IMG/VR virus record: IMGVR_UViG_3300007514_000005
Coordinates: 1-64,000 of that record
Source: a virus
Direction: 5' to 3' (one strand)
DNA: 64,000 bases
Part shown: positions 1-64,000 of the stretch, piece after piece
How positions within the stretch are numbered: the stretch's first letter is position 1
Layout of the letters: each line of letters starts with the position of its first letter
Notes under the pieces: model-generated
Seen by the model: only the letters and a program-made list of their open reading frames with translations
Databases searched by the model: none
Told to the model about the DNA's origin: nothing
Made by a program: the position numbers and the translations under genes

Positions 1-234
1 CCCTAAATTTCGCAAATTTAGCAGGGTCGCCGCCCGCAAAAGTGCGCCAAAAGTGAATTATTCTTGGTAGAAACTCGGAAAAATTGAGACCATTACCGGA
101 ATTCGGACAGGCTCGCAGTAGCACGATTAGCGATAGGCTACAAATGCGAAAATCGCTAGACTGCGCCCCGATTCGGTGATTTCCGCTAGACCTATAAGGA
201 CGGCCTCAATCCCAAACCTACGGAGTGACCTAAA

Positions 235-1023
235 ATGTATGAAAACATGATTTGGAACTTTTGCATAATGATGAATGTAATCTCCGACCTAGCGGTTGGA
301 GATGTTAGAGAAGCGGCTCGTTCGCTTCGCCGAAGTGGTATCGTGGTTCCGGCCATGAACCACAATGTGGTTGTGCTCAATTACGAGCACCCTAACATTG
401 ACGGCGGGTTCAGTATCCTGCCTGAATCGGTGGAGTGGATTAGAGACAGCCTAGCACAGTCGGCGAGTAAAACCGTCAATTGGGCTGAGGCAATCCGCAT
501 CAAGTGTGCCTGTGGCTCATGGTATCCTAAGAACGCCGGATATTATGACCGATGCCGAGAGTGCTTCGCCGCTCTAGGATGGGGCGACAATGAAGCGGCT
601 CTAAGACCACGAGAGACGAGCAAATATGAGGAAGGGGCAAGAATACTAGGAATACGCCTAGTGCCTTTCTCAAGAGACACCACAGGCTACCTCAAGTCGA
701 AGTGGAATGACCGCAGGTTCAACCTGATGGTTGCTCGCCGCCGGATTGGATACCACGCCAACAATGACGGCGCATGGTATTACTCGGGATTGAGGGCGGC
801 TGATGTTGCCTTCGCTCTTGAGATGCTAGGCAAGCACGATGAGGCCGCTGAATATCGGGCAATGCCCGCCAACAAGCAAGTGCATAGGGAAGTCGTCTTC
901 TTCCACTATGTGCATACATCGAACCCGACACAGGTTCGACTTGGCTTCGTTGATGTTGCACTTGCTGACGACCTGATAGCATCAGGCAAGGCAATGAGCG
1001 AGCCAACCGGATACATCGGTTGA
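235..1023 (+). CDS. Hypothetical protein with putative Zn finger (CACG...CREC)
   Basis: 262-aa ORF, GC-richer than the virion module, lone plus-strand gene followed by structured 3' region. True start may be ~271. Confidence 0.7.
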   Translation: MYENMIWNFCIMMNVISDLAVGDVREAARSLRRSGIVVPAMNHNVVVLNYEHPNIDGGFSILPESVEWIRDSLAQSASKTVNWAEAIRIKCACGSWYPKNAGYYDRCRECFAALGWGDNEAALRPRETSKYEEGARILGIRLVPFSRDTTGYLKSKWNDRRFNLMVARRRIGYHANNDGAWYYSGLRAADVAFALEMLGKHDEAAEYRAMPANKQVHREVVFFHYVHTSNPTQVRLGFVDVALADDLIASGKAMSEPTGYIG

Positions 1024-1034
1024 GGCAAATGGGG

Positions 1035-1061
1035 CGTGCTGAGCATCACGAAAAACTGCTC
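1035..1061 (+). other. H-type pseudoknot just 3' of ORF 235-1023
   Basis: CGTG(1035-38)/CACG(1047-50), and loop GAGCA(1041-45) pairs with TGCTC(1057-61) across an A-rich linker AAAAAC. Confidence 0.5.
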
Positions 1062-1070
1062 CCTACCTCA

Positions 1071-1140
1071 GATGCCTAGAACCCGCTCAAGTGGCTTAGA
1101 CAGCGCTTAGAGCACCTTCTAGGGGCATCAGCGCTTTTTT
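1071..1140 (+). terminator. Long imperfect hairpin followed by T-tract
   Basis: GATGCC-TAGAA...TTCTA-GG-GGCATC with inner GCTC/GAGC pairing, then TTTTTT, between convergent genes. Confidence 0.5.
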
Positions 1141-1219
1141 GAGAGACCCCAATAATCACGATGCCCGCCGAGTGCGCATGGTCGCCATGACGCGAAATTT
1201 TTTTCAAATTTTTTCAAAA

Positions 1220-1564
1220 TTACTTTATTAACTTATGTCTGCGATAGAGCGCCCGATTATTTCCGTCCTTTCGCTTGCTCACATACCCATCTCGTATTAG
1301 TGGGCGTAGAATTTGGCCGAGCACAAAGGAAGAAATTTGCTTCCAATGTCTAGGCACTTTTTGAGTGGCCTTAAACGCTAATTCTTCTGTTGTGCGCCAC
1401 TCATCCATAAAGTCGCTGTTGATTACTTCTACGATGCACTTTTGGTATGTGGCGCGTCTAGGCAACGGCCCGTGATTTCTTACCGTGCGGTCTTGAGTCT
1501 TGAATTTAACGCCTGTTATTCGGCTATGCGTCATTCTCTTATTTCTAGGGTATTTTCCGGCCAT
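1220..1564 (-). CDS. Winged-helix DNA-binding protein
   Basis: Basic 114 aa; TTEELA...LGQILRPLIRDGYVSKRK...LY wHTH pattern; overlaps TerL stop. Confidence 0.55.
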   Translation of the reverse strand: MAGKYPRNKRMTHSRITGVKFKTQDRTVRNHGPLPRRATYQKCIVEVINSDFMDEWRTTEELAFKATQKVPRHWKQISSFVLGQILRPLIRDGYVSKRKDGNNRALYRRHKLIK

Positions 1565-3063
1565 TATCTTCGCTTCCTCATCACTTTGCCGCCAAAACTT
1601 GTTGGCGTTCTATTTATTCTCTTCACTCCACCCGACCATTCGCCTTTCCGCATAGTCCTCATAATTGACGGTGCGTTAGGAGTCATATAGGTGAATTGGT
1701 CTAGCGCGTGGGCTAAAGCCATAGCGCAATCGTTGTGTCGGCCCAAGTCTATAATCATTCCATCTCTCCAAGCATGAGTGTTTAACTCTTCCAATAATAT
1801 ATTAACCTGACGGCGGGTTGGGTCGTCACCATACGGGAATATAACCATTTCTCTCTCAAACCATACTCTCATACGGTTCATCAATCCCTGCTTGAGTGTT
1901 CTGTTGCCCACCTTACTCTCGCGGTAGTCAATCATAGCGCCCTTCTGTGAGAGAAGGCTCTCATACATTTGTTGGAATCCTACGGACTCGACTGCGAATG
2001 CAGGTGTGCCGTATCTCTTACTCCATTCTATCATCATGTCTGCCTGTTTATCCGGTGGGAAATCATTTCGTCTCCACATATTTACCAAATGAATAAATCC
2101 TTCCGAATCTTGTTTGAGACATACCATTACAGAATAGTCTTGCCCCAAACCATGTGCAGGGTCGAACCCTATTGCGTATTTACAATCGTCCATCTTCTCT
2201 TGACCCAAAACAGTATCCAAATCTAATTGTTTGTGGGTTAAAGAACGGGGATATACCGCCGCCTCATCATCTATGACTTTACACATATACTCTTGAATGA
2301 AGGATAACTCACCCATAGCCTGTTTTTGCTCAAGCAAGAAATCTATCGGCCTAAACTCAGGCCATAATTCTAACGGCTTTACATTTTCGGGGTCAGCCTT
2401 GTATTCATCCCAATTGATAACAGCAGACCATGTTCCACTCTTCCATGTATCGTTGTCTAGCATTTCCGTGTGGTAAAGGTCAGTCATAGACAGGGGCGTT
2501 CCAACGCAATAGATAGATGTTCCCGGCGAAAGCATAGGTGTGACTTTTTTCCTAAACCATTCCCGAATCGTATCGTAATTTTGGTCGCCGGAATCATCCA
2601 ACACATCGTCAAACGCGATACAGGCAGGGTGCTCACCACGAATAGCAGACCCTACTGATGTAGCGCGTATCCATGCGCCATTTGTGAATCGTAATTCTAA
2701 TTTGTTCCCCCTGCGGGAATCAAGATACTTACTCAATTGAGGGTGTCGCTTCATATCTTCGCGTATTTCCTCAAGTCTTCGTATAGCCAAATCCTTACTC
2801 GCGGAAAACAACCAACAGGTGAATGCCTTATTGCGCCACTTCTCAAAGAGTGCGCTGTGAAGTAATTTAACCCTCAAAGTAGTAGATTTACTGTGGTCTC
2901 TTGGTGCAATAACACAGACCCTATGGACTTGCACATCACCGCGCTCACCATACATCTCCATCCATTCGCCAATGTGGTCGCCCCAAGTATAACCCAACCA
3001 CTTGTAGAAGTATTCTACATCATTGCGGGAGCGAGCCATAGCAAAGTCTGTATTGAATTTCAT
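1564..3063 (-). CDS. terL: Terminase large subunit
   Basis: Walker A-like APRDHSKST, IRGEH, Walker B IAFDD, GTP coupling motif, FIQEYMC, RNase H-like nuclease GFDPA...HNDCAMALA. Confidence 0.93.
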   Translation of the reverse strand: MKFNTDFAMARSRNDVEYFYKWLGYTWGDHIGEWMEMYGERGDVQVHRVCVIAPRDHSKSTTLRVKLLHSALFEKWRNKAFTCWLFSASKDLAIRRLEEIREDMKRHPQLSKYLDSRRGNKLELRFTNGAWIRATSVGSAIRGEHPACIAFDDVLDDSGDQNYDTIREWFRKKVTPMLSPGTSIYCVGTPLSMTDLYHTEMLDNDTWKSGTWSAVINWDEYKADPENVKPLELWPEFRPIDFLLEQKQAMGELSFIQEYMCKVIDDEAAVYPRSLTHKQLDLDTVLGQEKMDDCKYAIGFDPAHGLGQDYSVMVCLKQDSEGFIHLVNMWRRNDFPPDKQADMMIEWSKRYGTPAFAVESVGFQQMYESLLSQKGAMIDYRESKVGNRTLKQGLMNRMRVWFEREMVIFPYGDDPTRRQVNILLEELNTHAWRDGMIIDLGRHNDCAMALAHALDQFTYMTPNAPSIMRTMRKGEWSGGVKRINRTPTSFGGKVMRKRR

Positions 3064-3185
3064 TATGCGGGCCTCAGTTTATCTTTGTTGCAATATGGGC
3101 AAATACCGGACTCGGCCTTGCTCTTCATCATGCGCTCGGCTTTCCAACCGCACCCATCACATTCTGCTGATACCCAATCAACCAT
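3063..3185 (-). CDS. Zn-ribbon microprotein (40 aa, not in ORF track)
   Basis: MVDWVSAECDGCGWKAERMMKSKAESGICPYCNKDKLRPA; two CxxC; its TAA overlaps the TerL ATG. Confidence 0.7.
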   Translation of the reverse strand: MVDWVSAECDGCGWKAERMMKSKAESGICPYCNKDKLRPA

Positions 3186-4653
3186 GTCGCACCACCGGAC
3201 AGAAATGATAGCCTATAACGCCCTGCTCCCTATCTACTATGTGCGCAATCATACCCGCACGATTCATAGTATAACCTTTCTTGTAGTGGTATCTATCATG
3301 CCCTGCTAGACTAGGTAATTGCATAATCAATGCGCCATTCATTTCAGTAGTTTTCATGTAATGCAAATGTCCATGAAACCAAGTGTGGTGTTCTAAATCA
3401 CCCCAAGCCTGTCTTTCTTCTGTCGCCATAAGAGCGGGTAGGTCATTACCCTTCACGCCGTCTCCGTGTGTAAATCCTAACAAGTTATTTCCATATTGGA
3501 GATACTGCCTAGTTTTGGGGTCACAAACAACCTTTACATCATCACACTCTTCGTAAGCCGCTTCAAGGTAGAGCATTAAAGCCAAAGCACTATGTCTATC
3601 GTGATTACCACGCATGAATACTACTTCAACAGGCGCAACACTTCTAAGCATATCAATGTGTTCTCTCGCTAACTTGCACCCTTCCATCAAAATTTGAGCG
3701 GGGCTTGCCGCCATATCTTGCGGTGTGCCTTTGGTAGTGCTACCATCTTCGTTGTCTATGTGAAACCAATCAGAACCCGTAGCAACAATAATCTTCTCAG
3801 GCCTACCGCTAAAACGACCTATGAGATTGCTCGTTGAAGAAAGAAGTCTCTCGCGCGCAATATCTAGTGTATATTCTTCGCCTACTTCGTCCTTCCATCC
3901 GTGCTTACCGTAATGTAAGTCGGTAGGAGACATAACTACTGCGTATGGCTCTTCTGAGGAAGTCATCTTGTATGGCTTTACTTTACCTGCCTTTTCTTGG
4001 AGAAGTGACTTAAACTCAGCCGCCCATGTCTCCTGAATAAGTCTGTAATTATCGGCATCCTTTTCAATACTAGCCCAATACTTCTTATTGGCCTTTTCTA
4101 AGACCCTGTTCCTCTTTGATTCTACAATATCTTCTACTAGAGTCTCTACACTCTTCGTCTCTATCTCTTCATCGGTGTAAATATCCATAGCGTGTGTCCA
4201 ACCACAGACTTTCACATAGTTATGGATGAAGGAAGTAGGAAGTCCAAATTTTCTACTCATCTCTTCAACGGTTGCGTTGCCCCCGTCCTTAGAGTAAGTC
4301 CTTTTCATGGCCCTGTGTGTGTCGCCCTCAATACAAACTAACTGTTTAGTATCCAAAGCCACACTCAAGTAAGTATCGCTATTCTCATCGTAATAGATAT
4401 GCTTTAATTTATCTTTGAAACTAATAGCCTCATAATCCTCTTTCTTGTATAGGTCATCTAGTGAGCGCTTCGATTTCTTGGCCCAACGGTAAATGAGCGT
4501 GCGCCAACCATCTATTGTGCGTCTTGGCTCTAATTTGTGTAGATACTTTGCAAACTCGGTCTTACTCACAAAGGAGCGTTCTGCGGCAGTCTTCTCTATC
4601 AGGTCAATTCCACCCACATACCTTTCGGTAGTGGTGTCGTCTCCGTTCCCCAT
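3178..4653 (-). CDS. Calcineurin-like metallophosphoesterase with N-terminal HTH region
   Basis: DLHYG, GSDWFH, GNHD, THG, HGHLH motifs. Start placed at MGNGDD (4653), ~25 nt from a TTATAA box; the ORF track extends to 4731. Confidence 0.85.
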   Translation of the reverse strand: MGNGDDTTTERYVGGIDLIEKTAAERSFVSKTEFAKYLHKLEPRRTIDGWRTLIYRWAKKSKRSLDDLYKKEDYEAISFKDKLKHIYYDENSDTYLSVALDTKQLVCIEGDTHRAMKRTYSKDGGNATVEEMSRKFGLPTSFIHNYVKVCGWTHAMDIYTDEEIETKSVETLVEDIVESKRNRVLEKANKKYWASIEKDADNYRLIQETWAAEFKSLLQEKAGKVKPYKMTSSEEPYAVVMSPTDLHYGKHGWKDEVGEEYTLDIARERLLSSTSNLIGRFSGRPEKIIVATGSDWFHIDNEDGSTTKGTPQDMAASPAQILMEGCKLAREHIDMLRSVAPVEVVFMRGNHDRHSALALMLYLEAAYEECDDVKVVCDPKTRQYLQYGNNLLGFTHGDGVKGNDLPALMATEERQAWGDLEHHTWFHGHLHYMKTTEMNGALIMQLPSLAGHDRYHYKKGYTMNRAGMIAHIVDREQGVIGYHFCPVVRHG

Positions 4654-4677
4654 GAACAAGTGTTCAGGATTGAGTCT

Positions 4678-4922
4678 TATAAGCATTGGTATGTATTTAA
4701 TTTGTTTGAGATTTCTATTGCCTCTAAACAAAATTATAGGCTCGCAGTATAACGGTTTTGTAATTTCTTCAATTCTTTCAATGGTATGTCCGGTATTCCC
4801 CCCTCTTTCTACTCTCAGACACCATTGAAGAAATTAAAGAAAAAGGAAGAAATAGAGTGGTATAGCGAATAATTTTGTTCAAAAACAGGAAAAAGTGTAA
4901 AAAGAATACACGAATGCTTATA
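4678..4922. promoter_or_regulatory. Divergent promoter pair AATGCTTATA
   Basis: Identical 10-mer on minus (4678-4687) and plus (4913-4922), each ~25 nt upstream of an ATG (4653, 4947). Confidence 0.65.
4732..4875. repeat. Quasi-palindromic iteron-like element A
   Basis: (TTTCTTCAA)-like repeats + TGGT, pyrimidine-rich spacer, ACCATTGAAGAAAT. 4732-4785 matches the reverse complement of 54907-54960 at 46/54 ungapped. Confidence 0.8.
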
Positions 4923-4946
4923 TGATGCTATCATCTCAAAGAAATT

Positions 4947-6359
4947 ATGGCGGAGAGAACCCTATGGGATAGATTGCTCGGTAGAAATGTCGAGGCGGAG
5001 TTAGAAAAGCGAATTCCAACCAATAATACCTTCAAAGCAGTAGCGGGAATACCTGATATTGTGCGAGACACAGAAAAACTCAACAAGGACAGTAATTATG
5101 ATAACGAATTCGATATGTATGACCTGATGCTAAAACTAGACCCCGAATTAAATGGCGCTGTTCGTGCAGTCTCCCTTACTGCTAACAATTTTGAGATTCA
5201 GTATGATAAGGCTAAGAATGCTCGCATACGCAATGGGATTAGAGAATTGGTAGAAGAGACGCTTGACTTTGACGATATTATGATTAACGCCATGCGTAAT
5301 CTAATGGTCTATGGGAATGATATTAACAAGATTGTAGGGAAGCAGGGTGAAGGAATCACAGATTTGCAGAACCTACCCGTAGCACAAGTGAATATCGTAG
5401 ATGAGCGGGGCGGTCTTGGGTCTTATTTCGTTGCATCGAAAGAAAACCCCATTATCAAGCCCGTCACATATATGCTACGAGAGGCTTCCAATTATGAAAA
5501 GGCAATTTCAGCAGATGAGGTTCTTCATTTCAAGGTTGATTACCGAAGCAATTGGTTCGTAGATAATAAGGGCCGAAGCACCTATGGTATTTGGGGCGCT
5601 TCTCGATTCTCAGCACTTAAGCAAGCGATACGCATGAAGTATAACTCGATGAATAACCGAGTAAGTCTTGAGGACTCAATGACTAAGCAGTATATCACCA
5701 TAGACAAGTCTGCTATTGAGCATATCCAAGACCCTGCTGAGCAATACGACAGACTCAACACAATTATGAATGATGTTATTTCGCTCTTTGAAGGATTACG
5801 CGGAGACCAAATTCCCGTGCTTCCTCACTATGTAGAGATACACCATGTGGATTTGGAGAATGCACTACCAAACAGTAGTGATTTCTTAGACGCTATTAAC
5901 GGAGATATAGCGGCTGTTCTCCAAGTGCCGAGAGTAGCCGCAGGTCAAGAGCGCGGTTCAACATTCGCCGCAACATACAACGCGAACCTTTGGGCTGTTC
6001 AGGCTATTAGTAGAATGCACAAGATTTTAGAGCAAGCCTGTGCAGAATTGTTTTCCATGCACCTTACTTTACTCGGCATAGAACATAGGAGAATAGACCT
6101 ACCTAGAATTAAGTTTGATGCTATGGACAGCGAAACCCCACTCAACATTATGCAAAGGGCAGTCATGGGGTATGACGCAGGAATTCTTACACTTAACCAA
6201 GCGTTAGAATTAGTCAATATGCCGAAGGCGAAGAAAGAAGAGGGAGACGAAAGAAAAGACCTTAACCCGATAGCGCCACAGACGGGTGAATTGCCCGCAG
6301 AAAATTCACAAGAAGGCAAGCCTTCTGAACAAAAGGACTCAAAACAAGGGGATAATTGA
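4947..6359 (+). CDS. Portal protein
   Basis: 470 aa, first gene of the virion module; DPELNGAV, NLMVYGND, YGIWGASRF, IAAVLQVP and GILTLNQALELV patterns typical of portals. Confidence 0.85.
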   Translation: MAERTLWDRLLGRNVEAELEKRIPTNNTFKAVAGIPDIVRDTEKLNKDSNYDNEFDMYDLMLKLDPELNGAVRAVSLTANNFEIQYDKAKNARIRNGIRELVEETLDFDDIMINAMRNLMVYGNDINKIVGKQGEGITDLQNLPVAQVNIVDERGGLGSYFVASKENPIIKPVTYMLREASNYEKAISADEVLHFKVDYRSNWFVDNKGRSTYGIWGASRFSALKQAIRMKYNSMNNRVSLEDSMTKQYITIDKSAIEHIQDPAEQYDRLNTIMNDVISLFEGLRGDQIPVLPHYVEIHHVDLENALPNSSDFLDAINGDIAAVLQVPRVAAGQERGSTFAATYNANLWAVQAISRMHKILEQACAELFSMHLTLLGIEHRRIDLPRIKFDAMDSETPLNIMQRAVMGYDAGILTLNQALELVNMPKAKKEEGDERKDLNPIAPQTGELPAENSQEGKPSEQKDSKQGDN

Positions 6360-6385
6360 TAAATCAATCAGCGCGTTTATGAATC

Positions 6386-6826
6386 ATGCGCAAGCCTGCC
6401 CCTAATGATTCACTAATGCTTATGTTCGGAACGGCGGTAGTATTGGCGTGGGTAGTGATAGCCGCGTCAGCCTCTTACTACTCTCTTGTTGAACAGCGAG
6501 ATATTTCAGATTCTCAATTAACCGTAATAGGCCTTCTCGGTGGGCCTGCTCTTCTGATTATCACAAGCGTCCTTGATTTGTTTAAGGGTAAGGAGACTGC
6601 GAAAATTAACATTCTACCCGATGAATTGGCTTCCGAAGTAGCGGCTACTGAGGCACATAAGAGCCACACAAGATTGATGCAAGAATTAAGAATCAAGCAC
6701 GAATTGGAGATGGAAGCGCTAAGACAAAAGCACGACCTTAAGATGGATGATTTCGTCACGACTTCGGGTGGTAAAAATTCTTCTGAATTGAAGACTATTC
6801 TACCGAAGAAGAAGAAAGACCGATAA
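6386..6826 (+). CDS. Two-TM membrane protein with coiled-coil tail
   Basis: Two hydrophobic segments, then charged helical C-terminus; own ATAAATCA promoter-like box. Confidence 0.65.
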   Translation: MRKPAPNDSLMLMFGTAVVLAWVVIAASASYYSLVEQRDISDSQLTVIGLLGGPALLIITSVLDLFKGKETAKINILPDELASEVAATEAHKSHTRLMQELRIKHELEMEALRQKHDLKMDDFVTTSGGKNSSELKTILPKKKKDR

Positions 6827-6851
6827 ATCACTCATTAGTTAAGGTAATCGT

Positions 6852-9800
6852 ATGGCGCGGAATCGTAAATTGCAGAACCGTATTGGAACGCAACATATTA
6901 CGGATGAGGCGGAAGCCTCGATAGCCGCCCAAGCGACTATTACCGATGAGCAAATAGAAGATGTAGTCGGCGGTATGCTTGACGGCACAGAAACATTCAT
7001 TGCAGTATCGTATGACGACACAGACGGTAATTTGGACTTTGTTGTTGCTACCAAAGATGAAGACAATATGGCTTCCAATTCTTCTACACATTTACCTACT
7101 CAGCAGTCTGTTAAGACCTATGTTGATGCAGAAGTGGCGGGCATCGTTGATTCAGCGCCCGCCGCACTCAATACTCTAAATGAATTGGCGGCGGCATTAG
7201 GAGATGACGCAAACTACGCTACTACCACTACTACCGCTCTAGGTAATAGGTTAAGAGTAGATACTGCTTCGCAAGGACTTTCAAGCACACAACAAAGCAA
7301 CGCCCTCACTAATTTGGGTATAACTGCTAGTAAGGCTGAAATAAACATATTGGATAATGGGCTTTCAGCAGGCGATATTCCAAGCCTTGCTACATCTAAG
7401 ATTACAAGCGGAACATTCTCGACAGCGTTTATTGCTGACGATGCTATTACCGCAGGAAAATTGGCTGTAAGTGGGAATGGTTCTACTGCTCAATTCCTTC
7501 GCTCAGACGGTGACGGTAGTTTTTCATGGGCCGTTCCCGTAGATACTACTTACTCAGTAGGTGATGGTGGTTTAACACAAAGAAATTTCACTTCTACGCT
7601 AAAGGATAAATTAGATAGCGTAGCCATGAATGCAAACAATTATTCTCTTTCTTCTGACCTACTAGATGAAGATAACATGGCTTCTAACTCGGCTACAAAG
7701 GTTGCTACTCAGCAATCTATCAAAGCGTATGTGGATGCAGAAGTCGCAGGTGTTGTTGATTCTGCCCCTTCCGCTCTTAACACATTAAATGAGTTAGCGG
7801 CGGCTCTTGGAGACGATGCTAATTACGCAACGACTACTTCTACTGCTTTGGGCAACAGACTTAGGGTTGATACTGCTTCACAGGGTCTTAATGGAACACA
7901 GCAGTCAAATGCGAGAACAAACTTAGGTTTGGGAACGGCGGCTACTTTATCCGGCACAGGTGCAGTAGCAAACGGTAATGCAGGTCTAGTCACGGGCGAC
8001 ACAGTATATGACTACATAGCGGCGCAGGGAACATTCGGTGGTTTAAGTGCTGTGGTAGGCGATACTACACCGGAATTAGGTGGAGACCTAGATGTGCAGG
8101 CTCGTAAGATTTACACTAGCACTTCAAATGGTGATATAACACTTGAACCCAAAGATAAGGTGATAGTGAAAACGGGAACATCAGGTAATGATGGTTATTT
8201 GCAGATTCTAGGTGATGGTAATAATGCTGATGCAAAATTAAGATTCACAAACGGCACTTATGGATGCAACATAATTCTAGTTAGAACACAACCAAATACT
8301 CTCAAAATTGAAGGTTCTTCTTCATTCAAATTCGATTGCCGCACTTCTACTTCGGGCATGACCTTCCCCGATGGAACGACTCAAAACACGGCGGCTACAA
8401 GCCTGACTCTTCTTGACGAAGATAATATGGCTACCAATAGCGCTACTGCCGCCGCTTCACAACAGTCAATAAAGGCGTATGTTGATGCTGAGGTTGCGGG
8501 TATTGTTGATTCTGCACCTTCGGCTTTGAATACTCTAAACGAGTTAGCCGCCGCTTTGGGTGATGATGCTAACTATGCCGCCACTACTACTACTGCTCTA
8601 GGACAAAAATTAGTCAAAGCAAGCAACCTGTCTGATTTGACTAACGCGGGAACAGCGAGAACAAACTTGGGCTTAGGGGCGGCGGCAGTAAAGGCTGTTG
8701 CTACTGATGGCGCAGGTGGTGTTGCTGACGGAGAAGCGGGGTTAGTCACAGGTAATGCAGTATATGATTATGTGGCCGCAAACGGTGGAGATAGTAATGC
8801 AGGGGCGGCAAATGGTTCAGCGTCCGCTCCCGCCTTTTCATTCTCAGGTGATAACGACACAGGTATGTATTACAAAAGCAACAACACATTAGGGTTCGCC
8901 ACAGGCGGCACTTTCAGGATGAGTATTGATAACAACGGGCATCTTTTGGGATTAAACAATTTGCATATCGCAGGGTGGGGGTCTTACTCTTACCCCGCTA
9001 TTACTATGGGGGGCGACACAGATACCGGAATAGGTGCAGATGGCGCTAACGGACTTTTCATAGGCACAGGTGGTAGCCCACGAGTGAAGATACAAGGAGA
9101 TGTTGTAGATTTCGTGAATTCAAAGATTAAACTTGGTGGTTCATACGGTTCAGATGGGCAGGTTCTCACTTCCACAGGAAGTGGTGTTGCTTGGGAGAAC
9201 GCAAGTGGGGGTATATCCGATATTGTAAGTGATACATCACCACAGTTAGGTGGTAATTTGGATACTCAAGGGTATTACATTCAAAGTAGCACTTCAAATA
9301 AAACGGTAATAAAACCCGGAGCGGGAAGCGGAAATCCTCAAGTTAGTATCGGAGATGATAGCAACAATCCCGGCATTTTGAGAGTAGGTAGTAATGGGGT
9401 GGATAACGCACTACCCCTTGCTGTTAGCGTCAAGAATTCATCTAACAGCGCACAACAGACCGCCGCGTATTTCTTAGCAGGTAATCAACACTCTTCCGCA
9501 AGGGCGGCAGGATTTGGGCCTAAGATAGAATTTAGGGCTTCTTCCGGCACGCAATATAGCGGCCAAGTATCGGCTACAATAGGCACTAAACAAATAGGAA
9601 CAGGAGAGTCAGCAAACCACGACCTACACCTTGAGGCAGGTGGAACAGGTAAAATTAGGTTTAATGACGAATTTTCATTCCCTGCGGCTGATGGTTCTAG
9701 CGGCCAAGTGTTGCAGACCGATGGTTCAGGAACATTGTCTTGGGCGACAGCAGGCGGCGGAGACTCTTGGGGAACGGCGGTAGATGCTCATATTATTCCT

Positions 9801-12743
9801 GATACTGATAACGCATACGATTTAGGTTCTTCTAGTGCTGAATTCAGAAATGGTTATTTTGACGGAACATTGTATTGTGATGGAATAGATTTGCAAGGCA
9901 ACATTACCGCGCCTAACTCAGATATTACCATAACAGGTGGTGGGCCTCAAGCAGATAGAGCACACATTAAATTACCTAATGCAACAACCGGAACGCTTCA
10001 GATAATGGGAAATTCCTTACAAAATTCTAACATAGACATTGATACCCGTTATTCATCAGGCACAGGACAAATTAGACTCAAAACTAAAGGCTCAACAAGA
10101 TTCGCTGTTGGTGCAGATGGAGACTTACTAATTGGTGGAAGTGCGGCAGGTTCTTCCGGTCAGGTATTGACTTCCGGTGGTAGTGGGTCTGCACCCTCTT
10201 GGGCTACTCCGAGTGGTAGTCCGGGCGGAAGTGATACTCAATTGCAATATAACAACGGTGGCGCTTTTGGTGGAATAACAGGTGTGACTTATGATGACTC
10301 CAATGGTAGGTTATTCTTAGACTCTACAAGAGTAGTTATTGGTGGGTCTGCTAATTATGCTAATGGTCTTACAGTAAATGATGAAGCACAAATGCGAAAT
10401 ACAGTCAAGTTTGCTGACGGTTCTGCTTCTGCCCCTTCTATTACTCGATGGAATAATGGTGATGATAATACAGGTATTTACTTTGTTAATCCTGATGTAA
10501 TAGGCTTTACAACAGGCGGCACTTCAAGAATGACTATTGCGGCTGATGGAACGGTAAATATCACAGGTTCTTTGACTGTTCAGGGGTCTTCTGTTGGTGG
10601 CGCAAGCGCACTTACCGACCTTTCTGATGCGCTCGTAGAAAATAATTCGGTTTGGGTTGGCTCACCCCCTTCTGCAACAAACGGAGCAAGCGATAACACC
10701 GCCATTGGAAAAGGGGCGCTAGATAGTCTCACGACAGGCGACTATAACACGGCAGTCGGAAGGCACGCGCTGAGCGCGGTGACTAGCGGTAATTACAATG
10801 TCGCGCTCGGTTGGTATGCCGCTTCAGAACATAGCACAAGCACAGAAGGTATAGTCGCTATTGGACATAGTGCCGGAAAAACATCAACCGCAAACGGAAA
10901 TGTTCTAGTAGGTCATAGGGCTTTGGAAAACGATTCTTCGGGTGGTTCAAACATCGTCATCGGACATTGGGCGGCGCAACAAACCGAAAATATGTGGACG
11001 AGCGTGTATTTAGGATATTTCGCAGGATATGGTAATTCTTCTACAAGCAATACAGGGGATAGCAACATCGGTATTGGATACGAAGCACATCGAAACCACA
11101 CTACCGGAAGTAGCAATATCGCCATCGGTAAAGCAAGTCTAAAGCAAGCGACTACCGGAACAAGAAATATCGCCATTGGTGAGGGCGCACTAGAAATGCC
11201 CAACACCGAGAATGATAACCTAGCCATCGGTATTGATGCTATGGGTGGTGGCGTCTCAGGTGGAGAATATAATGTAAGCGTTGGTAATTACTCCGGTGGT
11301 GCAAACGCTCTCAACAACCTTTCTGCTGATGAGTCGGTCTTTGTTGGATACAAGGCCGGAAATAAGGTGGAGAGTGGTGGATATAGCACTATGATTGGTG
11401 CGTATGCGGGTCAAGAGGTGACTACGGGTAATTCCCATGTTCTCATAGGAAGAGAAGCAGGACAAAAATTAACTACGAGTAGTGGAGTAGTCGCTATTGG
11501 TTATAATTCAGGTAGATTTGCAACGGGCGCAAATAACACCTTTGTAGGTTATGGGGCAGGAAAGAGAGGAACAGAAGGTAGTAGTCAATCTAACACAGTA
11601 GTAGGATATAACGCTTTGCAAAGCAATTATGGTAATCAAAATACAATAATGGGTAGTCAAGCAGGTATCTTCATTACATCTTCTATGAATACAATCATAG
11701 GAAATAACGCCGGAAGAAACCTAACTTCTGATGCTAACACGGCAGTAGGGTCTGATGCTCTTAACGCCGCTCAAGGTGCTGAAAGAAACACAGCAATAGG
11801 ATACGGTTCATTGGATACATTGAGCACGGGAGACAAGAACACCGCTTTGGGATACAAGAGCGGAGACGCAATGAATACGGGGTCGCATAACATCACTATC
11901 GGAAATGAGGCCGGAGATAATATCACGAGCGGTTCAGGAAATGTGGTAATCGGAAAGGCTGATGTATCAAGTGCAACAGGCAACGACCAATTATCTATCT
12001 CTTCGGGTGACGGAGATGTGACTTGGCTCACAGGAACAAGCGCAGGTGTAGTGGATATTCCCGGCTCTTTGACGGTAGCAGGTGCGTCTGTTGGTGGTGC
12101 TTCTTCTGCCCATGTGATTAAGACTGCGGGTGTAAATTGGTATGGTAGTCAGCAGGCTGATATACGACTTACTTCCCTTCCACCATACGGTGTGAAGGCT
12201 ATGACTACTTTCACTTTCAGCACTTCAGGAGATTACGATAAACCTATCTTCTTCCCCTTCGTTGCTCCAAAGACGGGCAACCTTAGCAGGATGAATTCGT
12301 ATGCTCATAGCGGCGCAACAGGACTAAATTTGCTTGTTGCAGTTTATAGCGACCACAACGGATACCCCGCTTCACTACTTTTCAAAGGAACAATGGATTG
12401 GTCGAGTGGTGGGAATAAAACCATTACATCATTCACAGACGCAAGCGGCAACAGCGTCACTCCTTCTTTAACGAAGGACACCCAATACCATGTAGGTTGG
12501 GTTAGAGACGACAACGGTGTGGCTTACACGGCCTATGTCTCAAATGGGCAATACGGCCCTTCTTCCGGTCTTAACTTGAACATGGCCGAAGCGTATGTGG
12601 GTGTATCAGACACCATTGGGCAGTATGGGGGGTCAAGCAATGTGTTGGCTACTTCCTACAATAGTGGAAGCCCCGATTGGGATGATTTCACTTATTTCAA
12701 TGCGTCTGTTAAGCCGATTAACTTTGGAATTAAATACGCATGA
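6852..12743 (+). CDS. Large fibre/adhesin protein (1963 aa)
   Basis: Three copies of DEDNMA...YVDAEVAG.VDSAP.ALNTLNELAAALGDDANY, GQVL...W linkers and a long N(T/V)A(I/V)G beta-roll region; followed by a fibre chaperone. Confidence 0.85.
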   Translation: MARNRKLQNRIGTQHITDEAEASIAAQATITDEQIEDVVGGMLDGTETFIAVSYDDTDGNLDFVVATKDEDNMASNSSTHLPTQQSVKTYVDAEVAGIVDSAPAALNTLNELAAALGDDANYATTTTTALGNRLRVDTASQGLSSTQQSNALTNLGITASKAEINILDNGLSAGDIPSLATSKITSGTFSTAFIADDAITAGKLAVSGNGSTAQFLRSDGDGSFSWAVPVDTTYSVGDGGLTQRNFTSTLKDKLDSVAMNANNYSLSSDLLDEDNMASNSATKVATQQSIKAYVDAEVAGVVDSAPSALNTLNELAAALGDDANYATTTSTALGNRLRVDTASQGLNGTQQSNARTNLGLGTAATLSGTGAVANGNAGLVTGDTVYDYIAAQGTFGGLSAVVGDTTPELGGDLDVQARKIYTSTSNGDITLEPKDKVIVKTGTSGNDGYLQILGDGNNADAKLRFTNGTYGCNIILVRTQPNTLKIEGSSSFKFDCRTSTSGMTFPDGTTQNTAATSLTLLDEDNMATNSATAAASQQSIKAYVDAEVAGIVDSAPSALNTLNELAAALGDDANYAATTTTALGQKLVKASNLSDLTNAGTARTNLGLGAAAVKAVATDGAGGVADGEAGLVTGNAVYDYVAANGGDSNAGAANGSASAPAFSFSGDNDTGMYYKSNNTLGFATGGTFRMSIDNNGHLLGLNNLHIAGWGSYSYPAITMGGDTDTGIGADGANGLFIGTGGSPRVKIQGDVVDFVNSKIKLGGSYGSDGQVLTSTGSGVAWENASGGISDIVSDTSPQLGGNLDTQGYYIQSSTSNKTVIKPGAGSGNPQVSIGDDSNNPGILRVGSNGVDNALPLAVSVKNSSNSAQQTAAYFLAGNQHSSARAAGFGPKIEFRASSGTQYSGQVSATIGTKQIGTGESANHDLHLEAGGTGKIRFNDEFSFPAADGSSGQVLQTDGSGTLSWATAGGGDSWGTAVDAHIIPDTDNAYDLGSSSAEFRNGYFDGTLYCDGIDLQGNITAPNSDITITGGGPQADRAHIKLPNATTGTLQIMGNSLQNSNIDIDTRYSSGTGQIRLKTKGSTRFAVGADGDLLIGGSAAGSSGQVLTSGGSGSAPSWATPSGSPGGSDTQLQYNNGGAFGGITGVTYDDSNGRLFLDSTRVVIGGSANYANGLTVNDEAQMRNTVKFADGSASAPSITRWNNGDDNTGIYFVNPDVIGFTTGGTSRMTIAADGTVNITGSLTVQGSSVGGASALTDLSDALVENNSVWVGSPPSATNGASDNTAIGKGALDSLTTGDYNTAVGRHALSAVTSGNYNVALGWYAASEHSTSTEGIVAIGHSAGKTSTANGNVLVGHRALENDSSGGSNIVIGHWAAQQTENMWTSVYLGYFAGYGNSSTSNTGDSNIGIGYEAHRNHTTGSSNIAIGKASLKQATTGTRNIAIGEGALEMPNTENDNLAIGIDAMGGGVSGGEYNVSVGNYSGGANALNNLSADESVFVGYKAGNKVESGGYSTMIGAYAGQEVTTGNSHVLIGREAGQKLTTSSGVVAIGYNSGRFATGANNTFVGYGAGKRGTEGSSQSNTVVGYNALQSNYGNQNTIMGSQAGIFITSSMNTIIGNNAGRNLTSDANTAVGSDALNAAQGAERNTAIGYGSLDTLSTGDKNTALGYKSGDAMNTGSHNITIGNEAGDNITSGSGNVVIGKADVSSATGNDQLSISSGDGDVTWLTGTSAGVVDIPGSLTVAGASVGGASSAHVIKTAGVNWYGSQQADIRLTSLPPYGVKAMTTFTFSTSGDYDKPIFFPFVAPKTGNLSRMNSYAHSGATGLNLLVAVYSDHNGYPASLLFKGTMDWSSGGNKTITSFTDASGNSVTPSLTKDTQYHVGWVRDDNGVAYTAYVSNGQYGPSSGLNLNMAEAYVGVSDTIGQYGGSSNVLATSYNSGSPDWDDFTYFNASVKPINFGIKYA
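7055..8600 (+). repeat. Three in-frame ~60-90 aa repeats within the fibre gene
   Basis: Copies at ~7055, ~7665 and ~8415; near-identical protein, diverged at synonymous sites. Confidence 0.85.
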
Positions 12744-12752
12744 GGTGATTAG

Positions 12753-13040
12753 ATGACTAAGGATTTTAGGAAATGGACTACTATTAACGAAAATGGTGAG
12801 AAAGAAGAGAAGTATGAAGACGCCACTTGGGAATTAGTGCGTGCGCGTAGGAATACTATGTTGGATATAACAGACCATTTGATAGGCAACCAATGGGATA
12901 GGCTAACTGAACAACAGCAGACAGACTTGAAGGCCTTTAGGCAGACGCTTAGAGATGCGCCGGAAGGACATGATAACGCCAATGACGCTTGTGATGCAAT
13001 GCCGGAGATTCCTCATTGGGTAGTATTACTACTTGGCTAA
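12753..13040 (+). CDS. Fibre assembly chaperone
   Basis: WELVRARRNTML..TD...LKAFRQTLRDAP pattern of phage tail assembly chaperones. Confidence 0.8.
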   Translation: MTKDFRKWTTINENGEKEEKYEDATWELVRARRNTMLDITDHLIGNQWDRLTEQQQTDLKAFRQTLRDAPEGHDNANDACDAMPEIPHWVVLLLG

Positions 13041-13079
13041 CCGTAATAGATAAACGACACTCCTTCTATACTCTTACGC

Positions 13080-13976
13080 ATGAGCGAAGACGATGAAAGT
13101 ATAATCACGGTCTTGAATACTCGATTCCAAGAATTGAGAACGCTTATGATTACTATTGGGTCTATACTTGCTATGTTAGTGGCGGGCATAAATCAAGCGG
13201 GAATGATTGATTTTTGGAATGATGGTGGCGGTGATGAACCCGTTGTCTGCGAACCTGATTGGGAATTCGTTGTTGATTACTATGTGATAGAATATGATTT
13301 ATTGATGAATATGAGAGTGTCGGATATATCATTGTGTAATGAAGTGCATTCTCTTGAATACTATATCGCTATGAATGAATACGAATTTGTAGAGGATAGC
13401 GACCAATTCCGCAATACATACATATTTTCGCACACAATAGAGGATATAGAAGAAGGAACACATCATGTATATGTTGAGGTTCTAAATGGAACAATCAATC
13501 TACACGAAGAATTTGTGTTTGACTTTGAATTTGACGAGAATGAGCACGAAAATGCAGTATATGGTTGCACAGACCCCATAGCATTGAATTATGATGAAGA
13601 GGCTACACACGATGATGGGTCTTGTGAATACGAACAAGAAGAAGAAGAAATAACAGAAGATTGCTTAGCAATGTTCTATGATACGCACGCATACAAGAAC
13701 AACACTACCATTTACACAGATTTTGATGTAGATTTTTCATGTAAAGCAAATATCACGATTACAGTAAATGTGGTGATTTTGTCTTACGATAATGAAACAG
13801 ATACCAAAGAGATAATTGGTAATCAAAGCCTAACATACGAAACTTATCATTATGATTGGGATTATCGCTTTTTGGATTTCTACAACCTTACTCAACCGGA
13901 AGAAACAGACTTGGAAGTATTATTCCGTGTCTATCATCAAGACGAAATAGATGATATGACTACGGTGTGGGTCTGA
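13080..13976 (+). CDS. Acidic membrane-anchored surface protein
   Basis: N-terminal TM, highly acidic, YGCTDPIALNYDEEATHDDGSCEY motif, AT-rich. Confidence 0.7.
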   Translation: MSEDDESIITVLNTRFQELRTLMITIGSILAMLVAGINQAGMIDFWNDGGGDEPVVCEPDWEFVVDYYVIEYDLLMNMRVSDISLCNEVHSLEYYIAMNEYEFVEDSDQFRNTYIFSHTIEDIEEGTHHVYVEVLNGTINLHEEFVFDFEFDENEHENAVYGCTDPIALNYDEEATHDDGSCEYEQEEEEITEDCLAMFYDTHAYKNNTTIYTDFDVDFSCKANITITVNVVILSYDNETDTKEIIGNQSLTYETYHYDWDYRFLDFYNLTQPEETDLEVLFRVYHQDEIDDMTTVWV

Positions 13977-14344
13977 TGAGAGGGCAAGAATTAACACAAG
14001 TCCTTTTGGCTACTTTACTTGTTGGTATGGCTACTGTTGGTAGTGGTGGATACATAGGTAGTATAACAGATAATGTATCCTTCACTTGCCGTGATGTAGA
14101 AGGGGAAGTAGTATGGAAAGACCATTCTGAGGGTTGGTTCAAAATTTATGTGACGCTGTATAACGACAGTATTAGTGGTGATGGACAAAGCGACTATTCC
14201 GTATATGTTGGGCCGGATACTTATGATAGATACCAAATAGGGGATACATACACAGAACAGATGTGTGATGTAGAAGCGCACAATGAATTTAAGCAATTCT
14301 TACAAGACTTGCTAGATGCGGGGCTTTTGGAGCAAGGTTCATAA
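13967..14344 (+). CDS. Small secreted/membrane-anchored protein
   Basis: N-terminal hydrophobic segment, beta-rich body with two Cys. Confidence 0.6.
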   Translation: MGLMRGQELTQVLLATLLVGMATVGSGGYIGSITDNVSFTCRDVEGEVVWKDHSEGWFKIYVTLYNDSISGDGQSDYSVYVGPDTYDRYQIGDTYTEQMCDVEAHNEFKQFLQDLLDAGLLEQGS

Positions 14345-14367
14345 ATCATCAAGGCTGTTTAGTGCTT

Positions 14368-15681
14368 ATGTCGTGCGACTGTAAGTGTGATTCCGAAGAG
14401 GAAATTATCGAAGAAGCGGCTTTCAAGACCTGTGAGGTATGTGCTACCAAGTCTTCATGTAAAGAAAAGAATTCCTGTAAGGAGTCTTATTCAGCAGTAA
14501 TGCTATCAGCAGACGAAGAAGACACTTGCCCTGTTGGAGAAGAAATGATAGACGGCGAGTGCAAAAAGGTAGCAGTCAGTATTGAATTAGAGATTGACGA
14601 CATGAAAGCCATTGTTGAAGCCACTACCGGAGATACTATCATAGAAATTCGTGGTGTAGCATTCCATGAAGGTATGAACAAGAATAATTGGGCATTAACC
14701 GCAGAAGGCGCACGAGCGCTAGTCACACAGATGGAAGGTGCAGACCTAACACTAAATCACCCCGAAGCCTCAGAACACGGCACGGGCTTTACACGAAACA
14801 TGGATGGTGGAGTAGAAGAAGCAGTAGTCGGTTATATCAAAGCGGCAGATTTCTATACAACCCCTAGCGGTGGATATGAAGTCCGTTATATCGCTCATGT
14901 GCTAAGACCTGAATTATTTGAGGCTCTTGAATCCGGCCTTTGGTCGAGAGAAGAGTATGGAGTAAGTATCGGTGGTTCAGGTGTGCCTGTAAGAGCAGAC
15001 GAAGATGGAATTCTATTTGGGGAAGACTTTACTTTCGACCATTTGGCTATCGTGCATAAGCCTGCTTATGAGCGGGCGACCATTGAAAATGTGCGTAGAA
15101 TAGAAAAACCCGTTGAAATGGAAGCAAGGTTTATATCTCATTCAAACCGTGAGGATATTAGAACAACCGAAGAGATGGTGAGTGCAATGACCGAAGAGAC
15201 AATTGATACATCAGAAATGGAGAACGAAATAGAGACTCTAAAGGCTGACCTTGTGTTGGCTTCATCCCGCGTAGCGGAGTTTGAGGCGGCTGAGGCTGAG
15301 CGCATTGAGTCCGACAGAATGACTCTCGTGGAGAAGGCTACCGAAATGGGTATGTCCGGCCACGATGATTTGAAGGCTGAGACCCTAGAGACACTAATTG
15401 CGTCTTGGTCTGAGGCTCACCCTGACCCAACCCCTGTGGTTATGGAGTCCGTAGAGGCTGTGACTGACGAAGATGAGACAGTCGAGACCCCTGCTGTGGC
15501 TTCCGAGACCCCAAGAGCGGTTGTCGCAAACTACCTAAATGGTAAGATTGTCGAGTCCGATGAGGACATTTACGCTCGTGCTTGGAACGCATGGGCAAAG
15601 GCATGGAACGGAACACTTGCAATTGATGAGAAGGCAAGAATGTCCGCCCCAACATACGATGAACTAAAGGAGATGAACTAA
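14368..15681 (+). CDS. Prohead protease with Cys-rich N-terminus and C-terminal scaffold
   Basis: LTLNHP, YGVSIG and FDHLAIVHKPAY motifs of HK97-type maturation proteases; acidic coiled-coil C-terminus; upstream of MCP. Confidence 0.8.
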   Translation: MSCDCKCDSEEEIIEEAAFKTCEVCATKSSCKEKNSCKESYSAVMLSADEEDTCPVGEEMIDGECKKVAVSIELEIDDMKAIVEATTGDTIIEIRGVAFHEGMNKNNWALTAEGARALVTQMEGADLTLNHPEASEHGTGFTRNMDGGVEEAVVGYIKAADFYTTPSGGYEVRYIAHVLRPELFEALESGLWSREEYGVSIGGSGVPVRADEDGILFGEDFTFDHLAIVHKPAYERATIENVRRIEKPVEMEARFISHSNREDIRTTEEMVSAMTEETIDTSEMENEIETLKADLVLASSRVAEFEAAEAERIESDRMTLVEKATEMGMSGHDDLKAETLETLIASWSEAHPDPTPVVMESVEAVTDEDETVETPAVASETPRAVVANYLNGKIVESDEDIYARAWNAWAKAWNGTLAIDEKARMSAPTYDELKEMN

Positions 15682-15682
15682 G

Positions 15683-16078
15683 ATGGCCGCACTAAATGAA
15701 ACAAGAAATGCAACAATCGGCGAAGCAAGCATGGCTTCGCAAGGACTACTCGTAATGTATCACGCTGACGGTGTTAAGAAAACCGCCGCAGTCACAGACA
15801 TTGCTGTTGGCGTCACCGCCGCCGAGTCTTCAAGAGACGCTGAGGGCGCACTTGAGGGAAGCGGAGTCGGAACAGTCGCAGTTTATCCTCTAAGCGGAAT
15901 TGTCTATGTTAAGAGCATGGCTATCACCGCCGCAAAATTCGGAATGCCCCTTTATGTGGGAACAACCGATGGATATGTAGATGATTCTTCCTCAAACAGC
16001 GCAGTCAAGATGGGATACTACGCAGGTGAGAACATGGCTATTACAGCAGGAGACCTAGTGCCGTTGTTCTGTCTTTGA
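15683..16078 (+). CDS. Capsid decoration/cement protein
   Basis: 131 aa, Ala/Gly-rich beta protein between protease and MCP. Confidence 0.65.
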   Translation: MAALNETRNATIGEASMASQGLLVMYHADGVKKTAAVTDIAVGVTAAESSRDAEGALEGSGVGTVAVYPLSGIVYVKSMAITAAKFGMPLYVGTTDGYVDDSSSNSAVKMGYYAGENMAITAGDLVPLFCL

Positions 16079-16105
16079 GCAATAAATAGGAAATGAATAC
16101 AGGAG

Positions 16106-17029
16106 ATGAAAAATATGGCTAACGAAACATTGGAACAGATATTAAATGTAAGTGCCGCAGACGGGCCGTTCTCGGTCGGAGATGCGGTTCTTGAGCAGAC
16201 TCTTAGAGACTTCATTCAATTGCAGTCTAACACAATCGCAATCGCTACTGACCTAGTCGGTGTGCGCTCAGTAAATTGGCTTGAATTCAAGTGGTATTCG
16301 GGAATTACCGGAACATTTGATTGGCCTTTGGATGATGTAGCACTAACTGACCCAACAAAGGTAGGAACAGAAAACTACACCACAAAATTGGAGAAGGGTC
16401 AGGGTCGTGTGACCTTCCTAGACGCTGTGAGACTACGCGGCGAGTCATGGGAGAACATTGACCGACAGCAATTGGCTATCGTCCGCGCTCGCGCTGATGT
16501 AATAGACAACACCATTCTAAAGGCTCTAGTAGCAGGTAGCGGAAACACCGATATTGCGGCTACACAGACCTTCGGACACGCTTCCGCAGACGAGGAAGGA
16601 GACCTACTAAAGTGTATGGATTCAATCTTCGCTAACGGTAAGGTATCAGGCAACGAGCCTCTTGCTCTAGTCCTTCCTGCCGACAAGAGAAGCGCTATCC
16701 TCAACACAACCCTTTACGGAAATGTTGTTGAGTCGCTAGGCGACCACTTGGCTCGCATTGCTTCACTACGAATCTACTACACCCGTGATTACGGAACAGG
16801 CGGCGCAATCGGCAACGATGCACTAATGCTAATTCCGGGCGCTGAGACTGCTGAATTCTTCACCTACAACGGTGAGGGCTTCACCGAGACCGAATTAACA
16901 CGAATTCCGGGTCTAGGTTATGATTGGCTACTCACTTCCTACATGGGAACGGTTATCCACGAACACCAAGATGGTGCGGCGAGCGGCAAGAACAACAGAA
17001 TGGTTAAACTAACAGGCGTGCGCTCTTGA
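16106..17029 (+). CDS. Major capsid protein (HK97 fold)
   Basis: Position after protease and decoration genes, strong SD (AGGAG), biased codons, ARADVIDNTILKAL spine-helix-like segment. Confidence 0.8.
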   Translation: MKNMANETLEQILNVSAADGPFSVGDAVLEQTLRDFIQLQSNTIAIATDLVGVRSVNWLEFKWYSGITGTFDWPLDDVALTDPTKVGTENYTTKLEKGQGRVTFLDAVRLRGESWENIDRQQLAIVRARADVIDNTILKALVAGSGNTDIAATQTFGHASADEEGDLLKCMDSIFANGKVSGNEPLALVLPADKRSAILNTTLYGNVVESLGDHLARIASLRIYYTRDYGTGGAIGNDALMLIPGAETAEFFTYNGEGFTETELTRIPGLGYDWLLTSYMGTVIHEHQDGAASGKNNRMVKLTGVRS

Positions 17030-17046
17030 TTAGGAGCGTGGATTAA

Positions 17047-17427
17047 ATGCCTGAAAAGAAGAAAACCACTTCTAAGAAGTCTGCCCCCAAGAAGAAAACT
17101 TCTTCTAAGGCGGCGCTTGCTAAGAAACTTAAGGATGCAGGGCTTACTGTGCCGGAAGGTGCAGATGCTAAAGAGATGGAACACCGTCTTAAGCATTATA
17201 CCGACTTGGATACAGCAGGATACAATGTTAGACTCTTTAGGGGATGGGGTAGTGAGTATTCCGAGCACCCTATCTCAAAACTAACAGACCGTAAGGCAAT
17301 GTATTGGCTTCCCCCATCAGCATTTGCTGAGGAAATAGTGCAGACCAAGATGGTAGCAGTAGTTAAGCGTGGGCTACCCTTACATAACGCTATCGTCATA
17401 GATGTTCCCGTAGGATACGGGGAGTAA
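17047..17427 (+). CDS. Hypothetical protein with Lys-rich N-terminus
   Basis: 126-aa ORF directly after MCP. Confidence 0.65.
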   Translation: MPEKKKTTSKKSAPKKKTSSKAALAKKLKDAGLTVPEGADAKEMEHRLKHYTDLDTAGYNVRLFRGWGSEYSEHPISKLTDRKAMYWLPPSAFAEEIVQTKMVAVVKRGLPLHNAIVIDVPVGYGE

Positions 17428-17431
17428 TTGA

Positions 17432-17863
17432 ATGGCGGTCACTACGGCTCAGATTCGTGATTTACTAAACAGGCCGAGAGGCTTGACTGAAAACACTATT
17501 TCTGAGTATATTACTATCCGCACGGCGGAAGTAGATAAGAAGTCAAGACAGTCAGGTTATGTAGGAGTCACAGATAACGCACCTACTACTACCCTGAAAG
17601 AATCGGCAATTAAGATGCTTGTTTGTGTTGATTGCCTAAGAGTCCTCATAGATACCATACACGCTATTGTTCCTGAAAAAGAAAAGGGTGCTATGGATAT
17701 TCGCTTTGCTAAGCAGTTATCTTCTTTTGAGAAGTCTGCTAGAGATGCTATGTCGGCGATAGAAGAGAAGAGTGCAACGGCTTTCAAGGTGAAGGCCACT
17801 ACAACGAGAGTGGGCGGCACAACAGGTGCGCAATTAAGTGGTAATCTACACTCCGTTAAGTGA
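17432..17863 (+). CDS. Putative head-tail adaptor
   Basis: 143 aa helical; MAVTTAQIRDLL start resembles gp6/gp15-type adaptors; position. Confidence 0.55.
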   Translation: MAVTTAQIRDLLNRPRGLTENTISEYITIRTAEVDKKSRQSGYVGVTDNAPTTTLKESAIKMLVCVDCLRVLIDTIHAIVPEKEKGAMDIRFAKQLSSFEKSARDAMSAIEEKSATAFKVKATTTRVGGTTGAQLSGNLHSVK

Positions 17864-17873
17864 GGTGTAGAAT

Positions 17874-19688
17874 ATGAGTTATGTTTATTGGAAAGGCGGA
17901 ACAGGCGCTACAAAAAGCGACCCTTCTACACAGGCTAATTGGGTAGATTCTACGGGAACGCAAATAAGTAATACCACATGGAATAGTGGAGACCTTTCTG
18001 CACACGATATTATTTTTCAAATAGAAAAAAACATTGCTCCTACTGACCCCGTAGGTATTATCTTCGATGGTTCGCCTTCTTCTCATACTTGGAATACTTT
18101 AACGATTATCTATGATGATGATGCAAAATGGTATGAAATGTTGAAGTTTGAGAATAGCGCTACTACACTCATTCTAAGTGGTATGGATATTAGAAAGTCA
18201 CAGATGTTTAGTGCTACTGCGGCTTGCACAATCAAATTTACAGGCATTCCCCACTTCAATTCTATTCGTAGAGCAAAGGGTAGCACCACAGGAACAGTAG
18301 GTGGCGGTAATGATAACGCAGACCTATATATCAAATTAGTAGATGATAAGGACGAAGAAATTAACCTATTCACCTACCGCACACAAGATTATGCGGGAAC
18401 AGCGCTAAGTCAGAATTCATACACTACTGCCGGAATTTTTAAGGATAAGGCTAGTAGAGGTCATTTTACTTTCTTGTTTGAGCCACCTAATGATTCAATA
18501 CTTGTTTTAGACAATGGTATATATCCCAAAATGACTTTCGATTGCGCATCTACAAATACAGCAACGCTTTCTTTCGATGATATTCATACTTCATATAACC
18601 AATACTCTAATGCTTCCGAAGCAGTAGATATGCTTAAATTGACTGTTGATACAAGTTTTGATGTTAAACCGTCAGACCACAGTTTAAGGAATAAGAGAAA
18701 GCATATCAAATTAAGTAATGGGTATGCTCTCTCCTGCGCTACATTTGATATGGGATATGCTACACTAGAAATAACTCCCTCTACTGCAACAGAAGGCGAC
18801 CCCTCTTACTATATCCCTTCTTCCGATACTAACAGATTTGGCCCTACGGTCTCTTCTACACAAGCAATGGGTATGACCGTCAAATACACAAAACTAATCA
18901 TAGGCTCTCCTGTTAATGAAAAATACAAATTAACAATTGCAAATAACTGTATCGTCACCTGTGAAGAATTACATATCAAATCAGGGGGCAGACTATACGG
19001 GCCTACTTATGGAAGTAGTGATAGCGCCGAGATACATTGTTTATCAACACCTAAGATAGAAGGAGATTGGAATTTTTCTGAAATATCCACAGGTATATAT
19101 CGCGCTTCCGGCACAACCCCTACACTACCTGTAAGCATGGGGGGAACAGGACTTACAAGTATAGGAACGCAAGGGCAGGTTCTTGCGGTTAAATCAAACG
19201 GGCAGGGGCTTGAGTGGAGAGCAGATAGCACTATATCCAACACCTTTATTCTTGTAGGTGAAGAATCGGATAACTACATTTCTTCTAGTGCGGCGGCGGG
19301 TAATGCTAACGGGTATGTATTTTCTTTTGGTAATGGTGCGCAAAACAGCGATAAAAATAATTCGGGTAGTGATATAGGGGTTATACTTCCTGTGGCCTGC
19401 ACTTTATCAAGAGTAGATATTACCTTCGGCAACATAGGTAATAGAGCCGATTCTACTAACCAAACCATAACCGTGTATAAAAACGGAGCATCTACTACAA
19501 CAACATTACTCTATAATTCAAGCGGTTCAGGGAATGACCCTTTCAAGCGCAATTTCGCATCACTAAGCGGCAACGGTTTATCTTATGCCGCAGGTGATAC
19601 ATTCAATCTTAGGGCAACAGGGCTTAGCGGATACACAGAAACGCAGGTTGGCCCTGCAAGAATGACGGCATATTTCACGGTGAATTAA
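17874..19688 (+). CDS. Second fibre/spike protein
   Basis: LPVSMGGTG and GQVLAVKSNGQGLEW fibre motifs; followed by a chaperone. Confidence 0.7.
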   Translation: MSYVYWKGGTGATKSDPSTQANWVDSTGTQISNTTWNSGDLSAHDIIFQIEKNIAPTDPVGIIFDGSPSSHTWNTLTIIYDDDAKWYEMLKFENSATTLILSGMDIRKSQMFSATAACTIKFTGIPHFNSIRRAKGSTTGTVGGGNDNADLYIKLVDDKDEEINLFTYRTQDYAGTALSQNSYTTAGIFKDKASRGHFTFLFEPPNDSILVLDNGIYPKMTFDCASTNTATLSFDDIHTSYNQYSNASEAVDMLKLTVDTSFDVKPSDHSLRNKRKHIKLSNGYALSCATFDMGYATLEITPSTATEGDPSYYIPSSDTNRFGPTVSSTQAMGMTVKYTKLIIGSPVNEKYKLTIANNCIVTCEELHIKSGGRLYGPTYGSSDSAEIHCLSTPKIEGDWNFSEISTGIYRASGTTPTLPVSMGGTGLTSIGTQGQVLAVKSNGQGLEWRADSTISNTFILVGEESDNYISSSAAAGNANGYVFSFGNGAQNSDKNNSGSDIGVILPVACTLSRVDITFGNIGNRADSTNQTITVYKNGASTTTTLLYNSSGSGNDPFKRNFASLSGNGLSYAAGDTFNLRATGLSGYTETQVGPARMTAYFTVN

Positions 19689-19689
19689 A

Positions 19690-19950
19690 ATGAGTATGAG
19701 TAATGTAAGAAGTGTTAGACAATATATGCTTGAGGTATTCGTAGATTACTTTCAAAAGCCTTTGATATGGGCTGACCTATCGGCTACTGAACAGCAAGAT
19801 TTGAAGGATTATAGACAGGCTTTGCTTGATTGGCCCGCTACTATTGAGGGTATATTTGGTGACGACCCTATCATAAATCACGCAGAACATCAGCCCGCGC
19901 AACCTGCGTGGTTTGCTGATAAACACCCTATGGGTAGAATATATGAGTAG
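19690..19950 (+). CDS. Fibre assembly chaperone (paralog of 12753-13040)
   Basis: WADLSATEQQDLKDYRQALLDWP vs WDRLTEQQQTDLKAFRQTLRDAP. Confidence 0.75.
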   Translation: MSMSNVRSVRQYMLEVFVDYFQKPLIWADLSATEQQDLKDYRQALLDWPATIEGIFGDDPIINHAEHQPAQPAWFADKHPMGRIYE

Positions 19951-19964
19951 TCCTTAAATACAGT

Positions 19965-20213
19965 ATGGGGGGTGTGGGATACATGAGTGAGAGTGAAGGT
20001 GGCGAAGCCCCCGTAGAGATTGATACTGATGCTGTGCTAAGGATTGCCGCAGACCGTTTGGTTTGGATTAGGCTTCTTGAGAAGGCCGTGAATGATATTG
20101 ACGGTATAATGGTAGGCTTGAAAAACGACATAGCAGAAATTTCTTCATCCATGATGGCGCGTGACGGTGTAATCCCTCAAGAAGAGGTTATACCGGATGA
20201 CGAGCAAGAGTGA
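19965..20213 (+). CDS. Acidic coiled-coil hypothetical protein
   Basis: 82-aa ORF; likely start MSESE at 19983. Confidence 0.55.
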   Translation: MGGVGYMSESEGGEAPVEIDTDAVLRIAADRLVWIRLLEKAVNDIDGIMVGLKNDIAEISSSMMARDGVIPQEEVIPDDEQE

Positions 20214-20329
20214 TGATGAGGAAGGTCTAACGCTTGATGTAGGCGGTTGGTTAGGTTGGATACTAAGGAAAATAGGAATTTTAATCTAAGCACTATAACA
20301 AATGAGAATACAAGCGGAAATGTGATTAA

Positions 20330-20497
20330 ATGGTGGGAAGATTAGGAAAAATTGTGTATCAACCACCGGAAAAGTCTTTCACAAAGATAAACATTGAAGA
20401 AACACTACATGGCTACAAAATATATAGGGTGGGAGAAGATAGGCCATTTACAGTAATACCGCTCTCGGCAGTTAAACAGATAATATACGATAGGTGA
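20330..20497 (+). CDS. Small hypothetical protein (55 aa, not in track)
   Basis: MVGRLGKIVYQPPEKSF...VIPLSAVKQIIYDR; stop overlaps the next start. Confidence 0.65.
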   Translation: MVGRLGKIVYQPPEKSFTKINIEETLHGYKIYRVGEDRPFTVIPLSAVKQIIYDR

Positions 20498-20907
20498 ATA
20501 AAATGACGGAAAATAATACAACGGGTCAAATAGAACCCGCAGAAATATGCTATAATGCACTAAACGAGACTGTGGCTTGCGTAAGTGAGTCGGCCTCTAT
20601 CTTTGATGATATAGAAGTAATCCTTCTTTCAATAGGTGTCCTTCTAGGTATTGCGGCATGGGCCAAGCAGAAGTATGCTTCTATGATGGCCGATGGTAAG
20701 ATAACCCTTGATGAATTAACAGACTCAATAGGCGAGGCTAAGGAGAAGGCCGCAGAAGCAGAAGAAGCAATCAAGGACATAGAGACTACTCTTGAATCCC
20801 ATAATGTGACTGAATTGAAGGCAATGCTCAAGGAAGCAGGACTGTCCGTAAAGGGTAAGAAAGCAGACCTTATTGCCCGCCTTGAAGCACATAAGGGTGG
20901 AGAGTAG
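20494..20907 (+). CDS. Membrane protein with C-terminal SAP DNA-binding domain
   Basis: Single TM (VILLSIGVLLGIAAW), coiled coil, VTELKAMLKEAGLSVKGKKADLIARL matches SAP consensus. Confidence 0.8.
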   Translation: MNKMTENNTTGQIEPAEICYNALNETVACVSESASIFDDIEVILLSIGVLLGIAAWAKQKYASMMADGKITLDELTDSIGEAKEKAAEAEEAIKDIETTLESHNVTELKAMLKEAGLSVKGKKADLIARLEAHKGGE

Positions 20908-21152
20908 TGTCCGAAGATAGCGTAATCAGTCTTAGACTAGATAACTTGGAAAGCACTTCCGAGAGACACGAGAGATTGATAGAACAATTGATTCAATCCC
21001 AAGTGGATATGAAAACGGGTCTAGCAAAGGTCGCTACCGAGTTAGAGATTACTAATGGTCTTATTTCCACATATATGGGTAATATGCAACGCATCACTTT
21101 TGCTCTCATTGCTATCGTAGCAGGTGCTATGGGTATTTCCACGCAGATGTGA
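20907..21152 (+). CDS. Coiled-coil + C-terminal TM protein (XhlA/holin-like)
   Basis: Heptad N-terminus and ITFALIAIVAGAMGI TM. Confidence 0.6.
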   Translation: MSEDSVISLRLDNLESTSERHERLIEQLIQSQVDMKTGLAKVATELEITNGLISTYMGNMQRITFALIAIVAGAMGISTQM

Positions 21153-21156
21153 TATT

Positions 21157-21324
21157 ATGCAGGCTAATGATTGGGCAACATGGTGTAATGATGTTGTTTT
21201 ACGCCTTACAAATGTTGAAAAGACACTTAAGGCATATCACAAGACGCAGAAGCGTATGCTTTACATGATAGCGATAGGGTTTGTGACGGTGTTAGGAAAT
21301 GGGTTATTATTGTTCTACAAGTGA
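21157..21324 (+). CDS. Coiled-coil + C-terminal TM microprotein
   Basis: MQANDW...MLYMIAIGFVTVLGNGLLLFYK. Confidence 0.55.
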   Translation: MQANDWATWCNDVVLRLTNVEKTLKAYHKTQKRMLYMIAIGFVTVLGNGLLLFYK

Positions 21325-21826
21325 TGTTGGCTCAAGATTGGGTCTTAACAACGCACAACGAGCACAGGCTTCTACTAAACTCACATTGGCTATGAAGAGA
21401 GCCACCATAGAGATAGACCAAGAATTTAGAGACTATGGTAGAGCCGCCCCAAGCGGTGAGATGGGCAATAGCACGCTTAGCAGTCCTATACTAGCAGGGG
21501 CAGTATCTATTCCTGTTGCGAGCAATAGCGGCTTCGGAACAACAGGAGAAGGTAGTATTGATGGCGATTCGTTTTCATGGACGGGCAAAGGCAGTAATAC
21601 TCTAACAGGTTGCACGGGAATAAATGTATCTCATGCGGCAGGTGTCGTAGTTAGGGGCGGAGAGATGGCCCACATACTTACAGAAATTTGCGCTGACCTT
21701 GCGGCGGCTTACTTTATGGAAGATGAGGCCGGAACGGTCTCTAACGAAGGCAAGGGTGGAGCGCATTTGCGCGAAAGAGGCACTACAAACCTAAAGAGGC
21801 TTGCCCATTTGGGGTTAGTTAATTAG
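21299..21826 (+). CDS. Head-tail connector-like protein with beta insertion
   Basis: YCSTSDV...ATIEIDQEF...LTEICADLAAAY pattern of gp36/gp6-like adaptors. Confidence 0.6.
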   Translation: MGYYCSTSDVGSRLGLNNAQRAQASTKLTLAMKRATIEIDQEFRDYGRAAPSGEMGNSTLSSPILAGAVSIPVASNSGFGTTGEGSIDGDSFSWTGKGSNTLTGCTGINVSHAAGVVVRGGEMAHILTEICADLAAAYFMEDEAGTVSNEGKGGAHLRERGTTNLKRLAHLGLVN

Positions 21827-21834
21827 GTGATGGT

Positions 21835-22458
21835 ATGGTTAGAACACAGGCAGAAGCAGGCAAGGTATTGGATAAGAATACCAAAGACTTGTTCAACGAA
21901 TTTTTTGACGATGCTAAGAAAATAGTAAAGAAAACCCTTAACGAGATAGGTAAGAGAGAGCGTGATAACACGCGGGATAGATTGAGAGGTGGCGACACAC
22001 TTGCTCGTTTAGTAGGGAAATCAAAAAGAGGGGTAGATTGGCGCATAAAAATGAGCGGCAATAAGAATGATTATGGAACAATAGAGTTTGGTAATATACT
22101 TGGGCCTGTGCAAGAATCACCATTTGTAGCACGCAGGGCATCAAAGTTAGACAACATTGCGGCAGTTTTGGAATTTGGTGCATCAAACTTCGCCCCTATT
22201 GGAAGCGGGCCGGACGGAACAACAAAAGAGCAAGAGGCTAGGGGGTTCGTCTTTGGAAACAACATAAAAAATATAAAACCCTATGACTTTAGCAAGGTTC
22301 TCAAAATAGGGTTAGTTATGCCCGATATACCACCTAACACCGATTACTTAGAAACAGCACAAGAAAATATACTAGAGCAAATGGAATTGCGAATCCCTGC
22401 CGCGTTAGACAAGGCTTTTAGAAACACAGACAAACCAAATAGGGGGAAGACAAGATGA
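21835..22458 (+). CDS. Putative neck/tail completion protein
   Basis: AAVLEFGA and DYLETA motifs resemble HK97 gp10-like proteins; position. Confidence 0.5.
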   Translation: MVRTQAEAGKVLDKNTKDLFNEFFDDAKKIVKKTLNEIGKRERDNTRDRLRGGDTLARLVGKSKRGVDWRIKMSGNKNDYGTIEFGNILGPVQESPFVARRASKLDNIAAVLEFGASNFAPIGSGPDGTTKEQEARGFVFGNNIKNIKPYDFSKVLKIGLVMPDIPPNTDYLETAQENILEQMELRIPAALDKAFRNTDKPNRGKTR

Positions 22459-23516
22459 GTATAGCCACTAAGAATGAGTATTGGAATGCTCGTATGACGG
22501 GCGCAGACCCCGCAAATCCGGGTGGAAATAGCAATGACGCTTGGGCAGGCGGTAGCGGTTCAGCAAGCGGTGGAGATTGGGTAATAACTAACGGCCAATG
22601 GGCTATAACACCGGACGCTTCTGACCTATCTTACACTATATTGGCGTGCTTTTCCTATACCACAGCACCGTCTAACGGCGCTGTTTTACTTTCCCTTGAT
22701 AATGGAACACATAAGGTTGAAGTGCAGTCTGACGGCACTACTACGGGCCTGAAAGTAGTAGGTTCTTCAACCAAAACCTTGTCCGACCTTGACTTAGATG
22801 TATCAGAAGACGACTCCGTTCCTGTAATGGTGAGATTAACCCTTGAAAATGGGGGCGCAGTTAAGTGTTATCGCTACGAAATAGAGGAAGATGATGACGC
22901 AAACACAGATTATCTCAGTTTAACAGGTGCAACGGGTTCTTCTCGTGCAGTAAAGTGGGGTAATACAAGCGGTAATGTAAAGTGGTCGTCTGTTTATTAC
23001 TCAAAATTTGGAGCATACGGGCCAAAAGAGTTAATCCCTTCCTCTTTCGCACAAGATATTCATGTTAGAATGGGGTTAGCAATCATAGAACACCTTAGAG
23101 ATAGTGTAAAACCATACTTGAAAACACAGGTAAATGATGCAAACATAGTCTATGCTTACGATATATCACCAAGTAAAACGAGAACAATGAGCACTCCGTT
23201 TATTCATATTCATATAGCCGACATAACTTCGCCGGACTTTGACGCTTTGGGCGGCTCTTCAATAGAACAACACTACGATGTAGAGGTATATGTGACTACA
23301 AGGGGTAGTAATTATGAGAATGCGTATATGTATGGTCTCAATATCTTGGGTGAAATTTTCGATGAACTATATACATCTACGGGTCTTAGCGGCACTACCG
23401 ATAGTTTAGTGGGGCATCAATGTAAATTAGACACGCGCTTGGACGATGACGAGATTATTTGCACCCACCAATTAACGATGACTTACAGGCGCAGAATCAA
23501 GATGACGAGGCGTTAA
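22455..23516 (+). CDS. Tail terminator-like protein with N-terminal beta-sandwich
   Basis: C-terminal PFIHI...YDVEVYV region; directly upstream of the tail tube. Confidence 0.5.
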   Translation: MSIATKNEYWNARMTGADPANPGGNSNDAWAGGSGSASGGDWVITNGQWAITPDASDLSYTILACFSYTTAPSNGAVLLSLDNGTHKVEVQSDGTTTGLKVVGSSTKTLSDLDLDVSEDDSVPVMVRLTLENGGAVKCYRYEIEEDDDANTDYLSLTGATGSSRAVKWGNTSGNVKWSSVYYSKFGAYGPKELIPSSFAQDIHVRMGLAIIEHLRDSVKPYLKTQVNDANIVYAYDISPSKTRTMSTPFIHIHIADITSPDFDALGGSSIEQHYDVEVYVTTRGSNYENAYMYGLNILGEIFDELYTSTGLSGTTDSLVGHQCKLDTRLDDDEIICTHQLTMTYRRRIKMTRR

Positions 23517-23569
23517 TGCGTATATTTATAGGACACTTAGCGCCTTACTGAACATATAGAGGAATCTAA

Positions 23570-25177
23570 ATGGGCGTAGAATGGCTAAACAGATATGTCG
23601 CTCTTGAAAAAGAAGACACATACGGAGTAGAACCCGGAACGGTATCAAAAATAACACATACAGGTGGCGGAGCAGGATATACTGCTAACGACACAGGAAC
23701 ATGGACACTTACTTCCGCAGAAGGCGGTAGTGGTGCAAGCGGCACGGTCACTTGCGTTGGTGGAACATCAACAAGCATTACATCTTTCACCGTCTTAGAA
23801 GGTGGAAGTGGTTATTCGGACGATGATAATTTCACCCTAACAATAACAGGTTTGGACGGTGGTGGAAGCGCCCCAACAGGAGTCACCTATGCTATCGGCG
23901 GACAGCCGGAAAGCACAGACGGAAAAACCGATGGAACAAATGACGCTAACGGTATTATCTACGGAGAAGTAGATGACGAATCCATGAAGCAGACTTTTGA
24001 ATTGCTTACTCGCTCAGACATGAGCCGACAGGTTGCTTCAAAGGCTGTGACTAACACTCAGTATGGTGAAGGTTCGATTAACCTTGCTATTCAGCCTGAT
24101 GATTTTATGGGGAACATTCTATACGCTTTCCTACCCGTTGAAGAAATCGGAACAAAGTGCCTACGCTCAGTAGCGGTAGGCGCGACAGGTGGTGGTGGAA
24201 CAACAGGTTCTTACATTCTTGAAGTCACCGCCGCAACAACCGCAACAGAAAAGGCTTGGGTCGCAATTAAGACCGCAGGTAGCGGTATTGCGAGCGCTAA
24301 CATAGTAAATCCGGGTAAGGGGCTTACAGGCTCTCTATCAGTAGTGTCTTTTACCACAGACAAGGATGGTAAGGCTACCGGAATTACAGGAAGCCCCGCT
24401 CTTACTTTGAACTATGGTGCTGATGAGGAAGTCCATGTTTTCAATGAGCCTACTCTAAGCACACACGCTTACCCTTCATACACTATGAGGGTTGGACGAG
24501 AAGGTAAGGAACACACATTCACAGGTATGGTTGCTACCAAACTTGGTATAAGCGCTAACCTAAACGAGTATGTGATGGCTTCCGTTGATTGGGTCGGTAA
24601 GAATGAAGAAGCACCTAGCACTCTTCAAACCAATGTTCCATTCGCAGGTCTTAACACAGACGCTCTACACTTTGCTGACGCTGAGGTTTATTTCAGCGAC
24701 AACACAAACAAGACCATTAAGGTTCAGCAAATCTCTTTTGAGATAAACATTAACCGAGACAACGACTCAGCCTACGCTGTTGGGAACAGGTCTTTTACTC
24801 GTGCTCCACCTACCCGAACAAGGGAGATTACAGGAACACTTGAGTTTAACGAAGTAATCCACACTACTACTACTGCTGAGCCTACTTACTCAGAATTAAC
24901 AGGGTCAAGTGTCCATATCCTACAACCGGACTTGGGTGCGGGTGCTATCCGTGTTAGATTCAAGAATGAGGCAGGAACAGAATACCTTGAGTTTGAATTC
25001 TACAATGTAAGGTTTGAAGCCCCCGAAGCATCGGTTAGTGGTCGAGACCCTAACAGAATGAGTGTGGGCTTCCAAGCATTCTACGATGCAAAGCAAGGTG
25101 GCGCTCAGAAGTCTATACAGGCTGTATTGAGCGGTGCGGCAGGCGGCGCTGTGCAATCAACCGCTTACAGCGCATGA
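23570..25177 (+). CDS. Major tail tube protein with Gly-rich insertions
   Basis: YVALEKEDTYG start, PSYTMRVG, FTGMVATKLGIS, REITGTLEF motifs; strong SD. Confidence 0.8.
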   Translation: MGVEWLNRYVALEKEDTYGVEPGTVSKITHTGGGAGYTANDTGTWTLTSAEGGSGASGTVTCVGGTSTSITSFTVLEGGSGYSDDDNFTLTITGLDGGGSAPTGVTYAIGGQPESTDGKTDGTNDANGIIYGEVDDESMKQTFELLTRSDMSRQVASKAVTNTQYGEGSINLAIQPDDFMGNILYAFLPVEEIGTKCLRSVAVGATGGGGTTGSYILEVTAATTATEKAWVAIKTAGSGIASANIVNPGKGLTGSLSVVSFTTDKDGKATGITGSPALTLNYGADEEVHVFNEPTLSTHAYPSYTMRVGREGKEHTFTGMVATKLGISANLNEYVMASVDWVGKNEEAPSTLQTNVPFAGLNTDALHFADAEVYFSDNTNKTIKVQQISFEININRDNDSAYAVGNRSFTRAPPTRTREITGTLEFNEVIHTTTTAEPTYSELTGSSVHILQPDLGAGAIRVRFKNEAGTEYLEFEFYNVRFEAPEASVSGRDPNRMSVGFQAFYDAKQGGAQKSIQAVLSGAAGGAVQSTAYSA

Positions 25178-25187
25178 GGTGTTTTTA

Positions 25188-25292
25188 ATGGGTAAAACAA
25201 CCATTGTAATGTTTGATAAGGACGGTAAGCCAATTACCCCAAAGAAGTCGGCGAGTAAGGCTGAATCAAAGAAGTCGGACGAAAATGAGTGA
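25188..25292 (+). CDS. Lys-rich microprotein (34 aa, not in track)
   Basis: MGKTTIVMFDKDGKPITPKKSASKAESKKSDENE with GAGGTG SD. Confidence 0.5.
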   Translation: MGKTTIVMFDKDGKPITPKKSASKAESKKSDENE

Positions 25293-25405
25293 AAACGACA
25301 AAACCTTTACAAACTCTATTGGGGTTTGGGAGATACAGAAGGACGGCACGGTTCGTCTGATTAGAGAGGCCGAAGTGCCGAAAGAGCGAAAGAGAGTGAA
25401 AAAAT

Positions 25406-25762
25406 ATGCCCGTAGCGGAGAAAGAATTAGAACTAGATGATGGAACGAAGATACTTGTTAGGCAAGCATCGGGTCGAAAGAAATTGAAGATTGAGGCTAT
25501 ACAAGCAAGAATCTTCCGTCAATTCAGACATTACGGTAGCCCCGAAGATTGGACTATCGAACAGCACGAAGAGTTTGCTGATGCTTTGGATGAGGCGGGC
25601 GGCGGTATAGAAGCCCAAGTAGAGGCTTGGTTGCCCGATTGTATTCTAACAGAAGGTGTTGATTTAGACGACCTTACTACTATGGAGATAATGACCCTAC
25701 TTAATTGGGTTAGAGGCGACACAGAAGAGGCCGCCATCCCTTTGGAATCTTTGCAAGAGTAG
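25406..25762 (+). CDS. Tail assembly chaperone (gpG-like)
   Basis: Between tube and TMP; ends with slippery C-CCT-TTG. Confidence 0.75.
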   Translation: MPVAEKELELDDGTKILVRQASGRKKLKIEAIQARIFRQFRHYGSPEDWTIEQHEEFADALDEAGGGIEAQVEAWLPDCILTEGVDLDDLTTMEIMTLLNWVRGDTEEAAIPLESLQE

Positions 25763-26070
25763 CGCCGTCTCTTTGCATGGCGTTTAAGGGCGTCTTACCC
25801 TCAGATTTGTGGGATAAATATGACCGAGAGGACGGGTTCGACCGTCTTATGTTAGACATTGAAATAGCCAATGAGATTAACGACTTGGTTAAAGAGGCAC
25901 ACGCTTCTTCTAGTAAGGGTGCTGATGCGAATGCGGCTAGGGGAGCAGTATCACGAAGAAATCAACGCAGAAAAGCACGAGAGACATATTTAAGCAACAC
26001 TAATGACTTCTTTGATACCGTAGAGAAAGCAGGCTTGCCTGTGACGAGAGTAGGTGGAGAGGATGATTAG
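25738..26070 (+). CDS. -1 frameshift extension of tail chaperone (gpGT-like)
   Basis: Heptamer CCCTTTG at 25738-25744; the -1 frame reads PFGIFARVAPSLC openly into MAFKGVLP (ORF 25777-26070). Confidence 0.75.
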   Translation, partial: PFGIFARVAPSLCMAFKGVLPSDLWDKYDREDGFDRLMLDIEIANEINDLVKEAHASSSKGADANAARGAVSRRNQRRKARETYLSNTNDFFDTVEKAGLPVTRVGGEDD

Positions 26071-28913
26071 TGTTAAGTCCGGTTGATTTGGGTATTCTCT
26101 CCCCCATAATGATAGTATTCTGCGGGGTGCTAATGGTAGTGCTCCGAGCGGGAGCATCAAGAGTTTTCTTCGACATTGTTGGAACATTTCGTGCCGATGA
26201 ATTGATGGATGATGTAGAAGCATCAGTCACAACCATGAACGCTATCGTTATTGACGGTTTAAGCGGGATGGAAGAAGCAGGCGCTATGGTAGCCGAACAG
26301 ATGCAGAAGATAGTAGAGGCTACTGTTCCCCTTTCATACGAATTAGAAAAGGCAACCATTGAATTCCAAAAATTCGTAAGTGAGGCTGAGGGCGCTAGAC
26401 TTGCTGATGAAGTAAGACAAGTAGGTCTGCAATTCGGTTTTACTTCTAATGAAGCACTTGAAGCAGGTGCTAGAATGGCTCAATTATCCTCGCTGTTAGG
26501 TGAAAATGCTGTTCCCGCCGCTACTGAAATGGCTTTGGCTTTCGGTCTTATAGGTGATATGACCCCCGAAACCGCCATGCAAAAACTAATCAACCTACAA
26601 CAGCAGACAGGCTTCCTCTATGGAGATAACACCAAAGCGGCATACAATTTGCTAACTGCTGAACAACAAGTAGAACAAGTTAGAAGAGAGATGGCTCATA
26701 CTCTCAATACACTTAACAAGGTAGAGGATAATTCCGCCGCTACTATGAGTAAAATAACGGGTGTAATGAATGAGTTTGCTTCGCAGGCTCACCTTGCAGG
26801 CGAAGAAATTAGTATGATGGCCGCTATGTCGGCTACTCTAATTGAAGCGGGTGAAGAGCAGGGTAAGGGTGGTCGTGCGCTTCGTATGATTTATGCCCGT
26901 CTAGGAGCAGACACAAGTGGTTCAGCAACAGCCCTAGCGCAATTGGGTGTAGAAACCAAAAACGCTGACGGTTCTTTGCGTGCGCTTTCAGATATACTAG
27001 CGGACTTAGACCCTAAATGGAGACAGATGAATAGCGGTCAAAAACAGGCGGTAGCGCAAGTCATAGCAGGTAATAGGCACTATGTAAGATTCATTAAACT
27101 AGCAGAAAATTACGATAGGATAATAGAGTTAAACACGGCTACTACGGGAGAGATGGGTGAGGTTTATAGCGAAGCAGGTGAGCCTGTAAATTACCTAAAC
27201 AAACTAATGAATTCTAATGCTGTCGCTATGGATAGAGCAAATGCAGAATTAGAATTAGTGACCGCACAGATAGGTGACTTTTTCATTCCTACGACAGTAG
27301 CCGCTACTGAATTCCAAGTGTTATTCAACCAAGAATTACTCAATATGCTACAAGGTATGGGTGGTTTAGGAAATGCTCTTCAAGGCTTCTTTGAATTCCA
27401 ACAGATTATATCCGGTGTATTCGCACCATTCTTTAGCGCAGTTATCAATGTAAAGGCAATGAATGTCGCTATGCTAACTCAAAGACAAATTATGAGGGCG
27501 CTAAACGGAGAGCAATTACAAAGAAATATGAAAACAAAAGCCGCGCACGAAGAAGAGATAGCCAACATGAAATTGCTCAGCGCAGGGCTTGAAGAACTAA
27601 AGACTCAAAATATAGGACTAACTATTGCTAACCAAAATAGATGGAGTCAGCAAAGACAGGCAGATGCCGCAAGGCGACCAATGCTAAAACAAGAAACCCT
27701 ACAAATTAAGGAAATGATAACACAAGTCCAAAACAAAACTCGTGTGACTAGAACCCTAGCCTCAGTCGAAAGAGAGAGAAGGACATACAATAGAGCGGTT
27801 GATGAATTAGCACTATTCACCCAAAAGCGTAGCATTGATTTGACGAAATGGGAGACTGACCGACTAAAATACAAAACACAAACACAGAATGCTGTCCAAG
27901 ATAGAATAATAGCCGTTAGGTTTGCACAAGAAAAATTAAACCTTGCTCTTCAAGAGGAAATAAGAATCCTAGATTTAGAGCATACTAGAATGAAGAGAAG
28001 GAATAACATTCTATGGAGTAGTGTAGTGCTGTTAGACGATTACAAATTTAGTTTGAGAGGCGCTACTTTCGCAACGAAGAGCCTAACCGTTGCAACAGAA
28101 GAGCAGACCGCCGCAATTATGAGAATGTCTATGACCTTAATGAAATTCGGAATGATTATCTTCGTAGCAGAAATGCTTGTGTTAGGATTCAAAGATGCAA
28201 TACCCGGAATCACAGACGAGGCCCACGCCGCAAGAATAGCGGTTATACTTATGGGTATGGGTATGGCTCTTATGGCGGCAGAAATGATATGGAGCACATC
28301 AGCGATAATAGGAAATACATTTGCTGTAAAGGGTGCTAGTTTGGCTCAGAAAGCGCACACCACATGGGTAGCCATAACTACGAGCGCTATGAGTTTTCAA
28401 ACCGCCGTTGTTAATGCCTTTACTGTTGCTTGGACATTGATGAAAAGCGTAATGAGTGTAGGTGCTTTCATTGTTATTGCTATTGGTATAGCGTTAGCAA
28501 TAGATAAATACATTATTCCTAGATTCAAGAAAATGACCGAGCATTCTACCGAAGCGACAGACGCATTACTTGAGAATGAACAAGCGGCATACGACTATGC
28601 GGCGGGAGTAAATGACGCCTTTGGAAACATTGACTTTAGTGTGTTCGGAGAAGGAGCAGAAGCAATGGACGAATTCAATAACTCTCGTGAGGAAATGTTC
28701 TTCGGATTTAAGGCGGGGCAGACCACAGGAGAATTAGTTAAGCAGGTCAAACAAGGTGGAGTAGATAATTTCGTTCAAAATACCGAAGTAATAATGACTA
28801 ACAATTTCAACGGACTAACTGTTGATGAAATGGTTGATGAGATAATATCACAAATAGAAGTCAAATCATTTACACACGGTAATAGCACTATGAGTGTATT
28901 AGTGGCCCGATGA
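26070..28913 (+). CDS. Tape measure protein (TP901-like core)
   Basis: 947 aa helical; GRALRMIYARL, ALAQLGVETKNADGSLRALSDILADL; C-terminal hydrophobic helices. Confidence 0.9.
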   Translation: MLSPVDLGILSPIMIVFCGVLMVVLRAGASRVFFDIVGTFRADELMDDVEASVTTMNAIVIDGLSGMEEAGAMVAEQMQKIVEATVPLSYELEKATIEFQKFVSEAEGARLADEVRQVGLQFGFTSNEALEAGARMAQLSSLLGENAVPAATEMALAFGLIGDMTPETAMQKLINLQQQTGFLYGDNTKAAYNLLTAEQQVEQVRREMAHTLNTLNKVEDNSAATMSKITGVMNEFASQAHLAGEEISMMAAMSATLIEAGEEQGKGGRALRMIYARLGADTSGSATALAQLGVETKNADGSLRALSDILADLDPKWRQMNSGQKQAVAQVIAGNRHYVRFIKLAENYDRIIELNTATTGEMGEVYSEAGEPVNYLNKLMNSNAVAMDRANAELELVTAQIGDFFIPTTVAATEFQVLFNQELLNMLQGMGGLGNALQGFFEFQQIISGVFAPFFSAVINVKAMNVAMLTQRQIMRALNGEQLQRNMKTKAAHEEEIANMKLLSAGLEELKTQNIGLTIANQNRWSQQRQADAARRPMLKQETLQIKEMITQVQNKTRVTRTLASVERERRTYNRAVDELALFTQKRSIDLTKWETDRLKYKTQTQNAVQDRIIAVRFAQEKLNLALQEEIRILDLEHTRMKRRNNILWSSVVLLDDYKFSLRGATFATKSLTVATEEQTAAIMRMSMTLMKFGMIIFVAEMLVLGFKDAIPGITDEAHAARIAVILMGMGMALMAAEMIWSTSAIIGNTFAVKGASLAQKAHTTWVAITTSAMSFQTAVVNAFTVAWTLMKSVMSVGAFIVIAIGIALAIDKYIIPRFKKMTEHSTEATDALLENEQAAYDYAAGVNDAFGNIDFSVFGEGAEAMDEFNNSREEMFFGFKAGQTTGELVKQVKQGGVDNFVQNTEVIMTNNFNGLTVDEMVDEIISQIEVKSFTHGNSTMSVLVAR

Positions 28914-28922
28914 GGTATTTTT

Positions 28923-31900
28923 ATGGTAAGAGTAGTTAAGGACAAGTATAATCTATGGCTTGTTGGATACTATGACGATTTCAACGGAGCGAGAGCGATA
29001 AGTAATGACGACAATGTGCCTGATAACTCTAGTCAGGGGGCATTCTCACACCTTTTTACTCACTACGGTAATCCCCTAAATGGTGAAGCAACACTTAATC
29101 CTCGCTACCGATGGTGCTACTATGATAGAACCACAGTAGGTGGATACCCAAATGCCGATGAGCCATATATGTTCTCTCTTGCTATTAACAGACTTCTACA
29201 CAATAAGGGGGCGTTTGAGTGGATAAGTCACGATGTAATAAGAAATTACCCGTCTGAACCACAAGGAAGGTCTCAATTACAATATCCTGATGGACACACT
29301 AACACCAATAAATTTCGTATTCATCCCTTTAGTGGTGGTGGTGATGATGCTTACCAAATGTTCTGCAACGGACATAATACACTAGGTAGGTATATAGTGC
29401 CTACCGGAGATATTGATAGCAGTTTTGGTAGAAGGGATATGAACGGCTATGGTGCTACTTGGACGAGTAAAACAGATGGTAAGAATACTTGGGTTAAAGT
29501 AAATGAAATGGGCGGCTCAAATTTTGGTAATGATGATGCAATAACAATGGTGCGTAGAGCGCACCTTGCAGGTAAGTGGATGGGTGAAACTCTTAAGCAA
29601 ACTTCATCAACAGAAACTATGCCCCTTAATGTATTTGCACCCGTAGAATCACCTTCGGGTATGCCCTTTTTATGTGTCCAACAATACAACCAAACAGGTA
29701 ATAACAGCACGCCGTCTATCCCTACTATTTACTACGACAATTCACTAAACTCAAGAGATACAAACGATATTCTACATTTCCGTTTAGCCGTCCGCTCCTT
29801 TAATGGGGGAACGGCAAGCAACGGAAAGATAACCCCTAAAGTCACAATCAAGGCAGGCTACACAGGTGGCCCTGCGGCAATAACTAATGGAATAACAGAC
29901 ATGGAAGCGGGGCTTACAGGAACGCCTAAGATTTCCTTTGACTTGGATTTAACAGGTTATGATACTAACCCACACCTTTACACAGGCAATACGACTAAGA
30001 TAGCCTACAATAATGATGACTCATGGATAGATGTTGATGTGCATTTGAATTACGATACAGGAAAATTCAATGTGTATCAAGATGGAAATTTGAAATTGAG
30101 TAATCAATCTATGAGTGGCGCTGTCGCTGAAAATATGTATGGGTGGGCCATATTCATGCACCCTACAAGTGGGGATGATAATGTGACTTCTACTCTCATG
30201 CTAGATAGGGTGGCTCTATGTCGTCCGCTTACTGATGACCCCATAGGTAGAGATTTACCCCCAATAAACAATATGAGGGCTTCTACTACAATTAACGGTT
30301 ATTCGTATTGTAGTTTTGAGTTAATAGATGATGCCGATAATTATGATGAGACTAACTATGGGTTTTCTACTGATAATTATAACCACAATTTTACTTCAAT
30401 GTTTGTAGGTAATAAGTTAGCAGATTGGGGCGTTGTGTTTTTCGCGGGAGCAGGTGAAACAGGTAATCACGGAATAGCGAGAATAGACCGACCCGTATGG
30501 AGAGGGCTTTTGAAAAGCATTGATTTGAAAGAAAACAAAGACGGAAGAAAGATACAATTTACCGCATACGATACTCTCACTTCTATGGATAAAACTATTC
30601 CTATGTGGGAGTTAGGGCAAAATAAAACAAACGACCTAGAAACCTTTAGCCCCTATTGGGCCTACGATGCTGAGGGGCTTATGCAGGTTATGGATTTGGG
30701 TTCTTCATCACTTAAACAATTCGCCGCAAATGTAGGTAGAGACAGCAGTAATTCTTTTGAGAATAGGTTAGACCAAAGGACGCAGTTAAGGACGGGCCAT
30801 CCTATACAAATGTATGTAAATGAAGACGCAAGTGGCCCTAACAATATCGAAGACGATTTTGAGGGAGCAGGAGTAGAATACTTCTACGAAGACTCAACGG
30901 GCATTAGATTTGTTCTTACAGGCAACCCTAACATGGGGGCGTCAGGCAATATAGTGATAGACAATACAGGTATTCCTGCATACGACAATCTTACTCTCGC
31001 TATTACTGCGCACCACAGCATAGACAGCACGGGTGCTACTGTCGCCTATAACGCCTCACACGCCCAAGAAGTATTGACCGTAGCAAAGGGTAGCGGCACA
31101 GGCCAATTCCCATTTACCGAGCAATACACAAATAGCATAGCCTATATAGGAAAATATATTGGGCCATCCGTAGCACACGATGATGAAAATTATTCTTTCA
31201 CAGCCGGACATAATGTAGATATTATGGCTAACTACAATCGCTATATGACTTTCATAGAAAATAACCCCGCCACATGGGAAAACGGTAGGGGTTCTATCGG
31301 GGGTCTTAGAATAATTGATGCGGGTAGTGGATATACCGTTGCTAACAATTACTACACATTAGTAGATGGTGTGAAAGAGAAGAAGGGCAACATTTTACTA
31401 CCCGCCCCTGTTCAACCCGACCCTTCTGCCTTCCCTTATTGGGTAGGAGAGACTGCTACGGCGGAATGGGAATCAGAAACTACACATATCAATGTCGGGC
31501 CGGAAACACCTACGGGGGATGATACAAGCGTCACATGGATAGAAGGAAGAATTACCGATGCAATAGTCACAAATGGTGGTAGTGGTTATGGGTATTTGAA
31601 CAACGGCACATCATACAATGCTATGCCTGACCTTACCACAGTAGATAGAATTCAGGGAACAGGCACTTACAACAATAGCGGGGCTACCGCCCTCACCCTA
31701 AATCAAACTTCCAATACTTGGCCTGTAAATAATAATCATACGGGGCTTAACGGAGTGCATATCATTTCCGGCAATTCAAGTCACGGCGCAGGCTCAAAGA
31801 TGGGATATTTTAATGTGCTTTCCGGTAGTCATAGTAGTAGTGGTTCGGGCTTGGTGTTAAAAGTGACTGTTAATGCAGATGAAAACGGAGCGACCCAAAA

Positions 31901-34900
31901 TAATTCTACGGTAGATATTGAGGTAGTAGCGGTTGGGTCGGGATATGCACTTAATGATACTTTGGTAGCGACCATAGAGTATTTCGCTCCCCTTCCCACG
32001 ATAATTTCTTTGTTTGTGACTGTCTCTTCTATAACACAAGATGCGGAATTAGAAATAATCCGTGCTGAACAGGCTTATACTGATACTCTTTCTTTCCACA
32101 TGGATACTAGCCAAAGCGCCGTTTTGAGCACTCTTAGTGTGGGTGACGAGTTTGTAATTTCCGGTGCTTCAAGCGATTATGATGATATACGAGGCAAACA
32201 CACAATAAAGGCCATCAAGAAGGTATTAAATTATCACGGCAACCCTACTGCCCCTAACGAAAAGGGTAGGTATCTCTATCAGATTCAAACCTATACTCCA
32301 ATACCTTCCGGCTTTACAGAAGGCGACTTTGGTGACTTCGATAAAAAGTGGGGTCTCATGCTTTCTAGTTATCATTATGGTGCTCTCGACCAAAGACTTG
32401 CGTGGAGCAAAAAAACAATGGCTACACTTACACCAAAGCCCGCGAGTATGACCGAAGATATTACTTCAAGGGCTATACACGCCCGTTGGATGAGAGACCT
32501 TGACGATTCTTTGTGGTTCAAATATCACTTTGGTAGGATAGGATATAATGCGCAACACTCGTTTAATTTGGTAAGCGCGGTAGATGCTAATGCAAACAAA
32601 ATAGAAGTCACACAAGCAACATACAATGCCGCCCCAAACGCAGGAGTAGCAGAAATTGTGCAACCGCAACCTTCCATAAATTACGAAACACGCAAAGACT
32701 TGCGTGATGTGTTTATCTACAAATGTAAATACACCGAAGGGGGTAAGTGGTATTTGGGTGCTTGTAAATACATTAGTATCTCTCATCCCACTACCGTAAA
32801 TGCTTGGGGAGATGATTCACAATTAGCCTCTCAACCCGTCAAAATAAATATCATTAAGCATGATAATAATTACAAACATATTTGGCTTCTATGGGCAGAT
32901 ATGCGAAACGATGCAACAGCAGATGCAGACGGGGGGAAAAGAAAAAAGGACTTTGGACTCAAATATCCTACTGCTGATAACTATTCTTTTGATATTCAAT
33001 TTGACGACCAATTTGATGAAGACGGCAACCCTGAATCCTTTGCTGAATTAAAAATTGGAGAGGACTTAGATGTGTGGGAAATAGATTCTACAATAGATGA
33101 TTCAACGGGGTCGCCATTCTCACAACCCCTAGATTATGATAACATGGTAGTCTTAACGGGGTCAAATTTTAGTAGCGTAGGGGGTAAATTAAGTATAGCC
33201 AAAACAGGTCATGGTCTTGCCGATGATGATTATGTGGGGTTGATTAACTGTGGGGCTACTTACGATAAAGTGCATAAAGTGACGGTCACAAACTCAGACA
33301 ATTTTGTGCTTGATGTAGCCTATACTAGCGGGTTTAGTGGAACGATACCTAAATTCTTCTACGCCAAAACTAAGGGTAGTAGTATTGATGAAACATATTA
33401 CCGAGATTGGGAAGGTAAGGGCGGCGCTTTCGTTGTTGTAGATACAAGTAAATTTTTCAATCTTAACACACTTTCTAACAAGGGTAAAGTAGGGCAAGAC
33501 GGTGGTGGAGAAACTAATTTGGGTGATTATTACGCAGTAGGTGTAGGAGACCCTGTGTTAATAGATTCTTACTACATCAATGCCGCCTCTACTACTGCTA
33601 CTACAAATAGTAATTATCGTAATCATTACAATTTAGACAGAATGGTGGCTAACAAGACAGAATTAGCCTCAAGTATCATCAAGGGTCATTTTTGGTTAGA
33701 GCCAACAGATACTACCATATTCAGCAAGCATGGTTTAGGTCGCGCATTAGGCCTGACTAACGGTTCAAATCACAGAAGCACTTGGTATTTCCTATGGAAT
33801 GGTAAGGTAGAAGAAGATGTGTTCGCTAATACGGTCACGGTAGCATCTCCTTCGATTGGAGACAAATTTTGGACAATAACCAAGTCGGGCGCTACCTTCA
33901 TTTCTGATGGTGTAGTAGCAGGCACTTATGTTGAAAATACTTCTAAGCCTCTTGTTGAGGGTGTTGGTGACTCTTGGAAAGGGGGATGGAAGCAGAAGCA
34001 TTATTATCGAGTGAAAGAAGTAGTCTCAGAAACTCAGTTAAAAATAGAGAGAGTAATACACTATACACCTAGTGAGACTACAAGATGGGGCTTTGAATAC
34101 GGCACAACAGGAGAGAGTTTTTCAGGATTTACACACGGACTGTATGTAAGACCTGCGGGGCTAGACAACGACAGTATCACAGATGGTTGGGCAACGGGTA
34201 ATCACCTTAAAATCCCGAAGCAATTATGCAACATTCTAGTGGATACTGTAAATTCCGGTGGAACAGATAATACTTGGAATCCTTCGGGTATTGAGACCAT
34301 ATTTACTGAAAGATTCAAAGAATTAGTCGGAACAAGAAACCCCATCCAATACGCTCACTCTTCCACAGATATTGATAATAATGCTTTTAGCGTAGTAGAA
34401 GTATATACTTCAACAGCAAATGAATTCGCGTATAGATTGATGATGAAGATTAACGGTAAATACAAAAACACCAATGGCGGCACTTTTTATGAGAGTGATA
34501 AAATGAGAACACTATGGACTAATTCTCTTCTGCGCTCTTGGTGGGCCGACACAAAACTGACGGCCATGTTTGATATTCAAAATGTTCCCATCAGTTTTGA
34601 TATGACTACATACAATACTAATTCGCAATATGATTCATACGGTAGTATGATAGACAGTAATGGGGATGCGCTTATGGATACACTCAAAGATACAGCAAGT
34701 AATACGGGTGTTGGTGACGAAAACTCTCTTTTTACCTCTTTCTCTTGGTTAGTAGGTAGAGATAACAGATTCGATTTCAGGCCTAAATACAATTCCGGTT
34801 ATACTATCACTAGAGACGAAGTAAAAATATCCAAATTTGCTATGTCTCAGATGGAAAGAGTAGATAATGTAAGGGTGATATACAATCAAGGCATGAGTAT

Positions 34901-36911
34901 AACTGATTACCCTAAACCTAATGTTGGCGATACTACTACATGGAAGGTTCTTGAGCACCCCGAAATAACAAACAGTATAGAAGCGTTGTCCGTAGCAAAG
35001 GCAGAATATAATGCCCGTAAGAAAAACCCAATAGAGTTAGATGTAGAAATGCTTAGGCTACACGCAGACGATAGAGACGCAATGTTAGATGGTGGAAGAT
35101 ACGGCTACATAGCAGACGCGCAGGTGGCTCTACAAGGCAACAACGACCAATCATTAGGCACGGCTTGGTGTTGGACTATCATGGGAACGGGGGGCGTGCC
35201 GTTTAGCGGGATGACTAACGGGATTGATGGAAATATGGGTGCAGTAGTGACTAAGGATACTCTTCATAAGAGATACGGTTCTTCTGCCCCTGTCGGTAGC
35301 GGCACTATTGAGCATAAGGATAACTACACTTGGTATGGCTCTCGGTCTGTATCTAACGCCTTACAAATAGTCCATGTGGGTAAGGATGCACCAAAGGTAA
35401 GTGAGACTACCGGAGAAAAACTAAGAGTCGTAGTAGCCATTAAACCCTCACAAGCAGGCACTACAACCATAGAAACTACACAATTCAGGGTCTTTTTACT
35501 TGACTGTGCCTTTGCTACTACTACATCGAGTGGTTATGGGCCTGATTTGAAGTCGGCTATCGAAGGACATTCTTACCTAGATGTGCAATACAATGGTTTT
35601 TATGAGATTGATGTTCCTTCTTCATACGGAACGGGTAAGGTAGTGTTCTCTTTCAACGCAGACTATTGCCGAGACCTACTCAGAAGCCGATGTGGAGACC
35701 CGACAAGTTATCCTACTGTGCTTAGAAATTCTTTAACCTACTTGGGAGACACCACTAACAAGACCGTCACTTTGGAAGGCAATAACAACCTAAGTAGTAT
35801 CTTCCCTCTTGGTTGTAGAAAGCAGACTAGCATGAAAGGTGGTTTTGGTGATGTAAGAGCCATGTGGTATGCACCAACCTTAAACATTATAGATGATGTT
35901 ATGTATGTGCCTGCAACCTATGTGAAATACACAGATGCCGGATTCGATATAAACAATAAAACAATGGTTATAACAAATGTTGAGTGGAGAATTTCATTTG
36001 GCGAAGGGGAGACTGTTAAACTGTCTTTGAGAGAAGATGAATCAAATGCCGTAGGAAGTATTCTTTCGTATGTGTTTAAGCCCGTAAGCCCACCTAGTGC
36101 ATCGGCAGGAGACCCGTCATCCACCATTGTTAATGTAATACCGCCGTCAGGTGGAGTAGGAGATGAAATAAAGCCCGATACACCAAGCGGTGGAAACAAA
36201 CCTTCTGATGAAGACGGATACTCCATAGGATACGGAGTAGGACTTTCAGACTTACCTGCGGGCTTGTATAGAACCCTCATGGGCGGTATGGATAACACAG
36301 GTAGTCAGTATTCATCTCAATATAGCAACAGCATTTTAGGACAGAACATTATGCCTACTACCCCCTCTAGTATGCGTGGTATGACCGGAGCACTAAGAAT
36401 TCACCCTACAAGTGGTTCGGCTACTGCTACCAAAAACGGAATAAATTTGCCGGGTAAAGGAAAGGAAGAAGGTGTAGGGGCAGAAGCAGAAAATAAATTT
36501 TCAAAGAAAGAAATAGAGCATACAGCAGAAGTTAGATTACAAACACCACCGGATGCAATAAACGATGAATTAAATATCACGGCTGATTTGAAATTACCCG
36601 CTACAACCAAGCAGGGTTCAGCCGTCCTTTATGTGCAGGCTACCTGCTTAGAGACAGGGGCAAGTATTTCTGAGGTTATTGGTGTGAATACAGGTTCTAA
36701 CCTGAAAAATATGCAATTGTGCTCAGCAGGAATTCTTACGGGGGCAGGCACTACGGGTAATACCATTGTAGTATCTTTGAGTAGAAGGTCGGGGGTAGGA
36801 GACGACACGGCTCATTACACTACCATGTCTGTGGAGAATCTAAATATCAATTTCAGAAGGGCGGCTTTCCCTGCCGAGAATACAAGCAATGTATTCATGC
36901 CTTACTCTTGA
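28923..36911 (+). CDS. Giant tail tip/baseplate-receptor-binding protein (2662 aa)
   Basis: Directly after TMP; beta-rich, GSGY repeats, hub-like segments (VWRGLLKSIDL...IQFTAYD; MVITNVEWR...VKLSL). Confidence 0.7.
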   Translation: MVRVVKDKYNLWLVGYYDDFNGARAISNDDNVPDNSSQGAFSHLFTHYGNPLNGEATLNPRYRWCYYDRTTVGGYPNADEPYMFSLAINRLLHNKGAFEWISHDVIRNYPSEPQGRSQLQYPDGHTNTNKFRIHPFSGGGDDAYQMFCNGHNTLGRYIVPTGDIDSSFGRRDMNGYGATWTSKTDGKNTWVKVNEMGGSNFGNDDAITMVRRAHLAGKWMGETLKQTSSTETMPLNVFAPVESPSGMPFLCVQQYNQTGNNSTPSIPTIYYDNSLNSRDTNDILHFRLAVRSFNGGTASNGKITPKVTIKAGYTGGPAAITNGITDMEAGLTGTPKISFDLDLTGYDTNPHLYTGNTTKIAYNNDDSWIDVDVHLNYDTGKFNVYQDGNLKLSNQSMSGAVAENMYGWAIFMHPTSGDDNVTSTLMLDRVALCRPLTDDPIGRDLPPINNMRASTTINGYSYCSFELIDDADNYDETNYGFSTDNYNHNFTSMFVGNKLADWGVVFFAGAGETGNHGIARIDRPVWRGLLKSIDLKENKDGRKIQFTAYDTLTSMDKTIPMWELGQNKTNDLETFSPYWAYDAEGLMQVMDLGSSSLKQFAANVGRDSSNSFENRLDQRTQLRTGHPIQMYVNEDASGPNNIEDDFEGAGVEYFYEDSTGIRFVLTGNPNMGASGNIVIDNTGIPAYDNLTLAITAHHSIDSTGATVAYNASHAQEVLTVAKGSGTGQFPFTEQYTNSIAYIGKYIGPSVAHDDENYSFTAGHNVDIMANYNRYMTFIENNPATWENGRGSIGGLRIIDAGSGYTVANNYYTLVDGVKEKKGNILLPAPVQPDPSAFPYWVGETATAEWESETTHINVGPETPTGDDTSVTWIEGRITDAIVTNGGSGYGYLNNGTSYNAMPDLTTVDRIQGTGTYNNSGATALTLNQTSNTWPVNNNHTGLNGVHIISGNSSHGAGSKMGYFNVLSGSHSSSGSGLVLKVTVNADENGATQNNSTVDIEVVAVGSGYALNDTLVATIEYFAPLPTIISLFVTVSSITQDAELEIIRAEQAYTDTLSFHMDTSQSAVLSTLSVGDEFVISGASSDYDDIRGKHTIKAIKKVLNYHGNPTAPNEKGRYLYQIQTYTPIPSGFTEGDFGDFDKKWGLMLSSYHYGALDQRLAWSKKTMATLTPKPASMTEDITSRAIHARWMRDLDDSLWFKYHFGRIGYNAQHSFNLVSAVDANANKIEVTQATYNAAPNAGVAEIVQPQPSINYETRKDLRDVFIYKCKYTEGGKWYLGACKYISISHPTTVNAWGDDSQLASQPVKINIIKHDNNYKHIWLLWADMRNDATADADGGKRKKDFGLKYPTADNYSFDIQFDDQFDEDGNPESFAELKIGEDLDVWEIDSTIDDSTGSPFSQPLDYDNMVVLTGSNFSSVGGKLSIAKTGHGLADDDYVGLINCGATYDKVHKVTVTNSDNFVLDVAYTSGFSGTIPKFFYAKTKGSSIDETYYRDWEGKGGAFVVVDTSKFFNLNTLSNKGKVGQDGGGETNLGDYYAVGVGDPVLIDSYYINAASTTATTNSNYRNHYNLDRMVANKTELASSIIKGHFWLEPTDTTIFSKHGLGRALGLTNGSNHRSTWYFLWNGKVEEDVFANTVTVASPSIGDKFWTITKSGATFISDGVVAGTYVENTSKPLVEGVGDSWKGGWKQKHYYRVKEVVSETQLKIERVIHYTPSETTRWGFEYGTTGESFSGFTHGLYVRPAGLDNDSITDGWATGNHLKIPKQLCNILVDTVNSGGTDNTWNPSGIETIFTERFKELVGTRNPIQYAHSSTDIDNNAFSVVEVYTSTANEFAYRLMMKINGKYKNTNGGTFYESDKMRTLWTNSLLRSWWADTKLTAMFDIQNVPISFDMTTYNTNSQYDSYGSMIDSNGDALMDTLKDTASNTGVGDENSLFTSFSWLVGRDNRFDFRPKYNSGYTITRDEVKISKFAMSQMERVDNVRVIYNQGMSITDYPKPNVGDTTTWKVLEHPEITNSIEALSVAKAEYNARKKNPIELDVEMLRLHADDRDAMLDGGRYGYIADAQVALQGNNDQSLGTAWCWTIMGTGGVPFSGMTNGIDGNMGAVVTKDTLHKRYGSSAPVGSGTIEHKDNYTWYGSRSVSNALQIVHVGKDAPKVSETTGEKLRVVVAIKPSQAGTTTIETTQFRVFLLDCAFATTTSSGYGPDLKSAIEGHSYLDVQYNGFYEIDVPSSYGTGKVVFSFNADYCRDLLRSRCGDPTSYPTVLRNSLTYLGDTTNKTVTLEGNNNLSSIFPLGCRKQTSMKGGFGDVRAMWYAPTLNIIDDVMYVPATYVKYTDAGFDINNKTMVITNVEWRISFGEGETVKLSLREDESNAVGSILSYVFKPVSPPSASAGDPSSTIVNVIPPSGGVGDEIKPDTPSGGNKPSDEDGYSIGYGVGLSDLPAGLYRTLMGGMDNTGSQYSSQYSNSILGQNIMPTTPSSMRGMTGALRIHPTSGSATATKNGINLPGKGKEEGVGAEAENKFSKKEIEHTAEVRLQTPPDAINDELNITADLKLPATTKQGSAVLYVQATCLETGASISEVIGVNTGSNLKNMQLCSAGILTGAGTTGNTIVVSLSRRSGVGDDTAHYTTMSVENLNINFRRAAFPAENTSNVFMPYS

Positions 36912-37137
36912 CCTTTTTACTTCGTAAGAATAAAATGAAGGCTACAATACCAATAACAAACACAGCGAAAGAAAGAAATTCGTGAGAGAGTATGACTTCT
37001 TTGTATGCCTGCCCATCTGTTAAATCCCAACAAATAGGGTTTTCATACTCACCGCCATTTTGCCTCTCGGTATAACAAATATCTAATTCGTTCCCACCCA
37101 ATAACCAATTTAGTCCATTTTCCAAAGAGTAGCCCAT
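36895..37137 (-). CDS. Small membrane protein
   Basis: C-terminal TM, two Cys. Confidence 0.55.
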   Translation of the reverse strand: MGYSLENGLNWLLGGNELDICYTERQNGGEYENPICWDLTDGQAYKEVILSHEFLSFAVFVIGIVAFILFLRSKKVKSKA

Positions 37138-37179
37138 GCACCCACAGCAATACTATAACGGTTATAGTCTCTAATGAAT

Positions 37180-37908
37180 CTAATCCGTGTTTGCATACTT
37201 GTCTCTTAAGGAGAGTATTTTTTTAGCCTTAGACCGTCCTATACCTTTGACTTCCATGAGGTCTTTCTGCGTTCTTCTGCTGTGTAGAATTTGGGGAATA
37301 CTACCGAAGTGCTCTAGTAAGTCAAGAGCCATTGTATTTGTTATGCCCGTGATAGAAGATAATACCTTCACCTTTTCATCAGCGCTTTTTACTTGAGTCT
37401 TTTTTATGAAGTCAGGAATTCTATTGATGCCGGACTGCCCATCTAAGGTCATCTGTGTGTGATTCAGAACCAAGAAATCTATGAAGGCTTCCATCGTGGG
37501 CAATTCCATATACCGTATCTTAGGGAAGCGCTGATAGAAGGTGAGTTTGAATTGGTCTATGACTTTCTTCATTCTCGTAGTCTCGATAGCCATAGCCTGT
37601 CTGCTAGGGTAGCCCTTAACATAGGGCTTAAGTTTTGTTCCATACACGATAAGAAATGGTCGCTCAAAATTCTCTTGAAGGTCTCTCAATTGGTCTATGA
37701 TATTTCGATTTCTACCGAACCCCATGATGCTACGGTATAGGTCGTTAATTTCTTTAGCCTCTATACCCCATTCACCAATTACATAGTCTGCGCTCTTAAG
37801 GCGCATCACCTTACCTTGCCCTTTAGGGTCAAGCGACCAATCACCGACCCGCATTAGGAGTTTATTCACGACCTTCTCATTCTCTCGGTCATCAATAATT
37901 AACATCAA
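37180..37908 (-). CDS. ERCC4/XPF (Hef-type) structure-specific nuclease with HhH2
   Basis: IIDDRE, ADY, IEAK..DL..SI..R..DQL; C-terminal ITGI and VKGIGRSKA HhH motifs. Confidence 0.88.
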   Translation of the reverse strand: MMLIIDDRENEKVVNKLLMRVGDWSLDPKGQGKVMRLKSADYVIGEWGIEAKEINDLYRSIMGFGRNRNIIDQLRDLQENFERPFLIVYGTKLKPYVKGYPSRQAMAIETTRMKKVIDQFKLTFYQRFPKIRYMELPTMEAFIDFLVLNHTQMTLDGQSGINRIPDFIKKTQVKSADEKVKVLSSITGITNTMALDLLEHFGSIPQILHSRRTQKDLMEVKGIGRSKAKKILSLRDKYANTD

Positions 37909-37944
37909 TACTAACTACTACTGATTCTGTATTTAAGTCGTTGC

Positions 37945-38073
37945 TCAAAACAGGCACGCGCCATCCCCACAACAACCCGCAATTTTGTTCTTGCAATTGA
38001 GACATACAGAAGAACCATGTAATTCCATAAAGCCCCTATCACTTCTACAAATAGGACATATATTCTTAGTCAT
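37945..38073 (-). CDS. Cys-rich Zn-finger microprotein (42 aa, not in track)
   Basis: MTKNICPICRSDRGFMELHGSSVCLNCKNKIAGCCGDGACLF. Confidence 0.65.
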   Translation of the reverse strand: MTKNICPICRSDRGFMELHGSSVCLNCKNKIAGCCGDGACLF

Positions 38074-38085
38074 AGTCACTCGTAT

Positions 38086-39114
38086 TCACCCCCTTAGCGT
38101 TCCATCGTTTCTCCAACATGGCCCTGTGCATAGGTCTCTCGCCTGTAATTTTGCACACGAAGGCACATTCTCATAGTCCATGAGACTGTTAATGTGGAAT
38201 CTAGTAGTATGTGGGTTGTAATCACGCCACCCAAGCGTTGCTATGAAGTCGGCTATCTTGTCGCCTATCTCTTGCTTTTCTTTAACCGTAAGAGAAGAAG
38301 GTGGGGCAAACCATCTAAGGTTATCCGCCATGTGTTGCACGAGAGCAACCCTAACATGGTGTCTTGGGTTCTCGTGCCTCATAGCCTTGTCGAGACAGGG
38401 GGGAATAGGCACTTGGTCTAGTGTTCCTATGTCGCCCTCAAACGGTGTCTGTTCAAAGAAGGCGGGTTTTATGTCGGGGTTAGCCGCAATCCACTTTACA
38501 ATACTGAAAGTGGAAGGTCGTATATCACCCCTAAATGGGTCTAAGTGTAGAAGAGACTCCTGTGGTTTTGTTGGTATATCATAACCAAGTGGGTCTTCAA
38601 AGAATCTTATGCTGTCTATATTAACTGCCCACTTTTTGCGAGCCACATTGTAAGTGTCCGGCACTCTTGTTAATTTCTGAGGGTTGCCTACACCATCGAG
38701 AGTCTTAAGCCCCTTACCCATCTCGTTTTCGTATCTAATTATATGCTTAGCAATGGCGCTACCTTTCACGGGTTTATCGAACATCTCATGCACATGGAAT
38801 CCTCTACCCGTAGCGACAACCCTAACATCACCTGTAAGTCTGCTAAGCAATTCCGCCACATCTTTTTTAACCTGTATAATATCGTAATTTTCGGTGGTGT
38901 CGAAATCCCACCAAGCCCTGTCCATAACTACGGAATCAGGGTCAAACTTCCAAGACCGTGTGGGGTGTCTGCGCTCATAGGAATATAGTGAAGTGTAAAT
39001 AGAAGCCTTACCGTTAATTCTTGTAATATAATCATCAAATTCATTTCTGCTATCACAAGGGCGGCGGCGTAGCCCAATCTCTCTCGGAAAAGTCAGTAGC
39101 ATAGTATCACTCAA
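38086..39114 (-). CDS. Archaeo-eukaryotic primase, PriS catalytic domain fused to PriL-like Fe-S domain
   Basis: WWDFD, TGRGFH, D.....KLTRVP (AEP motifs I-III); PPCL...HHVRVAL...PSCAKL...LC..PC. Confidence 0.88.
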   Translation of the reverse strand: MSDTMLLTFPREIGLRRRPCDSRNEFDDYITRINGKASIYTSLYSYERRHPTRSWKFDPDSVVMDRAWWDFDTTENYDIIQVKKDVAELLSRLTGDVRVVATGRGFHVHEMFDKPVKGSAIAKHIIRYENEMGKGLKTLDGVGNPQKLTRVPDTYNVARKKWAVNIDSIRFFEDPLGYDIPTKPQESLLHLDPFRGDIRPSTFSIVKWIAANPDIKPAFFEQTPFEGDIGTLDQVPIPPCLDKAMRHENPRHHVRVALVQHMADNLRWFAPPSSLTVKEKQEIGDKIADFIATLGWRDYNPHTTRFHINSLMDYENVPSCAKLQARDLCTGPCWRNDGTLRG

Positions 39115-39295
39115 TTGCTACATCTTGTTGGTGTCCGCAAGCACAACCGCCTACCGTGACTATTTCCGGCTTGTGGCCCTCTTGTCCGGCCACCCTTACT
39201 ACATCTTCAAATCCTTCCCAATCGTCATCCTTACCGCAAGCGGCACATATAACGGTGAAAAATACACGGGAGTCTCCTGCTCTACTCATATCCAT
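39107..39295 (-). CDS. Zn-ribbon small protein
   Basis: CAAC...CACGH. Confidence 0.6.
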   Translation of the reverse strand: MDMSRAGDSRVFFTVICAACGKDDDWEGFEDVVRVAGQEGHKPEIVTVGGCACGHQQDVAIE

Positions 39296-40137
39296 TCCTC
39301 AATACTGCCTGTTAATTCCGCTTCACAATTTAGGTGAAAGTCACACCATACGGGGCAGAAGTATTCGTTCCACACCATGTGGTAATCTTGGAGTTTTAGA
39401 GAGTCAATAGTGTCGTATAAACCTGCCTCAAAAGCATTAAGAGAGCGAGACAAAACAGGCTCTAACAGCGCATAACCGCCGTCCTGTCCGAGCCACATAG
39501 TCTTGCCTCTCTTCTTGTATTCGTCAAGTAATTTATCCCCTTCCACTATTTCGTAGTCGGGAGTTAGGTATAGGAAGTGTGTTATTTCATCATACCCCAA
39601 TTGTTTCAATAGACGAGCGTAATAGACTAACTCTTTTCTCGTCCTACCTAATTTACCCATATTCATTTTACCTGTTTTCAATTCAACAAGAATAAGACCG
39701 CCTTGAGGGTGTCTTACTACACCGTCTATCATACCTACCCAAATTATCGGTGTTGTTCCGCTATCGGTAGTTAATTCTTCATACACTTGGTGCTTTACTT
39801 CTGCCTCTACAATGTCTAACTGCCCTAAATCGCTTGCGACAGAATGTAGTAGAGAAGAAAGGTTCTTACAACCCCTATCTTCTTCCATACCTTCGGCAAT
39901 TAAGTATCTCTCCATGTCTTCGGGTTCGCCAAGTATCCCGTGCTCCATAGCACTATGAATAATACTACCCCTTATTGCCGCCTCACTTGGGGGCGGTGAA
40001 GGAACATCTGCAACATAGCGCCAATAAAATTGACGCGGACACATCTTGTAAGTCATGTAAGACGACTTACTTACCCGTAGAATCTCTCCGTCCGGTTTAT
40101 AGGAAGAAGCGTCTATTTGTTCTTGAGTAGCGCGCAT
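39286..40137 (-). CDS. Cas4-like/AddB PD-(D/E)XK exonuclease
   Basis: CPRQF, G..IH, GMIDGV, VELKTG, LVYY, C-terminal CPVWCDFHLNC Fe-S ligands. Confidence 0.85.
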   Translation of the reverse strand: MRATQEQIDASSYKPDGEILRVSKSSYMTYKMCPRQFYWRYVADVPSPPPSEAAIRGSIIHSAMEHGILGEPEDMERYLIAEGMEEDRGCKNLSSLLHSVASDLGQLDIVEAEVKHQVYEELTTDSGTTPIIWVGMIDGVVRHPQGGLILVELKTGKMNMGKLGRTRKELVYYARLLKQLGYDEITHFLYLTPDYEIVEGDKLLDEYKKRGKTMWLGQDGGYALLEPVLSRSLNAFEAGLYDTIDSLKLQDYHMVWNEYFCPVWCDFHLNCEAELTGSIEEWI

Positions 40138-40140
40138 ACA

Positions 40141-40467
40141 TCATTCTTCCTCTTGTCCGTCATCCCACGCCGCAAAATCCTCTATGGTAGTCTGCTCTTC
40201 GTGCATATCGTGGCCGCACGCGGGGCAAACCAATGCCTTCGGTAGTGCCTTCAATTGAGGCTCAAACAAAACCTGCCCACACTTGGGGCAATTGCTTTCC
40301 TTTAGCCTTCCATCTTCCTGCAACATAGCATACATTATACCATTGACCCTAGCCATATCATTGGACATAGCATTTATCAATTGGTTAATTACATTCTGCA
40401 TCTCATTGACTTGCCTTCCTAATTCTTTCGTAGTAGGCTTACCACTTAGTTTTCTACTTCTCGTCAT
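40141..40467 (-). CDS. Coiled-coil + Zn-ribbon protein
   Basis: CPKCG...CPACG; own promoter motif. Confidence 0.7.
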   Translation of the reverse strand: MTRSRKLSGKPTTKELGRQVNEMQNVINQLINAMSNDMARVNGIMYAMLQEDGRLKESNCPKCGQVLFEPQLKALPKALVCPACGHDMHEEQTTIEDFAAWDDGQEEE

Positions 40468-40506
40468 TAAACCACCATATCTTCTATTCGCATATAAACC
40501 TGCGTA

Positions 40507-42726
40507 TCAAACCCACGCAAGGTGTCCTAATCCCTGCTGTGCATTCAAAAGCGGTTGAATAGACCACTTCATCAGGTCGTAGTAGGGTTGGACTTTCTTG
40601 ACTACGAATCTTTCACATAGAATATCGTATCCAACATTTACTATGCCGTCTATATCAGACGGCTCATCGAAAGCAATGTATTTTCCTTTATCATCAAGAG
40701 TCACCTTGAAGAATGAACCAATACTATACCCCTTACCTAAATTCTCATTGGCCCACGCCGCTCCCGCGCTTGGGCCGGACAGAACCTTGTAATCACTAAT
40801 CTTCTTCTCTAACTTTCCTTTCATACACAATTCCTCTACGGGTGTATTCTTGTTAATTATCCCATCAATTATGGGTATGAGCATATCATTGACTTCCTCT
40901 TCTTCTTTGTTGTCGAGTATCATACCTATGGTCTTACTCATTACCTCTTTCATTATGGGGGGCATCCTTGACTGCTTCATTTCTATACCCTTAATATATA
41001 GTGAGGGTGTTTGCGCTTCACCATCGGCCCATGTGACTCTACCTGCGTATCTATTCTTAGCCATGAGAACCATACTACTACACCACTTCTCAAATTCTAC
41101 TTCTATGGGTTTCATTTGAGCGTTAATAGAGGCCATCAATTGCATTCCCTCAAGCGGACTACCTATTTCACAAAACACGCTGTCTGTGTGGCCGTATAGC
41201 ACCTTACAGCCCGCTTCCTCAGCCAAGTCCTTGAGCCTACCTAATGTATCCCTTGAAGTGTAGGTAATTGCTGACGCAATCTTGGGGTGGTAAAGACCAT
41301 ATTTGGAATCGCCCGCTACCCCATACATAGAAGCAACGAGAGTCTTAGCGGCAAATTGCATGGTATCCCATTTCGCCTTTCTCTCACCATCACTTACAAT
41401 CATCTTCGTCTTGAATTCATTACGAAGGTTAGTCATCTTATCCATCTGTCTAACAAGAATACCCTTTTCGTCTTGTGAAAAACAAGTGCCGTTGCCGCAA
41501 TCCTTTCCTTCTTCGTCTAGTGTATCCCAAGAAATGTTGTATAGGTCTGCGTTGCTATGATACATTGCTTTAATGTCTAAAATACCCACATTATTGTAAA
41601 GCCCCGCCTCTACTTCCATCACATCTGCTCCCTCATACGGTTGGTAATCAAATTGAGGGTTAGTAGGTATGCGCACCTTGTTATCCTCATCCATTAACAC
41701 AAGGTTGCTGAACATCTTGGTAATGAATGGTGTTGAGCGAATGTCGCATTGCACAATGTGTTGTAGAGAAGTAAAGTAATCAAGCGCATTTACTTTAGCG
41801 TCTAACTTTGGTAGTAGTCGCACATCTTGGCGACAATAATGTATGTATAGAGGAAGGTCTGTTAGGTAGGTATCGTGTCCGTCCGGCAATTCTACCTTCT
41901 TTTCCTTTAGGACTTCCCAAGACACATCATCGAGTTTGTATGAAGGTAGTTTTCCGTTCTTCAATTCCCACAGTTTAGAGAAGGCTAACATCAAGTCTAT
42001 ACAATTCCTACCAACAATGGGTTGCTCCCAATCCTTGTAGGAGTAGTGTAGTCTGCGCATAGGACTCATCATTGTAGGTTGTATGCCTACCGCCCTGCAC
42101 CTTTCGACAATCACCTTAATGTCTGCCCCGACCACATACCATCCGGTAATTATGTCGGGGTCGTGCCTATCCATGTGGCGTAGAAAGTGTGTAAGCATCT
42201 CCCTCTCAGAAGGGAAGCCCATTGCAGGTATCTCGTATTCGTAATCTCCGAATTCGTAATACTGAGTGGTCTCTTCAAGAGCGGAATTAACAAACCAAAC
42301 ATACTCAGACTTAGTGAAAGAGTCATACACTACTATAACCCTTAACTTATTGGTTGTTGGACTCCACTCGCAATCTAAATACCAAGTCCTGTGCTCGTAT
42401 TGCTTGAAGGGCGTATGCCCATCCTTAATGCGGTCTGTGAGGACTCTATTAACGAAAGGAATGTTCGCTTCCCATGTCTGTATGTTAGGGTAATCCTTTT
42501 TGAAATCGTAAATCTGTTGCGGAACGGCGACTGCTATTTTTGTTAGAGACTCGCCATACACCCCTTCGTAGCCACGCTCTTTGGCTAAACATTGTATCCC
42601 TGCGGCATCAGAATCTTTGACGAAAAAGTAGGGTCTGTAATTATCTATCTTAGTCTCTATTCTTTCGCCGTCTGAATCTCGGTGTCTTACAATGACTTGT
42701 CTGCCTCTACTCTTCGTCACTATCAT
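40507..42726 (-). CDS. polB: Family B DNA polymerase
   Basis: ExoI YLDCEW, ExoII ITGWY...D, ExoIII YCRQD; Pol motifs DIKAMYHS, K..VASMYG, YGHTDS, KNRY, KGIE. Start likely MIVTKS (track gives 42750). Confidence 0.93.
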   Translation of the reverse strand: MIVTKSRGRQVIVRHRDSDGERIETKIDNYRPYFFVKDSDAAGIQCLAKERGYEGVYGESLTKIAVAVPQQIYDFKKDYPNIQTWEANIPFVNRVLTDRIKDGHTPFKQYEHRTWYLDCEWSPTTNKLRVIVVYDSFTKSEYVWFVNSALEETTQYYEFGDYEYEIPAMGFPSEREMLTHFLRHMDRHDPDIITGWYVVGADIKVIVERCRAVGIQPTMMSPMRRLHYSYKDWEQPIVGRNCIDLMLAFSKLWELKNGKLPSYKLDDVSWEVLKEKKVELPDGHDTYLTDLPLYIHYCRQDVRLLPKLDAKVNALDYFTSLQHIVQCDIRSTPFITKMFSNLVLMDEDNKVRIPTNPQFDYQPYEGADVMEVEAGLYNNVGILDIKAMYHSNADLYNISWDTLDEEGKDCGNGTCFSQDEKGILVRQMDKMTNLRNEFKTKMIVSDGERKAKWDTMQFAAKTLVASMYGVAGDSKYGLYHPKIASAITYTSRDTLGRLKDLAEEAGCKVLYGHTDSVFCEIGSPLEGMQLMASINAQMKPIEVEFEKWCSSMVLMAKNRYAGRVTWADGEAQTPSLYIKGIEMKQSRMPPIMKEVMSKTIGMILDNKEEEEVNDMLIPIIDGIINKNTPVEELCMKGKLEKKISDYKVLSGPSAGAAWANENLGKGYSIGSFFKVTLDDKGKYIAFDEPSDIDGIVNVGYDILCERFVVKKVQPYYDLMKWSIQPLLNAQQGLGHLAWV

Positions 42727-43039
42727 AGTCGCCGCACCACCTATACACATAAATTTTGCTTGTTGTTCCCATAAATGACGGACGCTTCTCTTGCCTTCTT
42801 ACCACCACGCTTTTCTTTGCGCTACCTAGATAATGGCTCAGTTTATCGGGCATTGGGCAATGCCTTGACTGTAATAGTGGTCTGTGTGGGTATTTGAGTA
42901 GCCTAGTCTCGTCTATAATTTCCTTAGCGCTCATCCACCTCTCGTCATTATCAATTAGGTGCTTCCTAACGGCGGGCCACCAAGAAGTGCTCCCGCGCAT
43001 TTTACCTATGCGTCTTGACCTTCTACCCATCAATACCAC
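42707..43039 (-). CDS. Winged-helix DNA-binding protein
   Basis: MSAKEII...PDKLSHYL...YVYRW; basic. Confidence 0.5.
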   Translation of the reverse strand: MVLMGRRSRRIGKMRGSTSWWPAVRKHLIDNDERWMSAKEIIDETRLLKYPHRPLLQSRHCPMPDKLSHYLGSAKKSVVVRRQEKRPSFMGTTSKIYVYRWCGDYDSDEE

Positions 43040-43325
43040 CTTTCTGACCTCTCGCTCTAGTAGGAATCTCGTGCTTAACTAGCCATTGGTTAATAGCGGC
43101 AGGGGTCACACCAAATTCGGTTGCTATGTCTTGCATAGTCCTACCCTTACCCAAGTATTCATCCTCTAACCACAGGGGGTCTCGGTAATGCTTAGGCTTG
43201 GTCTTATCTACAAGCGTTAAATTAACGCTGTATTGTGCGTTGGTGGCTGTTGCGCCACCTTCTACACCATGCTCTATCATCATTCTCAATGTTGTAATTA
43301 CATCTGCTATCAAATCTTCATTCAC
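43023..43325 (-). CDS. HTH DNA-binding protein
   Basis: WLEDEY...RTMQDIATEFGVTPAAINQWLVKHEI. Confidence 0.8.
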   Translation of the reverse strand: MNEDLIADVITTLRMMIEHGVEGGATATNAQYSVNLTLVDKTKPKHYRDPLWLEDEYLGKGRTMQDIATEFGVTPAAINQWLVKHEIPTRARGQKGGIDG

Positions 43326-43334
43326 TTATCTCAC

Positions 43335-44177
43335 CTATTGTATGCTTGCTTGGAAAACAAAATCCCCATCTCCAAAATCGAATAGAAGTTTCCATCCCTG
43401 TCCGTGTTTGGAAAAGTCTAGTAAATTCAAATTTATTTCACGGTTATAATGCGAGAGAAGGTGCTCTAACCCCCCCTCAAATGTGGCCTCAAAGAAATGT
43501 GTAGGTTGTGCATTGGAAATGTAATTACCCGCACTACTGTCTAACACGAGAGACTTGGTTTTGCCCTTGAGCATCTTCCCTGTCTCTACTGCTAAACCAC
43601 CATCAGTAGCCGTGAAAACATAACGGTTAATTTTCTGTCCGTTCATGGAATCACACCTAACCGCTTCGTAAAGTGTGACTGCATCTACTTTGAATACAAA
43701 CGCCGACTGTATCTTTTCATTCTCACCTTTGTAAGTCCAAATACCCGCACCATCACGAACCAAACGAGAAGCAATGTCCTCAGAAGCCTGACTCCATTCG
43801 CTAAGAGTCTTAGGGTTGTGAGGGTAGGCTAAAGCGTTAGCAGACGCACCAAGCGTAGTCTGTTTGTTAGACGACTTTATGCGTAATTTATCTCCGTCTT
43901 GAGTTAAGGACACAATGTTGGCGTGGTATTTTAACGCACCTAACATCGTATCAATGTCGGTAATATGGAAAGTGCCTTCATCGTTTTTGTTATCCGTGTA
44001 TGTGGAGAACCTACTAACAGAAGTAAGACCGTCTTTCACTAACGAAGTCACGGTAGCCTTACCGTCTGCACACTTAACAATGCAAGACAGCACTTGGTCT
44101 TGTGCTTTGCCGCCAACGGTCTGCGTTCTTTTGACCTTATTTAGTAAGAGGCAAAGGCTTTCATTGCTTATCTTCAT
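43335..44177 (-). CDS. Sliding clamp (PCNA-like)
   Basis: 280 aa, two-lobed beta-alpha pattern, within the PolB/RFC module; divergent. Confidence 0.55.
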   Translation of the reverse strand: MKISNESLCLLLNKVKRTQTVGGKAQDQVLSCIVKCADGKATVTSLVKDGLTSVSRFSTYTDNKNDEGTFHITDIDTMLGALKYHANIVSLTQDGDKLRIKSSNKQTTLGASANALAYPHNPKTLSEWSQASEDIASRLVRDGAGIWTYKGENEKIQSAFVFKVDAVTLYEAVRCDSMNGQKINRYVFTATDGGLAVETGKMLKGKTKSLVLDSSAGNYISNAQPTHFFEATFEGGLEHLLSHYNREINLNLLDFSKHGQGWKLLFDFGDGDFVFQASIQ

Positions 44178-45141
44178 CCTTACTCACCTTCTTCTCTTGA
44201 AGGAAAGGAAGGCCGAACCAATCAACCTTACCATTCTTTACAGACAGAACCGTGTGAGTAGAACCAACATATTCCATGTTGCTTCCTTTCATCTCTTCAA
44301 TAGTAGCCTTGACGCACCACTCCCCTTCATTGAGGCTTTTGTCTCCCTTGACTCCTGCGGCCATGTCTGCTTTCTTCATGTATCTACTTAGGAATATCTG
44401 CTGAGAGAATCGGCGCATAGTGCCTTTCTCCCAATCGGGTCTCTCCCCGACAGTCATTAGAACCTTCTTGCCTGTGCCGTCATCCATATACTGTTGAACG
44501 GCCTTCAAGTGGAAGGTGTTGAAAATCTTAGAGACAGGTAGAGCGTGTAGTCTGTCGAGAACATCTCGGTTCAGACGGTTGCGCTCTCGCCACTCCTTTT
44601 GGTTGAATGAATCATCTTCATTCTCAATAATACCCTTAGCAAGTAGAGACTGTCGCATAGCAAATTCACACCACTTAAGGAATGTTGAGCCACCATCGAA
44701 AACAATACCACCCCACGCATCAGGGTCAGCCTCAATATCTTCTGCTAACAAGTTAATGAACCACTTGGTCTTATTCACAAGAGCCATGTGGTCTATTGAA
44801 TTATCATCGTGGTAAATGGAATCATCGGACTCATCTAGTAGAGGAATAATACGAATGTTATCATTATCAGGATACACATACTCGACAGTAGAGCCTGCCG
44901 AATTATCAATATCCAAAATCGCTACCTTCTTTCCTTCCTTAATCTCCTTATCCAAGAGTGAAAGGGCAAGGCCTGTCTTACAAGCATTCTCATGCGCTAC
45001 AAGAGCCATCCTATACTTCTGTGGGGTCTGCTTTGACCCATCCAATAAATTACGGTAGTAATCTCTATCGTAGAGTGTAGTCGGTGCTTGCTCTACTGCT
45101 GTCTTCTTTACGCTAGTCGTCTGTCCTGCTCCCCAAGTCAT
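44161..45141 (-). CDS. RecA-fold/AAA_24 (Sak4-like) ATPase
   Basis: Atypical Walker A AHENACKT, ILDID, Walker B IVFDG, QKEWRER, TFHLK. Confidence 0.65.
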   Translation of the reverse strand: MTWGAGQTTSVKKTAVEQAPTTLYDRDYYRNLLDGSKQTPQKYRMALVAHENACKTGLALSLLDKEIKEGKKVAILDIDNSAGSTVEYVYPDNDNIRIIPLLDESDDSIYHDDNSIDHMALVNKTKWFINLLAEDIEADPDAWGGIVFDGGSTFLKWCEFAMRQSLLAKGIIENEDDSFNQKEWRERNRLNRDVLDRLHALPVSKIFNTFHLKAVQQYMDDGTGKKVLMTVGERPDWEKGTMRRFSQQIFLSRYMKKADMAAGVKGDKSLNEGEWCVKATIEEMKGSNMEYVGSTHTVLSVKNGKVDWFGLPFLQEKKVSKDEDKQ

Positions 45142-45171
45142 AATTCAATCACCACCTATCCGCATATAAAC

Positions 45172-46671
45172 CTAATCACGCGGCAACGCAACCATAGCAT
45201 CACTTAGTAATACTAGGGTCGCAATGGAGACTGCGCTTCGTATGGAATTAACTACCACATCAACGGGGTCTGTAATACCCTGCTCTATCATATTGACCCA
45301 CTCTCCTGTCGCCGCATTGAATCCTATATCCTTATCGTGGGAATAGGCATCGTAGCCCGCATTCTCACAAATTAGTCTCATGGGCATAGAAAAGGCCTTG
45401 CTAATCAAAAGGCTCTCACTACTTTGCCCGTAATAATTAGGGAGAACACCACCGCCCGCAATAATCCCATTGCGTTGGGCCGACCTTACGGCATTAACCG
45501 CGTCATCAATTCTCTCCTTCTTCTCCATCATTTCTACTTCGCTGTTAGCGCCTACCATAATGGAAGCGACACCATTCTCAAGACGGGCTATTCTTCTAGC
45601 GTATGTCTGCTTATCCCAATCGTTGTCTGCTTCCTTCATCTGTTGTTGCAAGTTTTGTGTATGAGACTCTACGGCATTGACCGAGTTTTCTATCACACAG
45701 GAGTCTTTCTTACACACTACTGTATCTAAGTGACCCAAAGGAAAATCCTCAAAATCTATGTTCTTGAGAGTCTTACCTACACTCTTGTCGAGTATTTCAC
45801 CACCCGTAATTGCTTGTATATCCTCAGCCCACGCCTTTTGTGTATCTCCCATACCTGCTAGTTTAACCATAGTAGCATTTATCTTACCTTGAACAACATT
45901 TATCAGTAGGTTAGGAAGGACTGCGGGGTTGTAATCTCCACAGAAAATAACCAAACCTTTGTTCAATTTAAGGCACTCTTCCATCACAGGAATTAGGCTT
46001 TCAAATGAATTTATTTTATCCGTTGTAATTAGGACACTCGCGTTGTTAATTGAGTCGGGGAAGTAGGGGCTTATTGCTCCTGTCTGTAAATCTAACCCGT
46101 CTGTTATCTCGTAGTAAGTCTCATAACTACTACCATTCTTCAAAGCAATAGCGCCCTCAGAACCAATCTTACTCATTACTTCTGCAATCAATCGTCCTAA
46201 TTCTGAGTCGTTGTTGGCCGCAATAGTAGCAACATCAACCAATTCCTCATCATTCTCACACGGTCTTGCGCTTTCTTTAATCTTTGTAATTATGTCTTCG
46301 GACTCTTCCTTCAATTCCTGTGTTATTTCAAGCGGGGAAATGCCGCGCTTGACTAACTCCATGCCTTCGTTGCATAGAGCCTGTGCAATCACAGTAGCAG
46401 TAGTCGTTCCATCACCGGACTTATTTTGAGCCTGTTCTGCAACCTGCTTAATTAGGTCAATACCCATCTGCACATACGGGTCGGGGTCATTAACAGCCCT
46501 TGCTATACTGACTCCATCATTAAGTATGAGCGGGTAGGAATCTTCCTGCTCTATAATCACAGTCCTTGCGTTAGCGCCTAGTGTGCCTTTGACTGCGTTA
46601 GCAACCTTATTCACACCTTGTAATAATTTAGCGCGTGCATCCTTACCTGTTAAAAGCGTTTCTTCCACCAT
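45172..46671 (-). CDS. groEL: Group I chaperonin GroEL
   Basis: ARAKLLQGVNKVANAVKGTLG, NDGVSIA, GDGTTTA, EKKERIDDAVNA, GIIAGGG, GITDP. Confidence 0.95.
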   Translation of the reverse strand: MVEETLLTGKDARAKLLQGVNKVANAVKGTLGANARTVIIEQEDSYPLILNDGVSIARAVNDPDPYVQMGIDLIKQVAEQAQNKSGDGTTTATVIAQALCNEGMELVKRGISPLEITQELKEESEDIITKIKESARPCENDEELVDVATIAANNDSELGRLIAEVMSKIGSEGAIALKNGSSYETYYEITDGLDLQTGAISPYFPDSINNASVLITTDKINSFESLIPVMEECLKLNKGLVIFCGDYNPAVLPNLLINVVQGKINATMVKLAGMGDTQKAWAEDIQAITGGEILDKSVGKTLKNIDFEDFPLGHLDTVVCKKDSCVIENSVNAVESHTQNLQQQMKEADNDWDKQTYARRIARLENGVASIMVGANSEVEMMEKKERIDDAVNAVRSAQRNGIIAGGGVLPNYYGQSSESLLISKAFSMPMRLICENAGYDAYSHDKDIGFNAATGEWVNMIEQGITDPVDVVVNSIRSAVSIATLVLLSDAMVALPRD

Positions 46672-46705
46672 GCTGATACTCTCCTTGCAAACATTCTACC
46701 TGCTT

Positions 46706-46948
46706 TCACACTACCGCCACCAAGTCATATTCTTTCACGGCTATAATTCCGTCTCCTAAGTCAGCGCCCCCATCATAGGAAGCATCAGGAGCAAGCCTAA
46801 CCTTGTCTCCTATCGAGAGACGAGTAGTAATCCTATCACCTATGGAAAGAACCTCATAGTCATTCGACTCACCGAGTATGAGACCGCTTGTGGTCTCGTC
46901 AGTTTCTTTAACCCTTGTAAGTAGAATGTGGTGGCCTAATGCTCGCAT
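46706..46948 (-). CDS. groES: Co-chaperonin GroES
   Basis: MRALGHHILL...TTSGLIL...EVLSIG...IGDKV...DLVAVV; adjacent to GroEL. Confidence 0.85.
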   Translation of the reverse strand: MRALGHHILLTRVKETDETTSGLILGESNDYEVLSIGDRITTRLSIGDKVRLAPDASYDGGADLGDGIIAVKEYDLVAVV

Positions 46949-48138
46949 CAATCCCACCCGTCACCTTCTACGGTGGCGGGTTCGGCCATAGCCTCTACTT
47001 CATCGTAGGGCCACCATCCATTCACAGACAACCTTTGCTCATCCGTATCGCGGGTTCGCCATGTTTGTCCAATTAGTAGAATCTTTGTTCCAACGGCGAA
47101 ATCCACACGGAATGCGTCAGACGCACCAACATAGACTTCAACGACAGGGGCGGAAGAAGAAATATCCAAGTCAGCACAGACAAGTGTATATCCCCCATTG
47201 TCTCTAGGGTCAATGTGTATTACCTCAGCAGGAACGCTGAGAATCCTATCCCACCACCCATCAGAACCGTTGAAATTATCATAGTATGCGCGTAGGTCAT
47301 CGAGACTGCTAAGCAAGTCCTCTCCGTCCAAGTATTCAGCCATCAAACCCATAGGGTCAGACTCAAATATGTTTGCAACACTAGGTGAAAGGGTCACATC
47401 AGTCATGTCTGCCTTCACATAAGCACGCACGCCATCCTTACCTAATCTTAGCGCCATAGTTAGTGGCGTGAAGGTAGGGTATTGAATATCTGCGGCATTG
47501 CTTTGTGCAGTCACCGTCATAGCCTTCCAAGCATCGTTGCTTCCCTCAGCCCTGCCGAAGAAGAGCGAAGTGCGCTCTCTCTCGTTCTGTGGGCGTGGGT
47601 TGCCGAATTTGAAATTCTTGTCTCCGCTTGGGAAGGTCTCGTTCTTGCTATCCCAAACACAATAGAAGTGTGTAATACCATCCAATTGCATAGCGTTGGA
47701 AGGTAATTCACTTACAGTAGAAGTATCAGAACCGAAGAAGTCCTCACGCGCGTATCTAGTAAATGTTCCATCGGCGTTATCGGTGTAAAGGACAATTGAC
47801 CCGTTATCTACGAAGGTCATCCTTACTTCCTCAGAAGCATTCATCAATTGGCTCTTCATCTTGTTGTAGAGAATCTTACCCCACTCCTTTGGGCGTGGAA
47901 CGCTTACAAACATTCCTTCCATCTTGGTTGCGCCGGAGCGAGCGAGTCTTGCGTTAGCGTTGCGAATCTTACTACCTGCTACCTTAAGTGCTAGTGCGTA
48001 AGCATCCTCTTCACTCTTACCCGCTTGTATCCATGCTTCGCGCTGTTCCGCGAGCACCGCTTCTGTCTGTGCCTTCAACGAAGCCACATCAGTATTCAAT
48101 GTCTTGGCTGTCCTCTCAATTATCTTCTCGTCAATCAT
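46948..48138 (-). CDS. RPA-like OB-fold ssDNA-binding protein
   Basis: N-terminal helical domain (SEEDAYALAL), OB-like C-terminus, acidic tail ending DGWD; own promoter. Confidence 0.55.
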   Translation of the reverse strand: MIDEKIIERTAKTLNTDVASLKAQTEAVLAEQREAWIQAGKSEEDAYALALKVAGSKIRNANARLARSGATKMEGMFVSVPRPKEWGKILYNKMKSQLMNASEEVRMTFVDNGSIVLYTDNADGTFTRYAREDFFGSDTSTVSELPSNAMQLDGITHFYCVWDSKNETFPSGDKNFKFGNPRPQNERERTSLFFGRAEGSNDAWKAMTVTAQSNAADIQYPTFTPLTMALRLGKDGVRAYVKADMTDVTLSPSVANIFESDPMGLMAEYLDGEDLLSSLDDLRAYYDNFNGSDGWWDRILSVPAEVIHIDPRDNGGYTLVCADLDISSSAPVVEVYVGASDAFRVDFAVGTKILLIGQTWRTRDTDEQRLSVNGWWPYDEVEAMAEPATVEGDGWD

Positions 48139-48188
48139 GGTATCTACCTTCTTGTTCTATCCACCGCTTGTTCTATCCGCATATAAAC

Positions 48189-49070
48189 CTACGCTCCTAA
48201 ACACATTCTAACGAAATTAGCAACGACTATTTGCGGTTCTACGCCCGCAATAAAGTCGCGCTCCGCCGTGACTGCGGCATCTATTACCGCTAATTTAGAC
48301 GCTACGCGCGCGTTGGAATCTACCGCGTGTGTGAATACTCTACGCACACTTCTTCGGGGGTCGAAGCCATCAATACACTTCAAGGCTTCTTCGTAATCCT
48401 TCTCTCGGAATACTAATGTAAGGAAAATGTTAGGGTCGAATTCATCATCTATCAATGAATTAAGGAATGAAGTTTGTGTGCTTGGGGTTTTCAAAGTATT
48501 GAAGGCTTGTAGGCAGTTAATCGCGGCTCGCAAATCACCTTTATGAGCGTCAATAATCATGTTCAATTGCCCGTCTGTTATCTCTACGCCTTCTCTACCC
48601 ACTATTGTTAGTAGGCGCGCCTTCATATCCTCATCACTAATTGGTTTGAAATGTAAAACGCGACAGCGTGACTGCAACCATTGAGAGACCTTGCTTAAAT
48701 CATTACAAGTTAGAATGAAATACCCTGTCGCATTCTCAATGACTCCTTTGAGGGCGGACTGTGCCGCCGAAGTCAATTGGTCTGCTTCATCCAACAGAAA
48801 AATTTGGTTGAAATTTCCTGTCCGAGACATAGGTAGTAATTCTTCTTCTACGAATTCTATACCCCTTGTCTTCTTACTGCTCGCGTTGAAAGTGTGAAGT
48901 GTAAAATCATATCGTTGTGCTAAGGCATGAGCAAGACTTGTCTTGCCTGTTCCCGCTTCACGGCTATGGAATATCATGTGGCCCATAGAGTCTAAGGAGT
49001 CAAGAATATGCTCTTGCCCTACTATCTCATCAAGAGAGGGTCGGTGTTTAGTAGCCCAAATATAGGTCAT
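48189..49070 (-). CDS. rfcS: Clamp loader (RFC small subunit)
   Basis: WATKHRP, IVGQ, GTGKTS, NAS, LLDEADQLT..AQSAL, FILTCN, LQSRC, GDLRAAIN. Confidence 0.93.
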   Translation of the reverse strand: MTYIWATKHRPSLDEIVGQEHILDSLDSMGHMIFHSREAGTGKTSLAHALAQRYDFTLHTFNASSKKTRGIEFVEEELLPMSRTGNFNQIFLLDEADQLTSAAQSALKGVIENATGYFILTCNDLSKVSQWLQSRCRVLHFKPISDEDMKARLLTIVGREGVEITDGQLNMIIDAHKGDLRAAINCLQAFNTLKTPSTQTSFLNSLIDDEFDPNIFLTLVFREKDYEEALKCIDGFDPRRSVRRVFTHAVDSNARVASKLAVIDAAVTAERDFIAGVEPQIVVANFVRMCLGA

Positions 49071-49084
49071 GTATCTTCCTCGTA

Positions 49085-49300
49085 GGTGGGGGGAGTGGCT
49101 TTTCCAACGGCTCGCATTTCTTACTTGGATGAGTTAGAAATTTCAGGTGCTTGGATATGGTTTGGACTACCCCAAATGTGTAGCCTCGCCTAAGACAATG
49201 TTAGTTTCAAATGGTTGGTAGAATGGACTCCCATAAGTATTTTCAAGTGTCGCTTATCTCACCAAACCAAATTACGCCTCTTCGGTCTCTCCCCCCAAAC
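49085..49300. ncRNA. Candidate structured non-coding RNA / long structured leader
   Basis: Terminal helix TGGGGGGAG(49087-95)/CTCCCCCCA(49289-97), nested TGGTTTGG(49158-65)/CCAAACCA(49262-69), internal hairpin ~49117-49140; no convincing ORF; promoter motif at 49312-27. Confidence 0.5.
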
Positions 49301-49330
49301 CACACTCTATCTATCCGCATATAAACCTAA

Positions 49331-49693
49331 TTATGCGAATTTTCTTTCTATCAGTATAGCGTTAAGGAATCTGTATAGGGTAGCCATTTCGTGCTTGTAT
49401 CCAACAGGATTTCGTGAGTCTGTCTCAAGCCCCGCCAAAATACCTAGAGTCAGACCACGAATGAACTCAACCGACCACGCATCGGCCTCTTGAAGATAGG
49501 ACATGATATACTCATACTCTTCCTCTTCATAATCTAAGGTGAAATCTACATCAGCGAGATAAGCCACGCAATCTTTGAGATAAGCAATGTGTCTTGAGTT
49601 TTCCTCAGTCAAAATATCTGATAACAAGGGGTCTGTTCCAAAAGCCCCCATAGAGTGCATAAATTCTAACACAAGTCTCACATCATCTTCCAT
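49331..49693 (-). CDS. Hypothetical protein
   Basis: 120-aa acidic helical ORF with promoter motif upstream. Confidence 0.65.
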   Translation of the reverse strand: MEDDVRLVLEFMHSMGAFGTDPLLSDILTEENSRHIAYLKDCVAYLADVDFTLDYEEEEYEYIMSYLQEADAWSVEFIRGLTLGILAGLETDSRNPVGYKHEMATLYRFLNAILIERKFA

Positions 49694-49739
49694 GCTTATT
49701 TCATGGTTATAGTGTGCTATAATCTATCCGCATATTAAC

Positions 49740-50135
49740 TCATCGTCTAATACAATGCAAACAAACATTACTATCAGGGGGAAAGACGCGAATACGCCCG
49801 CATTTACATTTCTGCGAATCTTTTTTCTGCTGTGGAGTCATAACCGTCAAGGAGCGAGTAAAGACAATATCTTCTTTACTCCTGATTAGTTTTCTATCAA
49901 TGTCGTAAATTAAATGCTTGGCCTTTGTTCCGATAGCATTTTCTACTTGCTCAGAACCAACGGCCACCACCTGTGGATTCTTAGACATTAACGCGCTCAG
50001 ACTATGGGGAGAAGGAACGGTTCTAACTGATTTTTTCTTGCTTAGTAGGTCAGCCATGCCCTCTTTCGTCATTTCGCCATACTCGTATAGTATATCCACA
50101 ATTATTCTGCGTATGCGCCTATTGTTCGCACTCAT
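49740..50135 (-). CDS. wHTH + C-terminal Zn finger protein
   Basis: MTKEGMADLL...PSPHSLSALMSK...; CKCGR...CLHC. Confidence 0.65.
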   Translation of the reverse strand: MSANNRRIRRIIVDILYEYGEMTKEGMADLLSKKKSVRTVPSPHSLSALMSKNPQVVAVGSEQVENAIGTKAKHLIYDIDRKLIRSKEDIVFTRSLTVMTPQQKKDSQKCKCGRIRVFPPDSNVCLHCIRR

Positions 50136-50173
50136 GTATAGTCGTGATACTTAAGTGTATTTGAGAGTATTGA

Positions 50174-50350
50174 TTAGTCATCCTGCCCCATAAACATTGA
50201 AGCATAGAAGAATTCACCTTCGTCTCCTTCTTTTTTGTATTTGTGTGTCGGAACAACACTCGCAATTTCATGTAATAATGCCCCCCATACTGCCGCCAAA
50301 AACATGATTAGTATAGGGATAATACAACACAAAGCCAAAATCAAATCCAT
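50174..50350 (-). CDS. Small membrane protein (58 aa, not in track)
   Basis: MDLILALCCIIPILIMFLAAVWGALL... Confidence 0.55.
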   Translation of the reverse strand: MDLILALCCIIPILIMFLAAVWGALLHEIASVVPTHKYKKEGDEGEFFYASMFMGQDD

Positions 50351-51006
50351 TCGTTAGCCCCCACTTTTGTTTTGTTAATGTTCTTTGGAATCTCAACCGC
50401 CTTATCTCGTATCTCGTTGGCGGCAGAATCATTACCCTCTATAATTTCCTTCCAATACTTGTCGGTTTGGCGGAAGGGAAGGGGAACATCTTGAACATCT
50501 TTGTTCTTTTTCGGCCACTTTGTCTTCTCATGTGAGGCTTCTACCCCGTAAGCAAAAATAGCCCTTACATATTCATCGGGTAATTCCATATTTGCTTGCG
50601 CAATGCGTCTCCAAAGAGCAATGTCGTCTCTATTTTGCCTTAGAAAAGCAAGACCATAGGGAATTGGTAATTCTCTTATCGCATACCACACTCTCTTGCG
50701 GTCTTTCCAAGAGAGCATAGCCATCACATCGTTAAGGTAGGAGCGCCCCTGTCGGGTAGCCCACTCATCAATAATGACGGAATCCTGTAAGTCTCCGGTA
50801 ATTACGGGCGGTTTTTCGGTGCAAACCACCAATCTATTACCGACATACGGAAGCCACGCTTCAACATCTTTCTGTGTGAATCTGTCCGTGCGTAGAATGT
50901 AAGTGGTATCGGGGTTAGAGGGCGGGGTATCTATTTTACCCGTCATAAGAATGTAATTACCAACCATGAATTTTTCATCATCATTAGTAAAAATAACTAC
51001 TCCCAA
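50341..51006 (-). CDS. Hypothetical protein, possibly degenerate clamp-loader large subunit
   Basis: 221 aa; weak resemblance of PIPYGLAFLRQN...LWRR to the RfcL collar region; no Walker motifs. Confidence 0.4.
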   Translation of the reverse strand: MGVVIFTNDDEKFMVGNYILMTGKIDTPPSNPDTTYILRTDRFTQKDVEAWLPYVGNRLVVCTEKPPVITGDLQDSVIIDEWATRQGRSYLNDVMAMLSWKDRKRVWYAIRELPIPYGLAFLRQNRDDIALWRRIAQANMELPDEYVRAIFAYGVEASHEKTKWPKKNKDVQDVPLPFRQTDKYWKEIIEGNDSAANEIRDKAVEIPKNINKTKVGANEWI

Positions 51007-51017
51007 ATTTTTTCCCC

Positions 51018-51287
51018 CTAATTTTCTTTACCGTCTATATATACAAAGGGGTCATGCGCATAAACATAATCGCACAAGCGCCGATACTGTGAGTCGGACA
51101 ACAACCACGCATCTCTAACTGCTTTAGCCGTTAAAGAGTAGCCGTTGTTAGACCAAAGAATCTTACCGTCTCCGAGAACACCTACTAGACCATCCTCTAT
51201 CATTGCTGTAATAAGTAAAGGCCATTCGTCCTTGTATATCGGGCGCTTGAACAAATACCTATTTGTCTTGCTTCTCCATTGCTTCAT
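51018..51287 (-). CDS. Hypothetical protein
   Basis: 89 aa, coupled in operon. Confidence 0.6.
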   Translation of the reverse strand: MKQWRSKTNRYLFKRPIYKDEWPLLITAMIEDGLVGVLGDGKILWSNNGYSLTAKAVRDAWLLSDSQYRRLCDYVYAHDPFVYIDGKEN

Positions 51288-51573
51288 CTAAAGGACTCCC
51301 CTCTTTCTTGTAGGTCTTTACGCTCGCTCTCGCACCTTCCGGCCACTTAGTATTCATAGTCAAATACACAGAATACTCGTTGCGCGGACTGTCTTCATCG
51401 TTGCGCTTCCACACAATACCATGCTCTAAACACTCAAGGTATTCCAAAGCCTTAACTTCTTGTGCGAAAAATTTAGGGGGCATTCTTACTATATTCCATC
51501 CGTCTCGGAAGTAATTGTATCTTCCATCTCTAGCATGACCCGTGACTTTGAAGGGCATAGAACCTATACTCAT
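51259..51573 (-). CDS. Hypothetical protein
   Basis: 104 aa; ATGA overlap with the upstream gene. Confidence 0.6.
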   Translation of the reverse strand: MSIGSMPFKVTGHARDGRYNYFRDGWNIVRMPPKFFAQEVKALEYLECLEHGIVWKRNDEDSPRNEYSVYLTMNTKWPEGARASVKTYKKEGSPLDEAMEKQDK

Positions 51574-52196
51574 TCTATCACCTCGTAATCAACATCAATC
51601 ACATTAGACGGGGCTTTCAGCGCCGCCATTCTCAATTCTATATCGTCTAACAATTCAGGGTGGTGCTTCAAAGTATCAACAAGTATGCCGCTTAAATTAT
51701 TCATCTGCGCTTGCGCGAGAAGTAATTGGGAATCAACACCAATCTCCTTCTTCAATTGACCTACTAATTTGAGACTTGAGTTAGCCTGTCCTATGAGTCT
51801 TGTGGCGTCAGCAACGAAGTCGGAAGTAATGCCGCCATGTTGCTCCTTTCTCTCTTCTAACTCATCCAAGTAAGAGCGTATTCTTATTACAATATCTTCT
51901 GCTGAGTCGAGCGTGTTAATGGACTGCTCTCTTGCCTTCTCCAAGTGCTGTGCTTCTTCGGGGTCGAATTCAATGTGACTCTCCATGTGGGTCATCACCG
52001 TTCCTTCCGGCCAATTATGTTTGCTCTCTAAATAATCGGGGGAAGTTTCGTCAGCCATCACATCTTTTTCGTAATCCTTTCGCTTTTTATGGTCGCACAT
52101 ACCGCACCCACCATCAAGCACCCATCGGAGCACTTCAATAACGAAAGCATCATTCTCATTAGCAAGTCTTTGTTGTATCTCTAATCGTGTTTTCAT
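51570..52196 (-). CDS. Putative terminase small subunit (Zn-finger/HTH + coiled coil)
   Basis: CGMCDH..R...H..SH, oligomerisation-type helices, C-terminal VIDVDYEV tail typical of TerS-like proteins. Confidence 0.5.
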   Translation of the reverse strand: MKTRLEIQQRLANENDAFVIEVLRWVLDGGCGMCDHKKRKDYEKDVMADETSPDYLESKHNWPEGTVMTHMESHIEFDPEEAQHLEKAREQSINTLDSAEDIVIRIRSYLDELEERKEQHGGITSDFVADATRLIGQANSSLKLVGQLKKEIGVDSQLLLAQAQMNNLSGILVDTLKHHPELLDDIELRMAALKAPSNVIDVDYEVIE

Positions 52197-53488
52197 TCTA
52201 CTCCCCCTGTTCCTATTCTACAAAGCATACCCTTTCTACCACGCCTGTTGGTCTCCGGCTCGTATTCACTATACCATGACTGTCCTTCAAGGTTTTCTAT
52301 GACCCACCGCTTAGCGCTTTGGTAATCACCTTGTGTAATCATGCGGGAAATCTCCTTCAACAATTGAGACTTAGGTAAGTCTTGCTTCCAAAAGGTAGAG
52401 CGTATCAATTCAAGGTCTGCATCCATTACTCGCCTTCGTTGTAGTAGAGACAGGTTAAGTATCTCTTCTAACTGCTCGTCCATAGTAATGAGTAAGGGTT
52501 GTCCGCCCTTGTAGGTAGGTTGCATCATGTGGTATCCAATCGCAAGCCTACGGAATAAGTCTGCCTCAAAGGAACGAACATCGGGGCGTTCAATCCACTC
52601 CCCAATGTCGTCATCGAATATAATCCCCGTAGGGGGGTTGGCTACCGCATACTCCATGCGGTTCTTTAACCATTGTTTTATCTCAAAAGCCATCGAAGCC
52701 AATTGCGTCCTTTCTTCTACGCTCATGTTAGACTGTTGGTGTTGGGCCTTCTTGTAGAGCAATTCCTTTTCGGGAGTCATCTCAATATCAATAATGAAGA
52801 ATCTTCGGTCAAGGCCGGAGTCTAACTCAAACCTTGCGGGCTGTGTTCCTGCCCATACTGTGTAGCGGGTTGTGTATCGAACCCACCCATTGCGTAGCGC
52901 TTTTTGCACGCGCCCATTGTCTAGGGAAGTCAGCAATTGGTTTTTCATATCCATACTGTGGTCTTTTTTTGACGCATCAGACATACTGCTGAATTCCTCA
53001 AAGCCTAAGAATCCACCACACATCTCACGAGCAATAGGTCTGCCCGTCAGGTCTCCGAATTCATCCACAGAACCAAACATACCTGCTTCCGTTATAGAGT
53101 TAGCACCCATCATGGTTCTCATGCCCTGCCCTAACTCTTGGTTTTGGTTGTGAAGAAGGCCTGTGCCTTCGGCTAGGAATAGTAGAATCATAACCGACTT
53201 ACCACTACCCTTAGCACCACGCAACATAATATGTATGCGCGTATCAGGTAATTGCGACATGGGTGTGTAGAACGGTATATTGCTGTGGCGTAGCGGGCAG
53301 TTATCAATAGTGAAGTCGTTTTCTTCATCCACCAACGGGCTGTCGGGGTCGAAGTCGCAACGACTACACTTGTTTAGCGCGTTGAATATGTGACTTCCTA
53401 TACTGCATAGGAAAATCGGCAGTTTATCATCTACATCAACATAGTAATTTCGCCGTGCGAATTCTTTAACGCTTGTAAATATGTTCAT
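52193..53488 (-). CDS. MCM-like AAA+ ATPase lacking the N-terminal domain
   Basis: GAKGSGKS, SITEAGMFGS, GGFLGFEEF, LLTSLDNGRV, VWAGTQP, LDRRF. Confidence 0.75.
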   Translation of the reverse strand: MNIFTSVKEFARRNYYVDVDDKLPIFLCSIGSHIFNALNKCSRCDFDPDSPLVDEENDFTIDNCPLRHSNIPFYTPMSQLPDTRIHIMLRGAKGSGKSVMILLFLAEGTGLLHNQNQELGQGMRTMMGANSITEAGMFGSVDEFGDLTGRPIAREMCGGFLGFEEFSSMSDASKKDHSMDMKNQLLTSLDNGRVQKALRNGWVRYTTRYTVWAGTQPARFELDSGLDRRFFIIDIEMTPEKELLYKKAQHQQSNMSVEERTQLASMAFEIKQWLKNRMEYAVANPPTGIIFDDDIGEWIERPDVRSFEADLFRRLAIGYHMMQPTYKGGQPLLITMDEQLEEILNLSLLQRRRVMDADLELIRSTFWKQDLPKSQLLKEISRMITQGDYQSAKRWVIENLEGQSWYSEYEPETNRRGRKGMLCRIGTGGVE

Positions 53489-54390
53489 GGCCTAAATTCC
53501 CCGTTGTCTGTGCTGTCTCCGAATAGGTCATCAGTATTAAAGCCATCGGCAGGTGGAATAATGTCGTTTATGTTTATCTGAGTCATTGTCTTCATCTCAC
53601 TTAGTTTAAGCGACATTTCTTCAAGCGCTTCTTCATCGTGGTTTAGTCCGTATTTTAAGCGTAAGTGGTTAAGGAAGGTATCTGCAACATCACTATCCAT
53701 GAAGTCTGTTCCTACACCACCCAACAATACTTCTGAAAAGCGCGGAGTATTTTCACAGAAGGTTGCGAATAAATCACACCATATCCACACATTAGGTTGG
53801 ACTACGAAATCATCATGGGTATCAACCATTGTGTCTCCGTGCATTTTTTCTACCTCATCTGCTAAGCGCACGAAGTCGTATTCTACAATGTGTCCGTGTT
53901 CTACATCACCAAAGTCCTCAAATTCCCTGTGGAAAGTAAATAGGTTGCTAGTCAGGTAAGACATTCTATTGACGCCTACCTCATTGAGTAGCATTATTAT
54001 ATCCCTTACAATAGGGTAGGTGTAGAGCCAAACCATCGGGTTGGCGTTAGGTCTCATCGTAGGCTCTACGGGGTGTAGGTTTGGAATCCTCAGTATGAAG
54101 AATCTTTCACCCTTATTGTTGTAAGTTTCGTAGAGTCTGTATTCGGGCCAAAACGGGGCGGGAATATAATTGACCGCATTCACAGTCATTAGGTTAGAGT
54201 AAATCTTAGCAATGGGTTCTTGCTCTCCTATCAAAGCCCTACCTGCGAGTGCAGTAGCAAAGCCGTGCTCCTGTTGGTAATACACAATCAAGTGTGTGTT
54301 TTCCTTCTCCGGTTTTTCATCAGTCCAAACCATATCCACATTCATTCTACTTTCTATTACACTCATAGTAAATTCTCCTGTCTCTTCCAT
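53485..54390 (-). CDS. PAC2-family (proteasome assembly chaperone-like) protein
   Basis: HGFATALAGRALI, PEYRLY, IVRDIIMLLNEVGVNRMSYL, DSDVADTFLNHLRLKYGLNHDEEALEE follow the PAC2/PbaA-B pattern in order. Confidence 0.55.
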   Translation of the reverse strand: MEETGEFTMSVIESRMNVDMVWTDEKPEKENTHLIVYYQQEHGFATALAGRALIGEQEPIAKIYSNLMTVNAVNYIPAPFWPEYRLYETYNNKGERFFILRIPNLHPVEPTMRPNANPMVWLYTYPIVRDIIMLLNEVGVNRMSYLTSNLFTFHREFEDFGDVEHGHIVEYDFVRLADEVEKMHGDTMVDTHDDFVVQPNVWIWCDLFATFCENTPRFSEVLLGGVGTDFMDSDVADTFLNHLRLKYGLNHDEEALEEMSLKLSEMKTMTQININDIIPPADGFNTDDLFGDSTDNGEFRP

Positions 54391-54765
54391 TCATCTCTCA
54401 CAAATTTCGGGTGTGCCTTTATGTTCATAACCAAGTGGTCTTTTGTAAGAAGGTCTGCTATTTTGCTTTTTATTTCCTCGTCACTCAAAGGCGCATAAAG
54501 AGGAATCGTGCTACTCCTATTCCCGTATGCGTTGTAGTTTTCTTCCACACCTACACACTTGAACCACCTAGACTTCCTCAACACCTGCGCCACCTGATTC
54601 ATCGAGTATGTCTTTCGTGTCCTTACGACTCTACCTGACGACTTGTAAATGGAAGTCCATTCGTTGAGAACATTGTGTATCTCTCGTGTATTCATTGCTC
54701 GCCCTTTTTCTTTCATTGCCGTGTATGCTCTATGTTGCATCGTGGCGTTGCCTCTACTAGCCATA
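54363..54765 (-). CDS. Winged-helix DNA-binding protein
   Basis: AMNTREIHNVL...SMNQVAQVLRKSRWFKCVG; first gene after promoter motif 54780 (track start 54788). Confidence 0.6.
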
Positions 54766-54824
54766 AACCTCATACCACCTGTCCGCATATAATTCTTTTT
54801 AATTCACCCACACAAGCAGAAATA

Positions 54825-54960
54825 ATAAATCGCACTACTGCGAGCCACCCCATCTATTTCTTCAATTTCTTCAATGGTATGTTAGAGACCTTCCCTTCCT
54901 TAAACCACTATTGAAATAATTGAGGAAATTAGAAAAGCGTTAGACTGCAAGCCGATAATT
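54825..54960. repeat. Quasi-palindromic iteron-like element B
   Basis: TTTCTTCAA x2 + TGGT, pyrimidine spacer, ACTATTGAAATAATTGAGGAAAT; flanked by two ACTGC(G/A)AGCC boxes; inverted homolog of element A. Confidence 0.8.
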
Positions 54961-54966
54961 CTTTTT

Positions 54967-55737
54967 TCACTTGTTGGAATTAAGAAAATAATTGTTGAAC
55001 CACGCCCTTTCCATAGCGTCTTGCTCTTTAGGTTTCATGTTAGTGGTATCTTTAAGCGGTATATTAGAGCGGAACATAGCATTCTCCATCTTGTTTATCT
55101 CATCAATGAAAGTGTCGAGAACATCATAGAATTTTTCTGCTTCCAAGCCGCTAATTTTACCCTTGAAAATAACGGGGTCTATTGGCTGAACAAACCCTGC
55201 TCCTGTATCATAACGAGCGCGAACCTTCACCTCTTTATCCATCTGAATAATCTCAATGTTGCGCTGTCCATCCATGTGTGTTAGGCGGTAGTATGCACCA
55301 TCCGGCTTAATGAATACGCGCGTGTCTAAACCGCACCCTAACCTACCCTCACAGTAGCCCCTAATCTCTTCTAAGACCACCGCGTTGGCCTCTACCCATG
55401 TGGTAGCATCCTTACCTACTACTCCACCAATCACACCATTCAGAACCATGACTACCACGACCTCATTGTAGTGGGTAAAGTATTCTTCAAGAATCTCCTT
55501 CAATGGGTTAGCATTTACAATAGAAGAATACTCGTTGTAGTTTAACTCCGAGTCTAGCGACTTGAGAATCTTATGCACTACTTTGTGTTCATCTATGTGG
55601 TATTTTTCACCGTTATAGACAAGCCACACATCTGCTTTTTTAATTACCTTGTTTTGCCGTCCGCCCCTGCTCCAAGTAGAAGCCGACTCAACCTCAATCT
55701 TTGAAGTCTGTAATTCTAAGACCTTCACGCTTTCCAT
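54967..55737 (-). CDS. Hypothetical protein
   Basis: 256-aa ORF. Confidence 0.7.
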   Translation of the reverse strand: MESVKVLELQTSKIEVESASTWSRGGRQNKVIKKADVWLVYNGEKYHIDEHKVVHKILKSLDSELNYNEYSSIVNANPLKEILEEYFTHYNEVVVVMVLNGVIGGVVGKDATTWVEANAVVLEEIRGYCEGRLGCGLDTRVFIKPDGAYYRLTHMDGQRNIEIIQMDKEVKVRARYDTGAGFVQPIDPVIFKGKISGLEAEKFYDVLDTFIDEINKMENAMFRSNIPLKDTTNMKPKEQDAMERAWFNNYFLNSNK

Positions 55738-55940
55738 TCAGCCCACCACTCAGGGTTCTCCGTTTTATCTCCACGAACCCAAGCCGAATATGCCTTCATG
55801 GTCTTGTAGTAATCATCTCGTAGTGCAAAGGTGTATTTACTAGGTGCTTTCACACCGAACCACTTGTATGCTCTACGCAATATCTCTTCTGCTTCCATTT
55901 TTTCTTCTTCTTCCATCATATCTTCCTTCCTTCTATCCAA
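55725..55940 (-). CDS. Hypothetical protein
   Basis: 71 aa, overlapping neighbours. Confidence 0.55.
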   Translation of the reverse strand: MDRRKEDMMEEEEKMEAEEILRRAYKWFGVKAPSKYTFALRDDYYKTMKAYSAWVRGDKTENPEWWAEWKA

Positions 55941-56206
55941 TTTCTATACTCTTCATAGTTATCCATTTCGTAAATCTTCACGGCCTGTCTGCTACTATCC
56001 AAGTCTCTTACTTCGCTAACTGACTTCACTCCTTTAGCGCCACGCAATAACTGTGCTACCTTAATCGGGTTTGCTTGCACCGACCTTCGTGGTTTGTTTG
56101 CTAGTGCTTCTGCTATCTCTCCTGCCGACAATCCCGTGCGTCTCTCTTGCAAAATGTTGCCGACCTCACGGCGAGTTTGTATGTGCTTCTTGCCCCTCGC
56201 TCTCAT
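55916..56206 (-). CDS. Winged-helix DNA-binding protein
   Basis: LSAGEIAEAL...NPIKVAQLLRG...IYEM. Confidence 0.6.
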   Translation of the reverse strand: MRARGKKHIQTRREVGNILQERRTGLSAGEIAEALANKPRRSVQANPIKVAQLLRGAKGVKSVSEVRDLDSSRQAVKIYEMDNYEEYRNWIEGRKI

Positions 56207-56299
56207 ATATCTCCCAACCGTTGCTCACACTTAAACCCTTCGCAGGCTCGCAGTCCTTCGATTTTTTTGCTCACAAATTTTTACTTTCACCTATATATA

Positions 56300-56539
56300 T
56301 CACAGTAGAGGGAAGTCGTTTTCATCTCTCGGCGCTTCCTCATTTAGTGGTTCTAGTAGAGTCATCAGGCGCTCCACATATACGCTTGCGTCCATCAATT
56401 CTTCCTGTAAGTGGGTCAGCCACTCTTCAATAGACAGGTCTCCCCTCTCCATAGTCACGCCATACTTCTTCTTTCCTACTTCTGCTCGTGCCTGTATTTT
56501 AGCACATACTTTATCCTCTATTTTACTCATCTTTTTCAC
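56300..56539 (-). CDS. All-alpha NTP pyrophosphohydrolase-like (MazG-fold) phage protein
   Basis: RAEVGKKKYG...WLTHLQEELMDASVY (EExxD). Confidence 0.6.
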   Translation of the reverse strand: MKKMSKIEDKVCAKIQARAEVGKKKYGVTMERGDLSIEEWLTHLQEELMDASVYVERLMTLLEPLNEEAPRDENDFPLL

Positions 56540-56801
56540 CTAGTATTTCTTCTATTTCTTTTATTAACTCTTCGTCATAAACACCGCTTAGAATATCCAC
56601 TATTTTTTGCCCTCTATGTTCGCGCCTCTTTTTTTCGTTGTGTAGTTTTATTCTTTTGTGCTTACCAAAGTCGAGCCTCTTATTCCAATCTTCCTTAGTA
56701 GTCGCTCTCTCCCCATACTTCGCTTTACTGCCCTTTATGTTGCCTATTCGTGCTCGGTAGTCTCCATCAACGCCCCTCTTACTGCCCCATTTTGGACTCA
56801 T
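56523..56801 (-). CDS. Basic hypothetical protein
   Basis: Start MSPKWG with ATGA overlap. Confidence 0.55.
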   Translation of the reverse strand: MSPKWGSKRGVDGDYRARIGNIKGSKAKYGERATTKEDWNKRLDFGKHKRIKLHNEKKRREHRGQKIVDILSGVYDEELIKEIEEILGEKDE

Positions 56802-57049
56802 CTCATCACCACCCAACGGCAACAATCACCGGAGCGAATACGAAGGTCGCTTAGTTTAGCATTACAATTCGGGCATCGTTCCATAATCTATCTCTCCAAC
56901 AGCCGCAATACCTATCATTGGGCGCACCACATTGGAGACACTTCACTCTTCCTCATCTCCTTTGCTTTTCTTTAGGCGGTATAGTCCGGCATCATAATGC
57001 TTTTTTCTCGCCTTGAATTTCATATTGTATCTGTATTTTTCACCCTTAT

Positions 57050-57370
57050 TCATTCTTCCACCTCGTTAATTTCTATGTTTTTTAGACCTGAAAAATTATG
57101 CTCATTCAAGGCCTGTAATACAAACCTTTCCTCTATCCAACCTGTGTGCTCATATCCACACTCGACACACTTCACATCAAGTATCAGTAAATCATGGGGT
57201 AGAGAGACACCGGAATAGTCGTGTGTCTCCAAATCAGCAATTCTTACAATCTCCCATCCCCAATAATCATGGTCGCATGGCTCGTCTGCACTCGCCTCGT
57301 AAGCCGCTTCCATCTCGTATTCACTACGCAAGTCCGCTTCTCTTTCTCTCCATTCATCATCTATACTCAT
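57050..57370 (-). CDS. Acidic protein with CxH...CxxC Zn site
   Basis: CDH...CVECG. Confidence 0.65.
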   Translation of the reverse strand: MSIDDEWREREADLRSEYEMEAAYEASADEPCDHDYWGWEIVRIADLETHDYSGVSLPHDLLILDVKCVECGYEHTGWIEERFVLQALNEHNFSGLKNIEINEVEE

Positions 57371-57582
57371 AAAAAATCCCTCAATACTATTCTCTCTATA
57401 CTTGCAAGTTTTTCATCAACGGGTGGGTGAGTCACATATTCAAATTTCAAAAACCCATCGAAGCATTTTTCACATTCCGGTAGCGTGCGGTAGAATTCAT
57501 CACTCACATACTCGTTGGCTGTGGTGTCTCCACACTTACGAGTGCCGTCACCATACATTATGTGCTTCAAGTGGGGCTTCAT
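57367..57582 (-). CDS. Small Zn-binding protein
   Basis: H...CG...CEKC; ATGA overlaps. Confidence 0.6.
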   Translation of the reverse strand: MKPHLKHIMYGDGTRKCGDTTANEYVSDEFYRTLPECEKCFDGFLKFEYVTHPPVDEKLASIERIVLRDFL

Positions 57583-57887
57583 TCTTTCGCCTCGTAATCC
57601 ACATGGTCTTCCGGTAGTCGGTGTAGTCTTCTATCCGCCAAATTCTTAATCAGTTTAGCGGCGGAAGAAGCGCCCTGTTCAAACCTTTTTACAGCCACCT
57701 TATCACCTACCGGACACATCTGTTCTTTAACCTTAGAAATATCTATCTCGTCAAGTATGTGTTGGAATATCTCATACTCCACATGGGGAACAGTCCGCGC
57801 TCTCATCAATCTTACCATCCGTTGCTTGCTTTTATAGTTTTCTTTTCGACCACGCAAACAAGCGGTTAAAGTCGGTATGAAAGCCAT
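57579..57887 (-). CDS. Hypothetical protein
   Basis: True start probably MVRL/MRAR, downstream of the operator-like motif. Confidence 0.55.
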   Translation of the reverse strand: MAFIPTLTACLRGRKENYKSKQRMVRLMRARTVPHVEYEIFQHILDEIDISKVKEQMCPVGDKVAVKRFEQGASSAAKLIKNLADRRLHRLPEDHVDYEAKE

Positions 57888-58116
57888 ACTGAGACTCAGT
57901 AGCCCCCATCACAGCCTTAGCAAAGCCTGTCTCTAACCACACACAGACCACATCAAACAGGTCGTCCGCGCTCATCTCAGTAGCGGCATAGTGTAAATCC
58001 CACAGCATCATGCCTGTGGCCTCACCCATCTCCCCTATCTGTTTATCCATCCTTTTTACGAGCGCTTCCATGCGCTCAAGAGTCATCTCTATATCATCAG
58101 TCATTGATAATATCAA
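57832..58116 (-). CDS. Hypothetical protein
   Basis: 94-aa ORF. Confidence 0.5.
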   Translation of the reverse strand: MILSMTDDIEMTLERMEALVKRMDKQIGEMGEATGMMLWDLHYAATEMSADDLFDVVCVWLETGFAKAVMGATESQYGFHTDFNRLFAWSKRKL

Positions 58117-58233
58117 AGTATTTTAACGGCTATAATCACCGCGAGAGCAAGTTTGGCCACGCTCGCCATGCTTCTGAAAAGAGCCATCGTTCCCATGCGG
58201 TCTAGCGACCACAATTCTACGCCATCCCATACA

Positions 58234-58485
58234 TCACGAGCCATTTTTACCGCCCGCATCGTGAGGACTGTGCTTGAGTAGCAAGTCGTCAATAGTAGTC
58301 GAATCCCATTCTATAACGGTGAAAATTGTGCCGGACTGTAAATGCACTTCCAATGTCGCATCGGTTGTCTCCACTATACCGGACACATCACGGCGGTCAA
58401 TCCATGCTACGCCTGTCGCTGTCCGTAGAGGCATCGTCCAATAGGAATACTTGCGCTCTCCTGTATGCACTATGTCTCCCATCAA
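58234..58485 (-). CDS. Hypothetical small beta protein
   Basis: 83 aa, coupled. Confidence 0.6.
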   Translation of the reverse strand: MMGDIVHTGERKYSYWTMPLRTATGVAWIDRRDVSGIVETTDATLEVHLQSGTIFTVIEWDSTTIDDLLLKHSPHDAGGKNGS

Positions 58486-58667
58486 CGGACACCCCCTTCG
58501 TAGTCCTCTACTATCTTAGTGCAACGCTCCATCATGGCCTCGTGCCTGTCTGCTGTGCCGTGTCCTAAGTAGCCCATGCCCTTGTTCTCCGCAATCCATT
58601 TCTTACAGCGCTCATACAATTCGGTGCTTATCTTACCACCGAACCAACCATCATCTTCCGAAGTCAT
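58482..58667 (-). CDS. Hypothetical protein
   Basis: 61 aa; AGGAG SD and promoter motif upstream. Confidence 0.6.
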   Translation of the reverse strand: MTSEDDGWFGGKISTELYERCKKWIAENKGMGYLGHGTADRHEAMMERCTKIVEDYEGGVR

Positions 58668-58701
58668 ATCCTGCTCTCCTTGTATCCGCGTATAAACCCA
58701 A

Positions 58702-60144
58702 TCACTCTAGCGTGAAATCGTAATTTGCTATTAAGGTAATAATACCTCTCACGCGCTCCCTGAATATGCTTTCCGCTTTTTCAATTGCGTTCAGCAAGTC
58801 CGTTCTCGCTGTCTCAGCATTCTCGTAAGCCTCTTGAGCCGCCTCTAGTGTTGGTAAAGAGTCTATCAATGCTTGACGCCCTTCCGCTACGCGGTCGCCT
58901 TTCCACTCCCACTTCCAATTACCTATTTTTTGAAGCCAATCTTCGCTTACTGTGTCGTCACTAAGGAAAGCCTTAGCATCATCAAGCATCTCTTGGGTAA
59001 TCATCTCATTATCTTCTGTAAAGAAGTAGTGGGGGGCGTAATTGCTTTTTGCATTCCCCACGCCCCTTCTGAAATCTTGCGCGGTAGGTGCGTTCGCCAC
59101 GCCCTCTTTGTATTCCCAACCGTATATCGTGCCTATATCGCTCGCATAGAAATTATGGTGCTCGTTGTCGGTCTCGTTGCACAGGCGCTCCTTGTATATG
59201 TCCTTGCAAACCTTGTTGCCCGCGAGACTTTTTATCAGGGCTATTTTTATCTGCTCCTTAGTCGGTTCTTCACTTTGCAATCTTGCTAGGCACTTTTCGG
59301 TCGCTTCGGTATTATGCTCAGCCGTGTATATGAAGCGTAGAACATTATTTATATTCGCTATACTTTCTTGGTTCGTGCTAAAGTGGTCTGCTTCTACCTT
59401 CCACTCGCTCTCCTTCCTTTGGAACAAGACCTCTAACAAATCGAAGTTAATCACTTGAGCGTTTGCTCTCTTGTTGTATTGTGCGTCAGAAGTGGTGTTA
59501 GGGTTTAGGTGCGTAGCCGCATAGGAATCCCATGACTGCCTCGTTGAATTGTTCGTGACGAATGCCGCGCCCATGCGCTCTAATGCCCGCACTCGGCCCG
59601 CGAATTTTAACACAAAGTCCGTATTCATTTGACCGTATCCACCTACTGTGTTTTCTACTGTGGCTATTAACTCGGCCATTTCCCAAAACCCTGACCTGTT
59701 TTGGTTGCCCGCCTTGCACAGCGTTCTCAAGGCATTGAAGTCACCACCTGAGACGGAAGTTATTTTTCTTATGTCCGTCCTTCGTGTTGAATGGTAGCCT
59801 TCCTTGTTGCCGTAGGTTAGGAGCATTGCCTTTGAAAGAGCCGACTGACCCTTTTCATCTCTAACACTCCACATACCCCACTCACTCTCGGTCTTGCTCG
59901 CCTTGACCTTGCGCATCCTTTCAGCCCACTCTTCGTCAGCGACAATCTCTTCCCAATTTTCGGGGTCATCCAAATCGCTACTATTTATAAGCCTGAAATA
60001 TCTTGCATCAATCTCATTCGGCTTCATCCAAAAACCGGAGCAATCAACATCTTGGTATCGCACCCCAACGCTGTATTCTGTCGCCGTGTATTTTTCATCA
60101 CTACCGTATTCTACGGGCTTCTCAATTATTCTTTTCAATATCAT
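58702..60144 (-). CDS. Large hypothetical early protein
   Basis: 480-aa ORF, no recognisable motif. Confidence 0.75.
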   Translation of the reverse strand: MILKRIIEKPVEYGSDEKYTATEYSVGVRYQDVDCSGFWMKPNEIDARYFRLINSSDLDDPENWEEIVADEEWAERMRKVKASKTESEWGMWSVRDEKGQSALSKAMLLTYGNKEGYHSTRRTDIRKITSVSGGDFNALRTLCKAGNQNRSGFWEMAELIATVENTVGGYGQMNTDFVLKFAGRVRALERMGAAFVTNNSTRQSWDSYAATHLNPNTTSDAQYNKRANAQVINFDLLEVLFQRKESEWKVEADHFSTNQESIANINNVLRFIYTAEHNTEATEKCLARLQSEEPTKEQIKIALIKSLAGNKVCKDIYKERLCNETDNEHHNFYASDIGTIYGWEYKEGVANAPTAQDFRRGVGNAKSNYAPHYFFTEDNEMITQEMLDDAKAFLSDDTVSEDWLQKIGNWKWEWKGDRVAEGRQALIDSLPTLEAAQEAYENAETARTDLLNAIEKAESIFRERVRGIITLIANYDFTLE

Positions 60145-60561
60145 TTACTCTTCCCCCTTAGAAATCTCAAATGTCTCTTCCCAATCGTATTTACAAAATT
60201 CAATCCACTCTTCAAGAGTGAAGTGCTTATTCTCATCCCTATTGTTCTCTAGGTCTCCCTCTAGTGCGTCTAGTGAGCCTCGCATACTTTCTATCAGGGT
60301 TATAATTGGTAATTTCGCAGTCAATTGGCCCTCGTTCATATACATCGTGTATTGCGTTTTCATGGACTCCCAATGCTTGCGGTCGTAAATACTATACCAC
60401 TTCGTGCCGTTAGTCTTTTTACCGTCTGTGCCTAGTATGTATGCCTTCCACAATTCTATTCCATTATCTTGGTATTGTTTGCTCTCAATAACTATTTTTT
60501 TGTTGTTGTGTCTGTTATAGTATATCTCACCCACAACCCACTCTTCTTTCTCGTTGCTCAT
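60145..60561 (-). CDS. Hypothetical protein
   Basis: Start MSNEKEE after GGTGG SD (the track start lies inside a repeat motif). Confidence 0.6.
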   Translation of the reverse strand: MSNEKEEWVVGEIYYNRHNNKKIVIESKQYQDNGIELWKAYILGTDGKKTNGTKWYSIYDRKHWESMKTQYTMYMNEGQLTAKLPIITLIESMRGSLDALEGDLENNRDENKHFTLEEWIEFCKYDWEETFEISKGEE

Positions 60562-60615
60562 ATTTCTTCCACCTTTTCTATCGTTTATTAACTTTTTTTT
60601 TCGACCACGCAAGCA

Positions 60616-60801
60616 TCATCTTGTCTTAATGCCGCCCCCGCGTCCTCTATTGTTATACTTCGTTAGGCACGGGTCACATAGCCATGCTACCATGCCGCTT
60701 GCATTACGCACCATCCTCAAAGGCACGCCTTGTGCTTCGCACACAGGGCAATTACCTAGTCTGAATAAAATGTCTTCACTCATTTTTTTTAGCCCCCCCA
60801 T
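60616..60801 (-). CDS. Zn-finger microprotein
   Basis: CPVC...CDPC. Confidence 0.6.
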   Translation of the reverse strand: MGGLKKMSEDILFRLGNCPVCEAQGVPLRMVRNASGMVAWLCDPCLTKYNNRGRGGGIKTR

Positions 60802-60929
60802 TGAATTAGTCTAGCATTTATCACCGTTATATTACAGGGGTCACAACATCGTCCTTCCTGTGCAATCGGGTCGGGGTTGTGTCCATAACCTACTATGGCC
60901 TCTCCACATATCACACACTCGTCACTCAT
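60789..60929 (-). CDS. Zn-finger microprotein
   Basis: MSDECVICGE...GHNP.P...GRCCDPCN; start approximate. Confidence 0.65.
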   Translation of the reverse strand: MSDECVICGEAIVGYGHNPDPIAQEGRCCDPCNITVINARLIQWGG

Positions 60930-60933
60930 GCTC

Positions 60934-61119
60934 TCAATCCTCAATCGTCTTGAACCACTCTTCTCGGTGGGGGTTCTTGGGCCACACTCCGGTTGCTCCA
61001 CACGAGTAGCACCTAACACCGACCTCAGAAGGTTCGGGGTCAGGCGTCTCGCAGGTGCAAGTGTATGTCGTCATAACTCCACGAAATTCAAATTTTATTT
61101 TACCCGTCATATTATTCAC
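60934..61119 (-). CDS. Zn-finger microprotein
   Basis: CTC...CYSCG. Confidence 0.55.
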   Translation of the reverse strand: MNNMTGKIKFEFRGVMTTYTCTCETPDPEPSEVGVRCYSCGATGVWPKNPHREEWFKTIED

Positions 61120-61325
61120 CTCAAGGCATCCTCAATCTCTTGCATTTCATTTTCTATCTGCTCAAGAGTCTCGCCCCACTCCATCTCGGCATGGTGGCTA
61201 CCCTCTATACCGTAGGGAAGGTCTATGTCTTGCATCGTGTAAAGCAAGGTCTCTACTCCTTCCTTAGCCGTCTCTAACTCAGCGTAGCGGTCAGCAAGCG
61301 CCCTAATGTCGTCAGCAAAAGTCAT
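61116..61325 (-). CDS. Acidic coiled-coil protein
   Basis: 69 aa; GAGGTG SD. Confidence 0.6.
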   Translation of the reverse strand: MTFADDIRALADRYAELETAKEGVETLLYTMQDIDLPYGIEGSHHAEMEWGETLEQIENEMQEIEDALR

Positions 61326-61461
61326 TCATACACCACCTCAAATTCAGAAAGCGCCACGCAATAACGGGGAACAACAAGCCCATGACCTAGCAAAAAGTCA
61401 CGAATCGTTTTTCTACCTTCTTCGTCATGTTTGCTAACATCAATTAGTATGTATTCGCCCA

Positions 61462-61770
61462 TCAGTAATCCCCCCAATCTTCTTCGTCTTCCGCGTCCTC
61501 GTCCTCTATCCCGAACAGGTCGTAAATGTCCTCTTCATCGTAGAACGGGTCGTCCTCAATCTCTAACCAATCGTCCTCATTGGGGTTGCCTTCTGTCTCA
61601 GGAATAATCCCCTGTCGGTATAACTCCTGCTTCTCTTCCTCGCTGTCTCTAATGGTCTTCCTACCGCGACACTCAGGGCATAGTCTAGCCCTTCCTGTCG
61701 GTGTGTAGAATTCATCACTACACGACAAACAATACTTCCATGTGCCTGTGTCCTCTTCGCTGTGTTCCAT
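61462..61770 (-). CDS. Zn finger + very acidic tail protein
   Basis: CLSC...CPEC; C-terminal half rich in D/E with spaced aromatics. Confidence 0.7.
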   Translation of the reverse strand: MEHSEEDTGTWKYCLSCSDEFYTPTGRARLCPECRGRKTIRDSEEEKQELYRQGIIPETEGNPNEDDWLEIEDDPFYDEEDIYDLFGIEDEDAEDEEDWGDY

Positions 61771-61819
61771 ATTTATTGCTCCTATCCGTGCTACTTAAAC
61801 CTTAGTAATCGCCCACGCA

Positions 61820-61976
61820 AGCACCACGCTCCGGTGCGAGCGTAGGGGAGATTGTATGAACCCACAACAGTCCTCAATGGGCGGGGTTCAGCCACTCCCC
61901 CACACCCGACTTTAGGAATGTGCGGCTGAGCCGCCCATCGAGCGTAGGTCGGGGTGAGGGTTCTAACCCCCACCCC
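61820..61976 (-). ncRNA. Candidate structured non-coding RNA
   Basis: GC-rich intergenic segment. On minus: GGGGTGGGGG/CCCTCACCCC hairpin, CCCGAC/GTCGGG, GTGGGGGAG/CTCCCCTAC enclosing TGAACCC/GGGTTCA, CTACGCTC/GAGCGTGG. G-U pairs favour the minus strand. Confidence 0.55.
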
Positions 61977-62004
61977 GTTTGCGTTTTTTTAGGCCTATAC
62001 TTTT

Positions 62005-62982
62005 TCAGGCCACCGTCCTTGCTACTGCGTCTGCCCATGCGCGTGTCTTAATGCGCTGTCCTGTGCCTACTATTGCACTCTCGGCCCTCTTCTCATTGAC
62101 CTTACCATCCTTCGTGGTAATCCAATCGTGGTCTATGTAGTCGCTCACGACATTCATTGCCGCCCAAAGCGTGCCTTCCATGTCGCCGACCTTGTTCTGA
62201 GGCTCGTCCTCAAGTGCTATAACGCGGTTTAGTATGTTGTTGCCGCGTGTAGCAAGTCCGTGTGGGTTGTTCTTTGAAATCAATTCTTCGTTGGTCTGAA
62301 TCGGCAGGTGCTCAAGGTAGAATTCTACCCTCTCGCCAATATCCATTTCTACTTCCATCATGTTCTGAGCGTCCTTAGCCCAATCGTCTAGCATGGTGTT
62401 AGTCATGTTAATGGCCTTCATCATTTCCTCAATCGCCTCATCCATGTTTGAGGTGTGGCGAATTGTGAAAATTCCGTTGCTTCTGCGTGCCTGACCCATT
62501 ACCATGTTCAATTGGTTGCCGCAAGCCATCCTCATTGTTGAGGGAATCACGCGAATACCGCTTGACCCGTCATGGCTGTTCATTAGCGTCATGTAGCCCT
62601 GCACAGGCTCGTTGCCGTTAATCAGAATCTCGTCCGGTAGGGCAAGGTTGAACCATGCCTTTGCGCCGTTATCTATTACGCCTACTTTTAGCCACTCTAG
62701 GTTGCCTGTCTGTGTTAGTCTGTGGGCCAATTCTGCAACATCTTGGTGTTGCTTCACATGGTATGACTTGCCTACTACTCCTAGACACTCGTTGGTGTCG
62801 TCTCGGAATACTCCGCGCTGTCGTGCTGTTAGCATCTCACCGCGCTTATCGTAGAGCGGTTCAATAACCGCATCCCAAGTCAAGCCCGCATTCTTACAGA
62901 CTTCTTCTGCTGTCTCTCCTAGCGCTTCATCCCCGAAGGAACCCCACGCCTCTTGTCTAATTCTGTTCGTCATTTTCTTCAC
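62005..62982 (-). CDS. DUF932 (TIGR03299-like) phage/plasmid protein
   Basis: AGLTW, RDDTNECLGVVG..Y...Q, NSHDGSS, RMACGNQL, IRHT, GTLWAAMN.V..Y.DH. Confidence 0.88.
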   Translation of the reverse strand: MKKMTNRIRQEAWGSFGDEALGETAEEVCKNAGLTWDAVIEPLYDKRGEMLTARQRGVFRDDTNECLGVVGKSYHVKQHQDVAELAHRLTQTGNLEWLKVGVIDNGAKAWFNLALPDEILINGNEPVQGYMTLMNSHDGSSGIRVIPSTMRMACGNQLNMVMGQARRSNGIFTIRHTSNMDEAIEEMMKAINMTNTMLDDWAKDAQNMMEVEMDIGERVEFYLEHLPIQTNEELISKNNPHGLATRGNNILNRVIALEDEPQNKVGDMEGTLWAAMNVVSDYIDHDWITTKDGKVNEKRAESAIVGTGQRIKTRAWADAVARTVA

Positions 62983-63068
62983 TTCTCCTGTTCCGGCTCT
63001 TTGTTGTCGCCGTTATTTGCTCCATCGAACACCCGCATATAACTGTGTCGAAACGACCACGCAAGCAC

Positions 63069-63533
63069 TCAGACCCACCCCTGCTCAATCGCAAACAACA
63101 GGTGGTGAGAGACCCATAGCCCTGAGTCCTCAATCTCGGTCGGGCATATCCATATCATGTCGTCATGCTCTTCCGAGAGCACGACCTTAGACACATCAAG
63201 CCCAACGAATTCAATGAAGTAGTATTGCTTATCCATCTCTTTGTCTATGTGGAATCCCAATTCTTTAGCGGGCATAGAAGCGGTGAGTCCTGTCTCTTCT
63301 TCTAACTCAATTATGGCGCATTCCATTGGTGTCTCTCCTTCCTCTAATTTGCCCCCTGCTAATTCGTAGAGGCCAATACAGGAAGTCTCCATAGGCGAGC
63401 GCCGGAGTAGGAGAATACGGCCCTCAGCATCACGCACAACGCACCCTGCCGCTTTCCTCACTAATCCCACCCCCTTGCTTTCAATTCCTTGTGTATCTCT
63501 CTTCCTCTTACGCGCGCGTGAGGGCTGACCCAC
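63069..63533 (-). CDS. Nudix hydrolase
   Basis: Nudix box GGKLEEGETPMECAIIELEEETGL; SEEHD; real start probably ~63470. Confidence 0.88.
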   Translation of the reverse strand: MGQPSRARKRKRDTQGIESKGVGLVRKAAGCVVRDAEGRILLLRRSPMETSCIGLYELAGGKLEEGETPMECAIIELEEETGLTASMPAKELGFHIDKEMDKQYYFIEFVGLDVSKVVLSEEHDDMIWICPTEIEDSGLWVSHHLLFAIEQGWV

Positions 63534-63646
63534 TCAATGAGGTAGTTATCCTCATCTATGAGTCTGAGCACTAAGCACGCGGCTAATTCGCGCACTAGGT
63601 TCAATCTTTCTTCGGGCATCTCCGGTGTATGTGTATCTTCTACCAT
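63461..63646 (-). CDS. Hypothetical protein
   Basis: 52-61 aa ORF overlapping the Nudix start. Confidence 0.45.
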   Translation of the reverse strand: MVEDTHTPEMPEERLNLVRELAACLVLRLIDEDNYLIEWVSPHARVRGREIHKELKARGWD

Positions 63647-63813
63647 CTAGGCCTGTATTCGTGAATCGAGGACTTTCGAATGTCCATTTCGGACATTCGA
63701 TTTTCCACAGAATTTTTGCCTCTATCTTTCTTCTACGCGCACGCGCGAGGCGGCGGTGCAACGGGCATCCCCCTATAAACCTGCCGCAAACCCCCCAAAT
63801 TAGCCCAAAAACG

Positions 63814-63984
63814 GCATTTGTAGCCAACAAAAACGACCACGCAAGCCCAAAATCGCTAGAAGGGGTCATAGAGCCATTTGTTTGCAAAACAGGTCATTAC
63901 CTACCTGCGACCCCCTCTCGTGGCTATATATACGCTTAGAGACCATTTGTAGCAAAGGCGATTTGTAGCAAGAGGATTTGTAGC
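63814..63984 (+). repeat. Terminal-region ATTTGTAGC repeats
   Basis: 63816, 63945, 63961, 63976; inverted copy GGCTACAAATGC at 136-147. Confidence 0.75.
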
Positions 63985-64000
63985 GAACAGAAAAAAATTG

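Follow-up and report, generated by a model that had tools for sequence, protein, structure and literature searches.

Two palindromic arrays of short repeated units lie about 50 kb apart in the 64,000-nt stretch of DNA analysed here (the window), and the question that they raise is whether they serve the replication, the rearrangement or the expression of the genome. This genome is that of a 72-kb marine archaeal virus, which is magrovirus-like by its PolB, thermosome and RFC. The sequence-only reading took the arrays for a dual-origin or inversion system; they are indeed homologous, positionally conserved and of the protein-binding type, whereas inversion found no support and the elements number more than two. 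Three related palindromic elements of about 130 bases (A, B and C) are present per genome, and on sequence evidence they form a real and deeply conserved family, a description of which was not found in the magrovirus literature searched. On balance they resemble gene switches that bind protein more than they do established origins of replication.

Table 1. Coordinates of the three elements, of their parts and of the neighbouring genes and promoter-like sequences.
Feature	Position	Strand	Description
Element A	4739-4872		portal-upstream; same orientation to downstream gene as B
A distal outer motif (M2)	4739..4759	+	GGCTCGCAGTATAACGG + TTTT; PWM 19.5 bits
A left arm	4762..4788	.	two 9-bp units ATTTCTTCA/ATTCTTTCA + ATGGTATG; conserved in relatives' alignments
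A variable core	4789..4819	.	pyrimidine-rich on +; conserved TCTCAGAC at end
A right arm	4820..4853	.	CACCATTGAAGAAATTAAAGAAAAAGGAAGAAAT; inverted copy of left arm
A promoter-proximal M2	4855..4872	+	degenerate, GAGTGGTATAGCGAATAA; PWM 11.9 bits
Mre11/SbcD-like DNA repair exonuclease gene	3178..4653	-	phrog_704, E 2.1e-59; divergent from portal
Promoter-like BRE/TATA, exonuclease-TerL operon	4674..4689	-	CCAATGCTTATAAGAC; conserved in relatives
Promoter-like BRE/TATA, portal/structural operon	4911..4925	+	CGAATGCTTATATGA; conserved in relatives
Portal gene	4947..6359	+	PF04860, E 7.3e-12
Element B	54827-54953		directly upstream of winged-helix gene
B promoter-proximal M2	54827..54846	-	minus strand GGCTCGCAGTAGTGCGATTT; PWM 19.8 bits
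B promoter-proximal arm	54856..54881	.	ATTTCTTCA ATTTCTTCA ATGGTATG on +
B core	54882..54905	.	sequence and relatives' alignment
B distal arm	54906..54929	.	direct sequence reading, repeat comparison
B distal M2	54933..54953	-	minus strand GGCTTGCAGTCTAACGCTTTT; PWM 10.8 bits
Dispersed motif TGCTTGTGTGGGTGA + TATA-like AGAATTATATGCGGA	54782..54819	-	before winged-helix gene; families D2, D3
Winged-helix protein gene, 133 aa	54363..54764	-	always immediately downstream of B-type elements
Remainder of operon	51570..54390	-	301-aa protein of no known family, 431-aa P-loop ATPase, 208-aa protein of no known family
Copy C	68,907-69,040 (about 68.9-69.05 kb)		beyond the 64-kb window; third family member
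M2-only sites	110-128; about 146-168	+; -	upstream of ORF 235-1023; without arms
M2-only site	71,842	+	just across the circular junction from the 110..168 cluster
M2-only site	56,245	+	exact for GGCTCGCAGT only

The elements follow one general plan, in which an outer M2 motif is followed by an arm of two 9-bp TTTCTTCAA units, a variable core, the inverted arm and a second M2. Each of them is a cluster of repeated units (two per arm, two arms and two M2), the M2 being about 107-115 bp apart. The tandem 9-bp units and the core, pyrimidine-rich on the + strand, that had been described earlier were read directly both in A (ATTTCTTCA-ATTCTTTCA-ATGGT ... ACCATTGAAGAAATTAAAGAAA) and in B (ATTTCTTCA-ATTTCTTCA-ATGGT ... 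ACCACTATTGAAATAATTGAGGAAAT). Among relatives, the core of A-type elements differs in sequence and in length (about 25-75 nt). The M2 motif that flanks each element has the form GCAGTAnnnCG, also read as GGCTCGCAGTAnnnCG(N)TTT, and T-runs come after each M2. PWM matches to it number 11 in this genome, against 2.8 expected in shuffles, and 6-9 in four relatives, against 2.2-2.6; within one genome the motif recurs at A (two promoters), at B, at C and in the M2-only cluster upstream of ORF 235-1023. Most archaeal operators need less than such a six-site array of about 130 bp, which speaks against a control site.

The reported identity between A (4732-4785) and the reverse complement of B (54907-54960) was recomputed and stands at 46 of 54 ungapped positions; the inverted local alignment extends to about 60 nt at about 85% identity. 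When the whole 72-kb genome was compared by blastn-short, A matched B over 51 nt (86%, E 1.8e-7), and the inner arms matched in both senses, directly over 27 nt (A 4763-4789 and B 54856-54882; 92.6%, E 4.4e-5) and inverted over 22 nt (95.5%, E 1.7e-4). The pair is the longest inverted repeat listed for the window (I1). The term "mutually inverted" is correct, but its real sense is that each element has the same orientation to its downstream gene (portal and winged-helix gene, respectively), and read toward these genes A and B are colinear end to end. Copies within one genome are about 75-85% alike. For the left halves of A and B, paralogues of the G003/G004 clade are 0.80-0.82 identical vs 0.64-0.73 for cross-clade orthologues; these halves evolve in concert, which fits one shared binder.

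As proposed earlier, A lies between divergent promoters, those of the Mre11-like exonuclease and TerL operon on its left and of the portal and structural operon on its right. The 'AATGCTTATAwG' promoter class is convincing only at 4687(-) and 4913(+), flanking A; the exonuclease ATG at 4653 is about 22 nt past the TATA, and 90 nt separate the G of the proximal M2 from the portal ATG. The gene that follows C is a small one of the early region. The gene directly downstream of B, described from the start as encoding a wHTH protein, yields a product that models as a winged helix (pLDDT 87). Among known structures 2od5 matches it best (Z 10.6, rmsd 4.4 over 87 aligned residues), ahead of many winged helices that bind DNA (Z 7-8); the Foldseek E value is 1.4e-3. 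The recognition helix of this protein varies widely while GCAGTA is constant, and no clean covariation of helix type with arm variant was found on inspection; both points count against the control-site reading.

Sequence reading of the ATPase ORF in the same operon (52193-53488) reveals a Walker A motif (GAKGSGKS), a Walker B-like motif (LGFEEF) and an arginine-finger-like motif (GLDRRF), which we take to be comparable to those of MCM proteins. The "MCM-like" label given to it was not backed by a Pfam MCM match (PF00493) at E<=10, comparison with PDB sequences (phmmer and profile search) returned no relevant match, and the AF2 model is of low confidence (core pLDDT <50). What speaks for the label is these motifs together with a general statement in Philosof 2017, which credits all magroviruses with an MCM helicase and a nearly complete replisome. 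That B adjoins an ATPase gene which the literature calls the replicative helicase is a further point against a control site. As for the "PAC2-like" and "TerS-like" labels of the neighbouring genes, nothing in the family searches backs them.

The portal has 166 relatives in IMG/VR, and the elements are positionally conserved. An A-type element is present in 45/45 distinct portal-upstream regions, a count that is partly circular because the PWM was built from the same sequences, although the alignment shows the motif independently; B is found ahead of the winged-helix gene in 5/5 complete genomes and at 18 further loci. The 69 distinct pattern matches in IMG/VR belong to winged-helix genes (18), portal genes (30), exonuclease genes (8) and an early ORF (1), and 12 are without assignment. 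The positions do not change among relatives whose portals are 71-92% identical or, for B, whose adjoining gene is down to 49% identical, and the orientation of A and B toward the downstream gene is identical in all five complete genomes.

The spacing is also constrained. Between the proximal M2 and the portal start there are 90-93 nt in 35 of the 45 distinct regions and 99-101 nt in the other 10; the extra 9-11 nt sit between M2 and TATA (hand count, loci L023 and L044), and the distance from TATA to the portal ATG is constant at 29 nt (hand count, window and L023). From M2 to the winged-helix gene start there are 77-79 or 86-92 nt. Such steps of about one helical turn fit a face-of-helix constraint, though there are about three independent insertions behind them. 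In a distant subgroup A is symmetric, with a minus-strand M2 at 90-97 nt from the exonuclease gene (8 loci), so that both divergent promoters are provided with an M2 of their own at similar spacing. The place of the left M2 is kept while its orientation flips (16 +, 21 - and 8 weak in 45 relatives), the distal M2 of A being + in near relatives and - in distant ones, and the bases between GCAGTA and CG are free to vary; these flips and free bases are the marks of a protein site and not of base pairing.

The reading that we prefer, with a probability of about 0.45, is that A, B and C are upstream control sites shared by one viral DNA-binding protein, for which the winged-helix protein encoded directly after B is the best candidate; we infer both the identity of this binder and its effect on transcription. 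On this view the three elements make up a single conserved family of composite regions that bind protein and control transcription, and an archaeal BRE/TATA promoter follows each of them at a fixed distance. A would serve both 'AATGCTTATAwG' promoters, that is, the divergent exonuclease/terminase and portal/structural operons, and B would serve the promoter of the winged-helix-ATPase operon, the first of the replication gene block. A single virus-encoded protein could occupy the M2 sites and/or the arms at all three elements, and the AT-rich palindrome between the M2 sites may bring the bound proteins into one looped or wrapped complex. Such a complex would be autoregulatory at B, and at A it would activate the late promoters (or keep them silent), by which the temporal programme could be coordinated.

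Replication origins, or origin-plus-promoter modules like those of SV40, papillomaviruses or geminiviruses, are the main rival explanation, a somewhat unlikely one that is compatible with a role as control regions. With M2 or the 9-bp units of the inverted arms bound by a winged-helix origin-binding protein, the AT-rich arms would come apart for symmetric loading of the AAA+ (MCM-type) helicase encoded beside B, at two or three origins in each 72-kb genome. The inverted arrangement of the repeated units about a centre with a second type of site at the flanks, the place of B directly before a winged-helix gene and a P-loop ATPase gene, the deep conservation of the elements, and the MCM helicase and replisome attributed to all magroviruses by Philosof 2017 are all in keeping with this. 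Besides, A and B head two long convergent gene arms, so that forks leaving them would run with transcription. The statement that no Orc1/Cdc6 is encoded was borne out by a search of all 72 kb at E<=1, which gave no Cdc6_C match, and a viral initiator would therefore be needed. Of all 120-nt windows in the genome, the two with the lowest GC (0.267) are the right arm of A with the spacer (4829-4948) and C (68,901-69,020); they would also suit DNA unwinding elements, a point against control sites. On the other hand, B is not unusually AT-rich (GC 0.40, 16th percentile), the fixed distance and orientation to promoters and the steps of about 10 nt are unexpected for an origin as such, and the MCM identity of the ATPase is unconfirmed by Pfam, PDB or the AF2 model. 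The candidate helicase/initiator gene adjoins B only, A and C being next to other genes. The inflections of GC/AT skew expected by the sequence-only reading were not seen as such: the sign changes at about 1.2, 4.7, 37 and 64 kb are gene-strand switches and there is nothing at B, and since skew follows the gene strand at all four switches it gives no independent origin signal. A system of just two elements is contradicted by the three found per genome. The regions upstream of host-type orc1 genes (29 loci of about 500 nt each, candidate host origins) had neither M2 nor the 9-bp unit by reading. Rather unlikely is the more specific proposal that the elements are the magrovirus origins, SV40/papillomavirus-like, with the winged-helix protein and a stripped-down MCM-type ATPase acting on the inverted 9-bp units, auxiliary M2 flanking them and the complexes gating the divergent late promoters. 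If it were true, the long-missing magrovirus replication origins would have been found, and genome replication would be physically coupled to the early-to-late switch in an archaeal tailed virus without Orc1/Cdc6.

It is improbable that the elements act as folded nucleic acid, be it a cruciform, an ssDNA hairpin (priming or assembly signal, or N4-like promoter) or a small structured RNA. The ssDNA folds of A (z -3.6, 2/200 shuffles as good) and B (z -2.95, 1/200) beat shuffles, and in 10 of 41 aligned elements a common position is taken by a hairpin of 6 perfect base pairs and a 3-nt loop, whose four stem variants (GTTCCC, GTTCCT, GTTACC, GTTACT) are all completely compensated. This hairpin shows that in one subgroup structure, and not sequence alone, is selected, which weighs against control sites. 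However, this hairpin is missing from the window's own elements, RNAalifold gave 0 consensus pairs for 19 aligned elements, arm differences are mostly uncompensated by alignment reading, and G-U counts (230 vs 284) have no strand preference. Rfam 15 gave 0 matches in the window (gathering threshold) and in 52-72 kb (E<=1), and run X7 had no RNA contig over B or C, which, these being contigs, argues weakly. A site-specific inversion or looping recombination system that flips the 50-kb (or 22-kb) A-B segment, with the elements as its crossover sites, would account for the inverted arrangement of A and B and for their about 60 nt of roughly 85% identity. Yet this is extremely improbable: no Phage_integrase or Resolvase match (tyrosine/serine recombinase) was found in the genome at E<=1, the B..C..A order and the relative orientation are colinear in 5/5 complete genomes, and X1, the probable source run, gave one colinear contig with no inversion joint, although contigs can hide rare variants. 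The orientation of each element is explained by its downstream gene, which also counts against inversion. Selfish miniature inverted-repeat elements, bidirectional terminators or packaging (pac) signals are suggested by palindromic, intergenic, multi-copy sequences with T-runs after M2, and by the closeness of A to the terminase and portal genes; these are very improbable too. Positions fixed across relatives show that the elements are not mobile, and the copies are diverged (about 75-85%), not near-identical as in miniature inverted-repeat transposable elements. Since no transcription enters A on either flank, termination cannot be what the elements have in common, and three copies per genome fit a pac site poorly. 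When one genome per prokaryote species was scanned, 13 matches came up, where a rough chance estimate is about 3; the four looked at (two bacterial records and both of the archaeal ones) were coding or non-palindromic.

Several known systems resemble the control sites proposed here. The P1 parS and N15 sites are dispersed centromere/partition sites of prophage-plasmids; like them, the magrovirus elements have two motif types around a bendable centre and are several dispersed palindromic sites near promoters, but no ParA/ParB-type family was present among the 46 ORFs (a subset) scanned with Pfam. Archaeal chromosomal origins consist of ORB, unwinding element and ORB next to orc1/cdc6, and the inverted repeated sites around AT-rich DNA are alike, whereas this virus is without orc1/cdc6 and its M2 pairs are direct as often as inverted. 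The geminivirus common region has iterons and a stem-loop between the divergent Rep and coat-protein promoters. It shares with the magrovirus elements the repeated units, the palindrome and the bidirectional promoters in one intergenic module, as well as an autoregulated adjacent replication gene (here proposed); the magrovirus elements, which belong to a 72-kb dsDNA virus, differ in having no HUH Rep, no nonanucleotide loop and arms that are not base-pair-conserved. The origin-promoter regions of SV40/polyomaviruses and papillomaviruses contain inverted pairs of initiator-binding units, AT-rich flanks and a second class of protein sites, they lie between divergent early and late promoters, and the initiator/helicase autoregulates its own gene. 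A likewise has inverted short units around a centre, AT-rich DNA, a second type of site and divergent promoters, but in an archaeal tailed virus with PolB and a candidate MCM-type ATPase, which encodes the putative DNA binder and the ATPase separately and carries three copies per genome. The p4 sites of phi29 and the operators of lambda are phage early/late switch regions. Here the promoters are of the archaeal BRE/TATA type, the composite is much larger (two site types, about 130 bp) and the regulator is a candidate; as in those phages, several sites stand at a fixed register upstream of divergent promoters, a candidate regulator gene lies by one set of sites, and looping between the sites is plausible.

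Elements A and B are homologous along their whole length. A 4732-4785 and the reverse complement of B 54907-54960 are identical at 46 of 54 positions, as the sequence-only reading had it, and A used as query against the whole genome matched B over 51 nt (86%, E 1.8e-7). The inner arms of A and B match in the direct sense too (27 nt, 92.6%), and the two elements are colinear over their full length when they are oriented by the downstream gene. Since the gene served by A is on the plus strand and that served by B on the minus strand, the "mutually inverted" arrangement pointed out earlier simply reflects gene direction. In this orientation each element consists of an outer motif M2, GGCTCGCAGTAnnnCG(N)TTT, an arm of two 9-bp TTTCTTCAA-type units terminating in ATGGTATG, a variable core running from near TTTAG(G/A) to near TCTCTAAAC, the arm again in inverted form and a second M2, with a BRE/TATA-like box and the start codon 40-60 nt further. 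An M2 PWM scan of the genome gave 11 hits, against 2.8 in shuffles, and it enlarged the two-element picture: A and B are real, but there is a third copy, C, beyond the window. The M2-M2 spacing is 115 nt in C, 113 in A and 107 in B. The A/B observation is stronger than the sequence-only reading knew.

Table. Positions of the elements and of other features in the genome
Feature	Position	Strand	Remarks
Element A	4739-4872		
Element B	54827-54953		
Element C	68,907-69,040		beyond the window
M2-only cluster	71,842; 113; 149	+; +; -	upstream of ORF 235-1023; PWM scan
Structural gene arm	4.9-37 kb	+	headed by A
Replication gene arm	54.8-37 kb	-	headed by B
Promoter class CsAATGmTTATAwG	4687; 4913	-; +	convincing only at these, flanking A
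Promoter class AGGTTTATATGCGGAyAG	40.5-58.7 kb	-	seven copies; one at 54793, downstream of B
Promoter class cgAAAGGTTTAwTA / gaCAGGTTCATAAGGG	64-72 kb region		
Motif GCTTGCGTGGkCGA	54804-54819, 57845-57859, 60600-60614, 61808-61822, 63052-63066, 63832-63846	-	dispersed
ORF-poor "early" region	63,800-71,889		L112 11,800-19,900; outside the window
GC-rich ORF-free stretches	~64,150-64,600, 65,100-65,500, 68,400-68,850		outside the window
Complement pair, 21 nt	49119-49139 vs 51855-51875		208-aa gene
Complement pair, 17 nt	49152-49168 vs 54322-54338		301-aa gene
265-nt units	7055-8678		three tandem-ish copies

The record carrying the elements (72,008 bp, the window being its 1-64000) has identical 119-bp ends, so that one unit measures 71,889 bp. 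Its genes include those for PolB, a thermosome-type chaperonin, an RFC-like clamp loader, a PD-(D/E)XK nuclease, DUF932, an ERCC4 nuclease, a Cpn10-like protein and a NUDIX protein, together with a portal, a weak TerL nuclease domain, an Mre11-like exonuclease and tail proteins. This gene content matches the magrovirus description in Philosof 2017, whose group A or D is pointed to by the thermosome. The portal protein found no match in the INPHARED phage collection, and tRNA scans found no tRNA, the tRNA-looking stretch near 69.9 kb included. Pfam searches gave no meaningful match for the 1963-aa ORF 6852-12743 or the 2662-aa ORF 28923-36911, and no virion RNA polymerase of the kind using hairpin promoters among the giant structural ORFs. 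The 1963-aa ORF contains the 265-nt units, the later copies being 71% and 60% identical to the first, and corresponding to repeated domains of a giant structural protein.

Three promoter-like classes are seen in the genome. A was thought to lie between divergent promoters, and boxes are indeed present on its two sides; the promoter layout indicates that A and B head two long convergent gene arms, and C is located in the early region. The 64-72 kb class resembles CAGGCTTATGAGGGGGACTCGGACTC, the box preceding host-type orc1 genes. In the archaeal family around genome G006 the orc1 genes share the promoter CAGGCTTATgAGGGGGACTCGGACTC (upstream regions L126, L133-L161), closely like the viral early promoters (gaCAGGTTCATAAGGGGAGAC..CTCGG), a likeness that fits this family as host group. 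The dispersed motif GCTTGCGTGGkCGA, which immediately precedes the TATA-like boxes of the winged-helix gene and of the minus-strand genes at 55-64 kb, may be a further promoter class or a regulator site.

The early region is packed with the palindrome CTACAAATTTGTAG, with 19 full copies and 62 hits to half-sites, every one of them within this region. The copies flank small ORFs, apparently leaderless and each preceded by a BRE/TATA-like box; the whole has the look of an array of operators for some other regulator. Behind the cgAAAGGTTTAwTA promoters there are three GC-rich ORF-free stretches, which look like structured non-coding RNAs; Rfam gave no match for them. Metatranscriptome run X7 contains 100%-identical contigs at 64,109-64,390 (depth 12.5) and 68,540-68,820 (depth 106, by far the highest of 8 pieces), the latter ending ~90 nt before C. 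Another ORF-free stretch, behind a promoter-like box at 49,325(-), contains sequences perfectly complementary to coding segments of the operon that B heads. We estimate that chance alone would give about 5e-4 perfect 21-mers in the window; the complements are not conserved at 17 nt or more in the relatives G001-G004. This stretch could encode a trans-acting antisense RNA.

The positions of the elements are kept in relatives. IMG/VR holds 166 relatives of the portal, of which 80 were kept (71-92% identity), and the window and the 59 loci whose upstream sequence was long enough together yielded 45 distinct portal-upstream regions. The element is present in all 45, the PWM having been built from these sequences and the motif being independently visible in the alignment. 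B was found in the five complete genomes (5/5, G000-G004), and in loci L082 and L083 it precedes the winged-helix gene, the adjoining gene being 72% and 49% identical; C is common to G000 and G001. The exact M2/arm pattern gave 94 stretches in IMG/VR. Among 69 distinct matches in 80 listed loci, 57 could be assigned to magrovirus-type genes: the downstream gene was the portal in 30, a winged-helix-family protein in 18 (6 recognised by BLAST and a further 12 by alignment), the exonuclease in 8 and a small early-region ORF in one, the remaining 12 being unassigned. A scan of one genome per prokaryote species for GCAGTANNNCG-N(8-30)-TTCTTCAA-N(25-55)-TTGAAGAA returned 13 stretches, with no cellular copy among the four inspected. 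The two archaeal matches, L115 (in G006, titled Methanobacteriota MAG) and L116 (in G005, titled Candidatus Poseidoniaceae MAG), represent a single coding sequence that has no palindromic arms; the two bacterial matches are not palindromic either.

The distance from the promoter-proximal M2 to the portal start is 90-93 nt in 35 of the 45 regions and 99-101 nt in the other 10. By hand count, the additional 9-11 nt fall between M2 and the TATA box (L023, L044), and TATA-to-ATG is constant at 29 nt (window and L023). For the winged-helix gene the M2 distance is 77-79 or 86-92 nt. A distant subgroup has the left M2 turned round, pointing at the exonuclease gene from 90-97 nt away, so that the element becomes symmetric between the two divergent promoters. 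Near relatives and the window itself have the left M2 at the same place in the opposite orientation (16 plus, 21 minus and 8 weak among the 45 regions), and the three bases inside M2 are freely variable. Besides, the left halves of A and B are 0.80-0.82 identical within the G003/G004 clade, against 0.64-0.73 for across-clade orthologues. A perfect 23-nt inverted match between A and B of G004 (L110; TATTTATTTTATTTCTTCAAAGG, 40,156 vs 56,825) is another sign of paralogous elements kept alike within a genome. Spacing, symmetry, M2 flips, lack of base-pair conservation and concerted change are together the behaviour of protein-binding-site arrays, not of an RNA or a mobile element, and the idea that the elements are mobile, a terminator or a pac site has very little probability.

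The candidate binder is the 133-aa protein whose gene begins 62 nt beyond B. The winged-helix gene proposed directly downstream of B is borne out by a confident predicted structure (pLDDT 87, pTM 0.79; helix-helix-strand-helix-wing). The best structural match is 2od5, an uncharacterised protein that binds nucleic acid and comes from an uncultured marine organism (Z 10.6, rmsd 4.4, 87 residues; Foldseek E 1.4e-3); next come many DNA-binding winged helices at Z 7-8. Exhaustive search found 11 relatives, whereas the word-index search found only the protein itself, and the gene lies downstream of a B-type element in every case examined. The recognition helix is highly variable while GCAGTA is constant, which counts against a simple picture, and inspection by eye revealed no clean covariation between the helix and the arm variants.

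The elements can be read, tentatively, as shared upstream control regions for this candidate viral DNA-binding protein, with a probability of about 45%. The main rival, not exclusive with it and on balance unlikely, is that A, B and C are origins or origin-plus-promoter modules. Both lowest-GC 120-nt windows fall on elements (A right arm plus spacer, and C), B being ordinary, and the genome encodes no Cdc6_C domain, in agreement with the lack of Orc1/Cdc6 noted from the sequence. An inflection was looked for near A and B, but the GC/AT skew changes sign at ~1.2, 4.7, 37 and 64 kb, with none at B; all four changes coincide with switches of gene strand, so skew is uninformative on the origin. 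The 431-aa ATPase of the operon had been called MCM-like, a label that was not confirmed: it has a Walker A GAKGSGKS, a Walker B-like LGFEEF and GLDRRF, with no Pfam MCM match at E<=10 and no PDB sequence relative (the PDB profile search gave a chance row only). Its 336 close homologues are all without any Pfam domain, and its ATPase core was modelled too poorly for a fold search; for the 301-aa protein the ESM Atlas gave low-confidence kinase-like leads only, with no family named. Genes for orc1 occur in 31/31 genomes of the family of G006, and neither M2 nor the 9-bp unit, as would mimic a host origin, was seen by eye in 29 host-type orc1 upstream regions. The 10-mer TCAATTATTT, common to the arm of B and the L130 orc1 upstream region, was taken as chance.

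It is rather improbable that the elements act as structured nucleic acid. As ssDNA, A and B fold better than shuffles (z -3.6 and -2.95), and a perfect 6-bp/3-nt hairpin with four fully compensated variants occurs in 10 of 41 aligned elements, those of the window not among them, so secondary structure is selected in one subgroup. However, RNAalifold on 19 elements found no consensus pair, arm differences between relatives are mostly uncompensated, the G-U count shows no strand bias, Rfam gave 0 matches on the window and 52-72 kb, and none of the RNA contigs of run X7 covers B or C. The proposal that the A-B segment inverts at the elements fares worst: no serine or tyrosine recombinase was found in the genome, the order B-C-A is identical in five genomes and the probable source run yields a single colinear contig, all of which makes crossover sites very unlikely. 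In run X5, from a 90-95% relative, one contig joins L112 16914 to 2845 (G000 68,922 to 54,853), that is, C to B, with 10 other letters between; this joint is probably the relative's element aligning half on each paralogue, with recombination between elements a less likely alternative.

A term search of the main texts of PMC5434244, PMC11706807 and PMC10160649, all on magroviruses, found no description of such elements, and wider literature searches returned nothing relevant. The M2/arm pattern can serve as a short DNA signature of the clade. In the surface ocean, magroviruses rank among the most abundant archaeal viruses; both viruses and hosts are uncultured. These short, sharply defined and deeply conserved elements are concrete DNA targets which, with the candidate 133-aa binder, can be tested in vitro without culture. 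If they were origins, they would show viral loading of an MCM-type helicase without Orc1/Cdc6; if they were switches, they would be one of the few worked examples of an archaeal virus controlling promoters through multiple sites. The layout of B and the winged-helix gene is the one classically found where a repressor, activator or initiator regulates its own gene, and SV40-type modules combine the origin and control-region roles.

Follow-up and report, generated by a model that had tools for sequence, protein, structure and literature searches.

The window analysed here is a stretch of 64,000 nt, bases 1 to 64000 of a 72,008-bp virus record with direct terminal repeats of 119 bp. The genome is that of a tailed phage: its plus strand encodes terminase, portal, tape measure, and tail fibre up to ~37 kb, and the minus strand from 37 to 64 kb carries a replication and early block that includes genes for a family-B polymerase (best identity in the phage collection only ~24%), a clamp-loader ATPase, a DUF932 protein, and a NUDIX hydrolase. 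A Cpn60/GroEL-type chaperonin gene is also phage encoded (window positions 45172 to 46671, minus strand; Pfam E value of 3e-43). The sequence is present in DNA sequencing runs labelled marine or seawater. Look-ups in the PDB and PHROG collections returned no function for DUF932, and none of the DUF932 papers found, judged by their titles and the opening parts of their abstracts, concerns an RNA element. The DUF932 gene and the gene that follows it, both on the minus strand, are separated by a gap of 234 nt (stop codon at 62005 to next start at 61770), and at the element within this gap the local G+C content is ~0.59, compared with 0.45 to 0.50 in the surrounding sequence.

A first-pass annotation of the sequence had placed a structured minus-strand element downstream of DUF932, at 61820 to 61976. 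An element is indeed present there, but its real span, with coordinates derived by arithmetic and read on the minus (gene-sense) strand, is ~61837 to 61977, slightly past the end originally given, or to 61985 if an A-rich lead is included (Table 1). It starts 27 nt past the DUF932 stop codon with P1, one of eight strong hairpins in the 72-kb genome, and continues into a core of two helices, P2 and P3. An 8-mer at 61877-84 that had been reported as complementary to 61931-38 proves to be the core of P2, and a 10-mer reported at both 61837-46 and 61939-48 is a perfect direct repeat, the second copy of which is formed by the last 10 nt of the P3 3' arm. Across homologues, helix lengths are 12 to 14 bp for P1, 9 to 13 bp for P2, and 13 to 15 bp for P3. 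Since P2 encloses the 5' arm of P3 but not the 3' arm, the two helices either form an H-type pseudoknot or are mutually exclusive, and the crossing fold proposed in the first-pass annotation (a pseudoknot or an alternative fold) is thus borne out by the interleaving of the P2 and P3 arms.

Table 1. Features at the DUF932 3' end, listed in the direction of transcription, and the clamp-loader leader compared with it
Feature	Position	Strand	Comment
DUF932 gene, 325 aa	62005..62982	-	Pfam PF06067, E 9e-39; from ORF list; stop codon 62005-62007
A-rich spacer, stop codon to P1	61978..62004	-	A-rich lead also in homologues read
P1, 12-bp GC-rich hairpin	61950..61977	-	Arms 61966-77 and 61950-61, 4-nt loop 61962-65; two-sided changes in 7/12 pairs
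J1 linker, 7 nt	61943..61949	-	With first 4 nt of P2, forms direct-repeat copy 1 (61939-48)
P2 5' arm (a)	61931..61942	-	3' half can alternatively form local hairpin P2' (61917-61939)
Loop L1	61909..61930	-	18-58 nt in relatives; last 4 nt (61909-12) identical in 8/8 sequences read
P3 5' arm (c)	61895..61908	-	Lies between the two P2 arms; last 9 nt and 5 nt of L2 form the 14-mer
Loop L2, 10 nt	61885..61894	-	1 nt in L007, L013, L014; 3, 7, and 9 nt in others
P2 3' arm (d)	61873..61884	-	12 bp with 61931-42; two-sided changes in 5/12 pairs
Loop L3	61851..61872	-	11-40 nt in relatives; 6-nt motif 61857-62 kept in 5/6 lineages
P3 3' arm (e)	61837..61850	-	Outside P2; 14 bp with 61895-908; two-sided changes in 8/12 modelled pairs; ends in direct-repeat copy 2 (61837-46)
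Stretch next to P3	61808..61836		Belongs to promoter-like box, not to element
Promoter-like 13-nt box	61810..61822	-	Inferred -35 region of next gene, outside fold proper; 6 genome copies
Next gene, 102 aa	61462..61770	-	CxxC...CxxC motif and acidic tail; from ORF list; no family match
Clamp-loader leader ("49-kb element")	49071..49330	-	Not a relative of the 61.9-kb element

The region folds far better than expected by chance on either strand. The minus strand of 61790-62000 has a predicted energy of -101.2 kcal/mol (z of -5.3) and the plus strand -88.7 kcal/mol (z of -4.7), in agreement with the earlier claim that the minus strand is the better one; none of 200 shuffles was as stable in either case.

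We searched for relatives by using DUF932 as bait and then reading the sequence downstream of it, which gave 15 related contigs, or 16 with the window. Eleven of the 16 have a homologous element at the equivalent position behind DUF932 (the window, L006, L007, L008, L009, L011, L013, L014, L015, L065, and L067, with L011 and L065 cut); these carriers, whose DUF932 proteins are 63 to 76% identical to that of the window, include near-duplicates and amount to 8 distinct sequences in ~6 lineages, a small and biased sample that is all DUF932 baited. The element is absent from the other five. In L005, the closest relative (DUF932 88% identical), only P1 and the downstream box are kept, and in L002, L010, L003, and L012 (DUF932 63 to 64% identical) the gene is followed by a canonical terminator and then by about ten 13-nt iterons. 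The 13-nt iteron right after DUF932 in L002 and L003 differs from a 9-nt half-site, ATTTGTAGC, that is abundant elsewhere in the phage genome (see below).

A covariance model built from the window, L013, and L014, with P1 and P3 as its only structure (model R1), found lineages that it had not seen: L007 (54.8 bits), L006 (47.1 bits), L015 (46.0 bits), L009 (45.1 bits), and L008 (24.1 bits). It also matched L067, which represents a further lineage (36.1 bits), and matched L005 across the deletion of the core (25.3 bits). There is one copy only in the phage's own 72 kb. A search with R1 of the records of four relatives gave no matches, even where cmsearch on the loci scores 36 to 46 bits, and this negative is uninformative, as known carriers are among the four. 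We conclude that the element has been inherited vertically within a small clade of marine phages, that it is single-copy, and that it has been lost in the closest relative. The direct repeat on either side of the core, the empty-looking site in L005, and an extra module in L008 speak for gain and loss through short-homology events. The L008 module is an extra structured stretch of ~150 nt between P1 and the core (the locus, 2172-2505 of that contig, measures 334 nt compared with 184 nt in L009). A further P1-like hairpin and another copy of the conserved motif at the end of L1 lie within it, and it looks like a tandem, diverged duplication.

The three helices are supported by covariation. In the model-made alignment of 8 sequences, 97.5% of 277 cells are standard pairs, compared with 78.8% after column shuffles and 42 to 60% when the partners are slid by 1 to 3 columns. 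Two-sided changes occur in 20 of 36 pairs (7 in P1, 5 in P2, and 8 in P3), and none of 500 shuffles reached any of five covariation measures; the sequences are related, so this count is not to be read as a probability, but the slid-partner controls preserve relatedness and still fail. Pairing reaches 97.9% of cells in P2 and 98.9% in P3, and because P2 was absent from the model that made the alignment, its pairing is no fitting artefact. A MAFFT alignment of all homologues misplaces the middle of the element, and the model-based alignment puts P2 of L067 out of register, for which reason L067 was counted by hand. Read by hand over their full length in 8 sequences, L067 included, the helices hold 255 Watson-Crick pairs, 33 G-U pairs, no A-C apposition, and one other mismatch. 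Full complementarity in every lineage speaks for lasting selection.

The same counts identify the strand. Pairing by hand reading is 99.7% on the gene-sense strand and 88.2% on the opposite strand; the helix ends were chosen on the sense strand, which introduces some bias, but internal A-C mismatches number zero. With 33 G-U pairs and no A-C mismatch, the minus (gene-sense) strand is the folded strand. An antisense reading, in which P1 and a T-run would serve as a terminator on the plus strand, is ruled out by the same 33 wobble pairs, which favour the minus strand. A small open reading frame was likewise considered and rejected, since a comparison of 7 homologues showed no reading frame that stays open or is conserved. 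We are highly confident that a real, conserved, sense-strand structured element lies at this position and that it is not kin to a site near 49 kb with which it had first been grouped (see below).

Whether P2 and P3 form together or in turn bears on what the element could do. Their duplex energies are better than those of 300 out of 300 shuffles in all seven sequences compared. Under nested folding, the state with P3 and the local hairpin P2', which holds the 3' half of the P2 5' arm, is the minimum in six of seven sequences and lies 0.9 kcal/mol above it in the seventh (L009); when P2 is forced instead, the structure is 2 to 12 kcal/mol worse. Its conservation despite this cost indicates that P2 forms with P3 as a pseudoknot or else forms earlier in transcription, the latter being possible since both P2 arms are made before the P3 3' arm. 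Interleaved helices, each supported by covariation, are what an H-type pseudoknot calls for; the 1-nt L2 of three lineages matches stacked H-type pseudoknots, and by our own estimate L1, with no fewer than 18 nt, and L3, with no fewer than 11 nt, seem able to span the helices in such a model. Further candidate pairings (J1 with the box, the P2 5' arm with L1, which is of the P2' type as segmented, J1a with c, and e with g) were not consistently above shuffles. It is probable that the core refolds while it is being transcribed, and the result may depend on which state it arrives at.

The gene 32 translational operator of phages T4 and RB69 offers a comparison, being an intergenic H-type pseudoknot that covariation preserves. 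That pseudoknot has short stems and heads the leader of the gene that it regulates, where an unstructured tract separates it from the ribosome site; here, the stems are 9 to 15 bp, the element stands after a gene, and a promoter-like box intervenes before the next ribosome site.

Searches for a known identity returned no family. With Rfam 15 there were no matches in the window at the gathering threshold, none at an E value of ≤1 in 60001-72008, and, in a permissive scan of 61700-62100, three sub-threshold matches, the best at 15 bits and an E value of 2.6. ARAGORN found no tRNA or tmRNA genes in the window or in L004 (a segment of the same record), a blastn search of 61400-62400 against 50,697 phage records found no match, and an exact scan of viral contigs for the P1 hairpin found none. 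A gapped pattern scan gave two matches in viral sequences, one true (L015) and one false (L016), and 47 in prokaryote genomes, which is about our own chance estimate; none of these 48 loci (the 47 and L016) matches R1, the best E value being 0.48. Known ribozyme and riboswitch families gave no match in the Rfam scans. A switch-like design, as suggested in the first-pass annotation, is compatible with the states found under nested folding.

The element is narrowly distributed. As a covarying, pseudoknotted, intergenic RNA among the early genes of an uncultured marine phage, it resembles the structured orphan RNAs from phages and marine metagenomes that Rfam lists as motif families; it differs from them in that it matches no Rfam family and, to date, is single-copy and has turned up only at the DUF932 3' end. 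It thus adds to the orphan phage RNAs a well-supported, uncatalogued structured RNA with a clear architecture (a hairpin and a long-stem pseudoknot), a known strand, and a fixed genomic address at the 3' end of a widespread gene, and its natural presence/absence variants are ready-made controls.

On its downstream side, the element borders on what looks like a separate transcription unit. The 13-nt box begins 14 nt past the element's end and is conserved in the phage and in all relatives, which carry many copies. The six copies in this genome are all on the minus strand (first bases at 63846, 63066, 61822, 60614, 57859, and 54817, the last a variant form); each is followed, 17 nt further on, by a TA-rich hexamer, and in four of the six a start codon comes ~52 nt after the box. 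Boxes of this type precede five other early genes. On these sequence features, we read the box as the putative -35 region, conserved over an unusual length, of an early promoter class; a generic scan for sigma-70 promoters showed no enrichment. The remaining early units abut, with no structure between them. A second motif family, of 15 to 18 nt and without the box, stands directly upstream of minus-strand genes at 40482, 45154, 48171, 49309, 49722, 54765, and 58680 (plus-strand coordinates) and may be a second promoter or leader class.

The best explanation overall, which we hold at a probability of roughly 0.4, is a conserved sense-strand fold that acts in cis on the DUF932 RNA. The element would belong to the DUF932 transcript as its 3' untranslated tail, or to a read-through RNA as an intercistronic segment, and would act on its own RNA, with P1 as a hairpin protecting the 3' end and the P2/P3 core as a putative processing or stability module, cut or bound by a nuclease or protein and comparable to phage intercistronic RNase III sites or to retroregulation. 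Such a module would govern processing, stability, or read-through at this border and would separate the DUF932 message from the next transcription unit. The P2 5' arm would have two partners, one in the nearby hairpin and one in the distant P2 3' arm. This particular mechanism of processing or stabilization is one that we propose tentatively, at well below even odds.

The closest parallels are the intercistronic RNase III sites of T7 early RNA and lambda sib, each of which is one irregular hairpin spanning some two turns of helix. Shared features are a conserved RNA structure that separates or follows early genes of a phage and, as proposed here, a cis effect on message ends and stability, a protective 3' hairpin, and a form that depends on read-through. 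Here, however, a hairpin is combined with two interleaved helices, sequence likeness is absent, and cleavage is only putative. The position of the element suits a site of this kind. The fit to RNase III itself is uncertain: its substrates are usually single hairpins of ~20 bp, and in our model of the element a helix of ~26 bp would exist only if P2 and P3 stack. The core is dispensable, as L005 keeps only P1 and the box and the relatives with 63 to 64% identical DUF932 use a plain terminator at this place. That relatives manage with a plain hairpin or terminator here does not account for the upkeep of so elaborate a fold with sequence-conserved loop motifs.

Alternatively, the DUF932 transcript might release a stable small RNA of ~150 to 180 nt, capped on its 5' side by P1 and on its 3' side by the pseudoknot, that acts in trans, for example as a decoy or sponge in the early, possibly anti-defence, block. 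The elaborate fold, the conserved unpaired motifs at 61909-12 and 61857-62, and the stable helices at both ends would suit such an RNA, as would its setting among small early genes, the NUDIX hydrolase gene included, and the dispensability of the core in one close relative is what one would expect of an accessory function. We nevertheless consider a small RNA unlikely. No promoter or terminator of its own is seen, P1 stands directly after the stop codon, the element's end has no U-run, and no target or partner has been identified. In the sole metatranscriptome run that contains the phage, two low-depth contigs map within 59500-64000 (at 61391-61599 and 62020-62388), and the element is covered by neither, which applies to the cis reading as well.

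A cis-acting transcription element is quite unlikely. It would be either an unconventional stop or insulator that shields the next promoter from read-through polymerase or a put-like RNA that modifies the polymerase. Its position favours such a role, in that it lies between two transcription units and ends 14 nt before the next promoter-like box, the relatives without the fold have a canonical terminator at the same place, and this genome's other early units have nothing between them. P1, a GC-rich hairpin of 12 to 14 bp right after a gene, resembles a rho-independent terminator, and a true one occupies this place in relatives; the T-rich run, however, is on the opposite strand, where the helices carry A-C mismatches. 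P1 was rejected as a rho-independent terminator because the GC-rich hairpin, although present, lacks a sense-strand U-run behind it in every homologue read; P3 and the later hairpins have none either. The genome does have a canonical terminator at another place (67173-67202, plus strand). The downstream terminators that an antiterminator would need were not found, and put RNAs are two plain stem-loops placed just after promoters, unlike the element described here.

If the two-partner design of P2 were a real switch, the element would offer a compact model of co-transcriptional refolding in early gene control. One could go further and see in it a two-state phage RNA device of a new class, a pseudoknot that refolds co-transcriptionally, with the P2 5' arm choosing between a near and a far partner, and that acts through a switch in the fate of the early message, self-cleavage, or protein-binding decoy activity in an early anti-defence block (NUDIX hydrolase, DUF932, and the small acidic zinc-ribbon protein), but we regard so specific a device as quite improbable.

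Distinctly improbable is an action at the level of DNA, as a single-stranded-DNA signal for priming or recombination near an origin, or an origin of the element as the remnant of a small non-autonomous insertion with the 10-bp direct repeat on either side. The repeat is perfect, there is a presence/absence polymorphism (the empty-looking L005 site and the extra ~150-nt module of L008), an iteron-like cluster and a minimum in GC skew lie only 2 kb away, and G-T pairs suit DNA as well as RNA. Yet the divergence of the element tracks that of DUF932, which, with full complementarity in every lineage, points to long vertical descent under selection and not to a decaying insertion; moreover, the genome has just one copy of the element, neither a transposase nor an HUH gene was seen, and pseudoknots are not known as features of priming signals. 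Frpo and ssi sequences, single-stranded-DNA promoters and priming signals that stand beside DUF932-type genes in plasmid leading regions, are similar in being strand-specific folds adjoining a DUF932 gene, but this phage is not a transferred plasmid strand, the fold forms no duplex -35/-10, and its topology is that of a pseudoknot.

It is very improbable that the element is a new class of ribozyme whose self-cleavage would cut the polycistronic early RNA. A pseudoknotted fold with a few invariant unpaired nucleotides and an intercistronic place in a phage speaks for this reading, but there is no ribozyme family match at an E value of ≤10, the stems far exceed those of known small ribozymes in length, and the junctions vary far more (L2 of 1 to 10 nt, L3 of 11 to 40 nt). 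An HDV-like layout was tried and fails, since it needs a small hairpin in L2, and no hairpin fits the 1-nt L2 of L007, L013, and L014.

Finally, the idea that the 61.9-kb element and a 49-kb element form one motif family sharing a 14/15-mer helix arm, as the first-pass annotation had it, is almost certainly wrong. The recurrence itself is real: positions 49086-100 on the plus strand repeat the minus-strand 14-mer of 61890-903 with a G added, the rest of the window has no better gapped match to the element, and at both sites a downstream C-run can pair with this sequence. The match is statistically borderline, as 3 of 200 dinucleotide shuffles reach the best alignment (16 letters with one indel) and 55 of 200 reach 14 letters. 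The two copies are on opposite strands although both gene blocks are on the minus strand; the 15-mer stands on the plus strand 16 nt upstream of the start codon of the minus-strand clamp-loader gene, and the transcribed strand there consequently carries the complement of the 61.9-kb arm. The helix closed by a C-run that had been described at 49 kb is predicted on both strands, but the 260-nt region as a whole is no more stable than its shuffles (z of +0.85 on the minus strand and -0.25 on the plus strand, with 154 and 76 of 200 shuffles, respectively, folding at least as well). Nor is the sequence of the arm kept in relatives. Apart from the window's own lineage, just the L013/L014 lineage has a similar arm at 61.9 kb; in L006, L007, L009, and L067 the arm is unrelated, so that its sequence is not conserved in four of six lineages, and at 49 kb the 15-mer is absent both from G002 (clamp loader 80% identical), which has a leader of ~125 nt, and from G003 (clamp loader 66% identical), in which some blocks of the leader are conserved. 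Model R1 has no match at 49 kb at an E value of ≤10, and none in those relatives' leaders (L064 and L072) at an E value of ≤1. The lack of conservation of the 14-mer, which the first-pass annotation had itself named as evidence against its proposal, disposes of the sequence motif and leaves the structure at 61.9 kb untouched, and a false lead, the supposed two-locus family, is thereby removed.

The clamp-loader leader has features of its own. Blocks of it are conserved with G003 and partly with G002 (49071-49330; L072 ~1170-1500; L064 ~2370-2500), and although its fold is not unusual in stability, this pattern of sequence conservation suggests that it may represent a leader element in its own right. 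One arm of a perfect 21-nt inverted repeat lies in this leader (49119-49139) and the other 2.7 kb away inside a gene for a 208-aa protein (51855-51875), with a chance expectation, by our own estimate, of ~1e-3; as both arms are on one transcribed strand, the two RNAs could pair.

Several observations were made around the end of the window. The 150 nt at 63678-63827 are 99% identical to L005, where the surrounding 2.3 kb averages 76%, and this stretch covers the region just downstream of the box at 63846. Beyond the window, the genome at 64.1 to 65.5 kb (4100 to 5500 in L004) is GC-rich and lies at the divergence point of two early arms; it has no Rfam or Pfam match, and codon periodicity in comparison with L005 is confined to 64578-65027, the rest being gap-rich and apparently non-coding. 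The 9-nt half-site ATTTGTAGC occurs in ~75 copies from window positions 63816-64000 on to 71.8 kb, many of them in palindromic pairs. A tight cluster at 63.94 to 64.12 kb coincides with the minimum of cumulative GC skew, and the array is probably an origin or operator system.
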